IMG/VR virus record: IMGVR_UViG_3300028883_000003
Span: 1 to 64,000 of that record
Strand: one strand, 5' to 3'
Source: a virus
Length of the DNA: 64,000 nt
This document shows, piece after piece, positions 1 through 64,000 of this stretch (positions within the stretch are counted from its first letter, which is position 1; each line of letters opens with the position of its first letter). A program made the translations under genes and the position numbers. Under the pieces are notes generated by a model, which was not told the origin of the DNA, searched no databases, and worked only from the letters and a program-made list of their open reading frames with translations.

Positions 1-141
1 ATAATAGTATTACAAACAAAAGTAACAAACTTGGCATATTTAACAGAGGAAAATAAACCTTAGTGCCTATATCATTGAGCCGGAAAATTACTGCTTTGTA
101 GGCAGTGTCATCTGTGCATATAATGTCAAGTTCAGTTATTT

Positions 142-342
142 TCATATCATCCTCTGTAATCTCCTATTGGTATTCCCCGGACTTATCTGATGTAACATTG
201 TTGAAATAAAAACAACTAGTAAAGGGTTACTAATCTTGTGTAATTGTCTTAATCCCCATATCATTACTGATACTTCTTTACCATATATTTTTACACCAAC
301 GTGGTTTTTACGAACAAAGGAACGAAATATATGATATTTCAT
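142..342 (-). CDS. NxxF micro-protein family member
   Basis: 66 aa; core SNPLLVVFISTML; start overlaps the ruvB-like stop. Confidence 0.55.
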   Translation of the reverse strand: MKYHIFRSFVRKNHVGVKIYGKEVSVMIWGLRQLHKISNPLLVVFISTMLHQISPGNTNRRLQRMI

Positions 343-1520
343 TATACTCTAATATTTCCTTTTTCTGTGGCAAAATAATGATCTACTGCTTTATCAGTTA
401 ATCTTCTTCCTCTGCTGCCCATAAATATCATATCTTGGTACAACAATGCAGGTTCATATAAAGTTTCCCAAACAGCTTTAGGTATTCCTAAAGAGGATGC
501 AATAGTTGTACTTCCAGCCCCTCCATTTTTCATAGCCTTCATTCGTTCTAGTATATGTTTCATTCCTTTTATATGTGTGTAATCTAGTCCAAACTCATCT
601 ACTCCCAATAATTTCATAATCGTTTCTATAGACTCTTTAGAAATTTCTGAGTTAATTGTTGCTCCATCTATTACATACTTTTTAGCTATTCTAGGAGTTC
701 CATGTGAAATTTTGGCAATTAAATCTAGTCCATTTTCAGTAATAGACAATTTCTGGTTAGCCACATACATTTTTATAATCTGCTTTATTTGGTCATTATT
801 ATATGGTTCCAATTTAATATTTAATCTAAACCTATCTCTGAACGGTTTTCTTAAGTCCCCTAATTGTGTAGTAGCTCCGGCAATAGTTACTTTCGGTAAA
901 TCTACTTTTTGATCTACCCCATTATATCTTACCATAATGTAACTATCTTGCATTAAAGAGTACATGGCTTCTTCAATTTCATCTTTTAGACCGTGGCACT
1001 CTTCTAAAAAAACAACATCGTCGTCTTGTAATTGACAAATCGGTTCAAAGAATATTGAAATTGGTTCTTTGCAGGACAAGCATTTTGTACTGCTAAAAGG
1101 GTTATGATATTCACATACAGGGCATTCCTTTTTAAAGAGCACACCAAATAAGTCCTTGGTGTTCTTAAGGTTAGCAGGAATTAGTTCAAAAAATCTTCCA
1201 CCCATTTCATGTGCTGTAGCTTTAATTAGGGTTGATTTTCCAAGTCCACCATTCCCCCATAAAACAACATGTGGAAGCGGCACATTATTTTCTTTGGACT
1301 TTTTAATGTGCCCTTTCAAATATTCAACACTTTTTTCTTGCCCTATGTAGTTTTTTAACGTTAAATATGTTTCAGTTAACTTAGGCTTCATATAATCCGG
1401 CTCATTATTAACTACTTCAACTTCACTAATAACCGCCGGTGCTTCTTTTGCTTCTGGTTTAAGAAGCACTATTAGCATAAAAATTAAAAATAAGATAAGA
1501 GGGATTATAATTAGTTCCAT
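342..1520 (-). CDS. ruvB: RuvB-like Holliday junction AAA+ motor with N-terminal hydrophobic helix and inserted zinc ribbon
   Basis: YIGQ motif, Walker A GNGGLGKS, Walker B variant VFLEECH, AGATT, arginine finger FRDRF, GTPRIA, C-terminal winged helix (YEPALL..GSRGRRLT); insert CPVC..N...C..C. Confidence 0.85.
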   Translation of the reverse strand: MELIIIPLILFLIFMLIVLLKPEAKEAPAVISEVEVVNNEPDYMKPKLTETYLTLKNYIGQEKSVEYLKGHIKKSKENNVPLPHVVLWGNGGLGKSTLIKATAHEMGGRFFELIPANLKNTKDLFGVLFKKECPVCEYHNPFSSTKCLSCKEPISIFFEPICQLQDDDVVFLEECHGLKDEIEEAMYSLMQDSYIMVRYNGVDQKVDLPKVTIAGATTQLGDLRKPFRDRFRLNIKLEPYNNDQIKQIIKMYVANQKLSITENGLDLIAKISHGTPRIAKKYVIDGATINSEISKESIETIMKLLGVDEFGLDYTHIKGMKHILERMKAMKNGGAGSTTIASSLGIPKAVWETLYEPALLYQDMIFMGSRGRRLTDKAVDHYFATEKGNIRV

Positions 1521-1521
1521 A

Positions 1522-1878
1522 TTATAACGTAGTCTTTTTGGTCCAAAGGTCTATAAATTCTTGTGGTATTGAATAGTTGCACTCTAACAAATTAAATTCT
1601 GTAGAGTTTATTTTGCCAACAAGCCTGTCAAATAGTTTTAGCCACTCTTCCCTTCTCATTAGTAATTCTGCATTAGGATGTTTTACACATGTTTCATTTC
1701 GTAGTGGGACAAATGATTCAGGGTAAAAGGTAAACAGTTTTTTGTGTGTTAGGTTTTTATATCGCAGTGTTTCCTCTTCTCGGTATAAAACAAACACTTT
1801 TGCATAATTGGGTTTATTTCCTGCGGTAAACAAATCCCCATCCTGCATTTCTTTGCCATCTAGATACAAATATTTCAT
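1522..1878 (-). CDS. hypothetical protein
   Basis: 118 aa ORF tiling the leftward operon. Confidence 0.6.
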   Translation of the reverse strand: MKYLYLDGKEMQDGDLFTAGNKPNYAKVFVLYREEETLRYKNLTHKKLFTFYPESFVPLRNETCVKHPNAELLMRREEWLKLFDRLVGKINSTEFNLLECNYSIPQEFIDLWTKKTTL

Positions 1879-2147
1879 TTTTTACTCCAGTAATTTATTA
1901 GGTTACCATATGCCATATTATACCAGTTTTTTTGGCAAGTTAGTAAACCACATAATACAAAAAATACAAATGTGCTATTCACATTTTTTATGTCTTTTAC
2001 ATAGAAGGCGGCAGTTCTAGGCTTTGTGGGATGAGTTGCCTCAATGTATGGTTTGTTTTGAAGATGGCGACGACATAATCTTATTTTCATTTTTTTACTG
2101 CATTTTTCATTTTGTTTGTTAGCTGGTTGAATACTATTCCGTTCCAT
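1875..2147 (-). CDS. NxxF micro-protein family member
   Basis: core IKNVNSTFVFFVLCGL; near-identical to its neighbour; true start may lie downstream of the ORF-track start. Confidence 0.6.
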   Translation of the reverse strand: MERNSIQPANKQNEKCSKKMKIRLCRRHLQNKPYIEATHPTKPRTAAFYVKDIKNVNSTFVFFVLCGLLTCQKNWYNMAYGNLINYWSKK

Positions 2148-2341
2148 AAATTTGTATTAAAACACAAGCCGCACAGCAAAAAAAGAACAAATGTGCTATT
2201 AACATTTTTTATATGCCTTACATAAATACCAATTACAAAATTGTCGGAGTGCATCGCTATATAATCATAGAAGGTGTCGCGGTTAGCCAAATTGTTATTT
2301 TTTAGGGTTATTTTTATTTGCTTCTGCATATAACTTTTCAT
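2087..2341 (-). CDS. NxxF micro-protein family member
   Basis: core IKNVNSTFVLFLLCGL. Confidence 0.6.
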   Translation of the reverse strand: MKSYMQKQIKITLKNNNLANRDTFYDYIAMHSDNFVIGIYVRHIKNVNSTFVLFLLCGLCFNTNLWNGIVFNQLTNKMKNAVKK

Positions 2342-2537
2342 AAAGGTGGTTCAATAGTTTATATGTTTTACGTTTATCATCATGTTTGAGCCTTAAAAGA
2401 ATAGTAAATACTACAAACAGGGGATTATTTGCAGCAAACGCATACTTTACCCATATTCCTTGTCTTTTTAGGTATTTACCAGAACTAAGATAAATACATG
2501 TATGGCCATTATCTTTTGTTTGTGTTGTTATTATCAT
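2295..2537 (-). CDS. NxxF micro-protein family member
   Basis: core ANNPLFVVFTILL. Confidence 0.6.
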   Translation of the reverse strand: MIITTQTKDNGHTCIYLSSGKYLKRQGIWVKYAFAANNPLFVVFTILLRLKHDDKRKTYKLLNHLYEKLYAEANKNNPKK

Positions 2538-2538
2538 T

Positions 2539-3720
2539 TTACCAATACATAGTTTCTGATTCGGTTATGTCTTTCATCACAACAGACTTGCCCCTTTTTA
2601 TTTCTCGGTGATTAGGTGTTAATACCCAAAGAACAGAACCCCATCTGTCATATGTTAAATTATCACCTTCAGAATTATAACCGTCTGTCAGTATAATTAA
2701 GGCATCCGGCTTTTCTTCCATAGCCTTATCCATCACCGGTTGAAAACTAGTACCACCGTTATGCCGTTTGAATACTAGGTTATTCAACCCTTTGTACTCA
2801 AACATATCTTCAATAGTGCAGGTGAATTTAATAAACACAATTTCAGCAATTTTAGTTTTGTACATACTATCAACTTCTGAAATCATTTTTTTCCATTCTT
2901 TATCACTAACGGAACCTGATTCATCAACTGCTACCATAATTCTTAAGGTCTGTACCTTTTTTCTGCCTTGGTAATCTTCTCCAAATCTACGGTTTGGTCT
3001 TTTCCAAGTCTGCTCTCTCTTAACTTTGCTAGAGAATGAAACAAACTGTCTAAAAATAACATTCCACGGTATTTCAGAAGGGGACAATAAGAATCTTAAT
3101 AGCTTGCTAAACCCACTTCCGGTCGGAGAAAAGTTCTTATTAGATTCATCATAAGCATGTTGAACCATCTGTTTAACTTGCTGTTGCAGTTGACCATCCC
3201 CAACACTAGAAGTCATAAGGTCGTGGTTATCACAGCCATCTCTGCCATCTTGACCATCTTGTCCATTTTCATTATCTTTTTCTTCTTCATCGGGCAACAT
3301 GTTGTAGTATTGAAATGTAGCCAAATCTTCTTTAAACTGGTAATCTTTTGGCTTTTTAAACTGTGGCGGCAAGTTCTTTTGGTTCAAACCAGTATTAATA
3401 GCAAGGTCTTTAGCCGTTTCCATTTTTTGATTTTTATCATCAAAAACAGGATTGTTTAGATGGCCAAAAATTAAATGGTTTACAACATGTTTTATTGCCT
3501 CAACTACTTGGTCAGTTTCTAAAGAATCAACCCATTCTTGGCAATAAAGGAGGGATATAATCCCATCCTTTTCTTTTACAGAAATAGTTTTTACACTTTT
3601 ATCCATTTCCACACACATTTGTCCTACCATATGTGCGTAAAATGGGTCATTATGTAATAGCTTTTTTCTAGCCTCAAAAAAGTTATCTGAATAGTCGTTT
3701 AGAAAATCATATTTTTTCAT
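2539..3720 (-). CDS. VWA-domain protein with N-terminal metallopeptidase-like (DUF2201-type) domain
   Basis: MIDAS DESGS, GGTSF, LTDG; HVVNH..FGH where HExxH is expected; coupled to the MoxR gene. Confidence 0.8.
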   Translation of the reverse strand: MKKYDFLNDYSDNFFEARKKLLHNDPFYAHMVGQMCVEMDKSVKTISVKEKDGIISLLYCQEWVDSLETDQVVEAIKHVVNHLIFGHLNNPVFDDKNQKMETAKDLAINTGLNQKNLPPQFKKPKDYQFKEDLATFQYYNMLPDEEEKDNENGQDGQDGRDGCDNHDLMTSSVGDGQLQQQVKQMVQHAYDESNKNFSPTGSGFSKLLRFLLSPSEIPWNVIFRQFVSFSSKVKREQTWKRPNRRFGEDYQGRKKVQTLRIMVAVDESGSVSDKEWKKMISEVDSMYKTKIAEIVFIKFTCTIEDMFEYKGLNNLVFKRHNGGTSFQPVMDKAMEEKPDALIILTDGYNSEGDNLTYDRWGSVLWVLTPNHREIKRGKSVVMKDITESETMYW

Positions 3721-4946
3721 TATTTAACCTTTGTTTTTACACCATCTTCTAACTGGGCTTTAAGATTTTCAAGTTCTTTAACTGCTTCTAAAGATTCTTC
3801 TTTAGAAAACCCCATAGCCTCAATCATTTCAAGTGTCTGTTCATTTTTACTTTCAGGCATATAGGTTAGAATAACAGGAACGAAGTTCTTTTCAAGCAAA
3901 ACGCCCTTTTCAATAAACTTAATTCTCAAGTCTGCCGGTAACAACTGTAGGAAGTTGCTAATGTTTTCAGCTTGGAATTCAGTAGGTTCTTTCTTTTCTA
4001 TTTCCCCAAGAATATCAGTAAGTGTAACTTCGATTAATTCAAATCTATTTTTATCTTTGGACAAATATTTTTTGACCTTTTCCTCTACAAACTTGTCAAA
4101 GTTGCGGTTATTCATAACTTCTTTGGCAGTCAAAGGCCGAACTAAAGTTTCTTTCAGGTGCTGGTAACAAAGCATACCAACTTCTTCACCCAAAATACCA
4201 CTTATGGCTTCTAGACCAAACTGGTTAAATTGATCCTCATCAATAAACTTAAGAAGGTCATCAAGAAATTCATAAGAACGGGGAGTAGGCTCAACAATAA
4301 TTTGAAACTTCTCTTTCTTGCTAAGGGCATTTCCTGTAGCCTTTACAAACTTCCAAATTTCTTCATTTTTTAAATTCTTTTGTAGCCACTGCACGCTTAC
4401 TTCTTTCTTTACGTCAATCTTAACTTGAATAAAGCGATCCAACATGGCAGTGTCAATAGACTGAACTACATAATCTGCCGTATCAGGATTACCAGCACAC
4501 ACAATTGACCATCCTTCAGGTAATTCATGGGTATGCAATTTTCTGCGTCTAATCCCATTTTTATCTTTGTAACCAAGGACCAATTGGAACATGGCTTGAA
4601 TTACGTCATTGGTTCCTGCTCTGTTAAATTCATCCAAGAAGAGAATTCCATTAGTTCCTTCCAAGGGCCACCATTCCGGTTTCCCATATACGGTACGAAA
4701 TTCCTTTTCACCATTTGGAAGAGTAACTTCTTTCACTCTCGGAATACCAATCAAGTCACCAACTTCTTGGGTTCCCAACCGTAAGTCAATCAAGCCAAAA
4801 TTCTTATCACCGATCTTTTCAGCAATGTATCTAGCAGACTGAACAACTCCATCAGATTTACCAACACCTTTTGACCCCCAAAAGAAGGGAACCAGTTTGG
4901 ACTGATAACATGAAAATACGAATTCGGGCATCTGAACCAAGTGCAT
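3720..4946 (-). CDS. MoxR-like AAA+ ATPase
   Basis: Walker A GSKGVGKS, DLIGIP, Walker B LFLDEFNRA, AGNP, AMLDRF, PTPRSYE. Confidence 0.88.
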   Translation of the reverse strand: MHLVQMPEFVFSCYQSKLVPFFWGSKGVGKSDGVVQSARYIAEKIGDKNFGLIDLRLGTQEVGDLIGIPRVKEVTLPNGEKEFRTVYGKPEWWPLEGTNGILFLDEFNRAGTNDVIQAMFQLVLGYKDKNGIRRRKLHTHELPEGWSIVCAGNPDTADYVVQSIDTAMLDRFIQVKIDVKKEVSVQWLQKNLKNEEIWKFVKATGNALSKKEKFQIIVEPTPRSYEFLDDLLKFIDEDQFNQFGLEAISGILGEEVGMLCYQHLKETLVRPLTAKEVMNNRNFDKFVEEKVKKYLSKDKNRFELIEVTLTDILGEIEKKEPTEFQAENISNFLQLLPADLRIKFIEKGVLLEKNFVPVILTYMPESKNEQTLEMIEAMGFSKEESLEAVKELENLKAQLEDGVKTKVK

Positions 4947-4947
4947 T

Positions 4948-5931
4948 TTAATTCTCCTTAAACTCTACTGGTTTGTTTGAATGTTGTGCGTTAATTATTC
5001 CTTTATAAATTATTTCGTACTCTAATCGTTTGTGCATTGCCCCTTTTATAGTTGTTAGTATCGGGTAAAGCACTTTAACCACTTTCTCAAATTCCTTCAT
5101 GTTTGTAGCTCTCACAATATATTTCTCGTTACCCCATTCAACTTTTGCAGAAAACTGTGTAAGTATTCTATATGCAATTCTTTCCCAACAAGTTAATGTT
5201 TTTTCCTTTTTATGGAAAACTTTGAAGAATTCAGTTAATTCTTTAGCATTGGTTGGTAAAACTAATTTTTTTATCAAATTTGCTCTGGTATTAACTAAGT
5301 ATCCTTTTACCTTTTTTAATGTAGTAAATACTTTTAGCCATTCTGTTATGTTGTTGCACGCTTGATCATTAAGGTTACTAAGAATTCTGCCCATTATCCA
5401 AGGCACGTCGTAATATACAATATCACGGTTATTCATTTTTTCTAGAGTTGCAATTATATCTTTAGTTTTTTCTTTTTTATTTGGTATTTTATTTATAACA
5501 CTCCTTACTTTTTCAAATTTTATGTCTGAATTAAGTAATTCTAATAAACTAAGCGTTATGTGTGATGGTTTTAAATTACCCACAAGATCACACACATTGA
5601 TATTAACATTACAAAGCAATTTTAAATTATTTAGATTAATTTCCATTTCTGTTTCTTTAATTGCGTCCGATTTAAAATTAGGAACCATATAATAGTGGTA
5701 TTTGCTCAGCACATTCCAAAAACTATATTCTGGTGTGGTGTTGTACTGTGTGTTGTTATAATAAAATTTTTGGCTAAATAATGTCTTATGAACAACAAGA
5801 GGGTCGATTTTACCAAAAGCATTGATTAGTGTGTGCATGGTATTTATTGCTTTTTGTCTTTTGCCCCTTAGTTGTCCTTGTATCCTTCCAAATAAATATG
5901 TCATAAAAATTACTTTGTGCACATCATGCAT
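4948..5931 (-). CDS. hypothetical protein directly upstream of MoxR/VWA
   Basis: 327 aa ORF, 1 nt gap to the MoxR start. Confidence 0.7.
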   Translation of the reverse strand: MHDVHKVIFMTYLFGRIQGQLRGKRQKAINTMHTLINAFGKIDPLVVHKTLFSQKFYYNNTQYNTTPEYSFWNVLSKYHYYMVPNFKSDAIKETEMEINLNNLKLLCNVNINVCDLVGNLKPSHITLSLLELLNSDIKFEKVRSVINKIPNKKEKTKDIIATLEKMNNRDIVYYDVPWIMGRILSNLNDQACNNITEWLKVFTTLKKVKGYLVNTRANLIKKLVLPTNAKELTEFFKVFHKKEKTLTCWERIAYRILTQFSAKVEWGNEKYIVRATNMKEFEKVVKVLYPILTTIKGAMHKRLEYEIIYKGIINAQHSNKPVEFKEN

Positions 5932-5933
5932 TT

Positions 5934-6248
5934 TTACTTCCCCAATATGTCATCAATGTTAAAATCAGATAAATTTATATCCCCACCAGAGGACATTTCG
6001 ATTGTAGTCTCAGCTAAAGAAGCGATTGCTGTTATTAGGTGTTTAGTGGACATGTTATCTTTATCTTTGGAAAGTAATTCCAAAAACGGTTTTCCGGTAG
6101 CAATTAAAGATAGTGTATGCAATTGCATAGCAGGATTATCCTTAGCCTTATCAACCAAAGTTAACATGATACTCATAAATGTTTTGGTATGTTTGGGATA
6201 TTCTTCTGCTGGCAACTGCAAAGAAACGTCGTTTACTGTTAATTTCAT
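5934..6248 (-). CDS. hypothetical protein
   Basis: 104 aa, tiles the operon, ends NIDDILGK. Confidence 0.6.
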   Translation of the reverse strand: MKLTVNDVSLQLPAEEYPKHTKTFMSIMLTLVDKAKDNPAMQLHTLSLIATGKPFLELLSKDKDNMSTKHLITAIASLAETTIEMSSGGDINLSDFNIDDILGK

Positions 6249-6336
6249 CTTTTCTCCTCTTCCGGTTTGATATAGAGTAAAATCATGGTCAAAAATTTCA
6301 ATGCTTCTATATTGGCTATAAGAATATCATGTTTTG

Positions 6337-6849
6337 TCATATTGTAACCTCATCTGCTGTTGAGGCCCTTTGTTCTTTGCTTTGATCTATAGGAAAAACA
6401 CCTTCTTCTAATTTGTCATCATAAACAGCTAAATGTTTGCGAGCTTCAGCATAAACGAAAGACCAACTATTATAGTTGTCTATATTAAACAACTTGATTA
6501 AAGGAATGATAGTAGTTGGTTTAACAACTTCAAATCCTAATAAAAGTATGTTGGAAACTTTCTCACCACTTATCAAATACTGGTTTTCTACGGATACAGA
6601 CAACTCTAAATCTGCTGGATGAAATGTGTTGTCTACTTCTTTGTTGATAAATTCATTAATTTTTTCTATACTTTGCCCCATTAAGGAATCAAACATAGCC
6701 CCAATGTTTAAAGTATCTGTGGGGTTTGGAAATTTAGCTAAGATTTCGGTTGTCTCACTGTCATTGTTTCTATATATCAACATGACAGCAGACAATATTC
6801 CTTTGTAAATCTCTTCCCCTTCTTTTTCAATACTAACAATATATCTCAT
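6337..6849 (-). CDS. hypothetical protein
   Basis: 170 aa, GGAG RBS upstream. Confidence 0.65.
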   Translation of the reverse strand: MRYIVSIEKEGEEIYKGILSAVMLIYRNNDSETTEILAKFPNPTDTLNIGAMFDSLMGQSIEKINEFINKEVDNTFHPADLELSVSVENQYLISGEKVSNILLLGFEVVKPTTIIPLIKLFNIDNYNSWSFVYAEARKHLAVYDDKLEEGVFPIDQSKEQRASTADEVTI

Positions 6850-6860
6850 TTACAATCTCC

Positions 6861-7292
6861 TTAATGTTTATCCGGGTTTACAATTTCCCTGCTAACTTCT
6901 TCTAGGGTATTTTTAAAAGCAATTTCATTAGGTGGATTTCTATATATAGCTTCCACCCAAATCATACTACCCAAGTTACCTTTTGGTATTTTACCGGTAG
7001 CTTTTACATAATTGGTGTTGTTTTGTTGCAGCCCTAAATTTATTAGTTCTGTCGATATTTTTTGTAAAAACTTCATTGATTCTTCATTTCTAGGAGAAAC
7101 TTGGGTTATAAAAACCTTAGCATAATCCAGACTGTTTCCATTTTTACGCAATTCTTCTCGTACTAATCTTATAGTTTCTTTAAGGCTAATTCCTACATAT
7201 CTTAATGCTATAAAATAAAAGATAGGATAATGTTCGTCATACTCATCGTATGGGACTAATTCTTTGGCTTTTTGTATTTTATCAAAGTGCAC
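6861..7292 (-). CDS. hypothetical protein
   Basis: 143 aa ORF tiling the operon. Confidence 0.6.
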   Translation of the reverse strand: MHFDKIQKAKELVPYDEYDEHYPIFYFIALRYVGISLKETIRLVREELRKNGNSLDYAKVFITQVSPRNEESMKFLQKISTELINLGLQQNNTNYVKATGKIPKGNLGSMIWVEAIYRNPPNEIAFKNTLEEVSREIVNPDKH

Positions 7293-7495
7293 TTGTTTAG
7301 TTCCTTTATAAACTTTATAAATATTTTAAATTTACGCCAAGCAGCGTCGTTAGGGGTATAATTAAACTTATGATACAGTGTCATTATTAAAAGCACAAAA
7401 TATTTATTTTTTATGCTATACAACCATCTCCATCTATTAAAACCAGTTCTTCTTAATCCTTCTCGTATGCACTTATAATCAGCATCATATCTCAT
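7256..7495 (-). CDS. NxxF micro-protein family member
   Basis: core IKNKYFVLLIMTLYHKFNY. Confidence 0.6.
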   Translation of the reverse strand: MRYDADYKCIREGLRRTGFNRWRWLYSIKNKYFVLLIMTLYHKFNYTPNDAAWRKFKIFIKFIKELNKCTLIKYKKPKN

Positions 7496-7763
7496 ATTTT
7501 GGTAACCCCATAACGCAGTTTATAAATTTACCCCAGTTTCTGGTATTTTTGGCGTAATTAAACTTATGAAATAACAACGCTAGTAAAAGAGTAACAAAAG
7601 AATTTTTTGCACCCAATATTTTGACTTTAGGTGGAAAATATAATTGGTGTGCACACAACGGGTGTATTGAAATCTCTGAACGATAATTTATCCGCTCTAT
7701 TATTCTTATTCCATAAGGTATAATTTCTAATGTTACGTATTTATTTAATTGTATATTACTCAT
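7485..7763 (-). CDS. NxxF micro-protein family member
   Basis: core KILGAKNSFVTLLLALLFHKFNYA. Confidence 0.65.
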   Translation of the reverse strand: MSNIQLNKYVTLEIIPYGIRIIERINYRSEISIHPLCAHQLYFPPKVKILGAKNSFVTLLLALLFHKFNYAKNTRNWGKFINCVMGLPKYEI

Positions 7764-8047
7764 GTTAAAATCTTTTCAAGTTTAAGAGACAGTTTAGTGC
7801 TTGGTAAATACCTAACACATTCTATAAATCTGCCCCAGTTTTCAAGGGGGGCATAATTAAACTTATGAAATAATGACACCAGTAAAAGAGTAACAAAAGA
7901 ATTTTTTGCACCAAGTATTTTTGCTTCAATTGGTAAATATCTGGAACCAATCTCCCCAATTATTGAACACTGTCCCATTTTGTCTGCAACTCTTATTGCA
8001 TGACCCACAATTTTTACGGTTTTATTTGATTGCACACTTGACATCAT
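7760..8047 (-). CDS. NxxF micro-protein family member
   Basis: core KILGAKNSFVTLLLVSLFHKFNYA. Confidence 0.65.
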   Translation of the reverse strand: MMSSVQSNKTVKIVGHAIRVADKMGQCSIIGEIGSRYLPIEAKILGAKNSFVTLLLVSLFHKFNYAPLENWGRFIECVRYLPSTKLSLKLEKILT

Positions 8048-8402
8048 ACCATCCAGTTATAATGCTCTTAATAGCCTTAACAGTAATAAATCCTCGCATT
8101 GGCAAATCAATAGTAAACTCTTTATTTGTAAACAGTACCATTAAATCATCCAGTCTATTTCCATCAAAATACCGATCATTAGGGTTTTTATACTTTGCCT
8201 TTAAACATCTACCAATAGCAATTTCCCTGCCTCTTTCTTTATTCCCATTATCTTTAGGACTTACAATTGACATCCCAACTGGCACAAGCTGGTCTTCATC
8301 TTCCCCCATACCATAGGCCATTGTTCCAACTAACACTGAGCCACAATAAAAATGCTTGATTCGTACATTTTCTTTTTTACAAATTTGTTCCCAGTTTTTC
8401 AT
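8022..8402 (-). CDS. conserved phage-type hypothetical protein
   Basis: S...D...K..G..IA.GR pattern recalled from small phage proteins. Confidence 0.55.
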   Translation of the reverse strand: MKNWEQICKKENVRIKHFYCGSVLVGTMAYGMGEDEDQLVPVGMSIVSPKDNGNKERGREIAIGRCLKAKYKNPNDRYFDGNRLDDLMVLFTNKEFTIDLPMRGFITVKAIKSIITGWYDVKCAIK

Positions 8403-8740
8403 CTTTCTTTTCTCCTATTTAGTAGTTTCAATTTTTCATCCGTTTTTTTAGAAATCTTTTGTAAAGACTCTATATATGGTGTTAATTTTCGTTCTTTAAA
8501 TGCCTTCCAATAATATTCTGGCAATATTAGTGCCCCCTTTTCGGTTGTTTCTTTGGCAAAGATATTAATGTACTGAACAATTGACTTTAAATTATTACAC
8601 TGCTCTTTATTTATTTTGTTAGTTGTGTCTATTATATTTATTAGTTTAGAACATAAAGAAAGTGCCTTGTTACATTTATGGTGGTAATAAAATACCAAAA
8701 ACAATAGAAAAATTAGTACCCCATATATTATTATTATCAT
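8399..8740 (-). CDS. membrane-anchored hypothetical protein
   Basis: N-terminal hydrophobic run IIIIYGVLIFLLFLVFYY. Confidence 0.6.
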   Translation of the reverse strand: MIIIIYGVLIFLLFLVFYYHHKCNKALSLCSKLINIIDTTNKINKEQCNNLKSIVQYINIFAKETTEKGALILPEYYWKAFKERKLTPYIESLQKISKKTDEKLKLLNRRKER

Positions 8741-9038
8741 TGTGTTCCTTTATGTGTTAACTTGTTTAATATTTCTGGAAAAACTGTAGCTTGGTATAAT
8801 AATAGTTTTTCCTTAAACATTGTTAAAGTGTAATAATCAACGTTGCATAAATACATAAAATATTTTTCAACTTGCCCTTCTTTGGCCTCCTTTATATTTT
8901 CCACACCAAAAAATTCTTTACGAATTTTTGAAATTTCTTCTGGTTTGTAGCCCTTTTCAAAAAACCCACAATAGAATAATAAAATCTCAATGTAGGATTT
9001 GTTTAGTATGATATGACCAAAAAACAAAGTTTTTAAAT

Positions 9039-9242
9039 TCATTTAACCCACTCAGGTTTGCAAAGTAAACATGCTCTTACATCAATTCCACTATTATAAA
9101 ACATAACTAAAAATAGTAAAAACACATTATTTTTTATGTTCATACATTCCAAATTTGAATGCCATACCTTGTTTCCATTTTTAATTATATCTATAGTTAG
9201 ATCTTTTTTGCCGTCATTTAAATACACTTTTATATTATTCAT
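9039..9242 (-). CDS. NxxF micro-protein family member
   Basis: core IKNNVFLLFLVMFY. Confidence 0.6.
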   Translation of the reverse strand: MNNIKVYLNDGKKDLTIDIIKNGNKVWHSNLECMNIKNNVFLLFLVMFYNSGIDVRACLLCKPEWVK

Positions 9243-9243
9243 A

Positions 9244-9456
9244 TTATCTTTTTACGCTATACATTAAATTACAAAGAAAACAATAATTGGTTATACCACA
9301 ATTACTATACAATATTACCAGAAACAACAAAAATAGGTTGTTTTTTATGTCAATTCTTTTTAAACCGCCATGGCTACCACTATTTGCTACATGAACCGTT
9401 AAACCACCAAATTTTGATACTTTTATTTTACTCACGATATAAAGATTCCCGAACAT
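9244..9456 (-). CDS. NxxF micro-protein family member
   Basis: core IKNNLFLLFLVILY. Confidence 0.6.
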   Translation of the reverse strand: MFGNLYIVSKIKVSKFGGLTVHVANSGSHGGLKRIDIKNNLFLLFLVILYSNCGITNYCFLCNLMYSVKR

Positions 9457-9658
9457 TTAATATGTTGTACAAGTGAAAAAGTATTAAAGAATGTTTAGTG
9501 TTTGCAAGTATAAAACAAAAAAGCACAAATAGGGTATTTTTACTTTTTTCACACAACTCTGTTGTAATAATCCTAATTGGTCCTAAATCAGTTCTTGCTA
9601 ATATTCTATTTTTGTATCCTGCTGTTATCCTAATCCGGTCAGTCTTTTTTTGTACCAT
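9428..9658 (-). CDS. NxxF micro-protein family member
   Basis: core SKNTLFVLFCFIL. Confidence 0.55.
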   Translation of the reverse strand: MVQKKTDRIRITAGYKNRILARTDLGPIRIITTELCEKSKNTLFVLFCFILANTKHSLILFHLYNILNVRESLYRE

Positions 9659-10515
9659 TCAGGTAAGCCTCTGATTATCCCATTTATAATATCTTTTCTA
9701 AAGTAAACAAACAATTTATTTTTAATTTCGTCTACACATTCTTCCATTAAGTCTTGTTCCACTTCTTTAATTAAGTTGCCTATATCTTTTGGCTCTTTTA
9801 AAAGTTTTCCTTTTTCTTCCAAATGCTGAATTGCTTTTACCCACCGTGCTTCAGTTTTATACTGGTCAACCAAAAGCTGAATTATATTTTTGCCGGTTTT
9901 GGGTGCAAATGCTTTTTTGTTCTGCTCTTTGAATTTTTCCGAAACAAATTTACCCATCATAACTTTTCCATCTCGACCAAACTTCTCATAATTCTTAAAC
10001 ACCACACCCTCAATAGTTGTCCCACCCAAAGCACTTGTTTTTAACAAAAATTCTTCAAGCTCTTCTAAAGTCGGGGCCTTAGATATCATTGTGAAAGTTT
10101 TCACACATTCCAAACCCAGTCTTTCAGCTTCTTCTTTCACATTACCCGGTGCTAAATAGTCCTCTTCCCCTCTATTTATATCAAACAAAATTATATTCTT
10201 TTTTGGTGTTCTATCATAAGTTAGTGTGCTGTGATGAGGTTTGCTTAAATATTCACTACGATAAGTCCAGCCGGGGTGCAATTCGTCTTTTAAAACACGT
10301 ACGGTTTCAACTGCTTTTGTAAACATCTGTTGTGGGTAATCTATATTCATTTCTACATAATGAGATTTAATTTTAAGTTCTCCGTCAATTAGTCCGAAAG
10401 AAAATTGGCTTCCGTCTATCTTTTCTTGCACAAAAATTACGCCACTATCAAATATTTCTTTGATGTTTGCATGGCCTAAGTTATATACTTTAGGATAATT
10501 ATGCCAACTTGTCAT
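9625..10515 (-). CDS. ATP-dependent RNA ligase-like nucleotidyltransferase (Rnl2-like)
   Basis: motif I EKIDGSQF, motif III-like YRSEY, LFDI, EGVVFK, MGKFV. Confidence 0.75.
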   Translation of the reverse strand: MTSWHNYPKVYNLGHANIKEIFDSGVIFVQEKIDGSQFSFGLIDGELKIKSHYVEMNIDYPQQMFTKAVETVRVLKDELHPGWTYRSEYLSKPHHSTLTYDRTPKKNIILFDINRGEEDYLAPGNVKEEAERLGLECVKTFTMISKAPTLEELEEFLLKTSALGGTTIEGVVFKNYEKFGRDGKVMMGKFVSEKFKEQNKKAFAPKTGKNIIQLLVDQYKTEARWVKAIQHLEEKGKLLKEPKDIGNLIKEVEQDLMEECVDEIKNKLFVYFRKDIINGIIRGLPEWYKKRLTGLG

Positions 10516-10518
10516 CTC

Positions 10519-10764
10519 CTATTTCCTTTCCGTTTCTTTTCTATTTAACCAGCCTATAGGGCTAAGATTTACTTTTTTTCCACTAACAAACCCACTGAGC
10601 ACCAGTAAAAACACTATAAAAACACTTGGCAAACGTTTAAACAATGTAGCTACAATAGTACCAGCACTGTCATTCCAAAGTATAAGGTCAGCAGCAAGGA
10701 GCAAGTTTCTAGCCTTACTAAAACGCAGCATTGCAAGGTTAGATCTTTTTATAATTTTAGTCAC
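10519..10764 (-). CDS. NxxF micro-protein family member (divergent)
   Basis: core LPSVFIVFLLVL. Confidence 0.5.
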   Translation of the reverse strand: MTKIIKRSNLAMLRFSKARNLLLAADLILWNDSAGTIVATLFKRLPSVFIVFLLVLSGFVSGKKVNLSPIGWLNRKETERK

Positions 10765-10939
10765 GTATATGTCCTTTAAACAAAACCCATATAGTTAATT
10801 TTCTATTGTAGTTTTTTAGTGCCATTAAAAATACTAACACCAGTGGGTTACTCTCAAGAATAAGCTTAGTAGGAACACATATCCCATATGGTTTAATCTG
10901 ATACCATTTGTCATCTATTCTTTCAAATTCTATCTTCAT
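10757..10939 (-). CDS. NxxF micro-protein family member
   Basis: core SNPLVLVFLMAL. Confidence 0.55.
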   Translation of the reverse strand: MKIEFERIDDKWYQIKPYGICVPTKLILESNPLVLVFLMALKNYNRKLTIWVLFKGHIRD

Positions 10940-11124
10940 CTTACATCAAATATAATAGAAAAATTTATTTTTGGGTTTCTTTCTTTTAAACAAATAATAA
11001 AATAAACTAATATAGCATTGTTTAAAAATTTACTTGGCATAAATGTAGTATACGTGTTTGACGATCTATGAAACGTTACCCCCATATCTCGTCCGTTATC
11101 TACTGTATGTATGCTGTTAATCAT
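10936..11124 (-). CDS. NxxF micro-protein family member
   Basis: core LNNAILVYFIICL. Confidence 0.5.
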   Translation of the reverse strand: MINSIHTVDNGRDMGVTFHRSSNTYTTFMPSKFLNNAILVYFIICLKERNPKINFSIIFDVR

Positions 11125-11130
11125 ATTTAA

Positions 11131-11216
11131 TGGCCCTAGTAGGACTTGAACCTACACGATCATTTACGATCACAAGATTTTAAGTCTCGTGTGTCTACCA
11201 ATTCCACCATAGGGCC
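11131..11216 (-). tRNA. trnL: tRNA-Leu(UAA)
   Basis: acceptor GGCCCTA/TAGGGCC, anticodon loop CTTAAAA, long variable arm, T-loop TTCAAGT; no encoded CCA. Confidence 0.95.
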
Positions 11217-11416
11217 TATTTATGTAGTTTTTGATATATTGTCGGGTAAAGTCTGTACTTTATAGCAAAACAAAAAAATAGGAAAATTCCGCTACACTTT
11301 TTTATCATCAATTCATCCAAATAATACCACTTAAAACCATTTATATAAACATCACAGATACTTACGTGCCCCTTTCTTGGGATTTGTTTTTCAAACTTTA
11401 TTTTTGGTTTATTCAT
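11216..11416 (-). CDS. NxxF micro-protein family member (divergent)
   Basis: core CSGIFLFFCFAI; stop overlaps tRNA-Leu +1. Confidence 0.5.
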   Translation of the reverse strand: MNKPKIKFEKQIPRKGHVSICDVYINGFKWYYLDELMIKKCSGIFLFFCFAIKYRLYPTIYQKLHK

Positions 11417-11450
11417 TGGTCATCCCCCATAAGACCCCATTTTATATTTA

Positions 11451-11918
11451 TCATATTTCTAGCAAATCTTCATGTCTAAAGCTGTAGGAAATTTGTTTAG
11501 TTACTTTAGATAACGCCTCCAATTCATTTTCCCCATTGTCAACCAGCTGTCTATATTTTGCCTGCCTTATTTTATGTGGGAATTCCAGTATAATTCTAAA
11601 AACACCATTAGCATTTTCAGCCCAACTATTCAAAAAATTAGTATTTCTGCAACCAAATTTAGGCTCGGTTAATTCCAGTAGTTCTTTGTCAACTATATAA
11701 CAAAACATTTTAGAATTATTTCGGCCATCCATGGCTAAAACAATTCTATTTTGCCCGGATTCAAATATGAAACATTTGAATTTACGATACGTTCTTTTAG
11801 TTGCATTAATAGTGGTGTCAACTTTTAGTGCTACAACTTCAGCTTGCTTAGATTCTCCTATGGAAAGAATAGCATTTTCCATTTCTCTATGCTTTTCTAC
11901 TGGAGCTAGCATGTACAT
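11451..11918 (-). CDS. hypothetical protein
   Basis: 155 aa ORF coupled to the sigma gene. Confidence 0.6.
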   Translation of the reverse strand: MYMLAPVEKHREMENAILSIGESKQAEVVALKVDTTINATKRTYRKFKCFIFESGQNRIVLAMDGRNNSKMFCYIVDKELLELTEPKFGCRNTNFLNSWAENANGVFRIILEFPHKIRQAKYRQLVDNGENELEALSKVTKQISYSFRHEDLLEI

Positions 11919-12439
11919 TTTATAAACTCCTCTATGGTTTGTTCTATCTGTTCTTCAATTTCAATCTTCTTAATAACTTTTAATCTAGCTCTGTGTATTT
12001 TTGTTTTAACAGTATTAATTGGTATATCTAATTTTTCAGCAATTTCTTGATATTCATAACCAAGATAGTACATGTTTAATATTCTTTTCCTCAAGTTATC
12101 CAGCTTTTGCACAGCCTTTTTAACTTTCCTCGCCCTATCATATTCTTTCTCTTGAATAGGGATATTTTCAAATAGTTCTGTGTAATAAACTATTGGGTTT
12201 TTTGTTTCTTTTTTATAGTCGTTTAGAGACATATTTCTCAAGATAGTTAAAAGCCATCCGGTGAAGTAATCCCCACTTGGCATTTGTTTATACAAGTGAA
12301 GTTTTTGCTTAGCTCTTATATATAAATTATGCACAATATCCTTGGCTTCTTTAATATCGTTTTGCACATACCTATTTGCATATGAGGCCAACATTGGGTA
12401 ACACTGCATAAATCTTTTGTCAAATTCTCGTACCGTCAT
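11906..12439 (-). CDS. ECF-type sigma-70 factor
   Basis: region 2 AKDIVHNLY..FTGWLLTILRN; region 4 HTH YQEIAEKLDIPINTVKTKIHRAR. Confidence 0.88.
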   Translation of the reverse strand: MTVREFDKRFMQCYPMLASYANRYVQNDIKEAKDIVHNLYIRAKQKLHLYKQMPSGDYFTGWLLTILRNMSLNDYKKETKNPIVYYTELFENIPIQEKEYDRARKVKKAVQKLDNLRKRILNMYYLGYEYQEIAEKLDIPINTVKTKIHRARLKVIKKIEIEEQIEQTIEEFIKCTC

Positions 12440-12638
12440 TCTTAGTGGCCTCCTCTATATAGTCGTTGTATGATGCCGTTAGTATGTTTTTCTTCGTAAA
12501 AGTATGATAACTAAGTACTAGTAAAAATAAAGTAAATACGGAGTTAGGATAAAATCTTTTAACAAAGCCCTTACCGATCATTCCAGTTCTCCCCACCCAA
12601 AGATCGTAATGCCCCCTGCGTATTTTAAAGTTCTTCAT
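12420..12638 (-). CDS. NxxF micro-protein family member
   Basis: core YPNSVFTLFLLVL. Confidence 0.6.
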   Translation of the reverse strand: MKNFKIRRGHYDLWVGRTGMIGKGFVKRFYPNSVFTLFLLVLSYHTFTKKNILTASYNDYIEEATKNDGTRI

Positions 12639-12925
12639 CTAGTCAATTCCGCAACAATGCACAATTCTGCCAATTCTAGAGTTATTGCGGTTTCTTCCTC
12701 ATCCACTATTTCTTTGGCTGCTTTTATAAATCCAATTATTGCTGTTTGGCTCCAAATGTTTGGGTTACACAGCACCCAATAAAATGTCATAATGTTTAAT
12801 TTTTTGAGTTTGGCATAATTATCTAGAGTCAATTCAAATTCTTTACCAACTGCCCGTTCAACAAGCTCTAGCCAATACTCAGGCCATCTTGCTTCTCTTA
12901 ATTCTTCAATTGTGAACTTTAGCAT
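12635..12925 (-). CDS. hypothetical protein (paralog of 14544 and 19546)
   Basis: KFTIEEL...ELTLDNY pattern shared with the two other ORFs. Confidence 0.55.
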   Translation of the reverse strand: MLKFTIEELREARWPEYWLELVERAVGKEFELTLDNYAKLKKLNIMTFYWVLCNPNIWSQTAIIGFIKAAKEIVDEEETAITLELAELCIVAELTR

Positions 12926-13172
12926 TTTTAAACCTATTATTTATGTGAACTTTAGCATTGTTAAACCTATTATTTACGTGAAACAAAATATCTTTTCTTG
13001 GATCACGCCCAATATATCTAAACCAAATTATCATAAAAAGAATAAATACAGGGTTTTTAAATGTCTTTGGCACAAAAGTATAGTTTACCCTTTTGTTACC
13101 TTGCATTGTGCAAGTATAATAGACATTTCTAAATGTCATGTCTTTTATGCGTCTTATTTCTGTAATTTTCAT
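12906..13172 (-). CDS. NxxF micro-protein family member
   Basis: core FKNPVFILFMIIW..IGR..RKDIL. Confidence 0.62.
   Translation of the reverse strand: MKITEIRRIKDMTFRNVYYTCTMQGNKRVNYTFVPKTFKNPVFILFMIIWFRYIGRDPRKDILFHVNNRFNNAKVHINNRFKNAKVHN
12911..12976. repeat. 33-bp tandem direct repeat, 2 copies
   Basis: TGTGAACTTTAGCATT(T/G)TTAAACCTATTATTTA twice, 1 mismatch. Confidence 0.9.
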
Positions 13173-13202
13173 TATACGCTTATATTTATGTCATGTTTCA
13201 AA

Positions 13203-13433
13203 CTATTTATTATAATCATTTTTACTCAGCTGTTCGTTTACAAAAAGTAATATGTCTTTTCTTTTATTACGACCAATAAAATCCCACCACACTAAGAAAA
13301 ATAAAGAAAATACTGGATTTTTAACTATTTCTAACACAAGTGTGGCATTAAACTTATCTGTTTTAACAGAATAAGCAGGACCGTAGATAGAGTTAAATTT
13401 TGCGTAAATTTTTTCTATACCTTCAATTTTCAT
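13203..13433 (-). CDS. NxxF micro-protein family member
   Basis: core VKNPVFSLFFLVW..IGR..RKDIL. Confidence 0.62.
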   Translation of the reverse strand: MKIEGIEKIYAKFNSIYGPAYSVKTDKFNATLVLEIVKNPVFSLFFLVWWDFIGRNKRKDILLFVNEQLSKNDYNK

Positions 13434-13575
13434 GCGGTTTATAAATGTCCTTTTCTTCTTTTTGGCAAACCTTGCACAACTTATCTTCCGACCAAGATTT
13501 ATTTTTCTTGGTTAGTTCCTTGCCACAATATTGGCACTTTTGTATATTATATTTCTTCATAATCTTTCACAACAT

Positions 13576-13616
13576 AAAAAAGAAAGCACGGGGTTAGTAA
13601 GAACCATCCTAACCCC
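13576..13616 (-). terminator. intrinsic terminator-like hairpin
   Basis: GGGGTTAG/CTAACCCC stem followed on the minus strand by GTGCTTTCTTTTTT. Confidence 0.55.
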
Positions 13617-13868
13617 TATGTTTAGGAGGGGAAACATTTCGTAGCACAATTACGCAAGTTTGGTCCATTGTGGGATACACCTACTATGCTTTCGCTTGTT
13701 ACTTTAGTTTAGGTATAGCTCTAAGTTCTGTAACCTGAACATTTTCTCCTAATGTTTCTTTGGCTTTTTCTTTAGCACCTTCCAAAGACAAGGCTTTGAG
13801 TTTGTGAACAGTGTTAAAGCCTTCAGGATTTGTGGATTGGATAAGATAAGTACGCATTTTATTTCTCC

Positions 13869-14132
13869 TTAAAAGGTTATATGTATTTCCTTAACATTTT
13901 TTGGTTCAATTGTTACCCAAGAACTTATTCCGTTTTGTTCCTGCGTAATTACATAATCGTCTACTGCATAAGTATTGCTAGTTCCTTGGTTTATTAGGCG
14001 TATTTTACATTCTTGGTAAAATAATGTATCATCGTTAAGAATTATCTCTGCTTTTGATACGTCAATATCACATTTGTTATTATTACAGCCTATAAAAAAT
14101 AGGCATAATACCAACATAAGTAATTTATACAT
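13869..14132 (-). CDS. putative lipoprotein
   Basis: hydrophobic signal with lipobox-like FIGC. Confidence 0.55.
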   Translation of the reverse strand: MYKLLMLVLCLFFIGCNNNKCDIDVSKAEIILNDDTLFYQECKIRLINQGTSNTYAVDDYVITQEQNGISSWVTIEPKNVKEIHITF

Positions 14133-14340
14133 TTATTTCTCCTTTAAGAGTTTTAATATTTTCCACAAAATTTTATCAGTTTTTTCTCCAGCCCTTTTTA
14201 ATCTGTCCCTTTCAGCTTTTGTCAATCTAATCGAAAACATGTGTTTACCAACTTTCGTATTGGTTTTATCTGGTACAACAAATAACAAGTACCAATAAAA
14301 GAGGTTAAACTTAGGAGATAAACTATAGCAGCTTTAATAA

Positions 14341-14547
14341 TCATTTAAATCTTCTTAGACTATTTAGTGTTAACAAAATTGTTACGGGAATTTTTAAATT
14401 AAGGCAGAGTAAAAACATAATGAAATTACTGCTTTTACATAGAGATTTTTTAATATAAAACGGACTGGCGAAGGTATTTAGATCGTGGGTAATCCAGAAG
14501 ATAAAGTAATTCTGTTTTTGCTCCATATATTCTATTTTAATTTTCAC
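14341..14547 (-). CDS. NxxF micro-protein family member (divergent)
   Basis: core KSSNFIMFLLCL. Confidence 0.5.
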   Translation of the reverse strand: MKIKIEYMEQKQNYFIFWITHDLNTFASPFYIKKSLCKSSNFIMFLLCLNLKIPVTILLTLNSLRRFK

Positions 14548-14912
14548 TTAAACACCACATTGTAATTTTTGCAGTACGGACAATATACTTCGTCTAAATA
14601 GTCAGCTAAGATTATTATTTCAACTCCTATGGATTGGTTAAACATAAATACTCGCTGCAATCCTACCTCATCGTCAAACATGGGCTTTCTTAACCCAAGT
14701 AGTTCCTCATAAACATTATAACGAAAGGTGTAGTTATTTATAAGACGATGTACACACGCATGTAGTGCTAATAGGGCGTCATCACCATATTTCAGTATTT
14801 TTTCTAAATTTGCAGGGGTTATTTCAACACCACTTGGGAATTTTTTAGCAAATTTTTCAAATTCCGGTTTTGGGTGAAAAAACGGTTTAAGTTGTTTTAG
14901 TGTAATTTTCAT
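14544..14912 (-). CDS. hypothetical protein (paralog of 19546)
   Basis: MKIT..L...F.K.F...V.ITP.N.EK...LADYLD. Confidence 0.6.
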   Translation of the reverse strand: MKITLKQLKPFFHPKPEFEKFAKKFPSGVEITPANLEKILKYGDDALLALHACVHRLINNYTFRYNVYEELLGLRKPMFDDEVGLQRVFMFNQSIGVEIIILADYLDEVYCPYCKNYNVVFK

Positions 14913-14913
14913 T

Positions 14914-15177
14914 TTAATCCATTGCTACTAATTTTAGTCCTTTAGAATTATCCCTCTCATAATTATCAACCAAAGCAGAATTTTTAGGAACCTTAATTTT
15001 TTTGACAACAATAACCGATTTTGGCATACCACAATTTGGGCATTTTAAGGTTGGATCGGTTTCCCAACGTGCAAAACTACAAGTAAAGGTGTGGTGCACT
15101 ACCGGCTTTGTAGATGTTACTCTTTTGTTTCCACAATGACTGCAAGAAATATAACAGTTTGTATTAATTGTTGGCAT
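14914..15177 (-). CDS. zinc-ribbon protein
   Basis: CSHCG and CPNCG motifs. Confidence 0.6.
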   Translation of the reverse strand: MPTINTNCYISCSHCGNKRVTSTKPVVHHTFTCSFARWETDPTLKCPNCGMPKSVIVVKKIKVPKNSALVDNYERDNSKGLKLVAMD

Positions 15178-15376
15178 TTTTTCTCCTGTTTATCTTTACT
15201 AAAAGTTCACTATCTAACAAAAAACAAAAGTATGTAAATAATGAATTTTTAAAAAACTCGTCTACTAAATAAAGACACTCCGTGTTATTACTATTATTAT
15301 CTGTAACAACTATAGCGTAGTTACTTCCCCATTTACTAGCACTACGTTTAAATCTTAACGGTGGTTTTAGTTTCAT
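15164..15376 (-). CDS. NxxF micro-protein family member
   Basis: core FKNSLFTYFCFLL. Confidence 0.6.
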   Translation of the reverse strand: MKLKPPLRFKRSASKWGSNYAIVVTDNNSNNTECLYLVDEFFKNSLFTYFCFLLDSELLVKINRRKNANN

Positions 15377-15645
15377 TTTAGAAAAGAAGTATCTTTAAAA
15401 AAGTTTTCCACCTTTAGCGGCACCCAAAATTTGTAAATAAATTCATCGTAATCTACGCTGTCAAACATTATAAAACGCCATTTCCAGTCCCTATTATTAC
15501 GTATATCTTCTCTTGACTTCTGATCAATAATTTTTAGCAGCTTTGACCTAAAAGTATACACATTATTGTTTCTGCATATCATTATCAGACAATAAAGTAC
15601 TGTTAAAACACACAAAGAAATCACTATTATTGGAATTGTGGCCAT

Positions 15646-16035
15646 TTATATTCTGCCTTTCTTTAGAATATCTTCTACAAATACATCGCTTTTTTCATTG
15701 TCTGGTCTATATTTATTTGATATTTTTGCATCTAGTGGAACTATAAGATGCTCAGTAATTTTACATTCAGTTTGTGTTCGTTTGTCTATAAAATAAAGTA
15801 TAGAGCCAAACTCATAATTAGTTATTTTACTAATTTTGCCACTGTAATAATAGTATAGTGTTTCCTTGTTGTTTTTGTTATACTTTTTTGTGCAATCCCC
15901 AAAATGTTCTGTGGTTTCTATTTCATCCCCTTTTTTCAAACCAAACTTTATACTTTTCTTCACTTTGCCGCTCATAAAACGAATAACATATAAAAACAAC
16001 AAAACATAAAGTAATGTGTAAATTAAATCCCACAT
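15646..16035 (-). CDS. membrane-anchored SH3/KOW-like hypothetical protein
   Basis: N-terminal hydrophobic helix, LKKGDEIET, C-terminal EDILKK; paralog of 17761. Confidence 0.55.
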   Translation of the reverse strand: MWDLIYTLLYVLLFLYVIRFMSGKVKKSIKFGLKKGDEIETTEHFGDCTKKYNKNNKETLYYYYSGKISKITNYEFGSILYFIDKRTQTECKITEHLIVPLDAKISNKYRPDNEKSDVFVEDILKKGRI

Positions 16036-16043
16036 AATTTTAA

Positions 16044-16116
16044 TACCCCATCTAGGACTCGAACCTAGGACAGACGGATTAAAGGTCCGCTACTCTACCA
16101 ACTGAGTTAATGGGGC
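16044..16116 (-). tRNA. trnK: tRNA-Lys(UUU) with C33
   Basis: acceptor GCCCCAT/ATGGGGT, anticodon arm GCGGA-CCTTTAA-TCCGT, T-arm CTAGG-TTCGAGT-CCTAG. Confidence 0.9.
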
Positions 16117-16331
16117 TTGCTTTCATAGCTTGGTATATATCCAATACCTTTATAACAAATGGCAAAAAACAAAACAAATACGCTATTATTAATTTCTTGA
16201 CGACTAAAAGGAACACCTAAAACCCATAGAGGATATTTTTGCATATTTTTAAGTTGAACATTTATTTTTTTCATATCATTGAATTTTAGGTAATCATTCT
16301 CAAATTGTGCAAATCGTTCTTTTGTAGTCAT
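16107..16331 (-). CDS. NxxF micro-protein family member
   Basis: core INNSVFVLFFAIC; last 10 nt overlap tRNA-Lys. Confidence 0.6.
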   Translation of the reverse strand: MTTKERFAQFENDYLKFNDMKKINVQLKNMQKYPLWVLGVPFSRQEINNSVFVLFFAICYKGIGYIPSYESKPH

Positions 16332-16693
16332 TATTTATTCCTAACTGCTACATATTCACCCCAATACCATTCATCAATAGTATCTAGGGTTCCGTACTGA
16401 TGCCCTCTATGAATTACCCCATATGCTTTAATGCCATAAATATTGCCTGTAGATTTTTCTACCATATATTTACCAGAAGTTCCAACATCTATTTTGATAT
16501 ATTTGCTACCCGGTTTTATAGAAACTGCAAAATTATGTAATTTAGGATCAAATCCCTTTTTTATATATTCTGTCCTTGTTTCTTCTGCTATTTTATTTGC
16601 AAGATTTTTTATTTTGCAATCTTGACAAATATCGGGGTACATAGTAAACATATCATGGCAACTAGGACAACGATGTATTGTAATTTCAGACAT
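16331..16693 (-). CDS. conserved phage-type hypothetical protein
   Basis: KYIKI..GKYMV..STGNIY pattern; N-terminal CxxC..CxxC. Confidence 0.6.
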   Translation of the reverse strand: MSEITIHRCPSCHDMFTMYPDICQDCKIKNLANKIAEETRTEYIKKGFDPKLHNFAVSIKPGSKYIKIDVGTSGKYMVEKSTGNIYGIKAYGVIHRGHQYGTLDTIDEWYWGEYVAVRNK

Positions 16694-17058
16694 TATTTTA
16701 GCCCTATTATTTCAAACACTTTTTGTAGTGCATAATAATTGGGGTTTAAATTGAACATTATCAAATTATACAGCTTTACCGTAAATATTATTGAAAGCAT
16801 AAAGCTTGTTATACCACTAGCAACAGGCAAAATAAAATAATAATCTTCGTACCAATCATTCCTTTCCCCAATGATAACGCCAATTAATACACCAATTAAA
16901 CAAACCCCAAGTAAAGAACCAAACAATATGGTTTCAACATAGGGTTCTGTATAAGCCTGTCGATAAGCCATTTCCCATATTTCTGGTGCCACTTCTTGTA
17001 CCTTGGTAGATATTAAATCAACCTTGTCCAATAACCATACAACTGTCGTTGAGTCCAT
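16693..17058 (-). CDS. membrane protein
   Basis: two hydrophobic segments. Confidence 0.6.
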   Translation of the reverse strand: MDSTTVVWLLDKVDLISTKVQEVAPEIWEMAYRQAYTEPYVETILFGSLLGVCLIGVLIGVIIGERNDWYEDYYFILPVASGITSFMLSIIFTVKLYNLIMFNLNPNYYALQKVFEIIGLK

Positions 17059-17760
17059 AACTTTCTCCTTATCTTATAGTACAGTCAATTTTTATTAACG
17101 TATTCCCAACTTGACAAAAATATTCTTGTTTATATTCATCTATAATTATTTCTCCACCCTTATTTATGCAATCATAACAAGTATATTTAGGAGAACAAGA
17201 ACAACAAAAGAGTAAAAGTAACAGAAGTAGTTCTTTCATGGCTTTATTCTAAAAAATTCCGGGTTACATGTAGCTTCTGCAAATCTTCCGTCTAAAGTTT
17301 CTTTTATTGTACACTGCCACTTGCCATTAAGTTTTACAACTGTTACTCTTTTGTCCGAGTAATTTTTTATGTCAACAGAATATCCCCGGCTTTCAAGTGT
17401 TTCTTTGAAACCCATTTGGTTTACTTTTTATTTTTAATCTTTATGATAAAAGTAATAGCAAAAATTAGTATTGCCATAATATATAAACTTAAAAACAAAA
17501 GATCACTCATTTTTTAGCCTTTTAGTCTGGTATTACACAAAATTCCCCAAATTCTGCAACATTAATATAGCCAACTATTATATTATCTCTGGCTCCATCC
17601 TTTACAGTAATAACACCAACTAAAACATCTTTATCTTTTGTTTTTATAATTTCGGTATCAATATAATAAGTACCTTTAGCTAACTTAGTCCTAAATTTAG
17701 CCGCTAATTTCAAAATTTTCTTTTTTCTATCCATTTTAGCAACACTCAAAAAATATGAAG

Positions 17761-18168
17761 TTATTTTTTATGCTTCTTCAAAATATCATCTATCGTTGTA
17801 TTACTCATTTTTGGCTTGTTGTTAAAAGCAGAATTAGAAACAGTTGGTCTTGATTCCTCATAGGTTTTACCACGATATTGATTTGGTATCTTTTCTTTTT
17901 CCGGTTGTACCCATGCCTCATCTATGGAAACTAATTGTCTGGTTTTTTCATTTTGGAATCTGATTAGAGAAGTTCTGTCATTTCTTGGCTCAACTAACAT
18001 TACTACCCCTTTCATATACACAGGCTTAGCAGGAAAAGGATTAGTAATTAATAACTTTTTAGCCAACGCTTCTTGTTCAATATTATGCATTATGGTCATA
18101 ATAGCATATTCTTCGTTGGTTTCTATTTTGTCACCAACTTCTAGTTTCCATAATTTGCTAGCCATCAT
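17761..18168 (-). CDS. SH3/KOW-like hypothetical protein
   Basis: LEVGDKIET...C-terminal DDILKK; paralog of 15646. Confidence 0.55.
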   Translation of the reverse strand: MMASKLWKLEVGDKIETNEEYAIMTIMHNIEQEALAKKLLITNPFPAKPVYMKGVVMLVEPRNDRTSLIRFQNEKTRQLVSIDEAWVQPEKEKIPNQYRGKTYEESRPTVSNSAFNNKPKMSNTTIDDILKKHKK

Positions 18169-19033
18169 TTTCCTCCATTATTTTGGTAATGCTTTTCAAA
18201 CAAATAATAAATTTCGTCTACTAGTTCACCAGCTTGTTCTTTCGACAAATGCAAACTCCTGAACTTATCTGGGGTTTCATCTATATACAATCTAATTGCT
18301 GGTTGATCGGCTAAACTAGATTCGCACAAATGAAAAGTAGTGCCATTTAAATCCGTTTTTTTCTGGCCTTGTTTAAATCCCCTATTAGACTTTGTGAACT
18401 TTGCTTTCTTTTTATCAGCACAACAACATTTTTTGTACTTAAGTTCTTCTAGCACTATTTTAATACTTGTAGTACATAAACAAATTAAGACAATAATAAA
18501 TACAAGATTAAATACAAAATACCACCAAGACGCCCCATCTCCGCGATGTACCATATTTAACATCATCCAAATAGCGAATAGAAAATACCATACTGAAAAG
18601 AAAATATCAGCAAACATTTTACGCCTCTACTACATATTTATGATTTCTGTTTTTCCACACTTTTTACATTTGCATTATTGCAAAGTACAGAATGTTTTCC
18701 ATTGGTTCTGCCAAATATATAGCCCATAACAAAACAGAAAATGCACACAAGAATAAAAATAGTAGTAATCATAAATTACCCCTCTGTGTCTCTCTACATT
18801 CTTTACACATTCCATGTGACTCAAATTTATTATATTCTACTTCACTCAGTTTTCTCAGTACATTACCATGACTATCATAAGTGCTTTTACACCAAGCACA
18901 TACATGTTCTGTATTATCTTCTCTCAGTAAATAATCTAGGCCCTTTCTAACTGCCGGAATTCTGTACAACAAACTAGCTATACACAAACCAATCAAAACA
19001 ACAGTAGCAAAAACAGCTATTAAGAATATGTTT

Positions 19034-19408
19034 TCAAACATTGTTATTACTCTGATTATTTTCTAGTTCTGCAATTGATTTTTTTACTTCTTCCTTATTA
19101 AACCCCATAGCTTCAATTATTTCAAGCACTAATTCTTCATACTTTGGTGCCATAAACCCCAACATAATATTATGAAAATTTTCTTCAAAAAGAACACCCT
19201 TTTGAAGAAATTCCAATTGAAGCTGCACGGGGTATAATTGCAAAAATGCCACTATATTATTTCCCTGTTCTTTTGTAACACCATTATTACTGATGTGCTC
19301 AATAAGTTGGTCTAACAATTCATCAACAACTATTCCATCCTTTTTAATATCTTCAATCAATTCAATAATATTAGGATGATTTATAATTTTGTCTACAGTA
19401 ATTTCCAT
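19034..19408 (-). CDS. stand-alone paralog of the MoxR ATPase C-terminal domain
   Basis: NIVAFLQLYP.QL.L.FLQKGVLFEENF...LEIIEAMGFNKEE aligns with NISNFLQLLP.DL.I.FIEKGVLLEKNF...LEMIEAMGFSKEE of 3720..4946; GGAG RBS. Confidence 0.8.
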   Translation of the reverse strand: MEITVDKIINHPNIIELIEDIKKDGIVVDELLDQLIEHISNNGVTKEQGNNIVAFLQLYPVQLQLEFLQKGVLFEENFHNIMLGFMAPKYEELVLEIIEAMGFNKEEVKKSIAELENNQSNNNV

Positions 19409-19426
19409 CTTTTTCTCCTTAATAAA

Positions 19427-19448
19427 TAGGGGGTATTTCTACCCCCTA
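19427..19448 (-). terminator. strong stem-loop (terminator or processing site)
   Basis: TAGGGGGTA-GAAA-TACCCCCTA on the minus strand, followed by TTTATT. Confidence 0.55.
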
Positions 19449-19489
19449 CCGTGCGTATTGCGGTATATGTCCGACTTCATATTTTTAGG

Positions 19490-19521
19490 AAAGGGAGACA
19501 GGAAAATTATCCCCATCTCCC
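19490..19521 (-). terminator. terminator-like hairpin
   Basis: minus strand GGGAGATGGGGA..TTTCCTGTCTCCC-TTT. Confidence 0.5.
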
Positions 19522-19545
19522 TATAGGGCAGCAATGGAGGTAACA

Positions 19546-19866
19546 TTAAATTTTTATTTTCTCTTTGTCCATATAATCGGCCAATAACATTAAAACAGTT
19601 CCATCTATTTCTCTAAAAGTATATATACGCCTTCCCCAATTGTATAGTTTATTTATTTCCCTAACTACACTATTATCTTCGTGGCTACGGCAATATAGTT
19701 TCCATTTAAGCTTAGAAACTAGCCAAAATAAACCAAAATCAAAACTTATGGCCTTTTCAATATTTTTGGGGGTAATTTTAACCTTTTCACCAAATACTTT
19801 ACGAAATCTACTGATCGCATTTGGGCAGGCATGATTTTTTTTTAGAAAATTAGCAGTAATGTACAT
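19546..19866 (-). CDS. hypothetical protein (paralog of 14544)
   Basis: MYIT..FL...AC....F.K.F...V.ITP.N.EKA...LADYMD. Confidence 0.6.
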   Translation of the reverse strand: MYITANFLKKNHACPNAISRFRKVFGEKVKITPKNIEKAISFDFGLFWLVSKLKWKLYCRSHEDNSVVREINKLYNWGRRIYTFREIDGTVLMLLADYMDKEKIKI

Positions 19867-20377
19867 ATTTTACTCTACTTTAGTTTTCCCACATTTTTTA
19901 CAGTACTTAAATTTATGGTTTTCTTCTTCCACTACCATATCTAACCAACTTGTCCATTTATGAAAACACCAAAAAGTAGGTTTAAAATTTAGCACCATAT
20001 GTTTTACTTTATTTTCTACGTGGTGTGCGATTTCTTTATGTGTAGGCATATTATAAAACTCCTTCTCTTTTTTCTCTAGCCATTTATTTAAAAATATATA
20101 TGAACCAAAAGTTATTCCAAGAATAAATTCGAGTCGTACAAAACTAAATGTAAAGGATGACCAACCTATTTCGTTAGGTCTGGGCCCTGTTATAAACAAA
20201 AAGCAGAGCCAAAAACCTAAAAGAGTTAAAAGTATGTTTGCCACAAACCATATGGTAGCAATTATTACAGTAGCTTTTTCTGTCATTATTAGTCTTCCCT
20301 TTTAGTTCCACAATATGGGCAACAGATATAATCTGGCCAATACCAGACAACCCCACAAGAACATATGGTTTTTATTC

Positions 20378-20746
20378 TCATGGGCGGTTTAGAAATTTGC
20401 TTAATTGAGTTATAGGAACACTTGTTGCTTTTTTAGGTGTGTAATCCCAATAACCATTTCCTAATGTAGTATCAATGCCTGCATCTTTAATTATTTTCTG
20501 CACTTTATCATAGTCAAATTCTAAATCCTCTATAAAACTATCCATGAAAAATGTTCCATGAGGATGATTCATTAAATCAATGCAAACATCTGCTAATTCC
20601 TCGTCAGAAAGCTTTTCTATTTCTGCCACTAGAGGATTTACATCCATTACTTCATGAGGCCCTTTATCGTAATAGTTATACTCCCCAAAAAGTTTCAGGG
20701 CTTCCTCAATTTTCTCAGTTATCTTTTTGCTAAATTCATGTCTCAT
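20378..20746 (-). CDS. acidic hypothetical protein
   Basis: 122 aa, D/E rich. Confidence 0.6.
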   Translation of the reverse strand: MRHEFSKKITEKIEEALKLFGEYNYYDKGPHEVMDVNPLVAEIEKLSDEELADVCIDLMNHPHGTFFMDSFIEDLEFDYDKVQKIIKDAGIDTTLGNGYWDYTPKKATSVPITQLSKFLNRP

Positions 20747-20750
20747 AATT

Positions 20751-21188
20751 TTAGAAAAGATTATTTATGTGTTCTTTGGTCCAACCACACTTCAATAAAT
20801 GGTCCTGTACTTCTTTCTGTGTAACTTCTTTTATCTTTGAGATTACATATATTGTGCACTCATGTTTTTCAGAATACATTATTTTTCCTGTGGTTTTCAA
20901 ATATACATGTTTCCACTTTTTTCCATTTGTATATTCTTGGTCCCATGATTCAAATATGGCTTCTACTGTTCCATCTTCTGCCAAAAATTCTCCGTATAAA
21001 TCACTGTCAGCTACATCACAATCATGTAGCAAGCCATTATATCTGCCTTCAGAATCTTCTGTGCCAGTATAGGCATTAGCATATGTTGCTGGTATAATAA
21101 AAATGTATTCATCTGGCCCACCCATATTAGTTTGGCACCACGAGTGCCCATCTGAAAAGTGTTCGTCAAACACTTCTTGCATTGTCAT
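20751..21188 (-). CDS. acidic hypothetical protein
   Basis: 145 aa, D/E rich, GGGA RBS. Confidence 0.6.
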   Translation of the reverse strand: MTMQEVFDEHFSDGHSWCQTNMGGPDEYIFIIPATYANAYTGTEDSEGRYNGLLHDCDVADSDLYGEFLAEDGTVEAIFESWDQEYTNGKKWKHVYLKTTGKIMYSEKHECTIYVISKIKEVTQKEVQDHLLKCGWTKEHINNLF

Positions 21189-21202
21189 TTTTATTCCCCT
21201 TG

Positions 21203-21547
21203 TTACAAATACTCAATTTTTAGGTTTTCTGGTTTCATTTCTTCATCCACTTTTCGTTGTATTTTTTCTTCTTGCTCTTTAGTAAGGGTCATTTCCCCTA
21301 TTTTTATTTTTAACCATGTTTGAAACTTCGTGGACTTTATCAGCCGTCTAAATGCTGCTTTTTTATTCTGGTGCTGATGTCTGCTATCTCTTGCTTCACC
21401 TACTGCCTTCGATTCTCTGTGTATAATTCTCACACCAGTATCCCTTTTATTCTGGTTTTGTCCACCCTTACCACCAGACCTAAAAGTTTGGATATCAAAA
21501 TCTTTTTTAGTTACACGAAATAAAAGCTCTTTTTTCATCTTGTCCAC
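21203..21547 (-). CDS. peptide chain release factor (RF-1/GGQ) domain protein
   Basis: TFRSGGKGGQNQNKRDTGVRIIH..R.QHQNK..AF.RL. Confidence 0.88.
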   Translation of the reverse strand: MDKMKKELLFRVTKKDFDIQTFRSGGKGGQNQNKRDTGVRIIHRESKAVGEARDSRHQHQNKKAAFRRLIKSTKFQTWLKIKIGEMTLTKEQEEKIQRKVDEEMKPENLKIEYL

Positions 21548-21981
21548 ACATGAACATTATCTGGCAATTTTTGTATGATGGGTAATACGTCCTTGTATTT
21601 CAACCCACCATAACCAATCCCCGGAAAGTTTAGATCAAATCTACATTCAGGAAATTCAATACTTGCATAACGTTCTAATTTTCCGGTGGATTGGTGTATA
21701 AGAGCTAATTCTGCTTTATTTTTAAAATGATATTTTACTTGGAAAGCACCAATGGATGTACTAGGTAAACCTATTAGAGCAATAGCCAACCCATAATATC
21801 CAAGATGTTCTATTTGCCCACGAAAACCACTTGGCACTTTTGGAAACTTCTTTTTCACTTCCAAAGCCATACCCCTACCCATTACCAATTCATTTCTGAT
21901 ATTGAGAAAGGAATTAGCAGTAAAAAAGAAGAAGTCGGTCTTTTCAAAAATAGACCACATGTCACCTTTTTCTAGTATCAT
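21535..21981 (-). CDS. macrodomain protein (DarG/Poa1p-like)
   Basis: KGDMW...TAN...VMGRGMALEVKKKFP...FPGIGYGGL. Confidence 0.75.
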   Translation of the reverse strand: MILEKGDMWSIFEKTDFFFFTANSFLNIRNELVMGRGMALEVKKKFPKVPSGFRGQIEHLGYYGLAIALIGLPSTSIGAFQVKYHFKNKAELALIHQSTGKLERYASIEFPECRFDLNFPGIGYGGLKYKDVLPIIQKLPDNVHVWTR

Positions 21982-22038
21982 ATCTCAATTATCTTTTCTG
22001 AATTATGGTCATATTCGTGTTTTGTGTCAACTTTACCA

Positions 22039-22248
22039 CTATTTCACCTTTACAATTATCCCATCTTTAGCAGTACAAGTAGCATACCATGTATGGGGCT
22101 TTGGGTAATGAGGACCTTCTACACAGAAAGTACCATCTTTAGGTTCATTCCCACCAAAAGGTCCGGGTTGGTAATAGGTTATTTTTCTGCCTTCATTTAC
22201 TGCTGCCTTTAGTTCTTTTTTGGTTTTGAAATTGATGTGCGTATACAT
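22039..22248 (-). CDS. hypothetical protein
   Basis: 69 aa with GGAGG RBS. Confidence 0.65.
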   Translation of the reverse strand: MYTHINFKTKKELKAAVNEGRKITYYQPGPFGGNEPKDGTFCVEGPHYPKPHTWYATCTAKDGIIVKVK

Positions 22249-22271
22249 TTATTTACCTCCTTATTGTTTAT

Positions 22272-22464
22272 AAAAAAAGCCAGCTAAAATATAATCAAGT
22301 AAATTCTAAATTCCCACAAAAAAAATCTACTCAACTAATTCTAGCTGGCTCTGAACACTAACTAAGAAAGCAACTATGTATCATAAAAAAAGCCAGTTAA
22401 AACATAGTCAAATAAACTAAAACCATATAAAACATTTATTTGATTACTCCTAACTGGCTTTTTG
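22272..22464. repeat. two tandem ~70-nt units, each closed by an AGCCAG(C/T)TA inverted repeat
   Basis: 22278..22350 and 22391..22459, A/T tracts flanking the stems. Confidence 0.75.
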
Positions 22465-23363
22465 GCAATATTAATTTTTTTTAATTTTAGTGTTACATGA
22501 TACACTCTCCTTTTAACACTTTATAATTATCCAAATTTTTTCCTAATACTTCGTCCTTAGATTTCCTCACAATATTTTGTAGTCTGTGCAGGCTTAACTT
22601 CCCCTTTAGGGAATACCCAAGTAAAGTCATACCCGGTTTTACTTTGGACTAAATAATAATCACCTGCATCAATAGCAAATTTTTCCTCCCCAACGTTAAA
22701 CTGAAAACTGTACCAGTTCTGCCCCCAACGGTCTTTATCCTCTGGAATTGCTAGGATTTTAATTTTTACGATTTTCATGTTTGTTTCCTTTTCTTTGAAT
22801 AATTCGTTTTCCAGTTCTTTAACCCACTCACCCAAAATTTTGAGGGCCCTTTGTTCAGTTTGTTCTTTTTTAGTCATAATTTACCTCTACTTTATCAATC
22901 TCACCAAAAAATGGATCAAATAAAGTTGAAATTACACTATCAAAATTCTCGGTCCACAAAGAATACCCACATATGTGCCTACATCCTTCATCTTCTGGAA
23001 ATTTTTGTTCATCATTTTCTTTAAAATAGAATTTGAATCCACCATGTTTGTACCAAATTAAAACATAAGGTATTTTCAATCTTTTTAATTCCGCTATTAT
23101 CTCTGGCAAATTTTCTTGATTCCCGGATGGTAAACCTCTTGCATATAGCTTAGTCATAATTTACCTCATAAATACATCAATTCTGCATACAAACAGAACG
23201 AGTATGACTAGCAATGATAGGCCAGTAATTATTTTTTCACACTTTGTCATTTTCCTACCCCAATTGCTCATTGATAATTTTTAGACACTTTTCTGGCATT
23301 ATATTTATAATAAATGCCTGCCTTGTGTATAAGATTAAGTGTACTTTTTTACCACTCTCCTGT

Positions 23364-23400
23364 ACAAAGAAAAGGGGACCAACAATTAAGTTGATCCCCT
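23364..23400 (-). terminator. intrinsic terminator
   Basis: AGGGGATCAAC-TTAATT-GTTGGTCCCCT-TTTCTTT on the minus strand. Confidence 0.7.
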
Positions 23401-23881
23401 ATAGGGCAGAACATGGAGGAAAGTGTAGGGTAACGAGATTACGAATTATTAAGTTGGTACTCAATCTGCACCTTTTGAGCAGTACAGTTGAGTATAGTTT
23501 GTTCAATAATATCAAGGAATTCTGAATACTTTTTCTCCAGAAAGTCTACCCCCTTAATTTGAGCTGCTTTATAAAGGCCCTCAACAATACACCTTTCAGT
23601 GGAGAACTCTCTAAGCGTGGTTTCAAGTTCCCTTTTTTTAGCAAGTAGCTTATTTTTTTTCTTAAGTCTATTTCTAACTTCGTCGTTCATTTTCTCCTCC
23701 TACCTAACTACTACTTAAAATCTCTTACCTTTTCCTTCCAGATATGTTTCGGGCAGTATTTATACAGCCCACTTTTCACCAACTCCTTGGCCTTTTCATC
23801 AGAAGTTCTAAAAGGGGTTGAGCCTTTTTCTTTGGCAATTACTGTTTTCATGTTTTCCTCCTAAAAATCTCTGGCCATTTT

Positions 23882-24103
23882 TTAGTTCGCAGATTCACTT
23901 ATTTGTTTTTGCTGCCTCTCCCAAAAGTTAGGTTGTTTATTCACAGCATTATTTGCTATTTGAATAATTTCTGCGTATGAATAACCATAATCAGGGGAAC
24001 AAAGTTCAGAAATCAAATCCATATAAAGCTCATGTTCTGATTGAATAGATGGGCTTTCATCTAAAAGAGCTATATAATCTTCATAGGTTAAATCTGTTGG
24101 CAT
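23882..24103 (-). CDS. small helical protein (GYS..E..IA family)
   Basis: YMDLISEL...GYSYAEIIQIAN; ends ESAN. Confidence 0.6.
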   Translation of the reverse strand: MPTDLTYEDYIALLDESPSIQSEHELYMDLISELCSPDYGYSYAEIIQIANNAVNKQPNFWERQQKQISESAN

Positions 24104-24148
24104 AATTACATATCCATAAATGGGTTTACTACTTTTTTGTCATCTTCT

Positions 24149-24325
24149 TCAGTTAGCAGATTCACCATTTTGCAAAGAAACATAAGACTGAGCTATTGTT
24201 CTACTTTCCTGTAGACTGTACCCTTTCTGGAAATAATAACTCTTAACTTTCCAAAAGGTCTTAGGTGGGCTAAACTTCTTGTTTTCAAATGCCCACTTAG
24301 CAATTTGAGTGCATTTATTTTTCAT
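24149..24325 (-). CDS. 58-aa ORF absent from the track (GYS..E..IA family)
   Basis: manual translation MKNKC...KGYSLQESRTIAQSYV...ESAN. Confidence 0.5.
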   Translation of the reverse strand: MKNKCTQIAKWAFENKKFSPPKTFWKVKSYYFQKGYSLQESRTIAQSYVSLQNGESAN

Positions 24326-24326
24326 A

Positions 24327-25049
24327 CTACCACACTAACTCTATGGGGTTATTAGACTTAACTTCACCAGTCAATTTATCCAAATGAAGTATCCATTCCT
24401 CAGATACAGTAATAAGTTCCTCTAATTGATCCCCAGTAAGCTCTGCACCTGTCTTTTCAGCCCAGTTTTGCAATCTCTCCCTATTAAGCCCCTGTCCCCA
24501 GTCTGTGTACTGCCATATTATCTTTACTCCCCCTTGTCTGTCCTTCCCTGAACAAATTACAGAACCACTTTTAATTACAGTATTAGTTTGGTCCGTCTCA
24601 AAATATCTTGGCTTTCTGTAATATTCAGGTTTAGTTGTGAAATTAAAGGACAAAGGCTTAACTTTATGATTCCAGCCTTTCTTTTTGTACCGTTCTGTGT
24701 CAATCAGTTTATGCCCCTGTCCTAAAATCTCACCTTCAGGAGTCTCATATAGGGTTATCTCAAACTCTACCTGATCCTCTTTTATCTTACCACTTTTCAA
24801 GTTTTTGCGATGTACAGCAAAAGTTGTGAAGGTATAAAGCTTGGTCATTATCGGCTTACCAGATATAGGAATCTCTCGTTTACCTTCTGTTTCAGTTATA
24901 GGATAATACTTTTTCTGTTTCCTGCTATAACCTACCCTTCCAGTAAAGTTGTTGTTATCATCATAAGTACCACGTTGGGAGACAACAGATATAGTTTGTG
25001 TTCTATCTTCCCAACTCATGCCATTCTCAAGAAATTCCACTACACACAT
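24327..25049 (-). CDS. hypothetical protein
   Basis: 240 aa, GC content above the window average. Confidence 0.7.
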   Translation of the reverse strand: MCVVEFLENGMSWEDRTQTISVVSQRGTYDDNNNFTGRVGYSRKQKKYYPITETEGKREIPISGKPIMTKLYTFTTFAVHRKNLKSGKIKEDQVEFEITLYETPEGEILGQGHKLIDTERYKKKGWNHKVKPLSFNFTTKPEYYRKPRYFETDQTNTVIKSGSVICSGKDRQGGVKIIWQYTDWGQGLNRERLQNWAEKTGAELTGDQLEELITVSEEWILHLDKLTGEVKSNNPIELVW

Positions 25050-25060
25050 ATTAGACCTCG

Positions 25061-25459
25061 TTATTCAGCTCTGCCCCACTCAAACACTTCATTAGCAGTA
25101 TCTTCAGCTTCAGTTAGAGAATCTCCACGTATACAGCACTCAGCTATGAGTTCCATATACTCCTCATATTCAGCTTCTACACTTAACATCTTCTGCTCTC
25201 CTGCTATGTGTTTAAGGTTGCTGTGGCCGCCGTCCATGCTCAAAGTATCGGCAAACGGACCACTTGGCAAGGCCCTCAAAAAACTTTTTTCACAACCGAC
25301 TGTCCCGCAACGAGTTACGAAGATGGACCAGGCTGTCCACAATTGCCAAAAATCGGCATTTTCACAAATTGACTCAGCTAACTCGCTGTCCGGCAAGGGG
25401 TTATGAAACGGATACAAAGCAGTCCACGTTTGTACCAAACGCAGGTCGTTTAGGTCCAT
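25061..25459 (-). CDS. hypothetical protein, first gene of the left arm
   Basis: 132 aa, GC-rich, acidic C-terminus related to 23882. Confidence 0.6.
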   Translation of the reverse strand: MDLNDLRLVQTWTALYPFHNPLPDSELAESICENADFWQLWTAWSIFVTRCGTVGCEKSFLRALPSGPFADTLSMDGGHSNLKHIAGEQKMLSVEAEYEEYMELIAECCIRGDSLTEAEDTANEVFEWGRAE

Positions 25460-26438
25460 AATCGGCCAATCCGTTGTCGTTCAACGAGTTACAAAAAACA
25501 CATCATGGGTCGGTTCGGTCCACGATGCACACCAGAACAGAAACTAATACCTTTAATCTATACATATAAATTCCTAGCACTTTTTAAAAGTTCCTATTCA
25601 TAAACATCTGCCCCTCTATGCTGTGCCAATCCAAATATAACAGGGACCGGCAGAACGAACTAACAAACAACCAATAACAATTTATATACCTTGCTCTTAT
25701 GATTGATTGATAATTCTATTTTTTCAGGCCATAAGTATAAAGCTCTATTCAATAAGGTTAAACTTCTGCCATACCCAGGCTAAAGCATTGGGTGACAAAG
25801 GTTTAGCAATTCCATATCCCTATTATGCTATTATCACTACCCTATTATAGCAATCCCTATTTTGTTATTCCCTGAACCCTTTTCCCAGATTTTCCTACCC
25901 CTTATCTAAATCCCATATTCCTCATAGAGTTCTAGGTGCTTAGTTCTAGAGTGTAAAAAAGTTGAATCATGGACCAACAATACCAATGTTATCCTGTTTA
26001 TAATGGACCGATGAAATCCACATTTAACATACTTGTTATAGACCTATAACGTCCATGATAGAAAATAAATTAAAAAAGACCTTTTTAGTCTTATTTAAAC
26101 TAGGATAAAAAAGGTCTTATTATCTATTTTACTTTCTAAACAAGACCAGGATTATCCATTTTAGACTTGATCTAAACCTTTAAATAAAACAATATTGATC
26201 CTATTATCTATTTTTATCGGTCTGTATAAAAGGTAATAATGGAGTAAATTAGTCTATAATGAAAAAAGGAAACATAGACCTACTATATAGACGATCCATT
26301 TAGTCTATTTTTGTATGTTGTTGTTAGGTAACAGGTTAGCTAATAATGGACAACCAGGATCAAGTTATCGACGTTTAAGTCTATGTATAGCAATAGGTTA
26401 TAAAAGTAAAAATAATTGAAAAAAATAATAAATTTTGC

Positions 26439-26467
26439 TTGACAACAAACCGATATATTGATATATA
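26439..26467 (+). promoter_or_regulatory. sigma-70-like promoter
   Basis: TTGACA-N17-TATATA preceded by TG and an A-rich UP-like tract, 65 nt before the ATG. Confidence 0.6.
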
Positions 26468-26531
26468 AGTACTGTAATTAGTCTGTTCTTTGTCAACTTA
26501 ATAGTTTGCTAGGTAGAAAAGGACATAATAT

Positions 26532-27149
26532 ATGTCAGATACTACCTATTTGCTTCCTGCTACGGTGGAAACCGTTTTTCCGAATAATGATAAAGCTAGT
26601 ACGGTTCAAAAGGTACAAGCTATTATCGTCCGCATTGCAAACAGTCTCTTGTCTGTTGCCATGCTTAACGTCGGGACTAACTACAAATCCGGCGAATTCG
26701 AGTATAGCGAATCTAACTTTATGAACGTCGGCAAGGCATCGTCCGAAGATGCCGCTGATAACTTTCTGAAAGCTTGTCAGAAAGCTTACAATAAGTCCGA
26801 CAAGGTGCCGACGGGCAAAGTATCGGGAAAGCATTGGCTGATCGGCGAACGTTCTAACCGATACGGAAACCGTACTAATCTGAAGATCGGCAATGGGCAT
26901 ATATATATTATGTATGATGCCTGTTTCGATTCAGACGGAAACGCTAAGCCGATCAAAAACGGCGATAGAGCCGGAGAGCTTCCGTTGAAAGCATCTGTCA
27001 AGACTAGTCTGGCAGACGTTTCCGGTTTCAAATCTCTGGACAGTCTCAAAATCAAAGGGGAGCTGGCCGAGGCCTACCAGGCGTATTTCGAAAGCTTGCC
27101 CGCCGACGATAAGAAACAGTCAACTTCCAACTTTGGTCTGAGCTTCTAA
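26532..27149 (+). CDS. GC-rich hypothetical protein in its own transcription unit
   Basis: 205 aa, AAGGA RBS, own promoter and terminator. Confidence 0.8.
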   Translation: MSDTTYLLPATVETVFPNNDKASTVQKVQAIIVRIANSLLSVAMLNVGTNYKSGEFEYSESNFMNVGKASSEDAADNFLKACQKAYNKSDKVPTGKVSGKHWLIGERSNRYGNRTNLKIGNGHIYIMYDACFDSDGNAKPIKNGDRAGELPLKASVKTSLADVSGFKSLDSLKIKGELAEAYQAYFESLPADDKKQSTSNFGLSF

Positions 27150-27223
27150 ACTCAGACTAAACGGCTTTCAATAGTAAAGACAAAAACCAAAACCAAAAGC
27201 TAATCCTAGCAAGCTATTAAGTG

Positions 27224-27255
27224 AATATCCGGTCCTAGTGACCGGATATTTTTTT
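27224..27255 (+). terminator. intrinsic terminator
   Basis: perfect 11-bp stem AATATCCGGTC/GACCGGATATT followed by a T-tract. Confidence 0.9.
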
Positions 27256-27331
27256 ATCTCAATCCGGCCCCTATATAATGTAATTAAAGACCTATTATTC
27301 AATTTATACCGTACCAGGTTAAATCAAACCT

Positions 27332-27373
27332 AGGTGTGTCAAATTTGACACAGGTGTGTCAATTTGGACACAG
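27332..27373. promoter_or_regulatory. tandem palindromic operator-like sites
   Basis: 20-bp direct repeat; first copy holds the perfect palindrome GTGTCAAATTTGACAC. Confidence 0.65.
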
Positions 27374-27914
27374 ATGTATGATAATATGTATTATCAAACC
27401 CACAATAGCAAACAAAACCAATAAGACCGGTATTGTCCGGTATGGGGCGTATGTTATTAAGACAAAACAAGTTAGGTTTACCAAAGGGTATAAGCGTTAG
27501 GGCTTGTAAACCCCCTGCAATTTTTTTATTCAAAAAATCCCCCAAAATAAAAAAACTTTTCTCACTTTTTGCCCGGAAGCGGGAACCTTTGTCACTTTTT
27601 TGGGGTTCTGGTGATGAATGAAAGGAAAAAGGTGTGGAAAAGTCAAAAAACGTACGTAAAAACATAGTAATACACGTAAATAATACCAAAAAAGAGATAC
27701 TTTATGTATATCTACGCCACTGTACACATGAAGATGACCTTAAGGACCATACAGAAAATATGCTAGAAATGTATGAATCTACTATAACAAATAATAAACC
27801 ATTAACCTTTATATCTGAAGGTAATTATGCTATAATACCTCTATCTTCAATATATTGCACCAACACCGTATTTATTATGTTTTAGCTATTAATTTTATTA
27901 AGGAAAGTAAATAA

Positions 27915-28145
27915 ATGATACAAAATATAGAACTACATATTGATTGTAAAACCAATAAATTTGTCCAAATAAAGAAAGCAGGGGGTTTTGATCTTAAACA
28001 GTGTTTAATAGCACGCGGGTATTATTATAGTCAAAATTTTAGGCAGCTTATGAGGGCTGCTGTTGTTGATTTATTTGAGTACAACAATACCTTATTTACG
28101 TTATTTTGGCTGTTGCTGGAGCTAAAGAAACGAGAGGATTTTTAA
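27915..28145 (+). CDS. NxxF micro-protein family member
   Basis: core YNNTLFTLFWLLL. Confidence 0.62.
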   Translation: MIQNIELHIDCKTNKFVQIKKAGGFDLKQCLIARGYYYSQNFRQLMRAAVVDLFEYNNTLFTLFWLLLELKKREDF

Positions 28146-28146
28146 A

Positions 28147-28425
28147 GTGACTAAAATATTAGTTAAAAAAATAAATGATTACCCTATTTATATAACTGAT
28201 TATTGGGGTGGTCTAAATTTAACGGCAATGATTAAGAGAAAGTCTGGTTTCCACATCGAACGAATAGTTCCATTAAAAAAACCTTTATTTAGTTTATTCC
28301 TACTGTTATTAAAAATAAGGTTTACACAAAAGCTAGTACCTATAGGGAAGGCACAAAATATTATAGAAAAACAAAATTATTATTCATCTGGCAAATTTTT
28401 TAATGAGGTAGAACATGAAATTTAA
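28147..28425 (+). CDS. NxxF micro-protein family member
   Basis: core KKPLFSLFLLLL. Confidence 0.55.
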   Translation: MTKILVKKINDYPIYITDYWGGLNLTAMIKRKSGFHIERIVPLKKPLFSLFLLLLKIRFTQKLVPIGKAQNIIEKQNYYSSGKFFNEVEHEI

Positions 28426-28540
28426 TTCAGTACCATTACAAATAAAAAATACAAAATTTAATACTCTATTTGTAATTTGTGTGAACATTCTAAATATCCA
28501 ACAGCTTTTGATGGTTATATGACAAAGTTTCTGATTAAAT

Positions 28541-28810
28541 ATGGGGGTAGCAATGGAATTTTATGAAGCCAAACTACAAACAAGAATAAATAAACATATA
28601 TTAACCGCAGAAATACGCGACGGTAAACTTTCTACCCTAGAGTATATAAAGTGTTATAATACCGGCTCAATTGCTGCTTTTACAGATGAAACACCTTCAT
28701 TATTTGTTGTATTTTTGGTTTTACTTGAATACAGCATAAAAAAACATAAAAAGTGTAATAATGACTTCTTTGCTTATCTCATGGACAAAATGTGTGATCA
28801 GAAAGGATAA
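28541..28810 (+). CDS. NxxF micro-protein family member
   Basis: core ETPSLFVVFLVLL. Confidence 0.6.
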   Translation: MGVAMEFYEAKLQTRINKHILTAEIRDGKLSTLEYIKCYNTGSIAAFTDETPSLFVVFLVLLEYSIKKHKKCNNDFFAYLMDKMCDQKG

Positions 28811-28813
28811 TTA

Positions 28814-29089
28814 ATGCAATTAAATACAAGAGTAAATAAACATATATTGCACCTAAATAAACCGTACAACGGCGAACCTTACCAATTGGAGTATATAAGT
28901 GCTTTTTCTCTTCGTGGTGGTTCTTGCCCTTTAACAAAAGAGACATCTTCTACATTCTGTTTATTTGTTTGTTTTTTAGAAGCGTTTTTGTACAAACAAA
29001 TTAAAAATAATAATGATGAATATTACGAAAATATGACTGAATTTTTGTATGAATTAGACAGTAGGTTACATGATGATTACGAAGATTAA
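28814..29089 (+). CDS. NxxF micro-protein family member
   Basis: core ETSSTFCLFVCFL; N-terminus homologous to 28541. Confidence 0.6.
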   Translation: MQLNTRVNKHILHLNKPYNGEPYQLEYISAFSLRGGSCPLTKETSSTFCLFVCFLEAFLYKQIKNNNDEYYENMTEFLYELDSRLHDDYED

Positions 29090-29130
29090 AAATAAATGTA
29101 TAAAATAAAAATAAAACAAAAGAAGAAAAA

Positions 29131-29343
29131 ATGATTATTGTTAAGACTGTAAACTACAATAAAGATATAGTGCTAATAGAAATAAACAAGAAAAACCACT
29201 TTCATTCGTGGATACCTGTTAGGTTGCTTAACCAATATAGTACTTTATTTTGTTTTTTCTTGAGTATACTAAAGGTAAAGATGATTGACCATCCTATAGA
29301 ATATATATATTTTTATGATAATTACACAAAGGAGAAAAAATGA
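29131..29343 (+). CDS. NxxF micro-protein family member
   Basis: core QYSTLFCFFLSIL. Confidence 0.55.
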   Translation: MIIVKTVNYNKDIVLIEINKKNHFHSWIPVRLLNQYSTLFCFFLSILKVKMIDHPIEYIYFYDNYTKEKK

Positions 29344-29650
29344 ACGGAAAAACTATTTATTTTATGGTTGGGTTTGTAATTGTCGTATTGATTGCTATTG
29401 TTATTTTTGGTTTTTATCATCAGGAAAAACCAGCTACCCCGGCACAGGTTGTCAATTTAATCAATAAGGCATATGTGGCAGGTATTAAAGAAGGAGCGTG
29501 TAATATTGTTGATTTTGTAAAAACTGGTAAAAAATCAAAACTAACCACCTTTTTGAACAAATATTGTGATACTACTTGGAACTTTGACGAATGGAAAAGT
29601 GTTGCAAAGATGAATAAGATATTGGATTCGGTACTTTATGGAGATTCTTT

Positions 29651-29866
29651 ATGATAGATGGTATGAAAATTAAAAGAAATAGCTGGTGGGTTTTTTTGAC
29701 AAAGGGGCAGTATAATTTTTATTCGAGTAACGTAAAAGCGGAATTAAGTTATAAAGCTATAAAAAAATTAAAAAACTCGTACCTAATTTTGTTTTTTCTT
29801 TTATTGCAAACTAGAGTAGGTCTTCGAGGACCACTAGTTACACCAATGAAATTTGGGATATTTTAA
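29651..29866 (+). CDS. NxxF micro-protein family member
   Basis: core LKNSYLILFFLLLQ. Confidence 0.6.
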   Translation: MIDGMKIKRNSWWVFLTKGQYNFYSSNVKAELSYKAIKKLKNSYLILFFLLLQTRVGLRGPLVTPMKFGIF

Positions 29867-30070
29867 ATGCGTGTAAAATTAATGGGTAGTTTTTTGGTAC
29901 TATTGCCAAACGGTACAGACGAACTATGTGCACTAATTGGGGAAATTAGCCAAGCACAGGTAAAGAGAATAACTAATTCTATGTTTATACTTTTTTTCTT
30001 GTGCTTACAAAGAAACCACAAATGTCAAGTACCCACTATAAGGGAACTTAAATATGTTGGAAGAATATAA
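29867..30070 (+). CDS. NxxF micro-protein family member
   Basis: core ITNSMFILFFLCLQ. Confidence 0.6.
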   Translation: MRVKLMGSFLVLLPNGTDELCALIGEISQAQVKRITNSMFILFFLCLQRNHKCQVPTIRELKYVGRI

Positions 30071-30088
30071 CAAAAAGGATGTGTTTTC

Positions 30089-30709
30089 ATGAGAATATCG
30101 CAGACGTTCAAAAACATTACAGATCAAATCAAAAATGAAGATTTCAAAAAAGCAGTCATTTTACTAATGAATGAATCACCAGAATATATTCTAATTACCC
30201 CTTCGTCTAGTTCTGGTAAATACCACCCCAAAGATGAAATTAACGAAAATGGTATGATTCTTCATATAAATAGGTGTGCTGTTATAGCCGATGAAATAGT
30301 CAGAATGTATGATTGGGGTGACAGAGAAAGGGATATTTTGTTAGCTTCTTGTGTTTTACATGATATTTTCAAACAAGGGCCGGAAACTGACAAAATTAAT
30401 AAAAACGGTATTAAGTTGCCTAAAATCAGGCATACTACTCCTTATCATCCTACTTATATATTTAAACGTATTGCGACTATAGCTGAAGGGTGGCCTGAAG
30501 ATGAGGTTAAACAACAGTTGTATGATTTGGCCCATTGTTGCTTGTTTCATGAGGGGCGGTGGACAATTGATGTATCGAGGGAAATAGCAAAAATAGACAA
30601 AATAAATGACAAAACACGGGAACTTTGTAAGGCTATGCATGTTGTAGATTATGTGGCTTCGAGGAGAAGCATTGCGGATGCTTTTCAGTATAAGGAGAAA
30701 ACGTGCTGA
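30089..30709 (+). CDS. HD-superfamily phosphohydrolase
   Basis: SSSGKYH..G...H, LHDIFK, FHEGRW, terminal ADY-type motif (VVDYVAS). Confidence 0.8.
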   Translation: MRISQTFKNITDQIKNEDFKKAVILLMNESPEYILITPSSSSGKYHPKDEINENGMILHINRCAVIADEIVRMYDWGDRERDILLASCVLHDIFKQGPETDKINKNGIKLPKIRHTTPYHPTYIFKRIATIAEGWPEDEVKQQLYDLAHCCLFHEGRWTIDVSREIAKIDKINDKTRELCKAMHVVDYVASRRSIADAFQYKEKTC

Positions 30710-31263
30710 AGGTAAAAAATGCGAGTAAACAATTTTGTGTATTAAAATATATAAAGAGTGGTGATGACAATTTTAAAAAATTTCAAAAGATTTATAACAC
30801 CTATATTTTTTGTTTAAACAAATTTTCTAAAGGAACTTAAATGTTAGACCTAACTAAAGAAGAGCGTACTTTATTATCAGCCATGGAAAATACGGAAACT
30901 TTTGTTTCTAGGCAGGCTGAAGATTTTTCACTAATCAAAAATGGATTTTATGTGTGCAAATTAGATACTAATATATGCAAACATTTGATAGAATTACATT
31001 GTTTAGTGGAAGTTGGGATAAATGACCAGTCAGATGATACTATTTGGTTGTATAAGGCAGACCCTGTTATATTTGCCCCTAATTTTGAAATAGGGGAAGA
31101 TAATGTTTAATACATATACAGCTAAATATTCGTCCAGTAATAAACTGACAACAACTGCTACTATAAATGGCAGTATGATAGTTGTATTTAATATTACTGG
31201 GCTATTTTAGAGACAGTAAACGAGAAACACTAGACGAAATTTTTAATACAAAAAAGGAAAAAA

Positions 31264-31476
31264 ATGAAGATAATAGATAAGGGTTATAGAATAGAACTTC
31301 TAAATATGTGGGTTTATAGCATATCCAAAAAATATGCAGCTTATTTGGAGTCTTCTTATCTACTATTATTGGCTTGTTTAGTAGACAATGTTGTCCTGAA
31401 ATACAGCAACACAAGCAAGAGAGAGTTATTTGTCATGTTGGTAGAAGAAAGTTTTAAAAAGAAAGGTGTTTTATGA
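31264..31476 (+). CDS. NxxF micro-protein family member (divergent)
   Basis: core LESSYLLLLACL. Confidence 0.45.
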   Translation: MKIIDKGYRIELLNMWVYSISKKYAAYLESSYLLLLACLVDNVVLKYSNTSKRELFVMLVEESFKKKGVL

Positions 31477-31812
31477 AATTTGGAATTATGTTAGGAAAGT
31501 CAAACTTTGAGTTTTCGGTCATCACAACAGTCATAGTATTGTTTTGTGTAGCCGTTTTGGTTAGTACAACAATATGTATTACAGACGAATTAAAAAATAG
31601 GCCAAGTGAAGAGAACTTATCCTATTACAAATTCAAGTCTAACCAGTATCAGGGTATTTTGCATAACTTAGTCAGCCAACTCAAAGAAAGTAAACCAGAG
31701 GTCTACAATAACTTTGCGGTGGCTTTAAATGAAATTAATAAAGCCGCATTAAAAGTAGGAGAGCCAATTGATGGCGATCAGGGTGCATTAATTCAATACG
31801 AGGTAGATACAA

Positions 31813-32058
31813 TTGGTACGAAATAATTTAGGCGATTACAATAGTTATGTCATACAGAACTTTATAAGAACTACTCTTTGTGCTAAGTATGCCAAAAAGA
31901 TAACCAAAAGAGGAAAACTATTGGATGTGTATTTTGGTGATGTTCCTTTAGTTTTGCCAAATTTAAATAATTCATTATTTGTACTAATGTTAATAGCATT
32001 AGGCTATGGTAGTTTTCCGGAAATAACTAAATATCTAGCCAAGAAAGCTGTAGAGTGA
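31813..32058 (+). CDS. NxxF micro-protein family member
   Basis: core LNNSLFVLMLIAL. Confidence 0.6.
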   Translation: MVRNNLGDYNSYVIQNFIRTTLCAKYAKKITKRGKLLDVYFGDVPLVLPNLNNSLFVLMLIALGYGSFPEITKYLAKKAVE

Positions 32059-32411
32059 AAGAATTAGAAAAACGAATTAAACTTTTGGAAAAATTGTTGG
32101 AACAATCATTGAATTATTTGGGTTTAGAGGTAGTAGGCTCTGATGATCAATTTCATAAAGAGTTTATACATGAATTTTTGGAAAGAGGAAGGAAGGTTTT
32201 AAAAAATGACAAGTGAAGCAAAATGGTTTGCGTTATATTTTTACCCATTGATTGGTGTTGTTGTATTGGGGTTTTTATTTAGTTGCTTAATAAATAATAC
32301 AGTACCATTTATAATCTGTTTGGTAATAGCGTTTTTAGGTATGCCAATGTGGGCAATATATACAGTAAATAGAGAACAGAAAGAAGAGCGTAATAAGCAT
32401 AATAAAAGATA

Positions 32412-32482
32412 AGCCCCATGATGTAATAGTAGCATAGCAGGCTTTGAACCTGTTAGTTTTGGTGCAAGTCCAGATGGGGCTG
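32412..32482 (+). tRNA. trnQ: tRNA-Gln(UUG)
   Basis: AGCCCCA/TGGGGCT, GCAGG-CTTTGAA-CCTGT, T-loop TGCAAGT, G73. Confidence 0.88.
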
Positions 32483-32921
32483 TAAATTTGAAAGGAATGG
32501 TTATGAAAGTACCACAGTTGACAGAGAAAGAAAAAGAAATATTTCAGTTGGCATTGGAAGGGAAACAACTCTTATATAATAGTTCCTTAGATATTAAAGA
32601 TGAAATAGAAAACGCAGCTACTGATATTATTACTCCGGAGTCTATTAAAAATAACACAATTTCTAAAACGCTTAAACAAAAAATAAGACGACAGGTTTTA
32701 AATATTATAACGGTGTATTTTTTAAATGACGGTTTTTGTTATGATAAAGGTAATGATTTTTGTGAAGTAAAATACATAAAAACCCTCGATTTAGACAAGT
32801 TCAATATGGAAGTAAGCAAAGGTATTGAATCTGTAATTGGATATAGGTTACGAACTTTGGTAGCACAAAAAGAAGGAAAAAAAGTGTGCCCTACTTGTGG
32901 GCAAACTATTAAATAAATAAC

Positions 32922-32994
32922 GGGCCGGTAGCTCAATTGGGAGAGCGTTGGCCTTGCAAGCCAGAGGTTCAGGGTTCGATCCCCTGCCGGTCCA
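32922..32994 (+). tRNA. trnA: tRNA-Ala(UGC)
   Basis: G3:U70 identity pair, loop CTTGCAA. Confidence 0.93.
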
Positions 32995-33151
32995 AAAACT
33001 AATAGGAGTAAACCGTGGAAGAAAAGTTAAGAGACAAAGGAAAGATATACAAATCTGTTAAAAAAGGAACAACTATTGATATGCTCTCTTCTTTCAAAGT
33101 TGTGCAGTCACTAATTAAAAAAGTATCAAATATTTTTAAAAAGGAGAAAAA

Positions 33152-33568
33152 ATGAAGAAAACCTTAATCACCCTGTTTTTTGTAGTAGCCTTAATGGGGA
33201 CAGCTTTTGCCGAAGATGTAACTGTTGAATGGACTGCTGTTCATGAAGATGGGAATACTGGTGGTCCAGCTACTGGTTATGTTCTTTGCTATGGTCCAGA
33301 CAGTACAGCTATTATAAATTCGAGTGTAGTAGACGGTTTTGCTGTAGCAGATTCATTAACAACTATTGTGGAACAAGACAATGTACCCGGCAATGTAGGA
33401 GACACGCTGCAATACACGGTTAGTGGATTAGTTAGTGGAATTAAATATTACTTCACCATGAAGGCTTTTGATGATGTAGACAATTATTCTGATTTAGGGA
33501 ACATTGTCAGTCATGTTGTTGTTGATGTAATAAAGCCGGGTGTTGTGGACATTATTAAGTTGTATTAA
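33152..33568 (+). CDS. secreted fibronectin type III-like domain protein
   Basis: signal peptide ending AFA; VTVEW..GY..Y..YTVSGL..G.KYYF..KAFD. Confidence 0.75.
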   Translation: MKKTLITLFFVVALMGTAFAEDVTVEWTAVHEDGNTGGPATGYVLCYGPDSTAIINSSVVDGFAVADSLTTIVEQDNVPGNVGDTLQYTVSGLVSGIKYYFTMKAFDDVDNYSDLGNIVSHVVVDVIKPGVVDIIKLY

Positions 33569-33755
33569 AAGGAGTTAATATGGAAAAGCACTATGATGTT
33601 AAGTTAAATTCAGACAATAAGTTTGATATTTACGAAGTTAGTACTGGGGATGTTTTTTGTACGTGTGACACGGTGGACAAAGCTTCCCAAGTAGCTAGGG
33701 CTTTGGAATTGGCTTATGCAATGAAAATTGTAATGCAGTTAATATTTTAACTAAT

Positions 33756-33828
33756 GGGGCCATCGTTTAATTGGTTAGGATGTGGGACTTTCATTCCCTC
33801 GATGTCGGTTCGATCCCGGCTGGCCCTA
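33756..33828 (+). tRNA. trnE: tRNA-Glu(UUC)
   Basis: GGGGCCA/TGGCCCT, loop CTTTCAT, T-arm GTCGG-TTCGATC-CCGGC. Confidence 0.9.
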
Positions 33829-33856
33829 CTAAATTTGTAATAAATTTAGGTTGTTT

Positions 33857-33929
33857 GCCCCTGTAACTCAATTGGTAGAGTAGCTGACCTGTAATCAGCT
33901 TGTTCTAGGTTCGAGTCCTAGCGGGGGCT
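33857..33929 (+). tRNA. trnT: tRNA-Thr(UGU) with C33
   Basis: GCCCCTG/CGGGGGC, GCTGA-CCTGTAA-TCAGC. Confidence 0.9.
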
Positions 33930-34285
33930 AAAATAAAGGAAACAAAAACAGTGAAAGATAAAACTTATACAGAAGCTGATCTTGTTAAGATAAGAAAAGA
34001 TTATCTTGCAAAGAGAAAAGAGGAGGAGGAGGCGAAAAGAAAGGAATTCGAAGAAATAACTACTAAAAGACAAAAGTGTAACCACGAATATAAACTTTTA
34101 CACGAAGTAGACGACCAAAATGCGTCAGGTTACATTAGTCGTTATAAAACATTTGAGTGCTCTAAATGTGGAAATATTAGTATGATTAATTTGTTAACAC
34201 CAGAAGAAGAAGCGGGAAACAGGGATACTATTTCTATTGAAAACCAAACGTATGGTTTACGCATAAAACAATAAGGAGACAAAAA

Positions 34286-34648
34286 ATGACTGAATGGTTT
34301 AGTACCCCAAGGTACACATCAATAGGTGCTGTTACACCTGAGATTAATATGTTTAGAAAAAATGGCGTAATTACTATTGAAGCTAAAGTTCCGGGTTTTT
34401 CAAAAGAGGAATTAGGTGTCAATATCAAGGATAATGTTCTTACCATACGCGGCACTAAAAACCAAGGCAGAGGTTCTGAAAGTGCCGTTTTTGAAGAATT
34501 TGAACATATTGACTTCAATCGTTCGTTTAGTATACCTAACGAAATTAATTTGGATACAGTCAAATCCTCATTAAAAGATGGCATACTTACTATTACTATG
34601 GAGCTTAGTGATAAAGAGGCTGAAGGTAAAACTGTGGAGATTGAATAG
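34286..34648 (+). CDS. small heat-shock protein (Hsp20/alpha-crystallin)
   Basis: EAKVPGFSKEEL.V.I..NVLTI.G..F.RSFSIP..I....V...LKDGILTIT. Confidence 0.92.
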   Translation: MTEWFSTPRYTSIGAVTPEINMFRKNGVITIEAKVPGFSKEELGVNIKDNVLTIRGTKNQGRGSESAVFEEFEHIDFNRSFSIPNEINLDTVKSSLKDGILTITMELSDKEAEGKTVEIE

Positions 34649-34850
34649 TGAACAAAGGAACTATTGACAGCAAACCGGGTGGGCCGGGCTGTGCAGCCTA
34701 TTGTAATTGTATGCTTTGTAGACACGATAGAAAAGACAAATTTACAATAAGATTTTTACACAAATGGCATCGTAGACAAGGTAAAAAAATAATTGAAAAG
34801 GAATTAGAAAACATAATGGGTGGTGGAAAATAGACACACATTCAGAGATG

Positions 34851-34991
34851 GACACGTACCTCCGTGGCGGTTGTGGGTTTCCAAGACCCCGGTAAAATAT
34901 CAAGCACTCTTGAGGCTGGTGAGTAAATTATCCCTACAACTTCAACAGCGGAAGGTCGGAATCGTGTCGTGCTAAGGTGAGAGTCCTTAGC
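34851..34991 (+). ncRNA. candidate structured ncRNA (rod with central bubble plus 3' hairpin)
   Basis: nested helices GACACG/CGTGTC, ACCTCCG/CGGAAGGT, GGTTGTGGG/CCTACAACT, CCGGT/GCTGG, TCAAG/CTTGA; then GCTAAGG/CCTTAGC; no ORF. Confidence 0.55.
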
Positions 34992-35006
34992 CCCATTATA
35001 TAATTT

Positions 35007-35077
35007 GCCCTAATGGTGTAATGATAGCATCTTTGGCTTCCAACCAAACGGTTTGGGTTTGAATCCCAATTAGGGCT
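35007..35077 (+). tRNA. trnG: tRNA-Gly(UCC)
   Basis: GCCCTAA/TTAGGGC, TTTGG-CTTCCAA-CCAAA, U73; T-loop TTTGAAT. Confidence 0.9.
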
Positions 35078-36003
35078 AAAAGATAGAAGAGCCTGTAGTA
35101 GATAGAAAGAGAGAAAGACAATGTTTTTAAAGATTATTTATGGAATAGGAACTCCAACGGTTTCTAACACGCCAGATGACTGGCCAGCCCGAAATGAACA
35201 AATAACAATAAAAGAATGTAAAGAGATTGATTCTGATTATTGTTACTCCAAAACCGATAAATGTGAAAAAGGAGAACGGGAAGAACACTTGTTTATAAGT
35301 GTGGATAACGGATCACAATATTTTAAAGTTCCAACTGGTAAAATAATTACTAAAGGTGGGGCTAAAAGTGAACCCAGCGGTAATAGTATATATGTTATGA
35401 GCGACGAAGGTAAAACAATAGATAGATTATTATAAACCAATCTTTACAGGCTCTTCTAAATTATGACAAAACATTTTAACAAAAAACAAACAATTATTGG
35501 TACATGCAAATGTGGTGGACCAATAACAAAAAATGAATTTGATGGTTTAACTTCATGCTTATCTTTAACAAAGATATACTGTTTAAAATGCTTTAAGGAG
35601 TACAACGACCAATGCCAACTCCCAAAAAGAATGAAACTAAAAAAGAATTCATAAAGCGATGTATGGCTTATCCTGATCTTCAAGATAAGAAACCAGATCA
35701 AAGATATGCAATCTGCCAATCAATGTGGAAGGAGCGTAAAAAAGGTGAGACCGAGAAATAAGCAAGAGAGAAAAAGAATTGGGCTGAAAAAAGCTAAAAA
35801 AGCGTATAGAGTGTACCAGTTTGATAGCGTTGACCAAGATAAGAGACTTTTAGGAATCTATAGTAAAACTAGAACGTTCTGTTCTAATCCAGATTGTTGT
35901 GGCAATCCAAGAAAAAGCAAAAGGGGTGGGAATAGGCTAACACAACAAGAAATAGCTGCTGAATTAAAGTTAGCAGAGGAACTAGAAGAAATCGAGGAAA
36001 CTA

Positions 36004-36570
36004 TTGAATAAACCAAAAGGCTATCCCCCGTATGTTACATACAATCCTAAGTATAAAAGATTTTTGGTTACTGTTCCGAAAGAGAAAATAGATAAGATAA
36101 ATAAATTTGCTGTGAAGTTAGCAAAAAAGAAAATGGAGGAAGCACATTACAAAGTAGACGGTAATAGTTTGGTTAAGCGTTTAGTAACAGGCTTGACTGG
36201 AGAAGCGGCGGTAGAAGAGTTACTAGGTATAAAGATCATTGATTGGACAATTGGAAACTCGCGTAAATATAACGTAGCCGATATACAAGAATTAGGGATT
36301 GGAGTTAAGACTGTTGAATATGGTCTTCATCCATTAGTTCCTATTAATCCAGCTATGCCCCAAATCATTTGTGTAAAGATGTCTGAGAATGAAGTTATTA
36401 TTTGTGGGCTAGCTTCTATTAAAGTGTTGAAGAAATATCAGGATTTTAGTTTAGTTAGAGCAAAAGGGGCTAGGATTAGGGGAACTAAGTCAGGCTTTTT
36501 CGGGTTCAAGTATTTAGATATGTTTAGTTCGTTGAAACAGTTAAAAAAGATTTTGAATAGCAGGGTGTAG
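36004..36570 (+). CDS. putative PD-(D/E)XK-type nuclease
   Basis: GLTGEAAV...AD.....GVKT pattern. Confidence 0.4.
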   Translation: MNKPKGYPPYVTYNPKYKRFLVTVPKEKIDKINKFAVKLAKKKMEEAHYKVDGNSLVKRLVTGLTGEAAVEELLGIKIIDWTIGNSRKYNVADIQELGIGVKTVEYGLHPLVPINPAMPQIICVKMSENEVIICGLASIKVLKKYQDFSLVRAKGARIRGTKSGFFGFKYLDMFSSLKQLKKILNSRV

Positions 36571-36633
36571 CTCAATTGGTGGAGTTCTCGGTTTGGGGCC
36601 GAGAGGTTGAAGGTTCGAGTCCTTCCATCCTGA
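36561..36633 (+). tRNA. trnP: tRNA-Pro(UGG)
   Basis: CAGGGTG/CATCCTG, CTCGG-TTTGGGG-CCGAG. Confidence 0.93.
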
Positions 36634-36640
36634 TAAAACT

Positions 36641-36713
36641 TGGGCAGAAGCTTAAGTGGATAAGCCATGTCCTTATAAGACATAGATAGAGAGTTCGAGT
36701 CTCTCCTGCCCGA
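36641..36713 (+). tRNA. trnI: tRNA-Ile(UAU)
   Basis: TGGGCAG/CTGCCCG, ATGTC-CTTATAA-GACAT, GAGAG-TTCGAGT-CTCTC. Confidence 0.88.
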
Positions 36714-47330: not shown

Positions 47331-48076
47331 TTACAAACCTTTCTAAAATGATCATAGCCAGCCTCTAGTTCTTCAACTACATTAAACAAGCCCTCATATT
47401 CGATACTAAATGATTTAGTATAGCAAAATAGATCAGTAACTAAACTATCAAATAATTTTCCTTTTCCAAAAGAACATAGTTCAATCCCTGAATACCCCTT
47501 TAAATGCACATGTTTAATGTATTCCCCTGTTTCTTTTAACATTTTGTGTGGGTCATTTCCATCTAAGATAATGTTGACAGGATCAAAAACAATACCTACA
47601 TTAGTTCTGTTAATTGACACCATCAAATCCCGTACACCAACAGGGTGTGTACCAATTCCTTTATGTGTTTCAAATAAAAAATTGGTACTTGGATAAGCAT
47701 CAGCAAACAACTGTATATTATAAACAATATTGAATATTTGTTTATCCGATAATTCATTATAACATAAAGGAGTAAAGAATAACCTAATATTACTTATCTT
47801 TAGTTTTGTTATAATATTTAACTGTTTGGATATTTCCATAATTTGATTTTTTGCAAAATCACACCATCCACCATCAGCAATACTAATATTAAGGGGTACT
47901 AACTCGTCAAACACTTTTGATACATCCATTTTGTCTTCAACAAAGTATTTAAGATGTAGTTCAGGCGTTCTGTTGGTGCGTTTGGAATAATCAAGCATTT
48001 CATCGAAAGTAAATGCCTTAGTTACAAAAAATGGTGTTATACTACTCATAATAATATTTAAAGCTCTCATGTGCAT
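47327..48076 (-). CDS. sugar-phosphate isomerase/epimerase (xylose isomerase-like TIM barrel)
   Basis: FETH, FDPVN, HVHLK, SIEYE. Confidence 0.82.
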   Translation of the reverse strand: MHMRALNIIMSSITPFFVTKAFTFDEMLDYSKRTNRTPELHLKYFVEDKMDVSKVFDELVPLNISIADGGWCDFAKNQIMEISKQLNIITKLKISNIRLFFTPLCYNELSDKQIFNIVYNIQLFADAYPSTNFLFETHKGIGTHPVGVRDLMVSINRTNVGIVFDPVNIILDGNDPHKMLKETGEYIKHVHLKGYSGIELCSFGKGKLFDSLVTDLFCYTKSFSIEYEGLFNVVEELEAGYDHFRKVCK

Positions 48077-48926
48077 GCATATGAACTGGGTGCTGTTCCT
48101 TTTTTAAATTCACAACTGATAATTCAAATGTCCAACGTTGTTGAATTTCAGAACTTAATCTATAGGCTAAGTTTTTCGGTTTTGTTCTGATTAAATCTCT
48201 AGCTTTTATAAACTCATCAGACCATTCTCTTGGAACCTGCTCAACTCTCATAGTAAAATACTTATCAGGTCGCACCCACTCATAATGAAAAGTTCTAAAA
48301 TCGTGGATTGGTAAAATCTTACAATACTCTGGTTCCCATAAAAACTTTTCCATAACTTGTTTGTAGAAACTACCATCACCATATCTAAACGCAACTTTTC
48401 TACCAAACCTAATAATCTTTTGGACTTTAGGGGACTCAAAGAAATTTAAATAAGAACTACCAAATCCTCTATTTGGAGGTAAGAGGTCAATTAGATTATT
48501 ACATTTAATGGCTTGTTCTTTAGTAAAAAACATATCTGCTTCAGATGGGATAATTATATCGTCCGGGCCAACTTCTACCAACCCGTTAATAAAAAAGGTA
48601 AATAATTCATAATAAGTTTTATCGGTGGTTTGTCCAGTTGGATAAGACATCTCTATTAAATGAAATTCTGTGTTAGGATATTCAACTTTACATTTCTCTA
48701 TCTCTTGTTTCAATTCTTCAAAATCAAAGGAACGAACACCATCAAGAGTGTATTTATTAACAAAAGCATTGTATGCTTTTTTGTCCATTTTGTTCTCAGG
48801 GCCTGCTGGAAATATGCCCTCTGCAATAATATATACATCAGGTTTAAAATAATCACATAAATTTCTTATATGCAGTTTTTCCATATGTACTTCATTGAAA
48901 CATGGTTCAATAACTATTCTTTTCAT
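48042..48926 (-). CDS. putative glycosyltransferase (GT-A-like)
   Basis: FNE..H.EK, EAD..F DxD-like motif, FHY.W; cluster context. Confidence 0.45.
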   Translation of the reverse strand: MKRIVIEPCFNEVHMEKLHIRNLCDYFKPDVYIIAEGIFPAGPENKMDKKAYNAFVNKYTLDGVRSFDFEELKQEIEKCKVEYPNTEFHLIEMSYPTGQTTDKTYYELFTFFINGLVEVGPDDIIIPSEADMFFTKEQAIKCNNLIDLLPPNRGFGSSYLNFFESPKVQKIIRFGRKVAFRYGDGSFYKQVMEKFLWEPEYCKILPIHDFRTFHYEWVRPDKYFTMRVEQVPREWSDEFIKARDLIRTKPKNLAYRLSSEIQQRWTFELSVVNLKKEQHPVHMHAHESFKYYYE

Positions 48927-50216
48927 TTAAAACCTTTCCTCAACTAATTCATAGGCAGATTGAACGGTTTCGGGCATTCCAATATATCTAAATTCAGCGT
49001 GACGACCACAATGAATTATCGTCGGCCAGTACTTTTTGCTCTTTTCAAGTATCTGCTGGTATCTTTGTAACCCCTTTTCTGATTGCTGGGCGTATGCTTT
49101 TTTAGCATATAAGTTATTTGTTTTGGCATAACTGGTGACGTTCTCTGGAAAAGTCTCATCATTTATTAAGGAAGTAATAGGAACCTCAATCAGCATTAGT
49201 CTACCACCGTTGTTATATTTAGTAATTTGAGACATGTCTGTAACTCTAGTTTGAAACTCTTTACCAGAAAAATGAAAAGATTCAGCATTATTTGGAAATA
49301 AAGAATTGGTATGGTCAGGCATTAGCATTGGAATCATTATACGACCAGTATAAGGAAGACTATCACCTACAGGATCAATAAAGTCATCAATATCTAAAGT
49401 AGAAATAACATAATAATAGTCTTTTATACTTATTGTGTGCTGATACCCTTTAGTGTCCATATAAAAGATTTTATTATAAGTTTGTGATAAACCCCGTACA
49501 GTACCTTTTATGACTGTAGCTGCCTCTGTCATTTTGCTCCAAACAACATTCCATCCATTTTTCGGATATATCTGAAAAGATAAATCTTGCCCCAGCGTAT
49601 GGTCTTCAAATTTAACTGGGTCGTATCCTATTTTGCCTTTTTCATTTTCTCCTCTATCATAATTACTCTTAATTCTATCTGCCCAAACCATAGATGTTTG
49701 CAATTCCGACGGGTGTATATTCCACATCTTCCATGAATAGTCCTTCATAAATTTATTAAACAATGGCTTTCCAACCACGGCATTAAAGTACTCTTCAAAT
49801 GTGCACTTACCAATAATTGGTAATTCTTTTTCTTTTAATTTAAGTGCAGCATCACGATTCTTTTTCAAAAATTGGAGACATAGTTCTTTATCCGGCATAT
49901 CTTTTATGTCGTCAAAGTGTATTGGATATCGGTAATACGCATTATCGGATTCAATATAACTATAAAGTCTTCTATCAATATGATAGAGATTGTTATTAGT
50001 TAATTCTCTAATTATATCATTAATTGGCGATGGGTCAGGCCAAAACCAAATATGTGGGCCAAACTCATAAGGATGGCCAGAATAATAACAAGTTCTAGCC
50101 AAACCACCCAAGCCCTGTTTTTCAATCAGGGTTACTTTATACCCCTTTTTTTGTAAAAAATAAGCCAAAGAACAACCAGCTACACCGCCACCAAGAACTA
50201 ATACTTTTTTGGTCAT
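48927..50216 (-). CDS. FAD-dependent pyranose-furanose mutase-like protein (Glf-like)
   Basis: GGGVAG..E...GG..GPHIW; Y.R.P; GRHAEFRY.GM. Confidence 0.75.
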   Translation of the reverse strand: MTKKVLVLGGGVAGCSLAYFLQKKGYKVTLIEKQGLGGLARTCYYSGHPYEFGPHIWFWPDPSPINDIIRELTNNNLYHIDRRLYSYIESDNAYYRYPIHFDDIKDMPDKELCLQFLKKNRDAALKLKEKELPIIGKCTFEEYFNAVVGKPLFNKFMKDYSWKMWNIHPSELQTSMVWADRIKSNYDRGENEKGKIGYDPVKFEDHTLGQDLSFQIYPKNGWNVVWSKMTEAATVIKGTVRGLSQTYNKIFYMDTKGYQHTISIKDYYYVISTLDIDDFIDPVGDSLPYTGRIMIPMLMPDHTNSLFPNNAESFHFSGKEFQTRVTDMSQITKYNNGGRLMLIEVPITSLINDETFPENVTSYAKTNNLYAKKAYAQQSEKGLQRYQQILEKSKKYWPTIIHCGRHAEFRYIGMPETVQSAYELVEERF

Positions 50217-50217
50217 T

Positions 50218-51306
50218 CTATATTCCTATTTCTTTTACTCTATCAATTATTTGTTTGGCGTTAACAGAAGATGGTGTCACATTCGTGTCCCCACGCATAA
50301 AAGCTTCAATGGTTTTATTTTCCGCTAATGATTGGCCAACTGGTTTTATAATTTCAGCATCTATCGTTTCCGCCATTTCTTCTATTTGGTTATGTTGAAA
50401 AATTGGAAAAAATGTAGTTTTATAATCATCTTTGTTAAATGCAAAATTATACCTCATAAATTTATCAAAATCTGGTAAATCATCTGTGGGCTGATTTTCA
50501 ATCACAATTGGAAATGATCCTAACAAAGCAGCCTCAATAGGCGGCATGGCCCCCATTGCAAAAACAAATAATTTTGATCTCATCATTTCATAATATCTGG
50601 ACCAACCCCATTTGGAACCCATAATTTCCAAGGTCACGTTAGGATTTGTAACTTTTTGTTTAATTACCTCAAGCATTGGGCCATCACCAATAATTGCCCA
50701 TGTTACTTTTGTTTGCACTTGATTCATTACTTGAATCAGCAAATCATATCGTTTAATTGAGGTAGCTCTGGATACAGTTAAAATTCTATTCTCAATATGT
50801 TTAGGACTATACATATTTTTTGCTTTATTAATTGAGGTTACATCAATAGAGGGGTAACGTAAAGGAATATCTTCAGTTATATTTAGAAGTTTTTTATGGT
50901 AATCAATTCTAGAATGGTTGCTCAATGTTTTTATTGCAGCATTTTTCCAAGCTTTACCAACCCTTTCGTAATAAGGAATGGTATAATTTAACTGTTGTTG
51001 AGAAATCTCAGGATCATTTTCAGTTAGGCCATAATTAAAAAAATCTATATTACGTTTTATACGCCAAGGGGGAATAGTTTCTAAATGTGAAACTAAAGGA
51101 ATGCACAATTTTTGTGCAGCAGCTTCACCTACAAATAAAGCTGTCTCGTATGGTGCCCAAACAAAATCAAATTTTTTGGCTGGAACATCGTCTAGCGTTT
51201 CAATAATTGTAACATTGTGACCTAACATTTCTAATTCTCTAGCTACGGCATCACTTGGGGTACTTACCCAATCATAACCTTGCATTCTTGCATACAGTAT
51301 ATTCAT
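50218..51306 (-). CDS. glycosyltransferase (GT-B, GT4-like)
   Basis: SRATSIKRYD..IIGDGP..PIEAALLG. Confidence 0.8.
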   Translation of the reverse strand: MNILYARMQGYDWVSTPSDAVARELEMLGHNVTIIETLDDVPAKKFDFVWAPYETALFVGEAAAQKLCIPLVSHLETIPPWRIKRNIDFFNYGLTENDPEISQQQLNYTIPYYERVGKAWKNAAIKTLSNHSRIDYHKKLLNITEDIPLRYPSIDVTSINKAKNMYSPKHIENRILTVSRATSIKRYDLLIQVMNQVQTKVTWAIIGDGPMLEVIKQKVTNPNVTLEIMGSKWGWSRYYEMMRSKLFVFAMGAMPPIEAALLGSFPIVIENQPTDDLPDFDKFMRYNFAFNKDDYKTTFFPIFQHNQIEEMAETIDAEIIKPVGQSLAENKTIEAFMRGDTNVTPSSVNAKQIIDRVKEIGI

Positions 51307-51716
51307 TAGTGTTCCCTTATTTCTATAGATGTGTTATCTTTAGGAAAATAAGCCATCCATTTTAAATTTTTATTTTTGTCAAAAGACTTTATGCTTCTAT
51401 ACAATGTGCTATCTTTTGGAGAAACTATCCATGCTAACTCAATATTTTCACCAATTAGTGTATCGCACTGATGAAATGTTGAATAAAAAATCCAAGTATC
51501 CACAGTATCCACCACAGGTTCTTGCCAATTTACAATTACCGTGTCCATAATTATTTCTTTACTAATTTTTATTGGTATGGCATTTGGAAAAAGCAAATTA
51601 GCCCCAACGACCAAAATAATAAGAATTGCTATAAATAAAGTAACACAATATTTGTCTTTCATAAATTCTCCTATTTAATATTATTTTCCGCTATCCACTT
51701 GAAACTATGTAAATGT

Positions 51717-52259
51717 TCATACCTTAACTCCTTGTACACCTAAATCAAAATAGTAAGCATTCTCTCTTGGCTCATTACCAACAATTTTAAATCCATTCAT
51801 CTCTAACAAAATAGTTAACCGTTCTTTGTCATACGCAGCACGATGTAAATTAACCAACTCAGCCAAATCATCATCAGATTTTTCTATACCCGGCTGATTT
51901 TCATAAGATTGAGCACCAAAGATTAAAGCACTAAACCTCTCAATGGTTATTTGTCCCATTGTGTATGCCTTTGCAATCTTTTCAGCATCAGGACAATAAA
52001 CACGCAATAATCCAGATGGAATTAAAATACGACGCCACTCTCCTATTGCAGCATCAACTTTGTCAGGATGAATGTGCTCAATGATATGAGAAGCCCTTAT
52101 TTCTTCAACTGATTCATCTTCAACGGGAACATGTGTGGAGACATCACACACTAGTTCAACACCTTCAATCTTTCGGATATCAGCATGTGTAAACCCAACT
52201 AATGGAGATGAACCTTCTCCACCTTCAAATTGTTCATTACCACCTAAATTTAATTTCAA
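51717..52259 (-). CDS. class I SAM-dependent methyltransferase
   Basis: KLNLG..D..ASHIIEH..W.RIL.P.G.L. Confidence 0.8.
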   Translation of the reverse strand: MKLNLGGNEQFEGGEGSSPLVGFTHADIRKIEGVELVCDVSTHVPVEDESVEEIRASHIIEHIHPDKVDAAIGEWRRILIPSGLLRVYCPDAEKIAKAYTMGQITIERFSALIFGAQSYENQPGIEKSDDDLAELVNLHRAAYDKERLTILLEMNGFKIVGNEPRENAYYFDLGVQGVKV

Positions 52260-53250
52260 AACAACCCTTTCTTTACTTCTACAACATAGCGTGGGTTAAC
52301 ATCCCGGCCAGCAAATTGGAATAAATCAGATTCATCAACACAATTAGTAACACAAGCATAATCTTCGTCACGTTCTTCTTGTGTAGCGTATTTTTCTGTT
52401 AAAACTGTATTATCATACAACCTTATTGATACAAACCAATTCATTTTTATCTTTATATCTCCTTTTTCGCAACATATATTCAGCTTTAATAGAAGCTGTA
52501 ATAATACCTGTGGCTTTATCTGAATCAACTCCAGCTTTACGAAGTATCTTACGAAATCGTTTAGATGTCATAAAACGATAAGTCAATTTTTTTCCTTTTC
52601 CCTATGGTAAATCATCATTGCATAATTTGCAACATCAACCATTCGTCCTTCATCCATTGCAATTTGCATATCAGCTTTAAATTGTTTTACTTCATTTTCA
52701 GATTGCTTTAAGGGATCAATTGAGCCGGGTCGATGCCAACCACCTTTACCTTTTTGTCTGCATTCAGTTAATCGTTGATTCATAGCGAATGAGAAGGAAA
52801 GAATGCCTAAAACATCGGCTTGTTCATCTGTTAATTTTGGTGTAATTTCCGCACACTCTAAATATTTTTGTTCACTCATTTTTTACCTCTTTACTATCCA
52901 TTATTTATTCTCCTTACTGCATATCTGCTAGTTACAACAGTAAACCCATCCACAAACTCTACAAGTATTGAATTCATACGACCACGAACAATAACACGAC
53001 ACGGCTGACCTTTACGCTCAGGTAATTTGCTACGCCAGAACCATATATGATCAAACTTCGCGTCAGTCATTTCTTTTTTCTTTTTAAATTGTTTGAGCAT
53101 TTTGTTGAGGTCAACAAAATGGTTAGTTCTTCCTCACTTATTTTTTTCAATCGTCCATTTTTGTCGGTAGGATGTGGAATAACATCTGGCCATTCTTTAA
53201 CAATACCCGGAGCTAAACCTCTTTCTTGTGCTATATAAAAATCCATTTAG

Positions 53251-54096
53251 TTACTCCTTTGTAACAACAGCTAACAAATCCAAACAATTGTCATTATTTA
53301 TTAACCCAACATTAAACATATAAGTTCCATATTTTTTTTCATTGAACCCAACTAATGTCCAGAAAATTCTTCTGAGGTCCTTTCGTAACTTAGGCCCCCT
53401 TACCCTATTATACTCTATCTTTGTCACTTTAGTGGTTCCAGTTAGCCCATACATTTTAATTGTTTTAAACTGCAAAGATAATAATTTATTTAAACTCTTG
53501 TAATTATATTCGCGTATATGATCTTTATTCCATGGTTTTTGGTTGTCTTTTAATCTGTAGGTTCTATTTATAGTTGCAACAAATGCAACACCACCAACTT
53601 TTAAAATGCGATTCAAGTGAGTGACAAAAGATTTATCGTCAGGCATATGTTCCACCGTTTGAAAACACAAAACAAAGTCATAAGTGTTGCTAGGCTCGTC
53701 TTCAATTAGCCCATGCTCAAAAGTAATTAAAGGAGAAGTATATTTAAGTCTGGCCAAATCAATAATTGTTGCTGCTTCTCTACGAACCCCTATCTCTGCA
53801 TCAGTAGCTCTGATTGGTTTTCGTAACTTGTCAACTAAAATTTGTGTTCCATACCCAATACCACATCCTATTTCAAGAATACTAGGAGTATGTGAGTTAG
53901 TTGGCAGTTTAGCTGATATGTAATCAGCAACAAATTCATACATTTTTTGAAAGCGTAAATACAATAAATAATCTTCCTTAGTAACAATGTTACCGGGAAT
54001 ACTTCTTTTACTTATCCATATTTGTCCTTTAATTGCACGATATAATAGCAGACCTAAAAAACAAACAAAGATAACAAAACAAAATAAATTAATCAT
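53251..54096 (-). CDS. class I SAM-dependent methyltransferase with N-terminal membrane anchor
   Basis: ILEIGCGIGYG, YDFVLCFQTVEH, RILKVGG. Confidence 0.85.
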   Translation of the reverse strand: MINLFCFVIFVCFLGLLLYRAIKGQIWISKRSIPGNIVTKEDYLLYLRFQKMYEFVADYISAKLPTNSHTPSILEIGCGIGYGTQILVDKLRKPIRATDAEIGVRREAATIIDLARLKYTSPLITFEHGLIEDEPSNTYDFVLCFQTVEHMPDDKSFVTHLNRILKVGGVAFVATINRTYRLKDNQKPWNKDHIREYNYKSLNKLLSLQFKTIKMYGLTGTTKVTKIEYNRVRGPKLRKDLRRIFWTLVGFNEKKYGTYMFNVGLINNDNCLDLLAVVTKE

Positions 54097-56215
54097 CTAA
54101 AATCCTTTTTAATGCATGAGACAACGTATATTTTTCTAAATACAGTTTTAAACCTTGTTCTGATATATATTTTCTCTTTTTATCATTTTTCAACAATTCA
54201 TTAATCTGTTCTAAACATTGTTGTTCAGTAGCAAAAAACACCATATGTTTTCCATCAGTAAACATATCTTCTAAATTGGGAACATATTGGTTTAGCCCTA
54301 CTCCGCCAACAGCCATGGCTTGCAAATAACGATCAGAAAAGTACAATGGAACATCATTAACAATGTTGGTATTCAAAATAATTTTTGCCCTATTTAAAAC
54401 TTTAACATGGTCAGCATTAAATACACCATCTTTTGCATATGGTTTAAGTTTGTCAGGCCAAGCACCATTACCAAATATTTTTATTTTTACCCCATTATCA
54501 ACCAAATACTCAAGTAATTTTAGTCTTGGTTCACTGTGTGGTGTGCCAACAAAAACTACGTCAATATCCTTTTCAATTTCAGGAATTGGTTTATATGTGT
54601 TTGGATCAGGAGCAATAATACCAAATTCACAAGGTCGTTGGGTTTGTGCAAAAACTCTAGATAAAAGCTCTGGTGCCCCGGTATGCCAAAATGATTTATG
54701 ACAAACCCTGCTTAATTCAGCAAACCACTGTTCTACTTGTCTTCGGTTATCAACATACCAACAAGCCAATTTAATCTTAGGCATAAGTTGGTTAATACTA
54801 TTTAAAACTTGAGGATGAATATTTTGTCCACCACATATCAAAACCATCTCCGGTTCATTGTGTAGGGTGTCATTAACCAATTTATAAGTAGCTTCAATTG
54901 GGTTGTTGTTGCACTTCTTCAAAGTAACACGATAGTCATGAGTTAAGACTTTGTATCCAAAATCCTTTTCTAATGTTCTTTTTATAAAGTGTTCATTTCT
55001 AAATGCTCCTAATGGGCCACTACTATCAAAAGAACCCACTAAAAGAATTCTTTTCTTTTTAGGGTTTTTGTCAGCAAAGAAAATTTCGTTGTAAACTTCC
55101 TGTGCTGTATGATAGGCCATACATTCGCAGTTATTAAATTTTTCTGTATATTGGCAAGGAGAACATGGCATTCTTTTGTTTAAAATGGTGACATCTTTAC
55201 CTAATGGTAAATTCTTTGCAACCATCGTCGGAGCAAAAATAGCATAAGTTTTAGCTCCTACTGAAGACGCGATATGCGTGGGGCCAGTATCATTGCCAAT
55301 ATACATTTTGCAATTTTGTAAAACAGTAGCTAATTGAGGAATAGAAAGTTTACCCATTAAACCAAGCTCAACATTAGGTGGCCATTCCTTTTCTTTAGCT
55401 TCTTTATAATCTTCTTCATCTCCAATCATCACTATTTTGTAATGGGAGAATTTCTTGTTAATCAACTCTGCCAACTCAACGTAGTGTGGCCAACGCTTAA
55501 CATCCCACGTTCCATTACCAAGACGCAAAGCAGTATCACCAAACACAATGTAAGGAGCATATTTAGCTTTATCAACATTGCCCATCTCTTGAATTGGTCT
55601 TTTGTACAAGTCAAGTTTCTCCATTAGAAGCTGGAGCTTATCTAATTCTTCATCCTTAGCTGTTTCACAATGAGTAGGTGGTAAATCTCCACTGCAATCA
55701 AGAAAATCATTAATACCCATATGCTGTAAAGACTCATGAAACATTTTAAACTCAGCTGTAATAATAGCTTTTGAATATTGAGTTAACAATTGACCATATT
55801 GGTTTAAAGTGTTAGCACTCCAAATAGTGGCATAGACTAAATCATAATGTTTGTAATCAAAATCAGTTATTACATTGTCAACGCATTCCCAACCACGGAT
55901 TACGCTCGCCGCCGGTTCTTTACACCAAACTGTGATCTTAAGCAACGGATGTTCATGTTTCAAACTACGGATGGCAGGAGTAAGCATAACCATGTTACCA
56001 ATGCCTTCTTCCATAATTATTAACAGCGAACTAACTTTAGTATTTTGGTACAAAGAATATAAATTCTGACTAAGCATGTTAGCCAAATTAATACCTTGAG
56101 ATTCTAATTCATGTCTTTTCTCAGGAGAAATCGACAGATATTGTTTTAACAAATCTCCGGTCAGCTTGTCAACTTGTTCTTTTACTGCAAAAGATAATTT
56201 TATTTGTTTTCCCAT
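54089..56215 (-). CDS. GT9 (heptosyltransferase-like) fused to a CgeB-like glycosyltransferase
   Basis: GIGNMVMLTPAIRSLK, GNDTGPTHIA..G; C-terminal VVFVG, S.RYLQAMAVGG. Confidence 0.85.
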   Translation of the reverse strand: MGKQIKLSFAVKEQVDKLTGDLLKQYLSISPEKRHELESQGINLANMLSQNLYSLYQNTKVSSLLIIMEEGIGNMVMLTPAIRSLKHEHPLLKITVWCKEPAASVIRGWECVDNVITDFDYKHYDLVYATIWSANTLNQYGQLLTQYSKAIITAEFKMFHESLQHMGINDFLDCSGDLPPTHCETAKDEELDKLQLLMEKLDLYKRPIQEMGNVDKAKYAPYIVFGDTALRLGNGTWDVKRWPHYVELAELINKKFSHYKIVMIGDEEDYKEAKEKEWPPNVELGLMGKLSIPQLATVLQNCKMYIGNDTGPTHIASSVGAKTYAIFAPTMVAKNLPLGKDVTILNKRMPCSPCQYTEKFNNCECMAYHTAQEVYNEIFFADKNPKKKRILLVGSFDSSGPLGAFRNEHFIKRTLEKDFGYKVLTHDYRVTLKKCNNNPIEATYKLVNDTLHNEPEMVLICGGQNIHPQVLNSINQLMPKIKLACWYVDNRRQVEQWFAELSRVCHKSFWHTGAPELLSRVFAQTQRPCEFGIIAPDPNTYKPIPEIEKDIDVVFVGTPHSEPRLKLLEYLVDNGVKIKIFGNGAWPDKLKPYAKDGVFNADHVKVLNRAKIILNTNIVNDVPLYFSDRYLQAMAVGGVGLNQYVPNLEDMFTDGKHMVFFATEQQCLEQINELLKNDKKRKYISEQGLKLYLEKYTLSHALKRILDD

Positions 56216-56505
56216 TATTTACCTAGATTTTTTAAAAGTTCGCGATTCAAATGCCACTCTAATGCTTCATTCCATCTAAAGTCTGTCTTTTTTAATAACG
56301 GACTTAGTATGTCTATATTAGAAATCTTATTCATTGAAACCAAATGATGGTGTCGTTGGCACAAACAAATTAGGTTCCATGGTTCATCCGGCCCTCCCTG
56401 TCCTTTTGGCACAATGTGGTGTACTTCAACGTTCAATCTGGAACCACAACCAAACACTCTACACTGATGTTTATCTAATTTTCTTACCTCTGTGTAAACG
56501 CTCAT
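56215..56505 (-). CDS. HNH endonuclease
   Basis: C..FGC..VEVHHI..NL..LC..HH. Confidence 0.85.
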   Translation of the reverse strand: MSVYTEVRKLDKHQCRVFGCGSRLNVEVHHIVPKGQGGPDEPWNLICLCQRHHHLVSMNKISNIDILSPLLKKTDFRWNEALEWHLNRELLKNLGK

Positions 56506-57278
56506 ACTTTGATATTAAAAGATTTTAAGTCATCATCTGTAAAAAAGTTAACACTCTTTAGTTTCCTAATTAAATTTGAGCCGGAAAGCAATAACAATTC
56601 TTTCCAATCTGACTTATGTTCATTCACCACTGTAAAAAACCAATCGTCCGTTACATCTAAATCAACTTCGGAAACATGGCCTTCTCCTGCCTCAATGGTT
56701 GGCTTGTCAATACGAACAATTTTTACAGCTTTGCCATTGTTGCTTTCAATAAACTCTTTTTCATTTTTGAATCTTACGTCTGTTATAATATAAATAGAGT
56801 CATCCGTAATTTGTTTAGCAGCATAATTAATCCAAATGTTTTGATCTATTCCACCTGATACTTCAACAAATTCTTGAGTCTTTTCAGAGAACATATTGAA
56901 GATACCATTAAAAACTTGTTTGTTATATTTTAGTTTTCGTTTTAGATTAACTTCCTCAATACCAAACTCAGACACTGCTATCTTTTCAACCCAAACAGGA
57001 AACCCGGAATCTCCAATTAATTTTCTCTCATCATCTGTCAGGTTTGCAACAGTTGTTATACAATTACGAACGCTACTACCAATACCTTGAAGAATCATTC
57101 TCGATGTTTTTGTTTTCGTTTCATAGCATTCCTCATGGCCTAATTCAAAATACTTCATTCCAAAATGCTTTACTTTATCTGCGAATGATAAATGTTTGAA
57201 CCCATAAGTTTCTTTTAAAACTTTAAAGAATTCATCTTTACCGGATCGTGCTTTACCATGGAGTCCAATTAATCTCAT
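56502..57278 (-). CDS. deoxynucleoside monophosphate kinase
   Basis: GKARSGKD, SFAD.VK, R.ILQ..G, ITDVRF.NE, H.SE. Confidence 0.85.
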   Translation of the reverse strand: MRLIGLHGKARSGKDEFFKVLKETYGFKHLSFADKVKHFGMKYFELGHEECYETKTKTSRMILQGIGSSVRNCITTVANLTDDERKLIGDSGFPVWVEKIAVSEFGIEEVNLKRKLKYNKQVFNGIFNMFSEKTQEFVEVSGGIDQNIWINYAAKQITDDSIYIITDVRFKNEKEFIESNNGKAVKIVRIDKPTIEAGEGHVSEVDLDVTDDWFFTVVNEHKSDWKELLLLSGSNLIRKLKSVNFFTDDDLKSFNIKV

Positions 57279-57634
57279 TACCTATTATCTCCTTCACTTT
57301 TAATAACTCCACGTTTTTGTCGATCTTGCAATTTGGCAATGTTACTAACAGCGATGTTGTCTAATGATATTTTAAATTCTTTTGCAACAGCTTGGATATA
57401 CCAAAGAACATCACCAAGTTCCTTTTTAATCTCTTCTATGTCCTGTAACGTATAGTTGCCCTTTTTGTTCCTGATTATTTTTTTTATTTTTTCAGCAACT
57501 TCTCCAGCTTCACCAACCAACCCAAGAACTGGGTATAAATAATTGGCTTCGGTGTCTTTGTCGCCAGCATCAACTAAGATAATCGGATATTCAACTGTTT
57601 CTTGTGCTTTCTTTTCATACTCATCAAATGTCAT
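57278..57634 (-). CDS. mazG: MazG-like NTP pyrophosphohydrolase
   Basis: GLVGEAGEVAEKIKK..EELGDVLWY..N..KL..R. Confidence 0.9.
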   Translation of the reverse strand: MTFDEYEKKAQETVEYPIILVDAGDKDTEANYLYPVLGLVGEAGEVAEKIKKIIRNKKGNYTLQDIEEIKKELGDVLWYIQAVAKEFKISLDNIAVSNIAKLQDRQKRGVIKSEGDNR

Positions 57635-58105
57635 GTTTACCTCAACTTTGGTTTAACTTGTTTAGTTTCAAAGAGATAGCATTAGCTAATTCTTTATTTG
57701 TTTTCACAATTCCCTTCAAAATCCTAGGGGGCTGAACTGCGTAGTGTTTAATCCTATGAGCCAGTTTATTTGCTTTGTGCTTTAGTCTTCTTCCCTCGGC
57801 TCGATACGATGTGTATCTTGTTTTTCTTTGTTTGCTTGTCGCTCTCTTCTTTGCCATTTTTTTCCTCTAAGCTAAAGTCAATTAATTCAGTTGCACCAGA
57901 ACGCATTAAGTAATCAATCAAGGTTTTTGGATCAACCGTTGCCTTGTGGTAGTAAAGCTGATCATATTTTTTAGTTGGGACTGGAATATCCTCAATTTTT
58001 GTCCCATATTTAACTACCCGAATCTTAAAAAGGTCTGGATATTTTGACAAGGTAATATATCGTTTTCGCATTTTTGCCAAAACTTCCCGACTTGAAAGAT
58101 CTGTG

Positions 58106-58588
58106 TTATGTATAGCTAATATCCGAATCACTTGATCCACCTCGCATAAGTTTAGCAGTTTCAGCCTTCATAATACTCTGGATTATTGTTACTCTTTTGT
58201 CTAACTTTTCAGCAGCATTTGCCAAATAGGATACAATTTGAGTTTGGCGAATCGTCATAGTTTGAGTGTATAGTTTTCGATCAGCCTCAGACAAGCCTTG
58301 ACTCTTTTTTGTGTGATGCAAAGCTTGAAATATTTGCAGGTGGGTTTTAGCGTCAGATAAATACTGTCCCACCGTATAGGAAATAGTTGAATACTCAGAC
58401 ATAAGCTCAGGCAAGAGCCCTAAGTCGTTGTCAATTGGTATCTTAATCTTCTCGGCCACAGTTTTTAACAAGGGCTCGGCGGCGGCTAGAAACTCTTTGA
58501 AGTTTACTTCGATCTCATCTTGCTGGTCTTTGAGCATTTTTTGAATTGAGAATATATTCTCATCAACTGCTAGTGGTAACTTAATCAT
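58106..58588 (-). CDS. hypothetical helical protein
   Basis: 160 aa, first gene of the leftward block. Confidence 0.6.
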   Translation of the reverse strand: MIKLPLAVDENIFSIQKMLKDQQDEIEVNFKEFLAAAEPLLKTVAEKIKIPIDNDLGLLPELMSEYSTISYTVGQYLSDAKTHLQIFQALHHTKKSQGLSEADRKLYTQTMTIRQTQIVSYLANAAEKLDKRVTIIQSIMKAETAKLMRGGSSDSDISYT

Positions 58589-58757
58589 ATTTTCTTTAAC
58601 TCCAAAAGGTAGGGTATTGTTCCCGAAAGATCGACTTTTTTTGAAAAAATTTTAAATTTCGCGATAATTATTAATTCTTGAATACAGTTAGTAATATAAT
58701 ATATTTAAATCTAGAATACAGTAATTATAATAATATTATATATATAATAATATATTA

Positions 58758-58778
58758 ATATATATATATATATATATA
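58758..58778. repeat. (AT)n microsatellite in an AT-rich divergent intergenic region
   Basis: 21-nt alternating AT run. Confidence 0.85.
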
Positions 58779-58958
58779 ATTATATTATCTAGTATTTAAT
58801 ACTAACAGTATTATAATATTATTAGTATTAAGATAAGGGGTATTAAGTAATAATTTTTTGTTTTTTGACATAACAACAATTTAAAAATTAAAAAGTTCCC
58901 GAAAAAAATAATTTTTTTGCTTTTTTTAAAAAAAATTTAAAAAAGTTGATTTTTTTAG

Positions 58959-58985
58959 TACAAAATTCCTCCAAAGGGCCGATAT
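58959..58985 (+). promoter_or_regulatory. sigma-28-like promoter of the packaging/head operon
   Basis: TACAAAAT-N11-GCCGATAT, 25 nt before the ATG at 59011. Confidence 0.68.
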
Positions 58986-59010
58986 ATACTTAGGACGAAG
59001 GGAGATGTAA

Positions 59011-59832
59011 ATGGAAAAGAAGGTTTTATTTCGTATCAAGGACAACGATGCTAATGGTTTTTTGAGGGTCTTAGAAGACTTTTACCGGTTTTACAAAAAT
59101 AAACCAGAAGTGGAGGCTAAGTCTTTAGCAGCAGCCGGATTTGCTAACCTTATATCGGGGAATGACTTAGATGGCAAAAAGATTACCAATCCAAATTTGG
59201 TGTATTTTGACGAAATTTTATCCGTTGTTACCGAGAATTACTATACCCCATCACAAACAGCCAGATACCGTTACAAAAAGGCCAGTCGTTCAACTTTTGG
59301 CAGGCCGAAGAAAACAACAAAAACATCGACACAAATACTTTCTCCTGAAGAAAGTAAAGAAACCGAAAAGAAAATAGACAGAATCAAACATAACCTTTTG
59401 ACGGAATATCCTACTCTGGATAGGATAGATTTAGAAGAAAATATTGATAATTATTGCAAGTTGATTGTCAAAATAAATGAGTTAATGTCTGAGGCTGCGG
59501 CAGATAACACTATGGCAATCAAGAACTTAACTGATACACAAATTAAATTAGGTAGTTTTTTGGGAATTGACGAGGGAGAAAAGGCAAAGCAAAAATCAAT
59601 CGACGATCAGCAAAGTGTTGCCTCTTTGTCCTCCAAGTTCCAGAGAACCATTGATGAATTTCCAGAAATAATGGACAGAATGCGGTATAAGGAACTAAGG
59701 ATTTTATTGGAAAAGTATGATAGGCAAGAGATTAGCAGGGAACTTTTTGAAAACAGTGCTTACGCCGGTGTCACAGTAGATGCTGCTAGGGAGTTTATTA
59801 AGAAGCGTGAAGCAAAGTATGAGGCTAGTTAA
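59011..59832 (+). CDS. putative terminase small subunit
   Basis: positional only: helical protein immediately upstream of TerL. Confidence 0.45.
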   Translation: MEKKVLFRIKDNDANGFLRVLEDFYRFYKNKPEVEAKSLAAAGFANLISGNDLDGKKITNPNLVYFDEILSVVTENYYTPSQTARYRYKKASRSTFGRPKKTTKTSTQILSPEESKETEKKIDRIKHNLLTEYPTLDRIDLEENIDNYCKLIVKINELMSEAAADNTMAIKNLTDTQIKLGSFLGIDEGEKAKQKSIDDQQSVASLSSKFQRTIDEFPEIMDRMRYKELRILLEKYDRQEISRELFENSAYAGVTVDAAREFIKKREAKYEAS

Positions 59833-59834
59833 TT

Positions 59835-61646
59835 TTGGCAAAACCACAGTTTACAGCACGGGAACTAACTGATCGACTGTTCCCAATTTATTGGTATCGA
59901 AAGCATTTAGATGTTGCTTGTCGTGATTTATTGGGACTAGAATTAAGCCCACACCATTCCCTTATTTTGCGTGATTGGGGAAGGGGCAAACCTGTTAACC
60001 TATTATTTTCAAGTCGTGGTATGGGTAAATCGGTTTTAATGGCTATATTTTATCTTTTGATGGCTGTGCTATACCCAAATTTGAAAATGATTGCTGTAGC
60101 TGGTCAGGGTTATCGTGGCAGTAAATTTATTTTGATGGAATGTGAAAGAATTATTGAAGGCTATTTATCTGGGCAAAAAAGAGTAAAGTATATAAAAAAA
60201 TCGTTAAGGGATCGTACCAGAATAATTTTTAAAGACCCGGCTTATTGGTCAATTCAATTTTCTAATGGTTCAATAATTTATGGTATTCCTTTGGGGGCTA
60301 GTACTGATGGTTCTAATATTCGTGGTTTACGTGCACACATAATTGGTCAGGATGAGGCATTTTTGATTCCAACCAAACTTTATCAATCTGTTCTTGATCC
60401 TATGTCCAATGTTTTGTATGATCCCACTAAACCTGCTGATAAACAACAGATTAAAAATATGACGTTGGCCGTTTCAACTGCTGATTATTCGTTCAGAGAT
60501 TTTTATTTACAGTACGAATATTACAAATCAGTACTTGAGACCGAAGAACAAGTTGAAGTTGGTTTGAAAAAGCTAACTAAAGAAGACATATCAGTTTTTG
60601 AGTTCAACATTGATGACGCATACTATACGAGAAATGGAGAAAGAGTTCCTACGTGGGGTTTAGATTATGACCGAATGTTGAAGAAAAGAAATTCTCCAAC
60701 GACTGATATTAATTTATGGAATGCTGAAAATAAAAATATACCCCTTAACTTACAAGGTGGTTATTTTCCATTTGAATCAATTGAAGCAGGACAGAATGTA
60801 GTTTTAAAAACAGCTACTGAACAATATCCAGAGGCTTTAGATTCTTGTTCGGGGCAATGTATACTTGGAATTGATACCGCTCCAAGTGGTGACAACACAG
60901 CATTTGTTGTGATAAAAGCTGGCCCTTACAACTATGTGGACAAAGACGTAGAAAAATGTAAGACAGCAAATATGGGTAAACCTTGTCCGATCTTAGGAGT
61001 GGGGAGAGGCTGTACATTAACCTCCCATGCCCAAGTTATATTTGCCTACGAAGAGAACAAGATGAGCCAGCAGGATAGAATCAAGCTTATTTATGAATTG
61101 ATGAGTCGATACAACATCATATCAATCGCTATGGATGCCCGTGGCGGTGGGCTTGAACTATCCGATTTGTTAGCGGACCCGGAGTTTATTAAACAGTCTA
61201 TTCATTTTGATGCTAAACCGATCTTCGATCCGGAACGAAGACCAGAAGGAAAAGGCATGCCAATCCTTACTTTGTATAGCACCACTCAAGAACAGAACAT
61301 GTTGTTTAATGGCTATCTGAAGGGCATTATAACAAATCAGGTTCTTCTTTTCCCTAAGCCTTTGCGAGACCGGCCAGACAATCCAAGAATTTTAGAGATT
61401 GCTGGCCATGTGGAAACACTTACTAATCAAGTTGCCAGAATTAAAGCAATACCGTCTGGCAAAGGGATTAAATTTGACATAGAGAGTATAGACCCAAATA
61501 CCGGACGACGTGTGCCGGGTAAAAAAGATTTATATAGTGCGTTGTTGTACGCTTGTGGTAAGATGAGAGATTTGGTAGAGGTTCAATTAAGTCAAAGTGA
61601 CTTTTCCGTTGATGACCTACCATTACCAGCTGCTTTTAACATGTAA
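59835..61646 (+). CDS. terL: terminase large subunit
   Basis: SRGMGKS, IRGLRA..GQDEA, nuclease GIDTA..DNTA, AMDARGGG, KDLYSA. Confidence 0.9.
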   Translation: MAKPQFTARELTDRLFPIYWYRKHLDVACRDLLGLELSPHHSLILRDWGRGKPVNLLFSSRGMGKSVLMAIFYLLMAVLYPNLKMIAVAGQGYRGSKFILMECERIIEGYLSGQKRVKYIKKSLRDRTRIIFKDPAYWSIQFSNGSIIYGIPLGASTDGSNIRGLRAHIIGQDEAFLIPTKLYQSVLDPMSNVLYDPTKPADKQQIKNMTLAVSTADYSFRDFYLQYEYYKSVLETEEQVEVGLKKLTKEDISVFEFNIDDAYYTRNGERVPTWGLDYDRMLKKRNSPTTDINLWNAENKNIPLNLQGGYFPFESIEAGQNVVLKTATEQYPEALDSCSGQCILGIDTAPSGDNTAFVVIKAGPYNYVDKDVEKCKTANMGKPCPILGVGRGCTLTSHAQVIFAYEENKMSQQDRIKLIYELMSRYNIISIAMDARGGGLELSDLLADPEFIKQSIHFDAKPIFDPERRPEGKGMPILTLYSTTQEQNMLFNGYLKGIITNQVLLFPKPLRDRPDNPRILEIAGHVETLTNQVARIKAIPSGKGIKFDIESIDPNTGRRVPGKKDLYSALLYACGKMRDLVEVQLSQSDFSVDDLPLPAAFNM

Positions 61647-61655
61647 GGATTTATT

Positions 61656-63797
61656 GTGGCTTTATACGGGAATCGAACCAGATATAAGACTGGAAAAAAA
61701 CATAAAACTATTATTCGTTCATCCAAGCCAGTAAAAAACGTTGTTGCTGATGTAGATAAAAATATAGCTAATGCTGTAGCTATTCATACAGTTGTTAATT
61801 CGCGTACTGCTACGTCTGTTTTGACAACAGTTAATGATTATCAAAATCCTGACCTAAACAACAGAACAACAGTTGTTAATTTGTCCAGACAGTTGCGTTC
61901 TATTGAGGGCATATGTGCTTCAGTAGCAGACCTGTTGGCAGATTTTGGTGTGACCAAAGGTGCCTATTATTCTGACAGCGAAGAATTAAAACTTATGTTA
62001 AACAAGTGGGCTAATTTTGTAAATGGTCCAATTGCTTTGTCCAAACAAAAAGGAGTGGTTTTTCCTGTTCCCGGAATAAGATCATTGTCACGTAAAATTT
62101 TTGATGATTATATTACGGATGGTGATGCTGTCTTTACTTTGTTTTGGAAAAATGGTGTGAAGATGGACCCTAATGACACAGAGTCTTATTTCATACCTGT
62201 GTCCATAAAAACATTAGACACCGCTTCTTTGACAATTGATCCTGATTTAGCTAGTCTTGGTGTTGAGCGAATTGAGTTAAAATTCAGCAACGACACTTTA
62301 AAGCGTATTAAAGAACCTACTACGGATGCCGATAAGTTTTTAAGGGATAGTTTGCCTAAAGAGTGGTTAAAATTTATCAATAGTGGTGAGTCAATTATTT
62401 TGGATGCAAACGTAACTTATCATTTAAAGCGTAATGGGAAAGATTGGAAGGCATGGGGAGAGCCTTTATTCTTAAAGGCATTTAGTGCTGTTGCAGCTAA
62501 ACGAAGATTACAAGCCGTAGACGATGCAACTATTGATGGTCTTATTAATCGTTTTACTGTTTTTAAGTTAGGTCTTGAAGATAAAGATAAAAATCCGGCT
62601 TATCACATTCCTTCTAATGCTCGTACTCAAGCACTAATTGAAATTTTAACTAGTTCAAAAAGAACTAATGCTATCGTTTGGCCGGGTCCAGATTTGGATA
62701 TTATGGATATTGGTCCAGACGGTAAAATTTTGGAGTTTGACCAAAAGTATAAACAAGCTGATATTGATATCTTAAGAGCCCTGCACGTATCTCCTCTTTT
62801 GATTGATGGAGGTTCTACTGGACAATCTGCCAGAGACTGGGCTGCTTTTGTGAGTACTGAAGTTGGACTTGATGCTATTCGCAATGAATTAGAGCAGACC
62901 TTTACACAAATCGGTAAAGAAATAGCATTGGCCAATAAAATGGATTATGAGCAGCTTTATTACAAATTTGATACCCAAATGTTGAAGGATGAAAAAGCCG
63001 TAAGAGACTTTGCATTAAAAGTTTTTGAGCTTGGTGGTTTATCTGTGGAAACATTTGTTCGCACCATGGGGTATGATTTTAACACCGAGAAAACACTCAA
63101 AGAACGAGAGCAGTCAAGTGGTGTTTCTGATTTGTTTGTTAATCCTAATGTTCCGGGGTTTACTGGAAAAACACCAGATGGCGGCGATGGTCGTCCGCCG
63201 GGGAGTACTGATGACGAACCAAGGGAAGATAAAGATAAGTCTGCTGCTTCTAACCCGTTGGATAATGTTACTGTTTTTTATGGGATGTACAAACGAACAT
63301 TTGATTCTGTTATAAAAAACGTTAACTATCACTTGGCCATTAACCAAAAAAACATGGCCACTATGACTCTTATAGCAGGCTTTAACCAATTTAAACTTTT
63401 GGTTGATTCACAATTAAACAATACATTTTTGAAATATTCTGGTGGTAATGTAACGGGGTATTTGGAAAAGTTATTGCAGTGGAATGAAAATTATATTACT
63501 CGTTTTTATCAACAGGCAGCAACGGCTTTAGAAACAAGTCAAGAAGATTTCAATTTGTTGGCTAAAAAAAGCGATGAGCGTATTTTGATGTATGCACAGG
63601 AAAGTTTTAGAAAGGCCAAGTGGGTTGGTTTGATGGCATTGGCTAAACTAGAAGGCAAAACCAAAGCTATTTGGTCTTGTGATAACCCGCAAAATATAAC
63701 ATGTGTTGAAAACAATGGAAAATCTTTTGATTTGGATATTTTGGTTGGCATGTTTCCAAGTCATCCTAATTGCAAGTGCACATTGGAGTTTATGTAA
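61656..63797 (+). CDS. portal protein with C-terminal MuF-like (minor head) domain
   Basis: follows TerL; portal-like core (YHLKR, WGEP.F.KA); C-terminal C..C..NG..F...P.HPNCKC. Confidence 0.72.
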   Translation: MALYGNRTRYKTGKKHKTIIRSSKPVKNVVADVDKNIANAVAIHTVVNSRTATSVLTTVNDYQNPDLNNRTTVVNLSRQLRSIEGICASVADLLADFGVTKGAYYSDSEELKLMLNKWANFVNGPIALSKQKGVVFPVPGIRSLSRKIFDDYITDGDAVFTLFWKNGVKMDPNDTESYFIPVSIKTLDTASLTIDPDLASLGVERIELKFSNDTLKRIKEPTTDADKFLRDSLPKEWLKFINSGESIILDANVTYHLKRNGKDWKAWGEPLFLKAFSAVAAKRRLQAVDDATIDGLINRFTVFKLGLEDKDKNPAYHIPSNARTQALIEILTSSKRTNAIVWPGPDLDIMDIGPDGKILEFDQKYKQADIDILRALHVSPLLIDGGSTGQSARDWAAFVSTEVGLDAIRNELEQTFTQIGKEIALANKMDYEQLYYKFDTQMLKDEKAVRDFALKVFELGGLSVETFVRTMGYDFNTEKTLKEREQSSGVSDLFVNPNVPGFTGKTPDGGDGRPPGSTDDEPREDKDKSAASNPLDNVTVFYGMYKRTFDSVIKNVNYHLAINQKNMATMTLIAGFNQFKLLVDSQLNNTFLKYSGGNVTGYLEKLLQWNENYITRFYQQAATALETSQEDFNLLAKKSDERILMYAQESFRKAKWVGLMALAKLEGKTKAIWSCDNPQNITCVENNGKSFDLDILVGMFPSHPNCKCTLEFM

Positions 63798-64000
63798 TGG
63801 AATTAGATCATACTAAAAGAGAGCAAGCAATACAGGAGTTAGAAAATATCAGTTTTGTTCGAGAGTCTGGCCAATACCAGATGTCCACTGGACATATTAT
63901 AACTAGGCTTTTACCAAATCTTTTAACATCCTCTTATTGCCAAATATTTGAATCAGTTTACAATGAGTATAGTAATAAACCGAATGGAATGCCTGTTCAT
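63797..64000 (+). CDS. partial ORF running off the window end
   Basis: ATG overlaps the portal stop (TAATG); frame open to the end. Confidence 0.55.
   Translation, partial: MELDHTKREQAIQELENISFVRESGQYQMSTGHIITRLLPNLLTSSYCQIFESVYNEYSNKPNGMPVH

What the first reader, a model, noticed from the sequence alone, without database searches (positions are those of the whole stretch)
142..32058. About 30 paralogous micro-proteins with a constant hydrophobic core and variable N-termini
Seen: 29 ORFs of 60-95 aa on both early arms share N-[S/P/T/N]-x-F-x-[L/V]-F-[hydrophobic]3-4, usually after a Lys, in their C-terminal half. Examples are KNSFVTLLL, KNNVFLLFL, KNPVFILFM, NNSVFVLFF, NNTLFTLFW and TNSMFILFF; a few matches are weak. 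The preceding 30-50 aa, which look beta-strand-rich, are mostly unrelated between members. Fragments also occur at ~28418 (KFNTLFVIC) and at the end of 27634 (TNTVFIMF). The hydrophobic run is only ~10-13 aa, short for a transmembrane helix. Inference: a modular constant-docking-helix plus variable-recognition-domain library. It could be substrate adaptors for a shared phage effector (the MoxR/VWA machine is a candidate) or a diversified anti-defence/host-takeover arsenal. I do not recognise this family.
Basis: partly seen in the sequence, partly recalled or inferred. Interest (0 to 1): 0.88.

Follow-up and report, generated by a model that had tools for sequence, protein, structure and literature searches.

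The report
Expanded orphan small-protein family in phage
An uncultured 118-kb marine-sediment phage gives about one gene in six to some 34 fast-diverging copies of a small basic protein whose only constant part is a short, capped, all-hydrophobic helix; the family is real and undescribed, but its function is unknown.

Summary
The window has 28 clear members, one weak member, one member cut by the record start and two decayed copies. Five more lie across the record junction, giving about 34 per genome: roughly 18% of ORFs and 6.5% of the DNA.

A profile built from one arm recovers the other arm above shuffled decoys. Conservation follows codon position, so selection acts on the protein.

The hydrophobic run has a median of 11 residues. 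It scores far from the genuine membrane proteins of the same phage, so it is not a normal membrane helix.

No member matches Pfam, PHROGs, NCBIfam, PADLOC, PDB sequences or 1.84 billion protein representatives. The family occurs in three related phages (terminase 66-87% identical).

A 60% relative has none. At the same gene slots it carries about 18 copies of a different small family that ends in its own hydrophobic helix. This relative still keeps the AAA/VWA genes.

Neighbouring copies are related over their whole length. This is duplication and divergence, not domain shuffling.

Most likely these are early accessory host-interaction proteins, with the helix as folding or self-association core. 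A shared docking helix is not excluded.

The scan has reported analogous, unrelated families in other phages. A sequence look-up found no copy of this one.

The parts
2..145 (-). N-terminal 48 aa of a 73-aa member that continues over the record junction (ends at record 117974); motif NMPSLLLLFVILLS
142..342 (-). member, 66 aa; helix 193-228 (SNPLLVVFISTML)
1875..2147 (-). member, 90 aa (71 aa from the start at 2090 used in public gene calls); helix 1944-1979; tandem pair with 2087
2087..2341 (-). member, 84 aa; helix 2165-2200
2295..2537 (-). member, 80 aa; helix 2391-2426
7256..7495 (-). member, 79 aa; helix 7373-7408; related to 7485 and 7760 from the helix onward
7485..7763 (-). member, 92 aa; helix 7569-7604; 48% identical to 7760 over the full length
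7760..8047 (-). member, 95 aa; helix 7868-7903
9039..9242 (-). member, 67 aa; helix 9096-9131; one of three members absent at this slot in the closest relative
9244..9456 (-). member, 70 aa; helix 9307-9342; tandem pair with 9039
9428..9658 (-). member, 76 aa; helix 9503-9538
10519..10764 (-). member, 81 aa; helix 10594-10629 (LPSVFIVFLLVLS; longest run, 16 aa)
10757..10939 (-). member, 60 aa; helix 10814-10849
10936..11124 (-). member, 62 aa; helix 10987-11022
11216..11416 (-). member, 66 aa; helix 11258-11293; abuts tRNA-Leu(taa) at 11131-11216
12420..12638 (-). member, 72 aa; helix 12510-12545
12906..13172 (-). member, 88 aa; helix 13020-13055; AF2 puts a helix on the motif (block pLDDT about 85)
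13203..13433 (-). member, 76 aa; helix 13284-13319; tandem pair with 12906
14341..14547 (-). member, 68 aa; helix 14398-14433
15164..15376 (-). member, 70 aa; helix 15212-15247
16107..16331 (-). member, 74 aa; helix 16152-16187; AF2: beta hairpin at residues 35-42, then the motif helix at 50-63
27634..27885 (+). decayed member: TAG stop inside the helix (NTVFIMF*LLILL)
27915..28145 (+). member, 76 aa; helix 28086-28121
28147..28425 (+). member, 92 aa; helix 28279-28314
28415..28522 (+). truncated 35-aa copy (KNTKFNTLFVICVNIL)
28541..28810 (+). member, 89 aa; helix 28694-28729; tandem pair with 28814
28814..29089 (+). member, 91 aa; helix 28946-28981
29131..29343 (+). member, 70 aa; helix 29239-29274
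29651..29866 (+). member, 71 aa; helix 29774-29809; tandem pair with 29867
29867..30070 (+). member, 67 aa; helix 29975-30010
31264..31476 (+). weak member, 70 aa (SSYLLLLACLV); counted because the syntenic gene in relative L037 (4468-4686) carries NSLFLLY and a similar C-terminus
31813..32058 (+). member, 81 aa; helix 31969-32004; syntenic with a member in relative G002 (4966-5235)

Best explanation
The ORFs are real protein-coding genes of one lineage-specific family of about 34 copies, 55-95 aa each and mostly basic. The family grew by repeated local gene duplication, followed by very fast divergence and occasional decay.

The only part that resists change is a helix that starts with a capping box (N, then S, P or T) and runs for about 11 purely hydrophobic residues: F at +3, L at +5, F at +6 and L at +10. 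A beta strand comes just before it.

I read this helix as the buried folding or self-association core of a small alpha/beta protein. I do not read it as a membrane span, and it is not a DNA signal. The changeable surfaces around it would carry the function.

From their position I infer that the proteins are accessory factors, probably made early, that act on host components (host takeover or counter-defence).

Shown: the family, selection at the protein level, duplication and divergence, turnover between relatives, and a helix too short for a membrane span.
Inferred: the core role of the helix, early expression, and action on the host.
For: Family and chance control.

Period-3 conservation and mixed Ser codons.

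Gene-like packing on the arm strands. The ORFs are also present as called genes in public protein sets.

Six adjacent pairs are related over their full length (26-45% N-terminal, 42-83% helix, 17-58% C-terminal).

Decayed copies.

Turnover between relatives:
- The closest relative (ligase 70% identical) lacks the three members between the ligase and the next gene. Its two upstream members show no similarity beyond the motif, while flanking genes align at about 70% nucleotide identity.
- The family is present in relatives with terminase 73% and 66% identical. The G000-only profile ranks their syntenic small genes at the top, p about 1e-5 each.

Not a membrane span:
- Run median 11 residues; Kyte-Doolittle 19-window median 1.48, against 2.0-3.0 for clear membrane proteins of the same genome.
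- Summed Hessa scale median +6.0, none below 0, against -4.6 to +0.1 for those membrane proteins.

AlphaFold2 with the paralogue alignment places a helix on the motif in both models (10-residue block pLDDT about 82-88), after a beta hairpin or strand.

Net charge median +7 against +3 for other small ORFs on the arm strands.
Against: A helix that is hydrophobic on all faces is hard to bury in a 60-70 aa monomer. AlphaFold2 could not fold the rest of the protein (mean pLDDT 63-67).

Sister lineages carry other arrays of small proteins at the same slots, each with its own constant helix. That recurrence could mean the helix is a working interface rather than only a core.

Early expression is inferred from gene layout alone. 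Sigma-70-like sites are not enriched, and no shared intergenic motif was found.

No partner, no phenotype and no homologue of known function exists.
Confidence: 0.5

Rival explanations
1. Docking-helix library. The constant helix is a shared interface that plugs every copy into one hub: a phage machine, a host chaperone or protease, or other family members. The variable parts choose targets.
For: The helix is far more conserved than the rest of the protein.

In four related lineages, small-protein arrays at or near the same anchor genes each keep a lineage-specific constant helix:
- G001: hhKhLLxILAxR at the C-terminus.
- L058: SKxEALLxxL at the C-terminus.
- L044/L045: TKEExLLxxY/F/L at the C-terminus.
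In L058 and L044/L045 the N-terminal parts look heterogeneous by eye.

A motif that changes in step across all copies of a genome would fit co-evolution with one partner.
Against: Neighbouring copies are homologous over their full length, so there is no module shuffling in this genome.

G001 keeps the AAA/VWA genes but lacks this family, so that particular hub is unlikely.

No sequence link could be shown between the lineage-specific families. They may be independent expansions in permissive slots.

No binding was tested.
Confidence: 0.17
2. Membrane-associated small proteins. The short hydrophobic helix, sometimes followed by a second short hydrophobic stretch, sits in one leaflet or forms a re-entrant hairpin. 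It holds the variable part at the inner membrane, for example for exclusion or membrane perturbation.
For: The run consists only of L, F, I, V and C and is flanked by basic residues.

Several members have a second hydrophobic stretch 4-6 residues later (9244, 9428, 10757, 14341).

Two members come near insertion values on the Hessa sum (116688: +0.75; 14341: +1.5).
Against: Run median is 11 residues. No member has a favourable 19-residue window. The same genome encodes clear membrane proteins with runs of 15-24 residues and sums of -4.6 to +0.1.

Both flanks are basic, which gives no orientation signal. No signal peptide is present.

These are simple scales, not a trained predictor.
Confidence: 0.15
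3. Not a protein family. The motif would be a repeated DNA signal (promoter, terminator or recombination site), or a composition artefact of T-rich ORFs in an AT-rich genome.
For: The genome is 33% G+C. TTT and TTA codons dominate the motif.

Off-strand ORFs also score weakly positive in a codon model, so that test discriminates poorly.
Against: Conservation has period 3, peaks at codon position 2 and is low at position 3. Ser is encoded by two unconnected codon sets.

The motif sits in the gene frame on the gene strand in every case.

Composition-matched shuffles do not reproduce it.

The motif lies at very different distances (17-50 codons) from the stop of its own ORF. That does not fit a signal placed for the downstream gene.
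Confidence: 0.03

Closest known systems
Tandem arrays of more than 30 similar genes in jumbo phages G and 121Q (Hua et al. 2017, PMC5646251), and the ~35-copy zinc-ribbon expansion in phage G (Iyer et al. 2021, PMC7824862)
   Same: About 30-35 copies of one small protein in a single phage genome, attributed to tandem duplication; function unknown or only guessed.
   Different: Those are genomes of well over 200 kb (my recollection for the exact sizes), and the paper calls the copies 'very similar'. Here the genome is 118 kb. The copies average 13-16% column identity and are spread over two divergent arms among other genes. No domain is recognisable.
SPO1 host-takeover module (cluster of 26 small early genes; PMC6873191 abstract)
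   Same: Many small genes of mostly unknown function grouped in a region thought to be expressed first. One SPO1 product acts as an adaptor-like protein on a host protease, which parallels the adaptor idea.
   Different: To my knowledge the SPO1 genes are not paralogues of each other. Early expression is shown there and only inferred here. There is no sequence similarity.
Multigene families of large eukaryotic DNA viruses (for example ASFV MGF110/360/505); from my own knowledge, not checked here
   Same: Birth-and-death evolution of terminal or peripheral gene arrays, with copy number varying between close strains and a role in host interaction.
   Different: Eukaryotic viruses, larger proteins and partly known functions. 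No homology.
T4 internal proteins with a shared capsid-targeting sequence; encapsulin cargo-loading peptides (own knowledge, not checked here)
   Same: A short constant peptide on otherwise different proteins, which is the logic behind the docking reading.
   Different: Those signals are terminal and direct proteins into a shell late in infection. Here the helix is internal (17-50 residues from the end), the genes lie in the presumed early arms, and no packaging link is seen.
Other expanded small-protein families noted earlier in this scan (e1-154137, e1-291962, e1-3447369)
   Same: The same kind of phenomenon: tens of diverged copies of an uncharacterised small protein in a phage's presumed early region.
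   Different: Different motifs (for example EE-x-F-Q-x-S, acidic proteins) and different phages. A sequence look-up found nothing like this family.

Membership tests
Any curated protein family (Pfam-A, PHROGs v4, NCBIfam, PADLOC) | Significant profile match shared by members | tested here: not met
   All 41 members (this phage plus relatives) were scanned singly. No family was hit by more than one member, and the best E-value was 0.002.
Proteins with a solved structure | Sequence or fold match to a PDB or BFVD entry | tested here: inconclusive
   Profile search against PDB sequences gave 0 hits at E<=10. Foldseek against PDB and BFVD gave nothing below E=2. VIA-align gave best Z 3.0. The models are of low confidence (pLDDT 63-67).
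Transmembrane or tail-anchored small phage proteins | Hydrophobic segment long enough to span a bilayer (about 18-20 residues, favourable insertion energy) | tested here: not met
   Run median is 11 residues. The Hessa sum median is +6.0 with none below 0. Clear membrane proteins of the same genome score -4.6 to +0.1 with runs of 15-24 residues. Simple scales only.
Jumbo-phage tandem multigene arrays (phage G, 121Q) | More than 30 copies produced by tandem duplication | tested here: met
   About 34 copies. Six adjacent pairs are each other's best match over the full length.
Jumbo-phage tandem multigene arrays (phage G, 121Q) | Copies very similar; one uninterrupted array; genome of 200 kb or more | tested here: not met
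   Mean column identity is 13-16%. Members are interspersed with other genes on two arms. The genome's unique length is 118,053 bp.
Modular library (constant module joined to unrelated variable domains) | N-terminal parts unrelated even between neighbouring copies | tested here: not met
   N-terminal parts of the six adjacent pairs are 26-45% identical.
Adaptors of the phage AAA / DUF2201-VWA module | Co-occurrence with that module in related phages | tested here: not met
   G001 has homologues of 342-1520, 2539-3720 and 3720-4946 (58%, 38% and 38% identity) but no family member.
Adaptors of the phage AAA / DUF2201-VWA module | Physical binding | not tested
Repeated DNA element | Conservation independent of codon position and frame | tested here: not met
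   Period-3 information profile, and two Ser codon sets at +1.

The most novel reading that the evidence does not exclude
Across this clade of uncultured phages, arrays of small proteins each carry a lineage-specific constant helix:
- NSxFxLF-hhhL in this phage and its close relatives.
- LLxILAxR in G001.
- SKxEALLxxL-COOH and TKEExLLxxY-COOH in others.

In this reading the helix is a common plug that docks a diversified repertoire of variable domains onto one hub, or assembles them into mixed oligomers. The motif would co-evolve with that hub. This would be a combinatorial targeting system in phages that has not been described.
Probability: 0.15. Interest if true: 0.8.

Novelty: new member of a known kind. 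Interest (0 to 1): 0.45.

Why it matters
Large expansions of a single small protein have so far been reported for jumbo phages. Here a mid-sized phage spends about 18% of its ORFs on one, and related phages fill the same slots with different families.

This gives a compact natural series for studying how phages generate and renew small host-directed proteins. It includes birth, divergence, decay and replacement of copies.

If the constant helix proves to be a shared interface, the family would be a new kind of modular targeting system. If it is only the folding core, the family is still an unannotated set of about 34 candidate host-interaction proteins per genome, small enough to screen by expression.

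Tried and rejected
- Complex prediction of a homodimer of 9244-9456 with the 41-row alignment gave no answer. This is no evidence either way.
- AlphaFold2 on two members with paralogue alignments was confident only on the motif helix and the strand before it.
- Foldseek (BFVD, PDB) and VIA-align wide found nothing above noise.
- ESM Atlas: its own models are poor (pLDDT 0.42-0.46). The feature hits are unnamed clusters, commonest in Bacteroidota, and are a lead only.
- The word-indexed search with the family alignment found only this phage's own proteins.
- The exhaustive profile search gave 27 hits at E<=1e-3. Twenty-six are proteins of this phage or of L031. The last is a 1593-aa protein matched only on the hydrophobic stretch, judged spurious.
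- The megablast phage search had no hit. The best cultured terminase is 26% identical, from Bacillus phages, so the host is unknown.
- Single-protein locus scans with DNA polymerase, RNA ligase and DUF2201 found nothing.
- The family alignments are too variable for a locus scan.
- The built-in search of the records of G001-G004 found one weak hit; local scans were needed.
- hhalign between this family and the G001 family aligned only 9 helix columns at probability 0.5%.
- A tail profile from L058, L044 and L045 does not hit G000, G001 or G002.
- G003 (terminase 31% identical) shares no arm genes and has no members.
- Sequencing runs: no RNA holder is listed. The only holder is the probable source, a marine-sediment metagenome.
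- Laying its contigs added nothing on the family. It gave one short-sided joint (8872 to 9339, side 20), which is not reliable, and pile-ups that turned out to be tRNA genes.
- Promoter and terminator scan: sigma-70-like sites are not enriched.
- No shared 8-mer was found in intergenic gaps.
- The codon-model coding test separates family ORFs from off-strand ORFs only weakly.
- Records behind Logan and NCBI loci cannot be searched whole. I walked the NCBI contig gene by gene instead.

Full report
**What the window is.** The window is the first 64 kb of a 118,180-bp IMG/VR virus record rated 100% complete.
- Its first and last 127 bases are identical, so the assembly is circular or permuted, with 118,053 unique bases.
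- G+C is about 33%.
- The only public run holding this DNA is a marine-sediment metagenome, probably the source.
- No cultured phage is close; the best terminase match is 26% identical.
- Genes run leftward from about 26 kb through position 1 and on across the junction to about 116.2 kb. They run rightward from about 26.5 to 37.3 kb.
- These two divergent arms hold a RuvB-like AAA protein, a DUF2201 metallopeptidase/VWA protein, an RNA ligase and an HD protein among many small ORFs.

**Checking the observation.**
- I count 28 clear members in the window and one weak member (31264-31476).
- One member starts at 145(-) and continues over the junction.
- Two copies are decayed. 27634-27885 has a TAG inside the helix, and 28415-28522 is a 35-aa remnant.
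- Four further members lie at 116183-117674.
- That makes about 34 copies. Against a crude count of 185 non-overlapping ORFs this is roughly 18% of ORFs. It is also about a third of the 89 ORFs on the arm strands and 6.5% of the DNA.
- In 32 aligned members, N opens the motif in 23. S, P, T or N follows in 30. F is at +3 in 28 and at +6 in 26. Lys directly precedes in only 11.

**Chance and DNA-level explanations.**
- A profile built only from minus-arm members scores seven untrained ORFs at 10 bits or more: four plus-arm members and three ORFs at 116-118 kb. About 0.6 is expected from twenty-fold shuffled ORFs.
- A loose regex gives 66 sites against 21-40 in codon-shuffled genomes.
- Information content per nucleotide has period 3. 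It peaks at codon position 2 and is low at position 3. Serine at +1 is written with both AGY and TCN codons. This is selection on the protein.
- A codon model is consistent with coding (31 of 33 positive) but discriminates weakly.
- Public gene callers had already called these ORFs.

**Nature of the constant part.**
- The uncharged run has a median of 11 residues, range 8-16.
- The best 19-residue Kyte-Doolittle window has a median of 1.48. Clear membrane proteins of the same phage score 2.0-3.0.
- The summed Hessa scale has a median of +6.0, with none below zero. Those membrane proteins score -4.6 to +0.1.
- So this is not a normal membrane span.
- The opening N-S/P/T looks like a helix cap.
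- F+3, F+6 and L+10 fall on one face, but the other faces are hydrophobic too.
- A strand-like alternating pattern precedes the helix.
- The proteins are basic, with median net charge +7 against +3 for other small ORFs on the arm strands.
- AlphaFold2 with the paralogues as alignment places a helix on the motif in both models (10-residue blocks at pLDDT 82-88), after a hairpin or strand. It cannot fold the rest (mean pLDDT 67 and 63).

**Known families.**
- None of 41 members matches Pfam, PHROGs, NCBIfam or PADLOC in a consistent way.
- No PDB sequence matches the profile.
- Fold searches give noise.
- The profile search of 1.84 billion representatives returns only this phage's proteins, one protein of its closest relative, and one spurious long protein.

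**Evolution inside the genome.** Six adjacent pairs are each other's best matches over the full length: 1875/2087, 7485/7760 (with 7256), 9039/9244, 12906/13203, 28541/28814 and 29651/29867.
- Within pairs the N-terminal parts are 26-45% identical, the helix 42-83% and the C-terminal parts 17-58%.
- The 'variable N-termini' are therefore diverged copies, not shuffled modules.

**Relatives.** Terminase homologues define a clade.
- *Closest relative (terminase 87% identical).* It is known only from short Logan contigs. Its RNA-ligase contig (L031, ligase 70% identical) has two members upstream of the ligase. It lacks the three members that sit between the ligase and the next gene here. Flanking genes align at about 70% nucleotide identity. 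The family genes do not align at all.
- *73% relative (NCBI contig, L037).* It has at least eight members plus the counterpart of 31264, with P-P or P-S in place of N-S.
- *66% relative (G002).* It has at least nine members at the start of its contig, syntenic with the plus arm.
- In both L037 and G002 the profile trained only on this genome ranks the syntenic small genes at the top (hypergeometric p about 1e-5).
- *60% relative (G001, 99% complete).* It has homologues of the AAA, VWA, ligase and other arm genes but no member.
- G001 instead carries about 18 copies of a different small family. These have an IxYL motif and end in hhKhLLxILAxR.
- The G001 copies sit in the same four slots: before the 143-aa gene, on both sides of the 198-aa gene, and in the other arm upstream of the counterpart of 30841-31110.
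- Profile comparison shows no significant link between the two families.
- *Wider clade.* The 198-aa anchor has homologues in 45 IMG/VR loci. Neither family is found there apart from G001 itself.
- Two other lineages have arrays of small proteins with their own constant C-terminal helices. These are L058 (SKxEALLxxL) and L044/L045 (TKEExLLxxY/F/L). They are again not linked by sequence.

**Interpretation.** The best-supported reading is a birth-and-death family of small accessory proteins. What is conserved is what holds the protein together: a capped, buried hydrophobic helix. Because it is hydrophobic all round, it probably also mediates self-association.
- High turnover between close relatives, decay products and the position among presumed early genes fit proteins that act on host components. 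None of that is shown.
- The docking-library reading is weakened by full-length homology of neighbours and by G001 keeping the AAA/VWA genes without the family.
- The recurrence of lineage-specific constant helices in sister lineages keeps the docking reading alive, at about 15-17%.
- A membrane-leaflet anchor is possible, at about 15%.
- A DNA signal or artefact is essentially excluded.

**Comparison with what is known.**
- Expansions of 30 or more copies are reported for jumbo phages G and 121Q (PMC5646251).
- A zinc-ribbon protein has about 35 copies in phage G (PMC7824862).
- The SPO1 host-takeover module is a cluster of small early genes, not of paralogues (PMC6873191).
- This scan has reported analogous families in other phages, none similar in sequence.
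- The present family is a new member of that kind. It is unusual for the genome size, the extreme divergence, and the replacement by another family at the same slots.

**Verdict.** Novelty: new member of a known kind. Interest 0.45.

Noticed in passing
L022:8149-17610 and L023:6030-8500 (G001 = IMGVR_UViG_3300037067_014938); L021:17082-18117 (-): The 60%-terminase relative has about 18 copies of a different small family (64-119 aa). It has an N-terminal strand, an IxYL motif and a C-terminal hhKhLLxILAxR helix. The copies sit in the same four syntenic slots that the NSxFxLF family occupies here. There is no Pfam or PHROG match and no profile link to this family.
   Followed up: partly
L058:357-5334 (+); L044:3009-8299 (+); L045:1016-7325 (+): Other phages that share the 198-aa anchor gene carry arrays of 9-15 small proteins. 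Their N-terminal parts look heterogeneous by eye (Cys-rich or SH3-like). They end in a constant tail at the very C-terminus: [ST]-K-x-E-A-L-L-x-x-L in L058 and T-K-E-E-x-L-L-x-x-Y/F/L in L044 and L045.
   Followed up: partly
window 11131-11216 (-), 16044-16116 (-), and 32412-36714 (+): There are nine tRNA genes. tRNA-Leu(taa) and tRNA-Lys(ttt) lie among the family genes and read TTA and AAA, the commonest Leu and Lys codons in and around the motif. tRNA-Lys overlaps the last 10 bases of member 16107-16331.
   Followed up: no
window 1-127 and record 118054-118180: The 'direct terminal repeat' is an exact 127-bp overlap of the record ends. It fits a circular or permuted assembly rather than a long terminal repeat. 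One family gene spans the junction.
   Followed up: yes
window 21203-21547 (-): A 114-aa ORF carries a GGQ motif, like the peptidyl-tRNA hydrolase domain of release factors or ArfB. It lies in the minus arm.
   Followed up: no
window 41627-64000 and record 64-116 kb: Many long, presumably late genes have strong AGGAG-like sequences 6-10 bases before the start. Family genes have them in about half the cases. Strong Shine-Dalgarno use sits uneasily with the Bacteroidota host assumed in earlier first-stage notes on this genome. The host remains unknown.
   Followed up: no
window 8737-9042 (-), 8399-8740 (-), 8022-8402 (-): Three non-family genes downstream of the RNA ligase are conserved in order in the closest relative (L031). 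The three family genes between them and the ligase are missing there. This gives a clean presence/absence difference within 0.6 kb.
   Followed up: yes
P0167 (1593 aa, public protein set): This is the only significant profile hit outside the phage clade. It matches eight times, on the hydrophobic part of the profile only. It is probably a repetitive membrane protein and was not examined.
   Followed up: no
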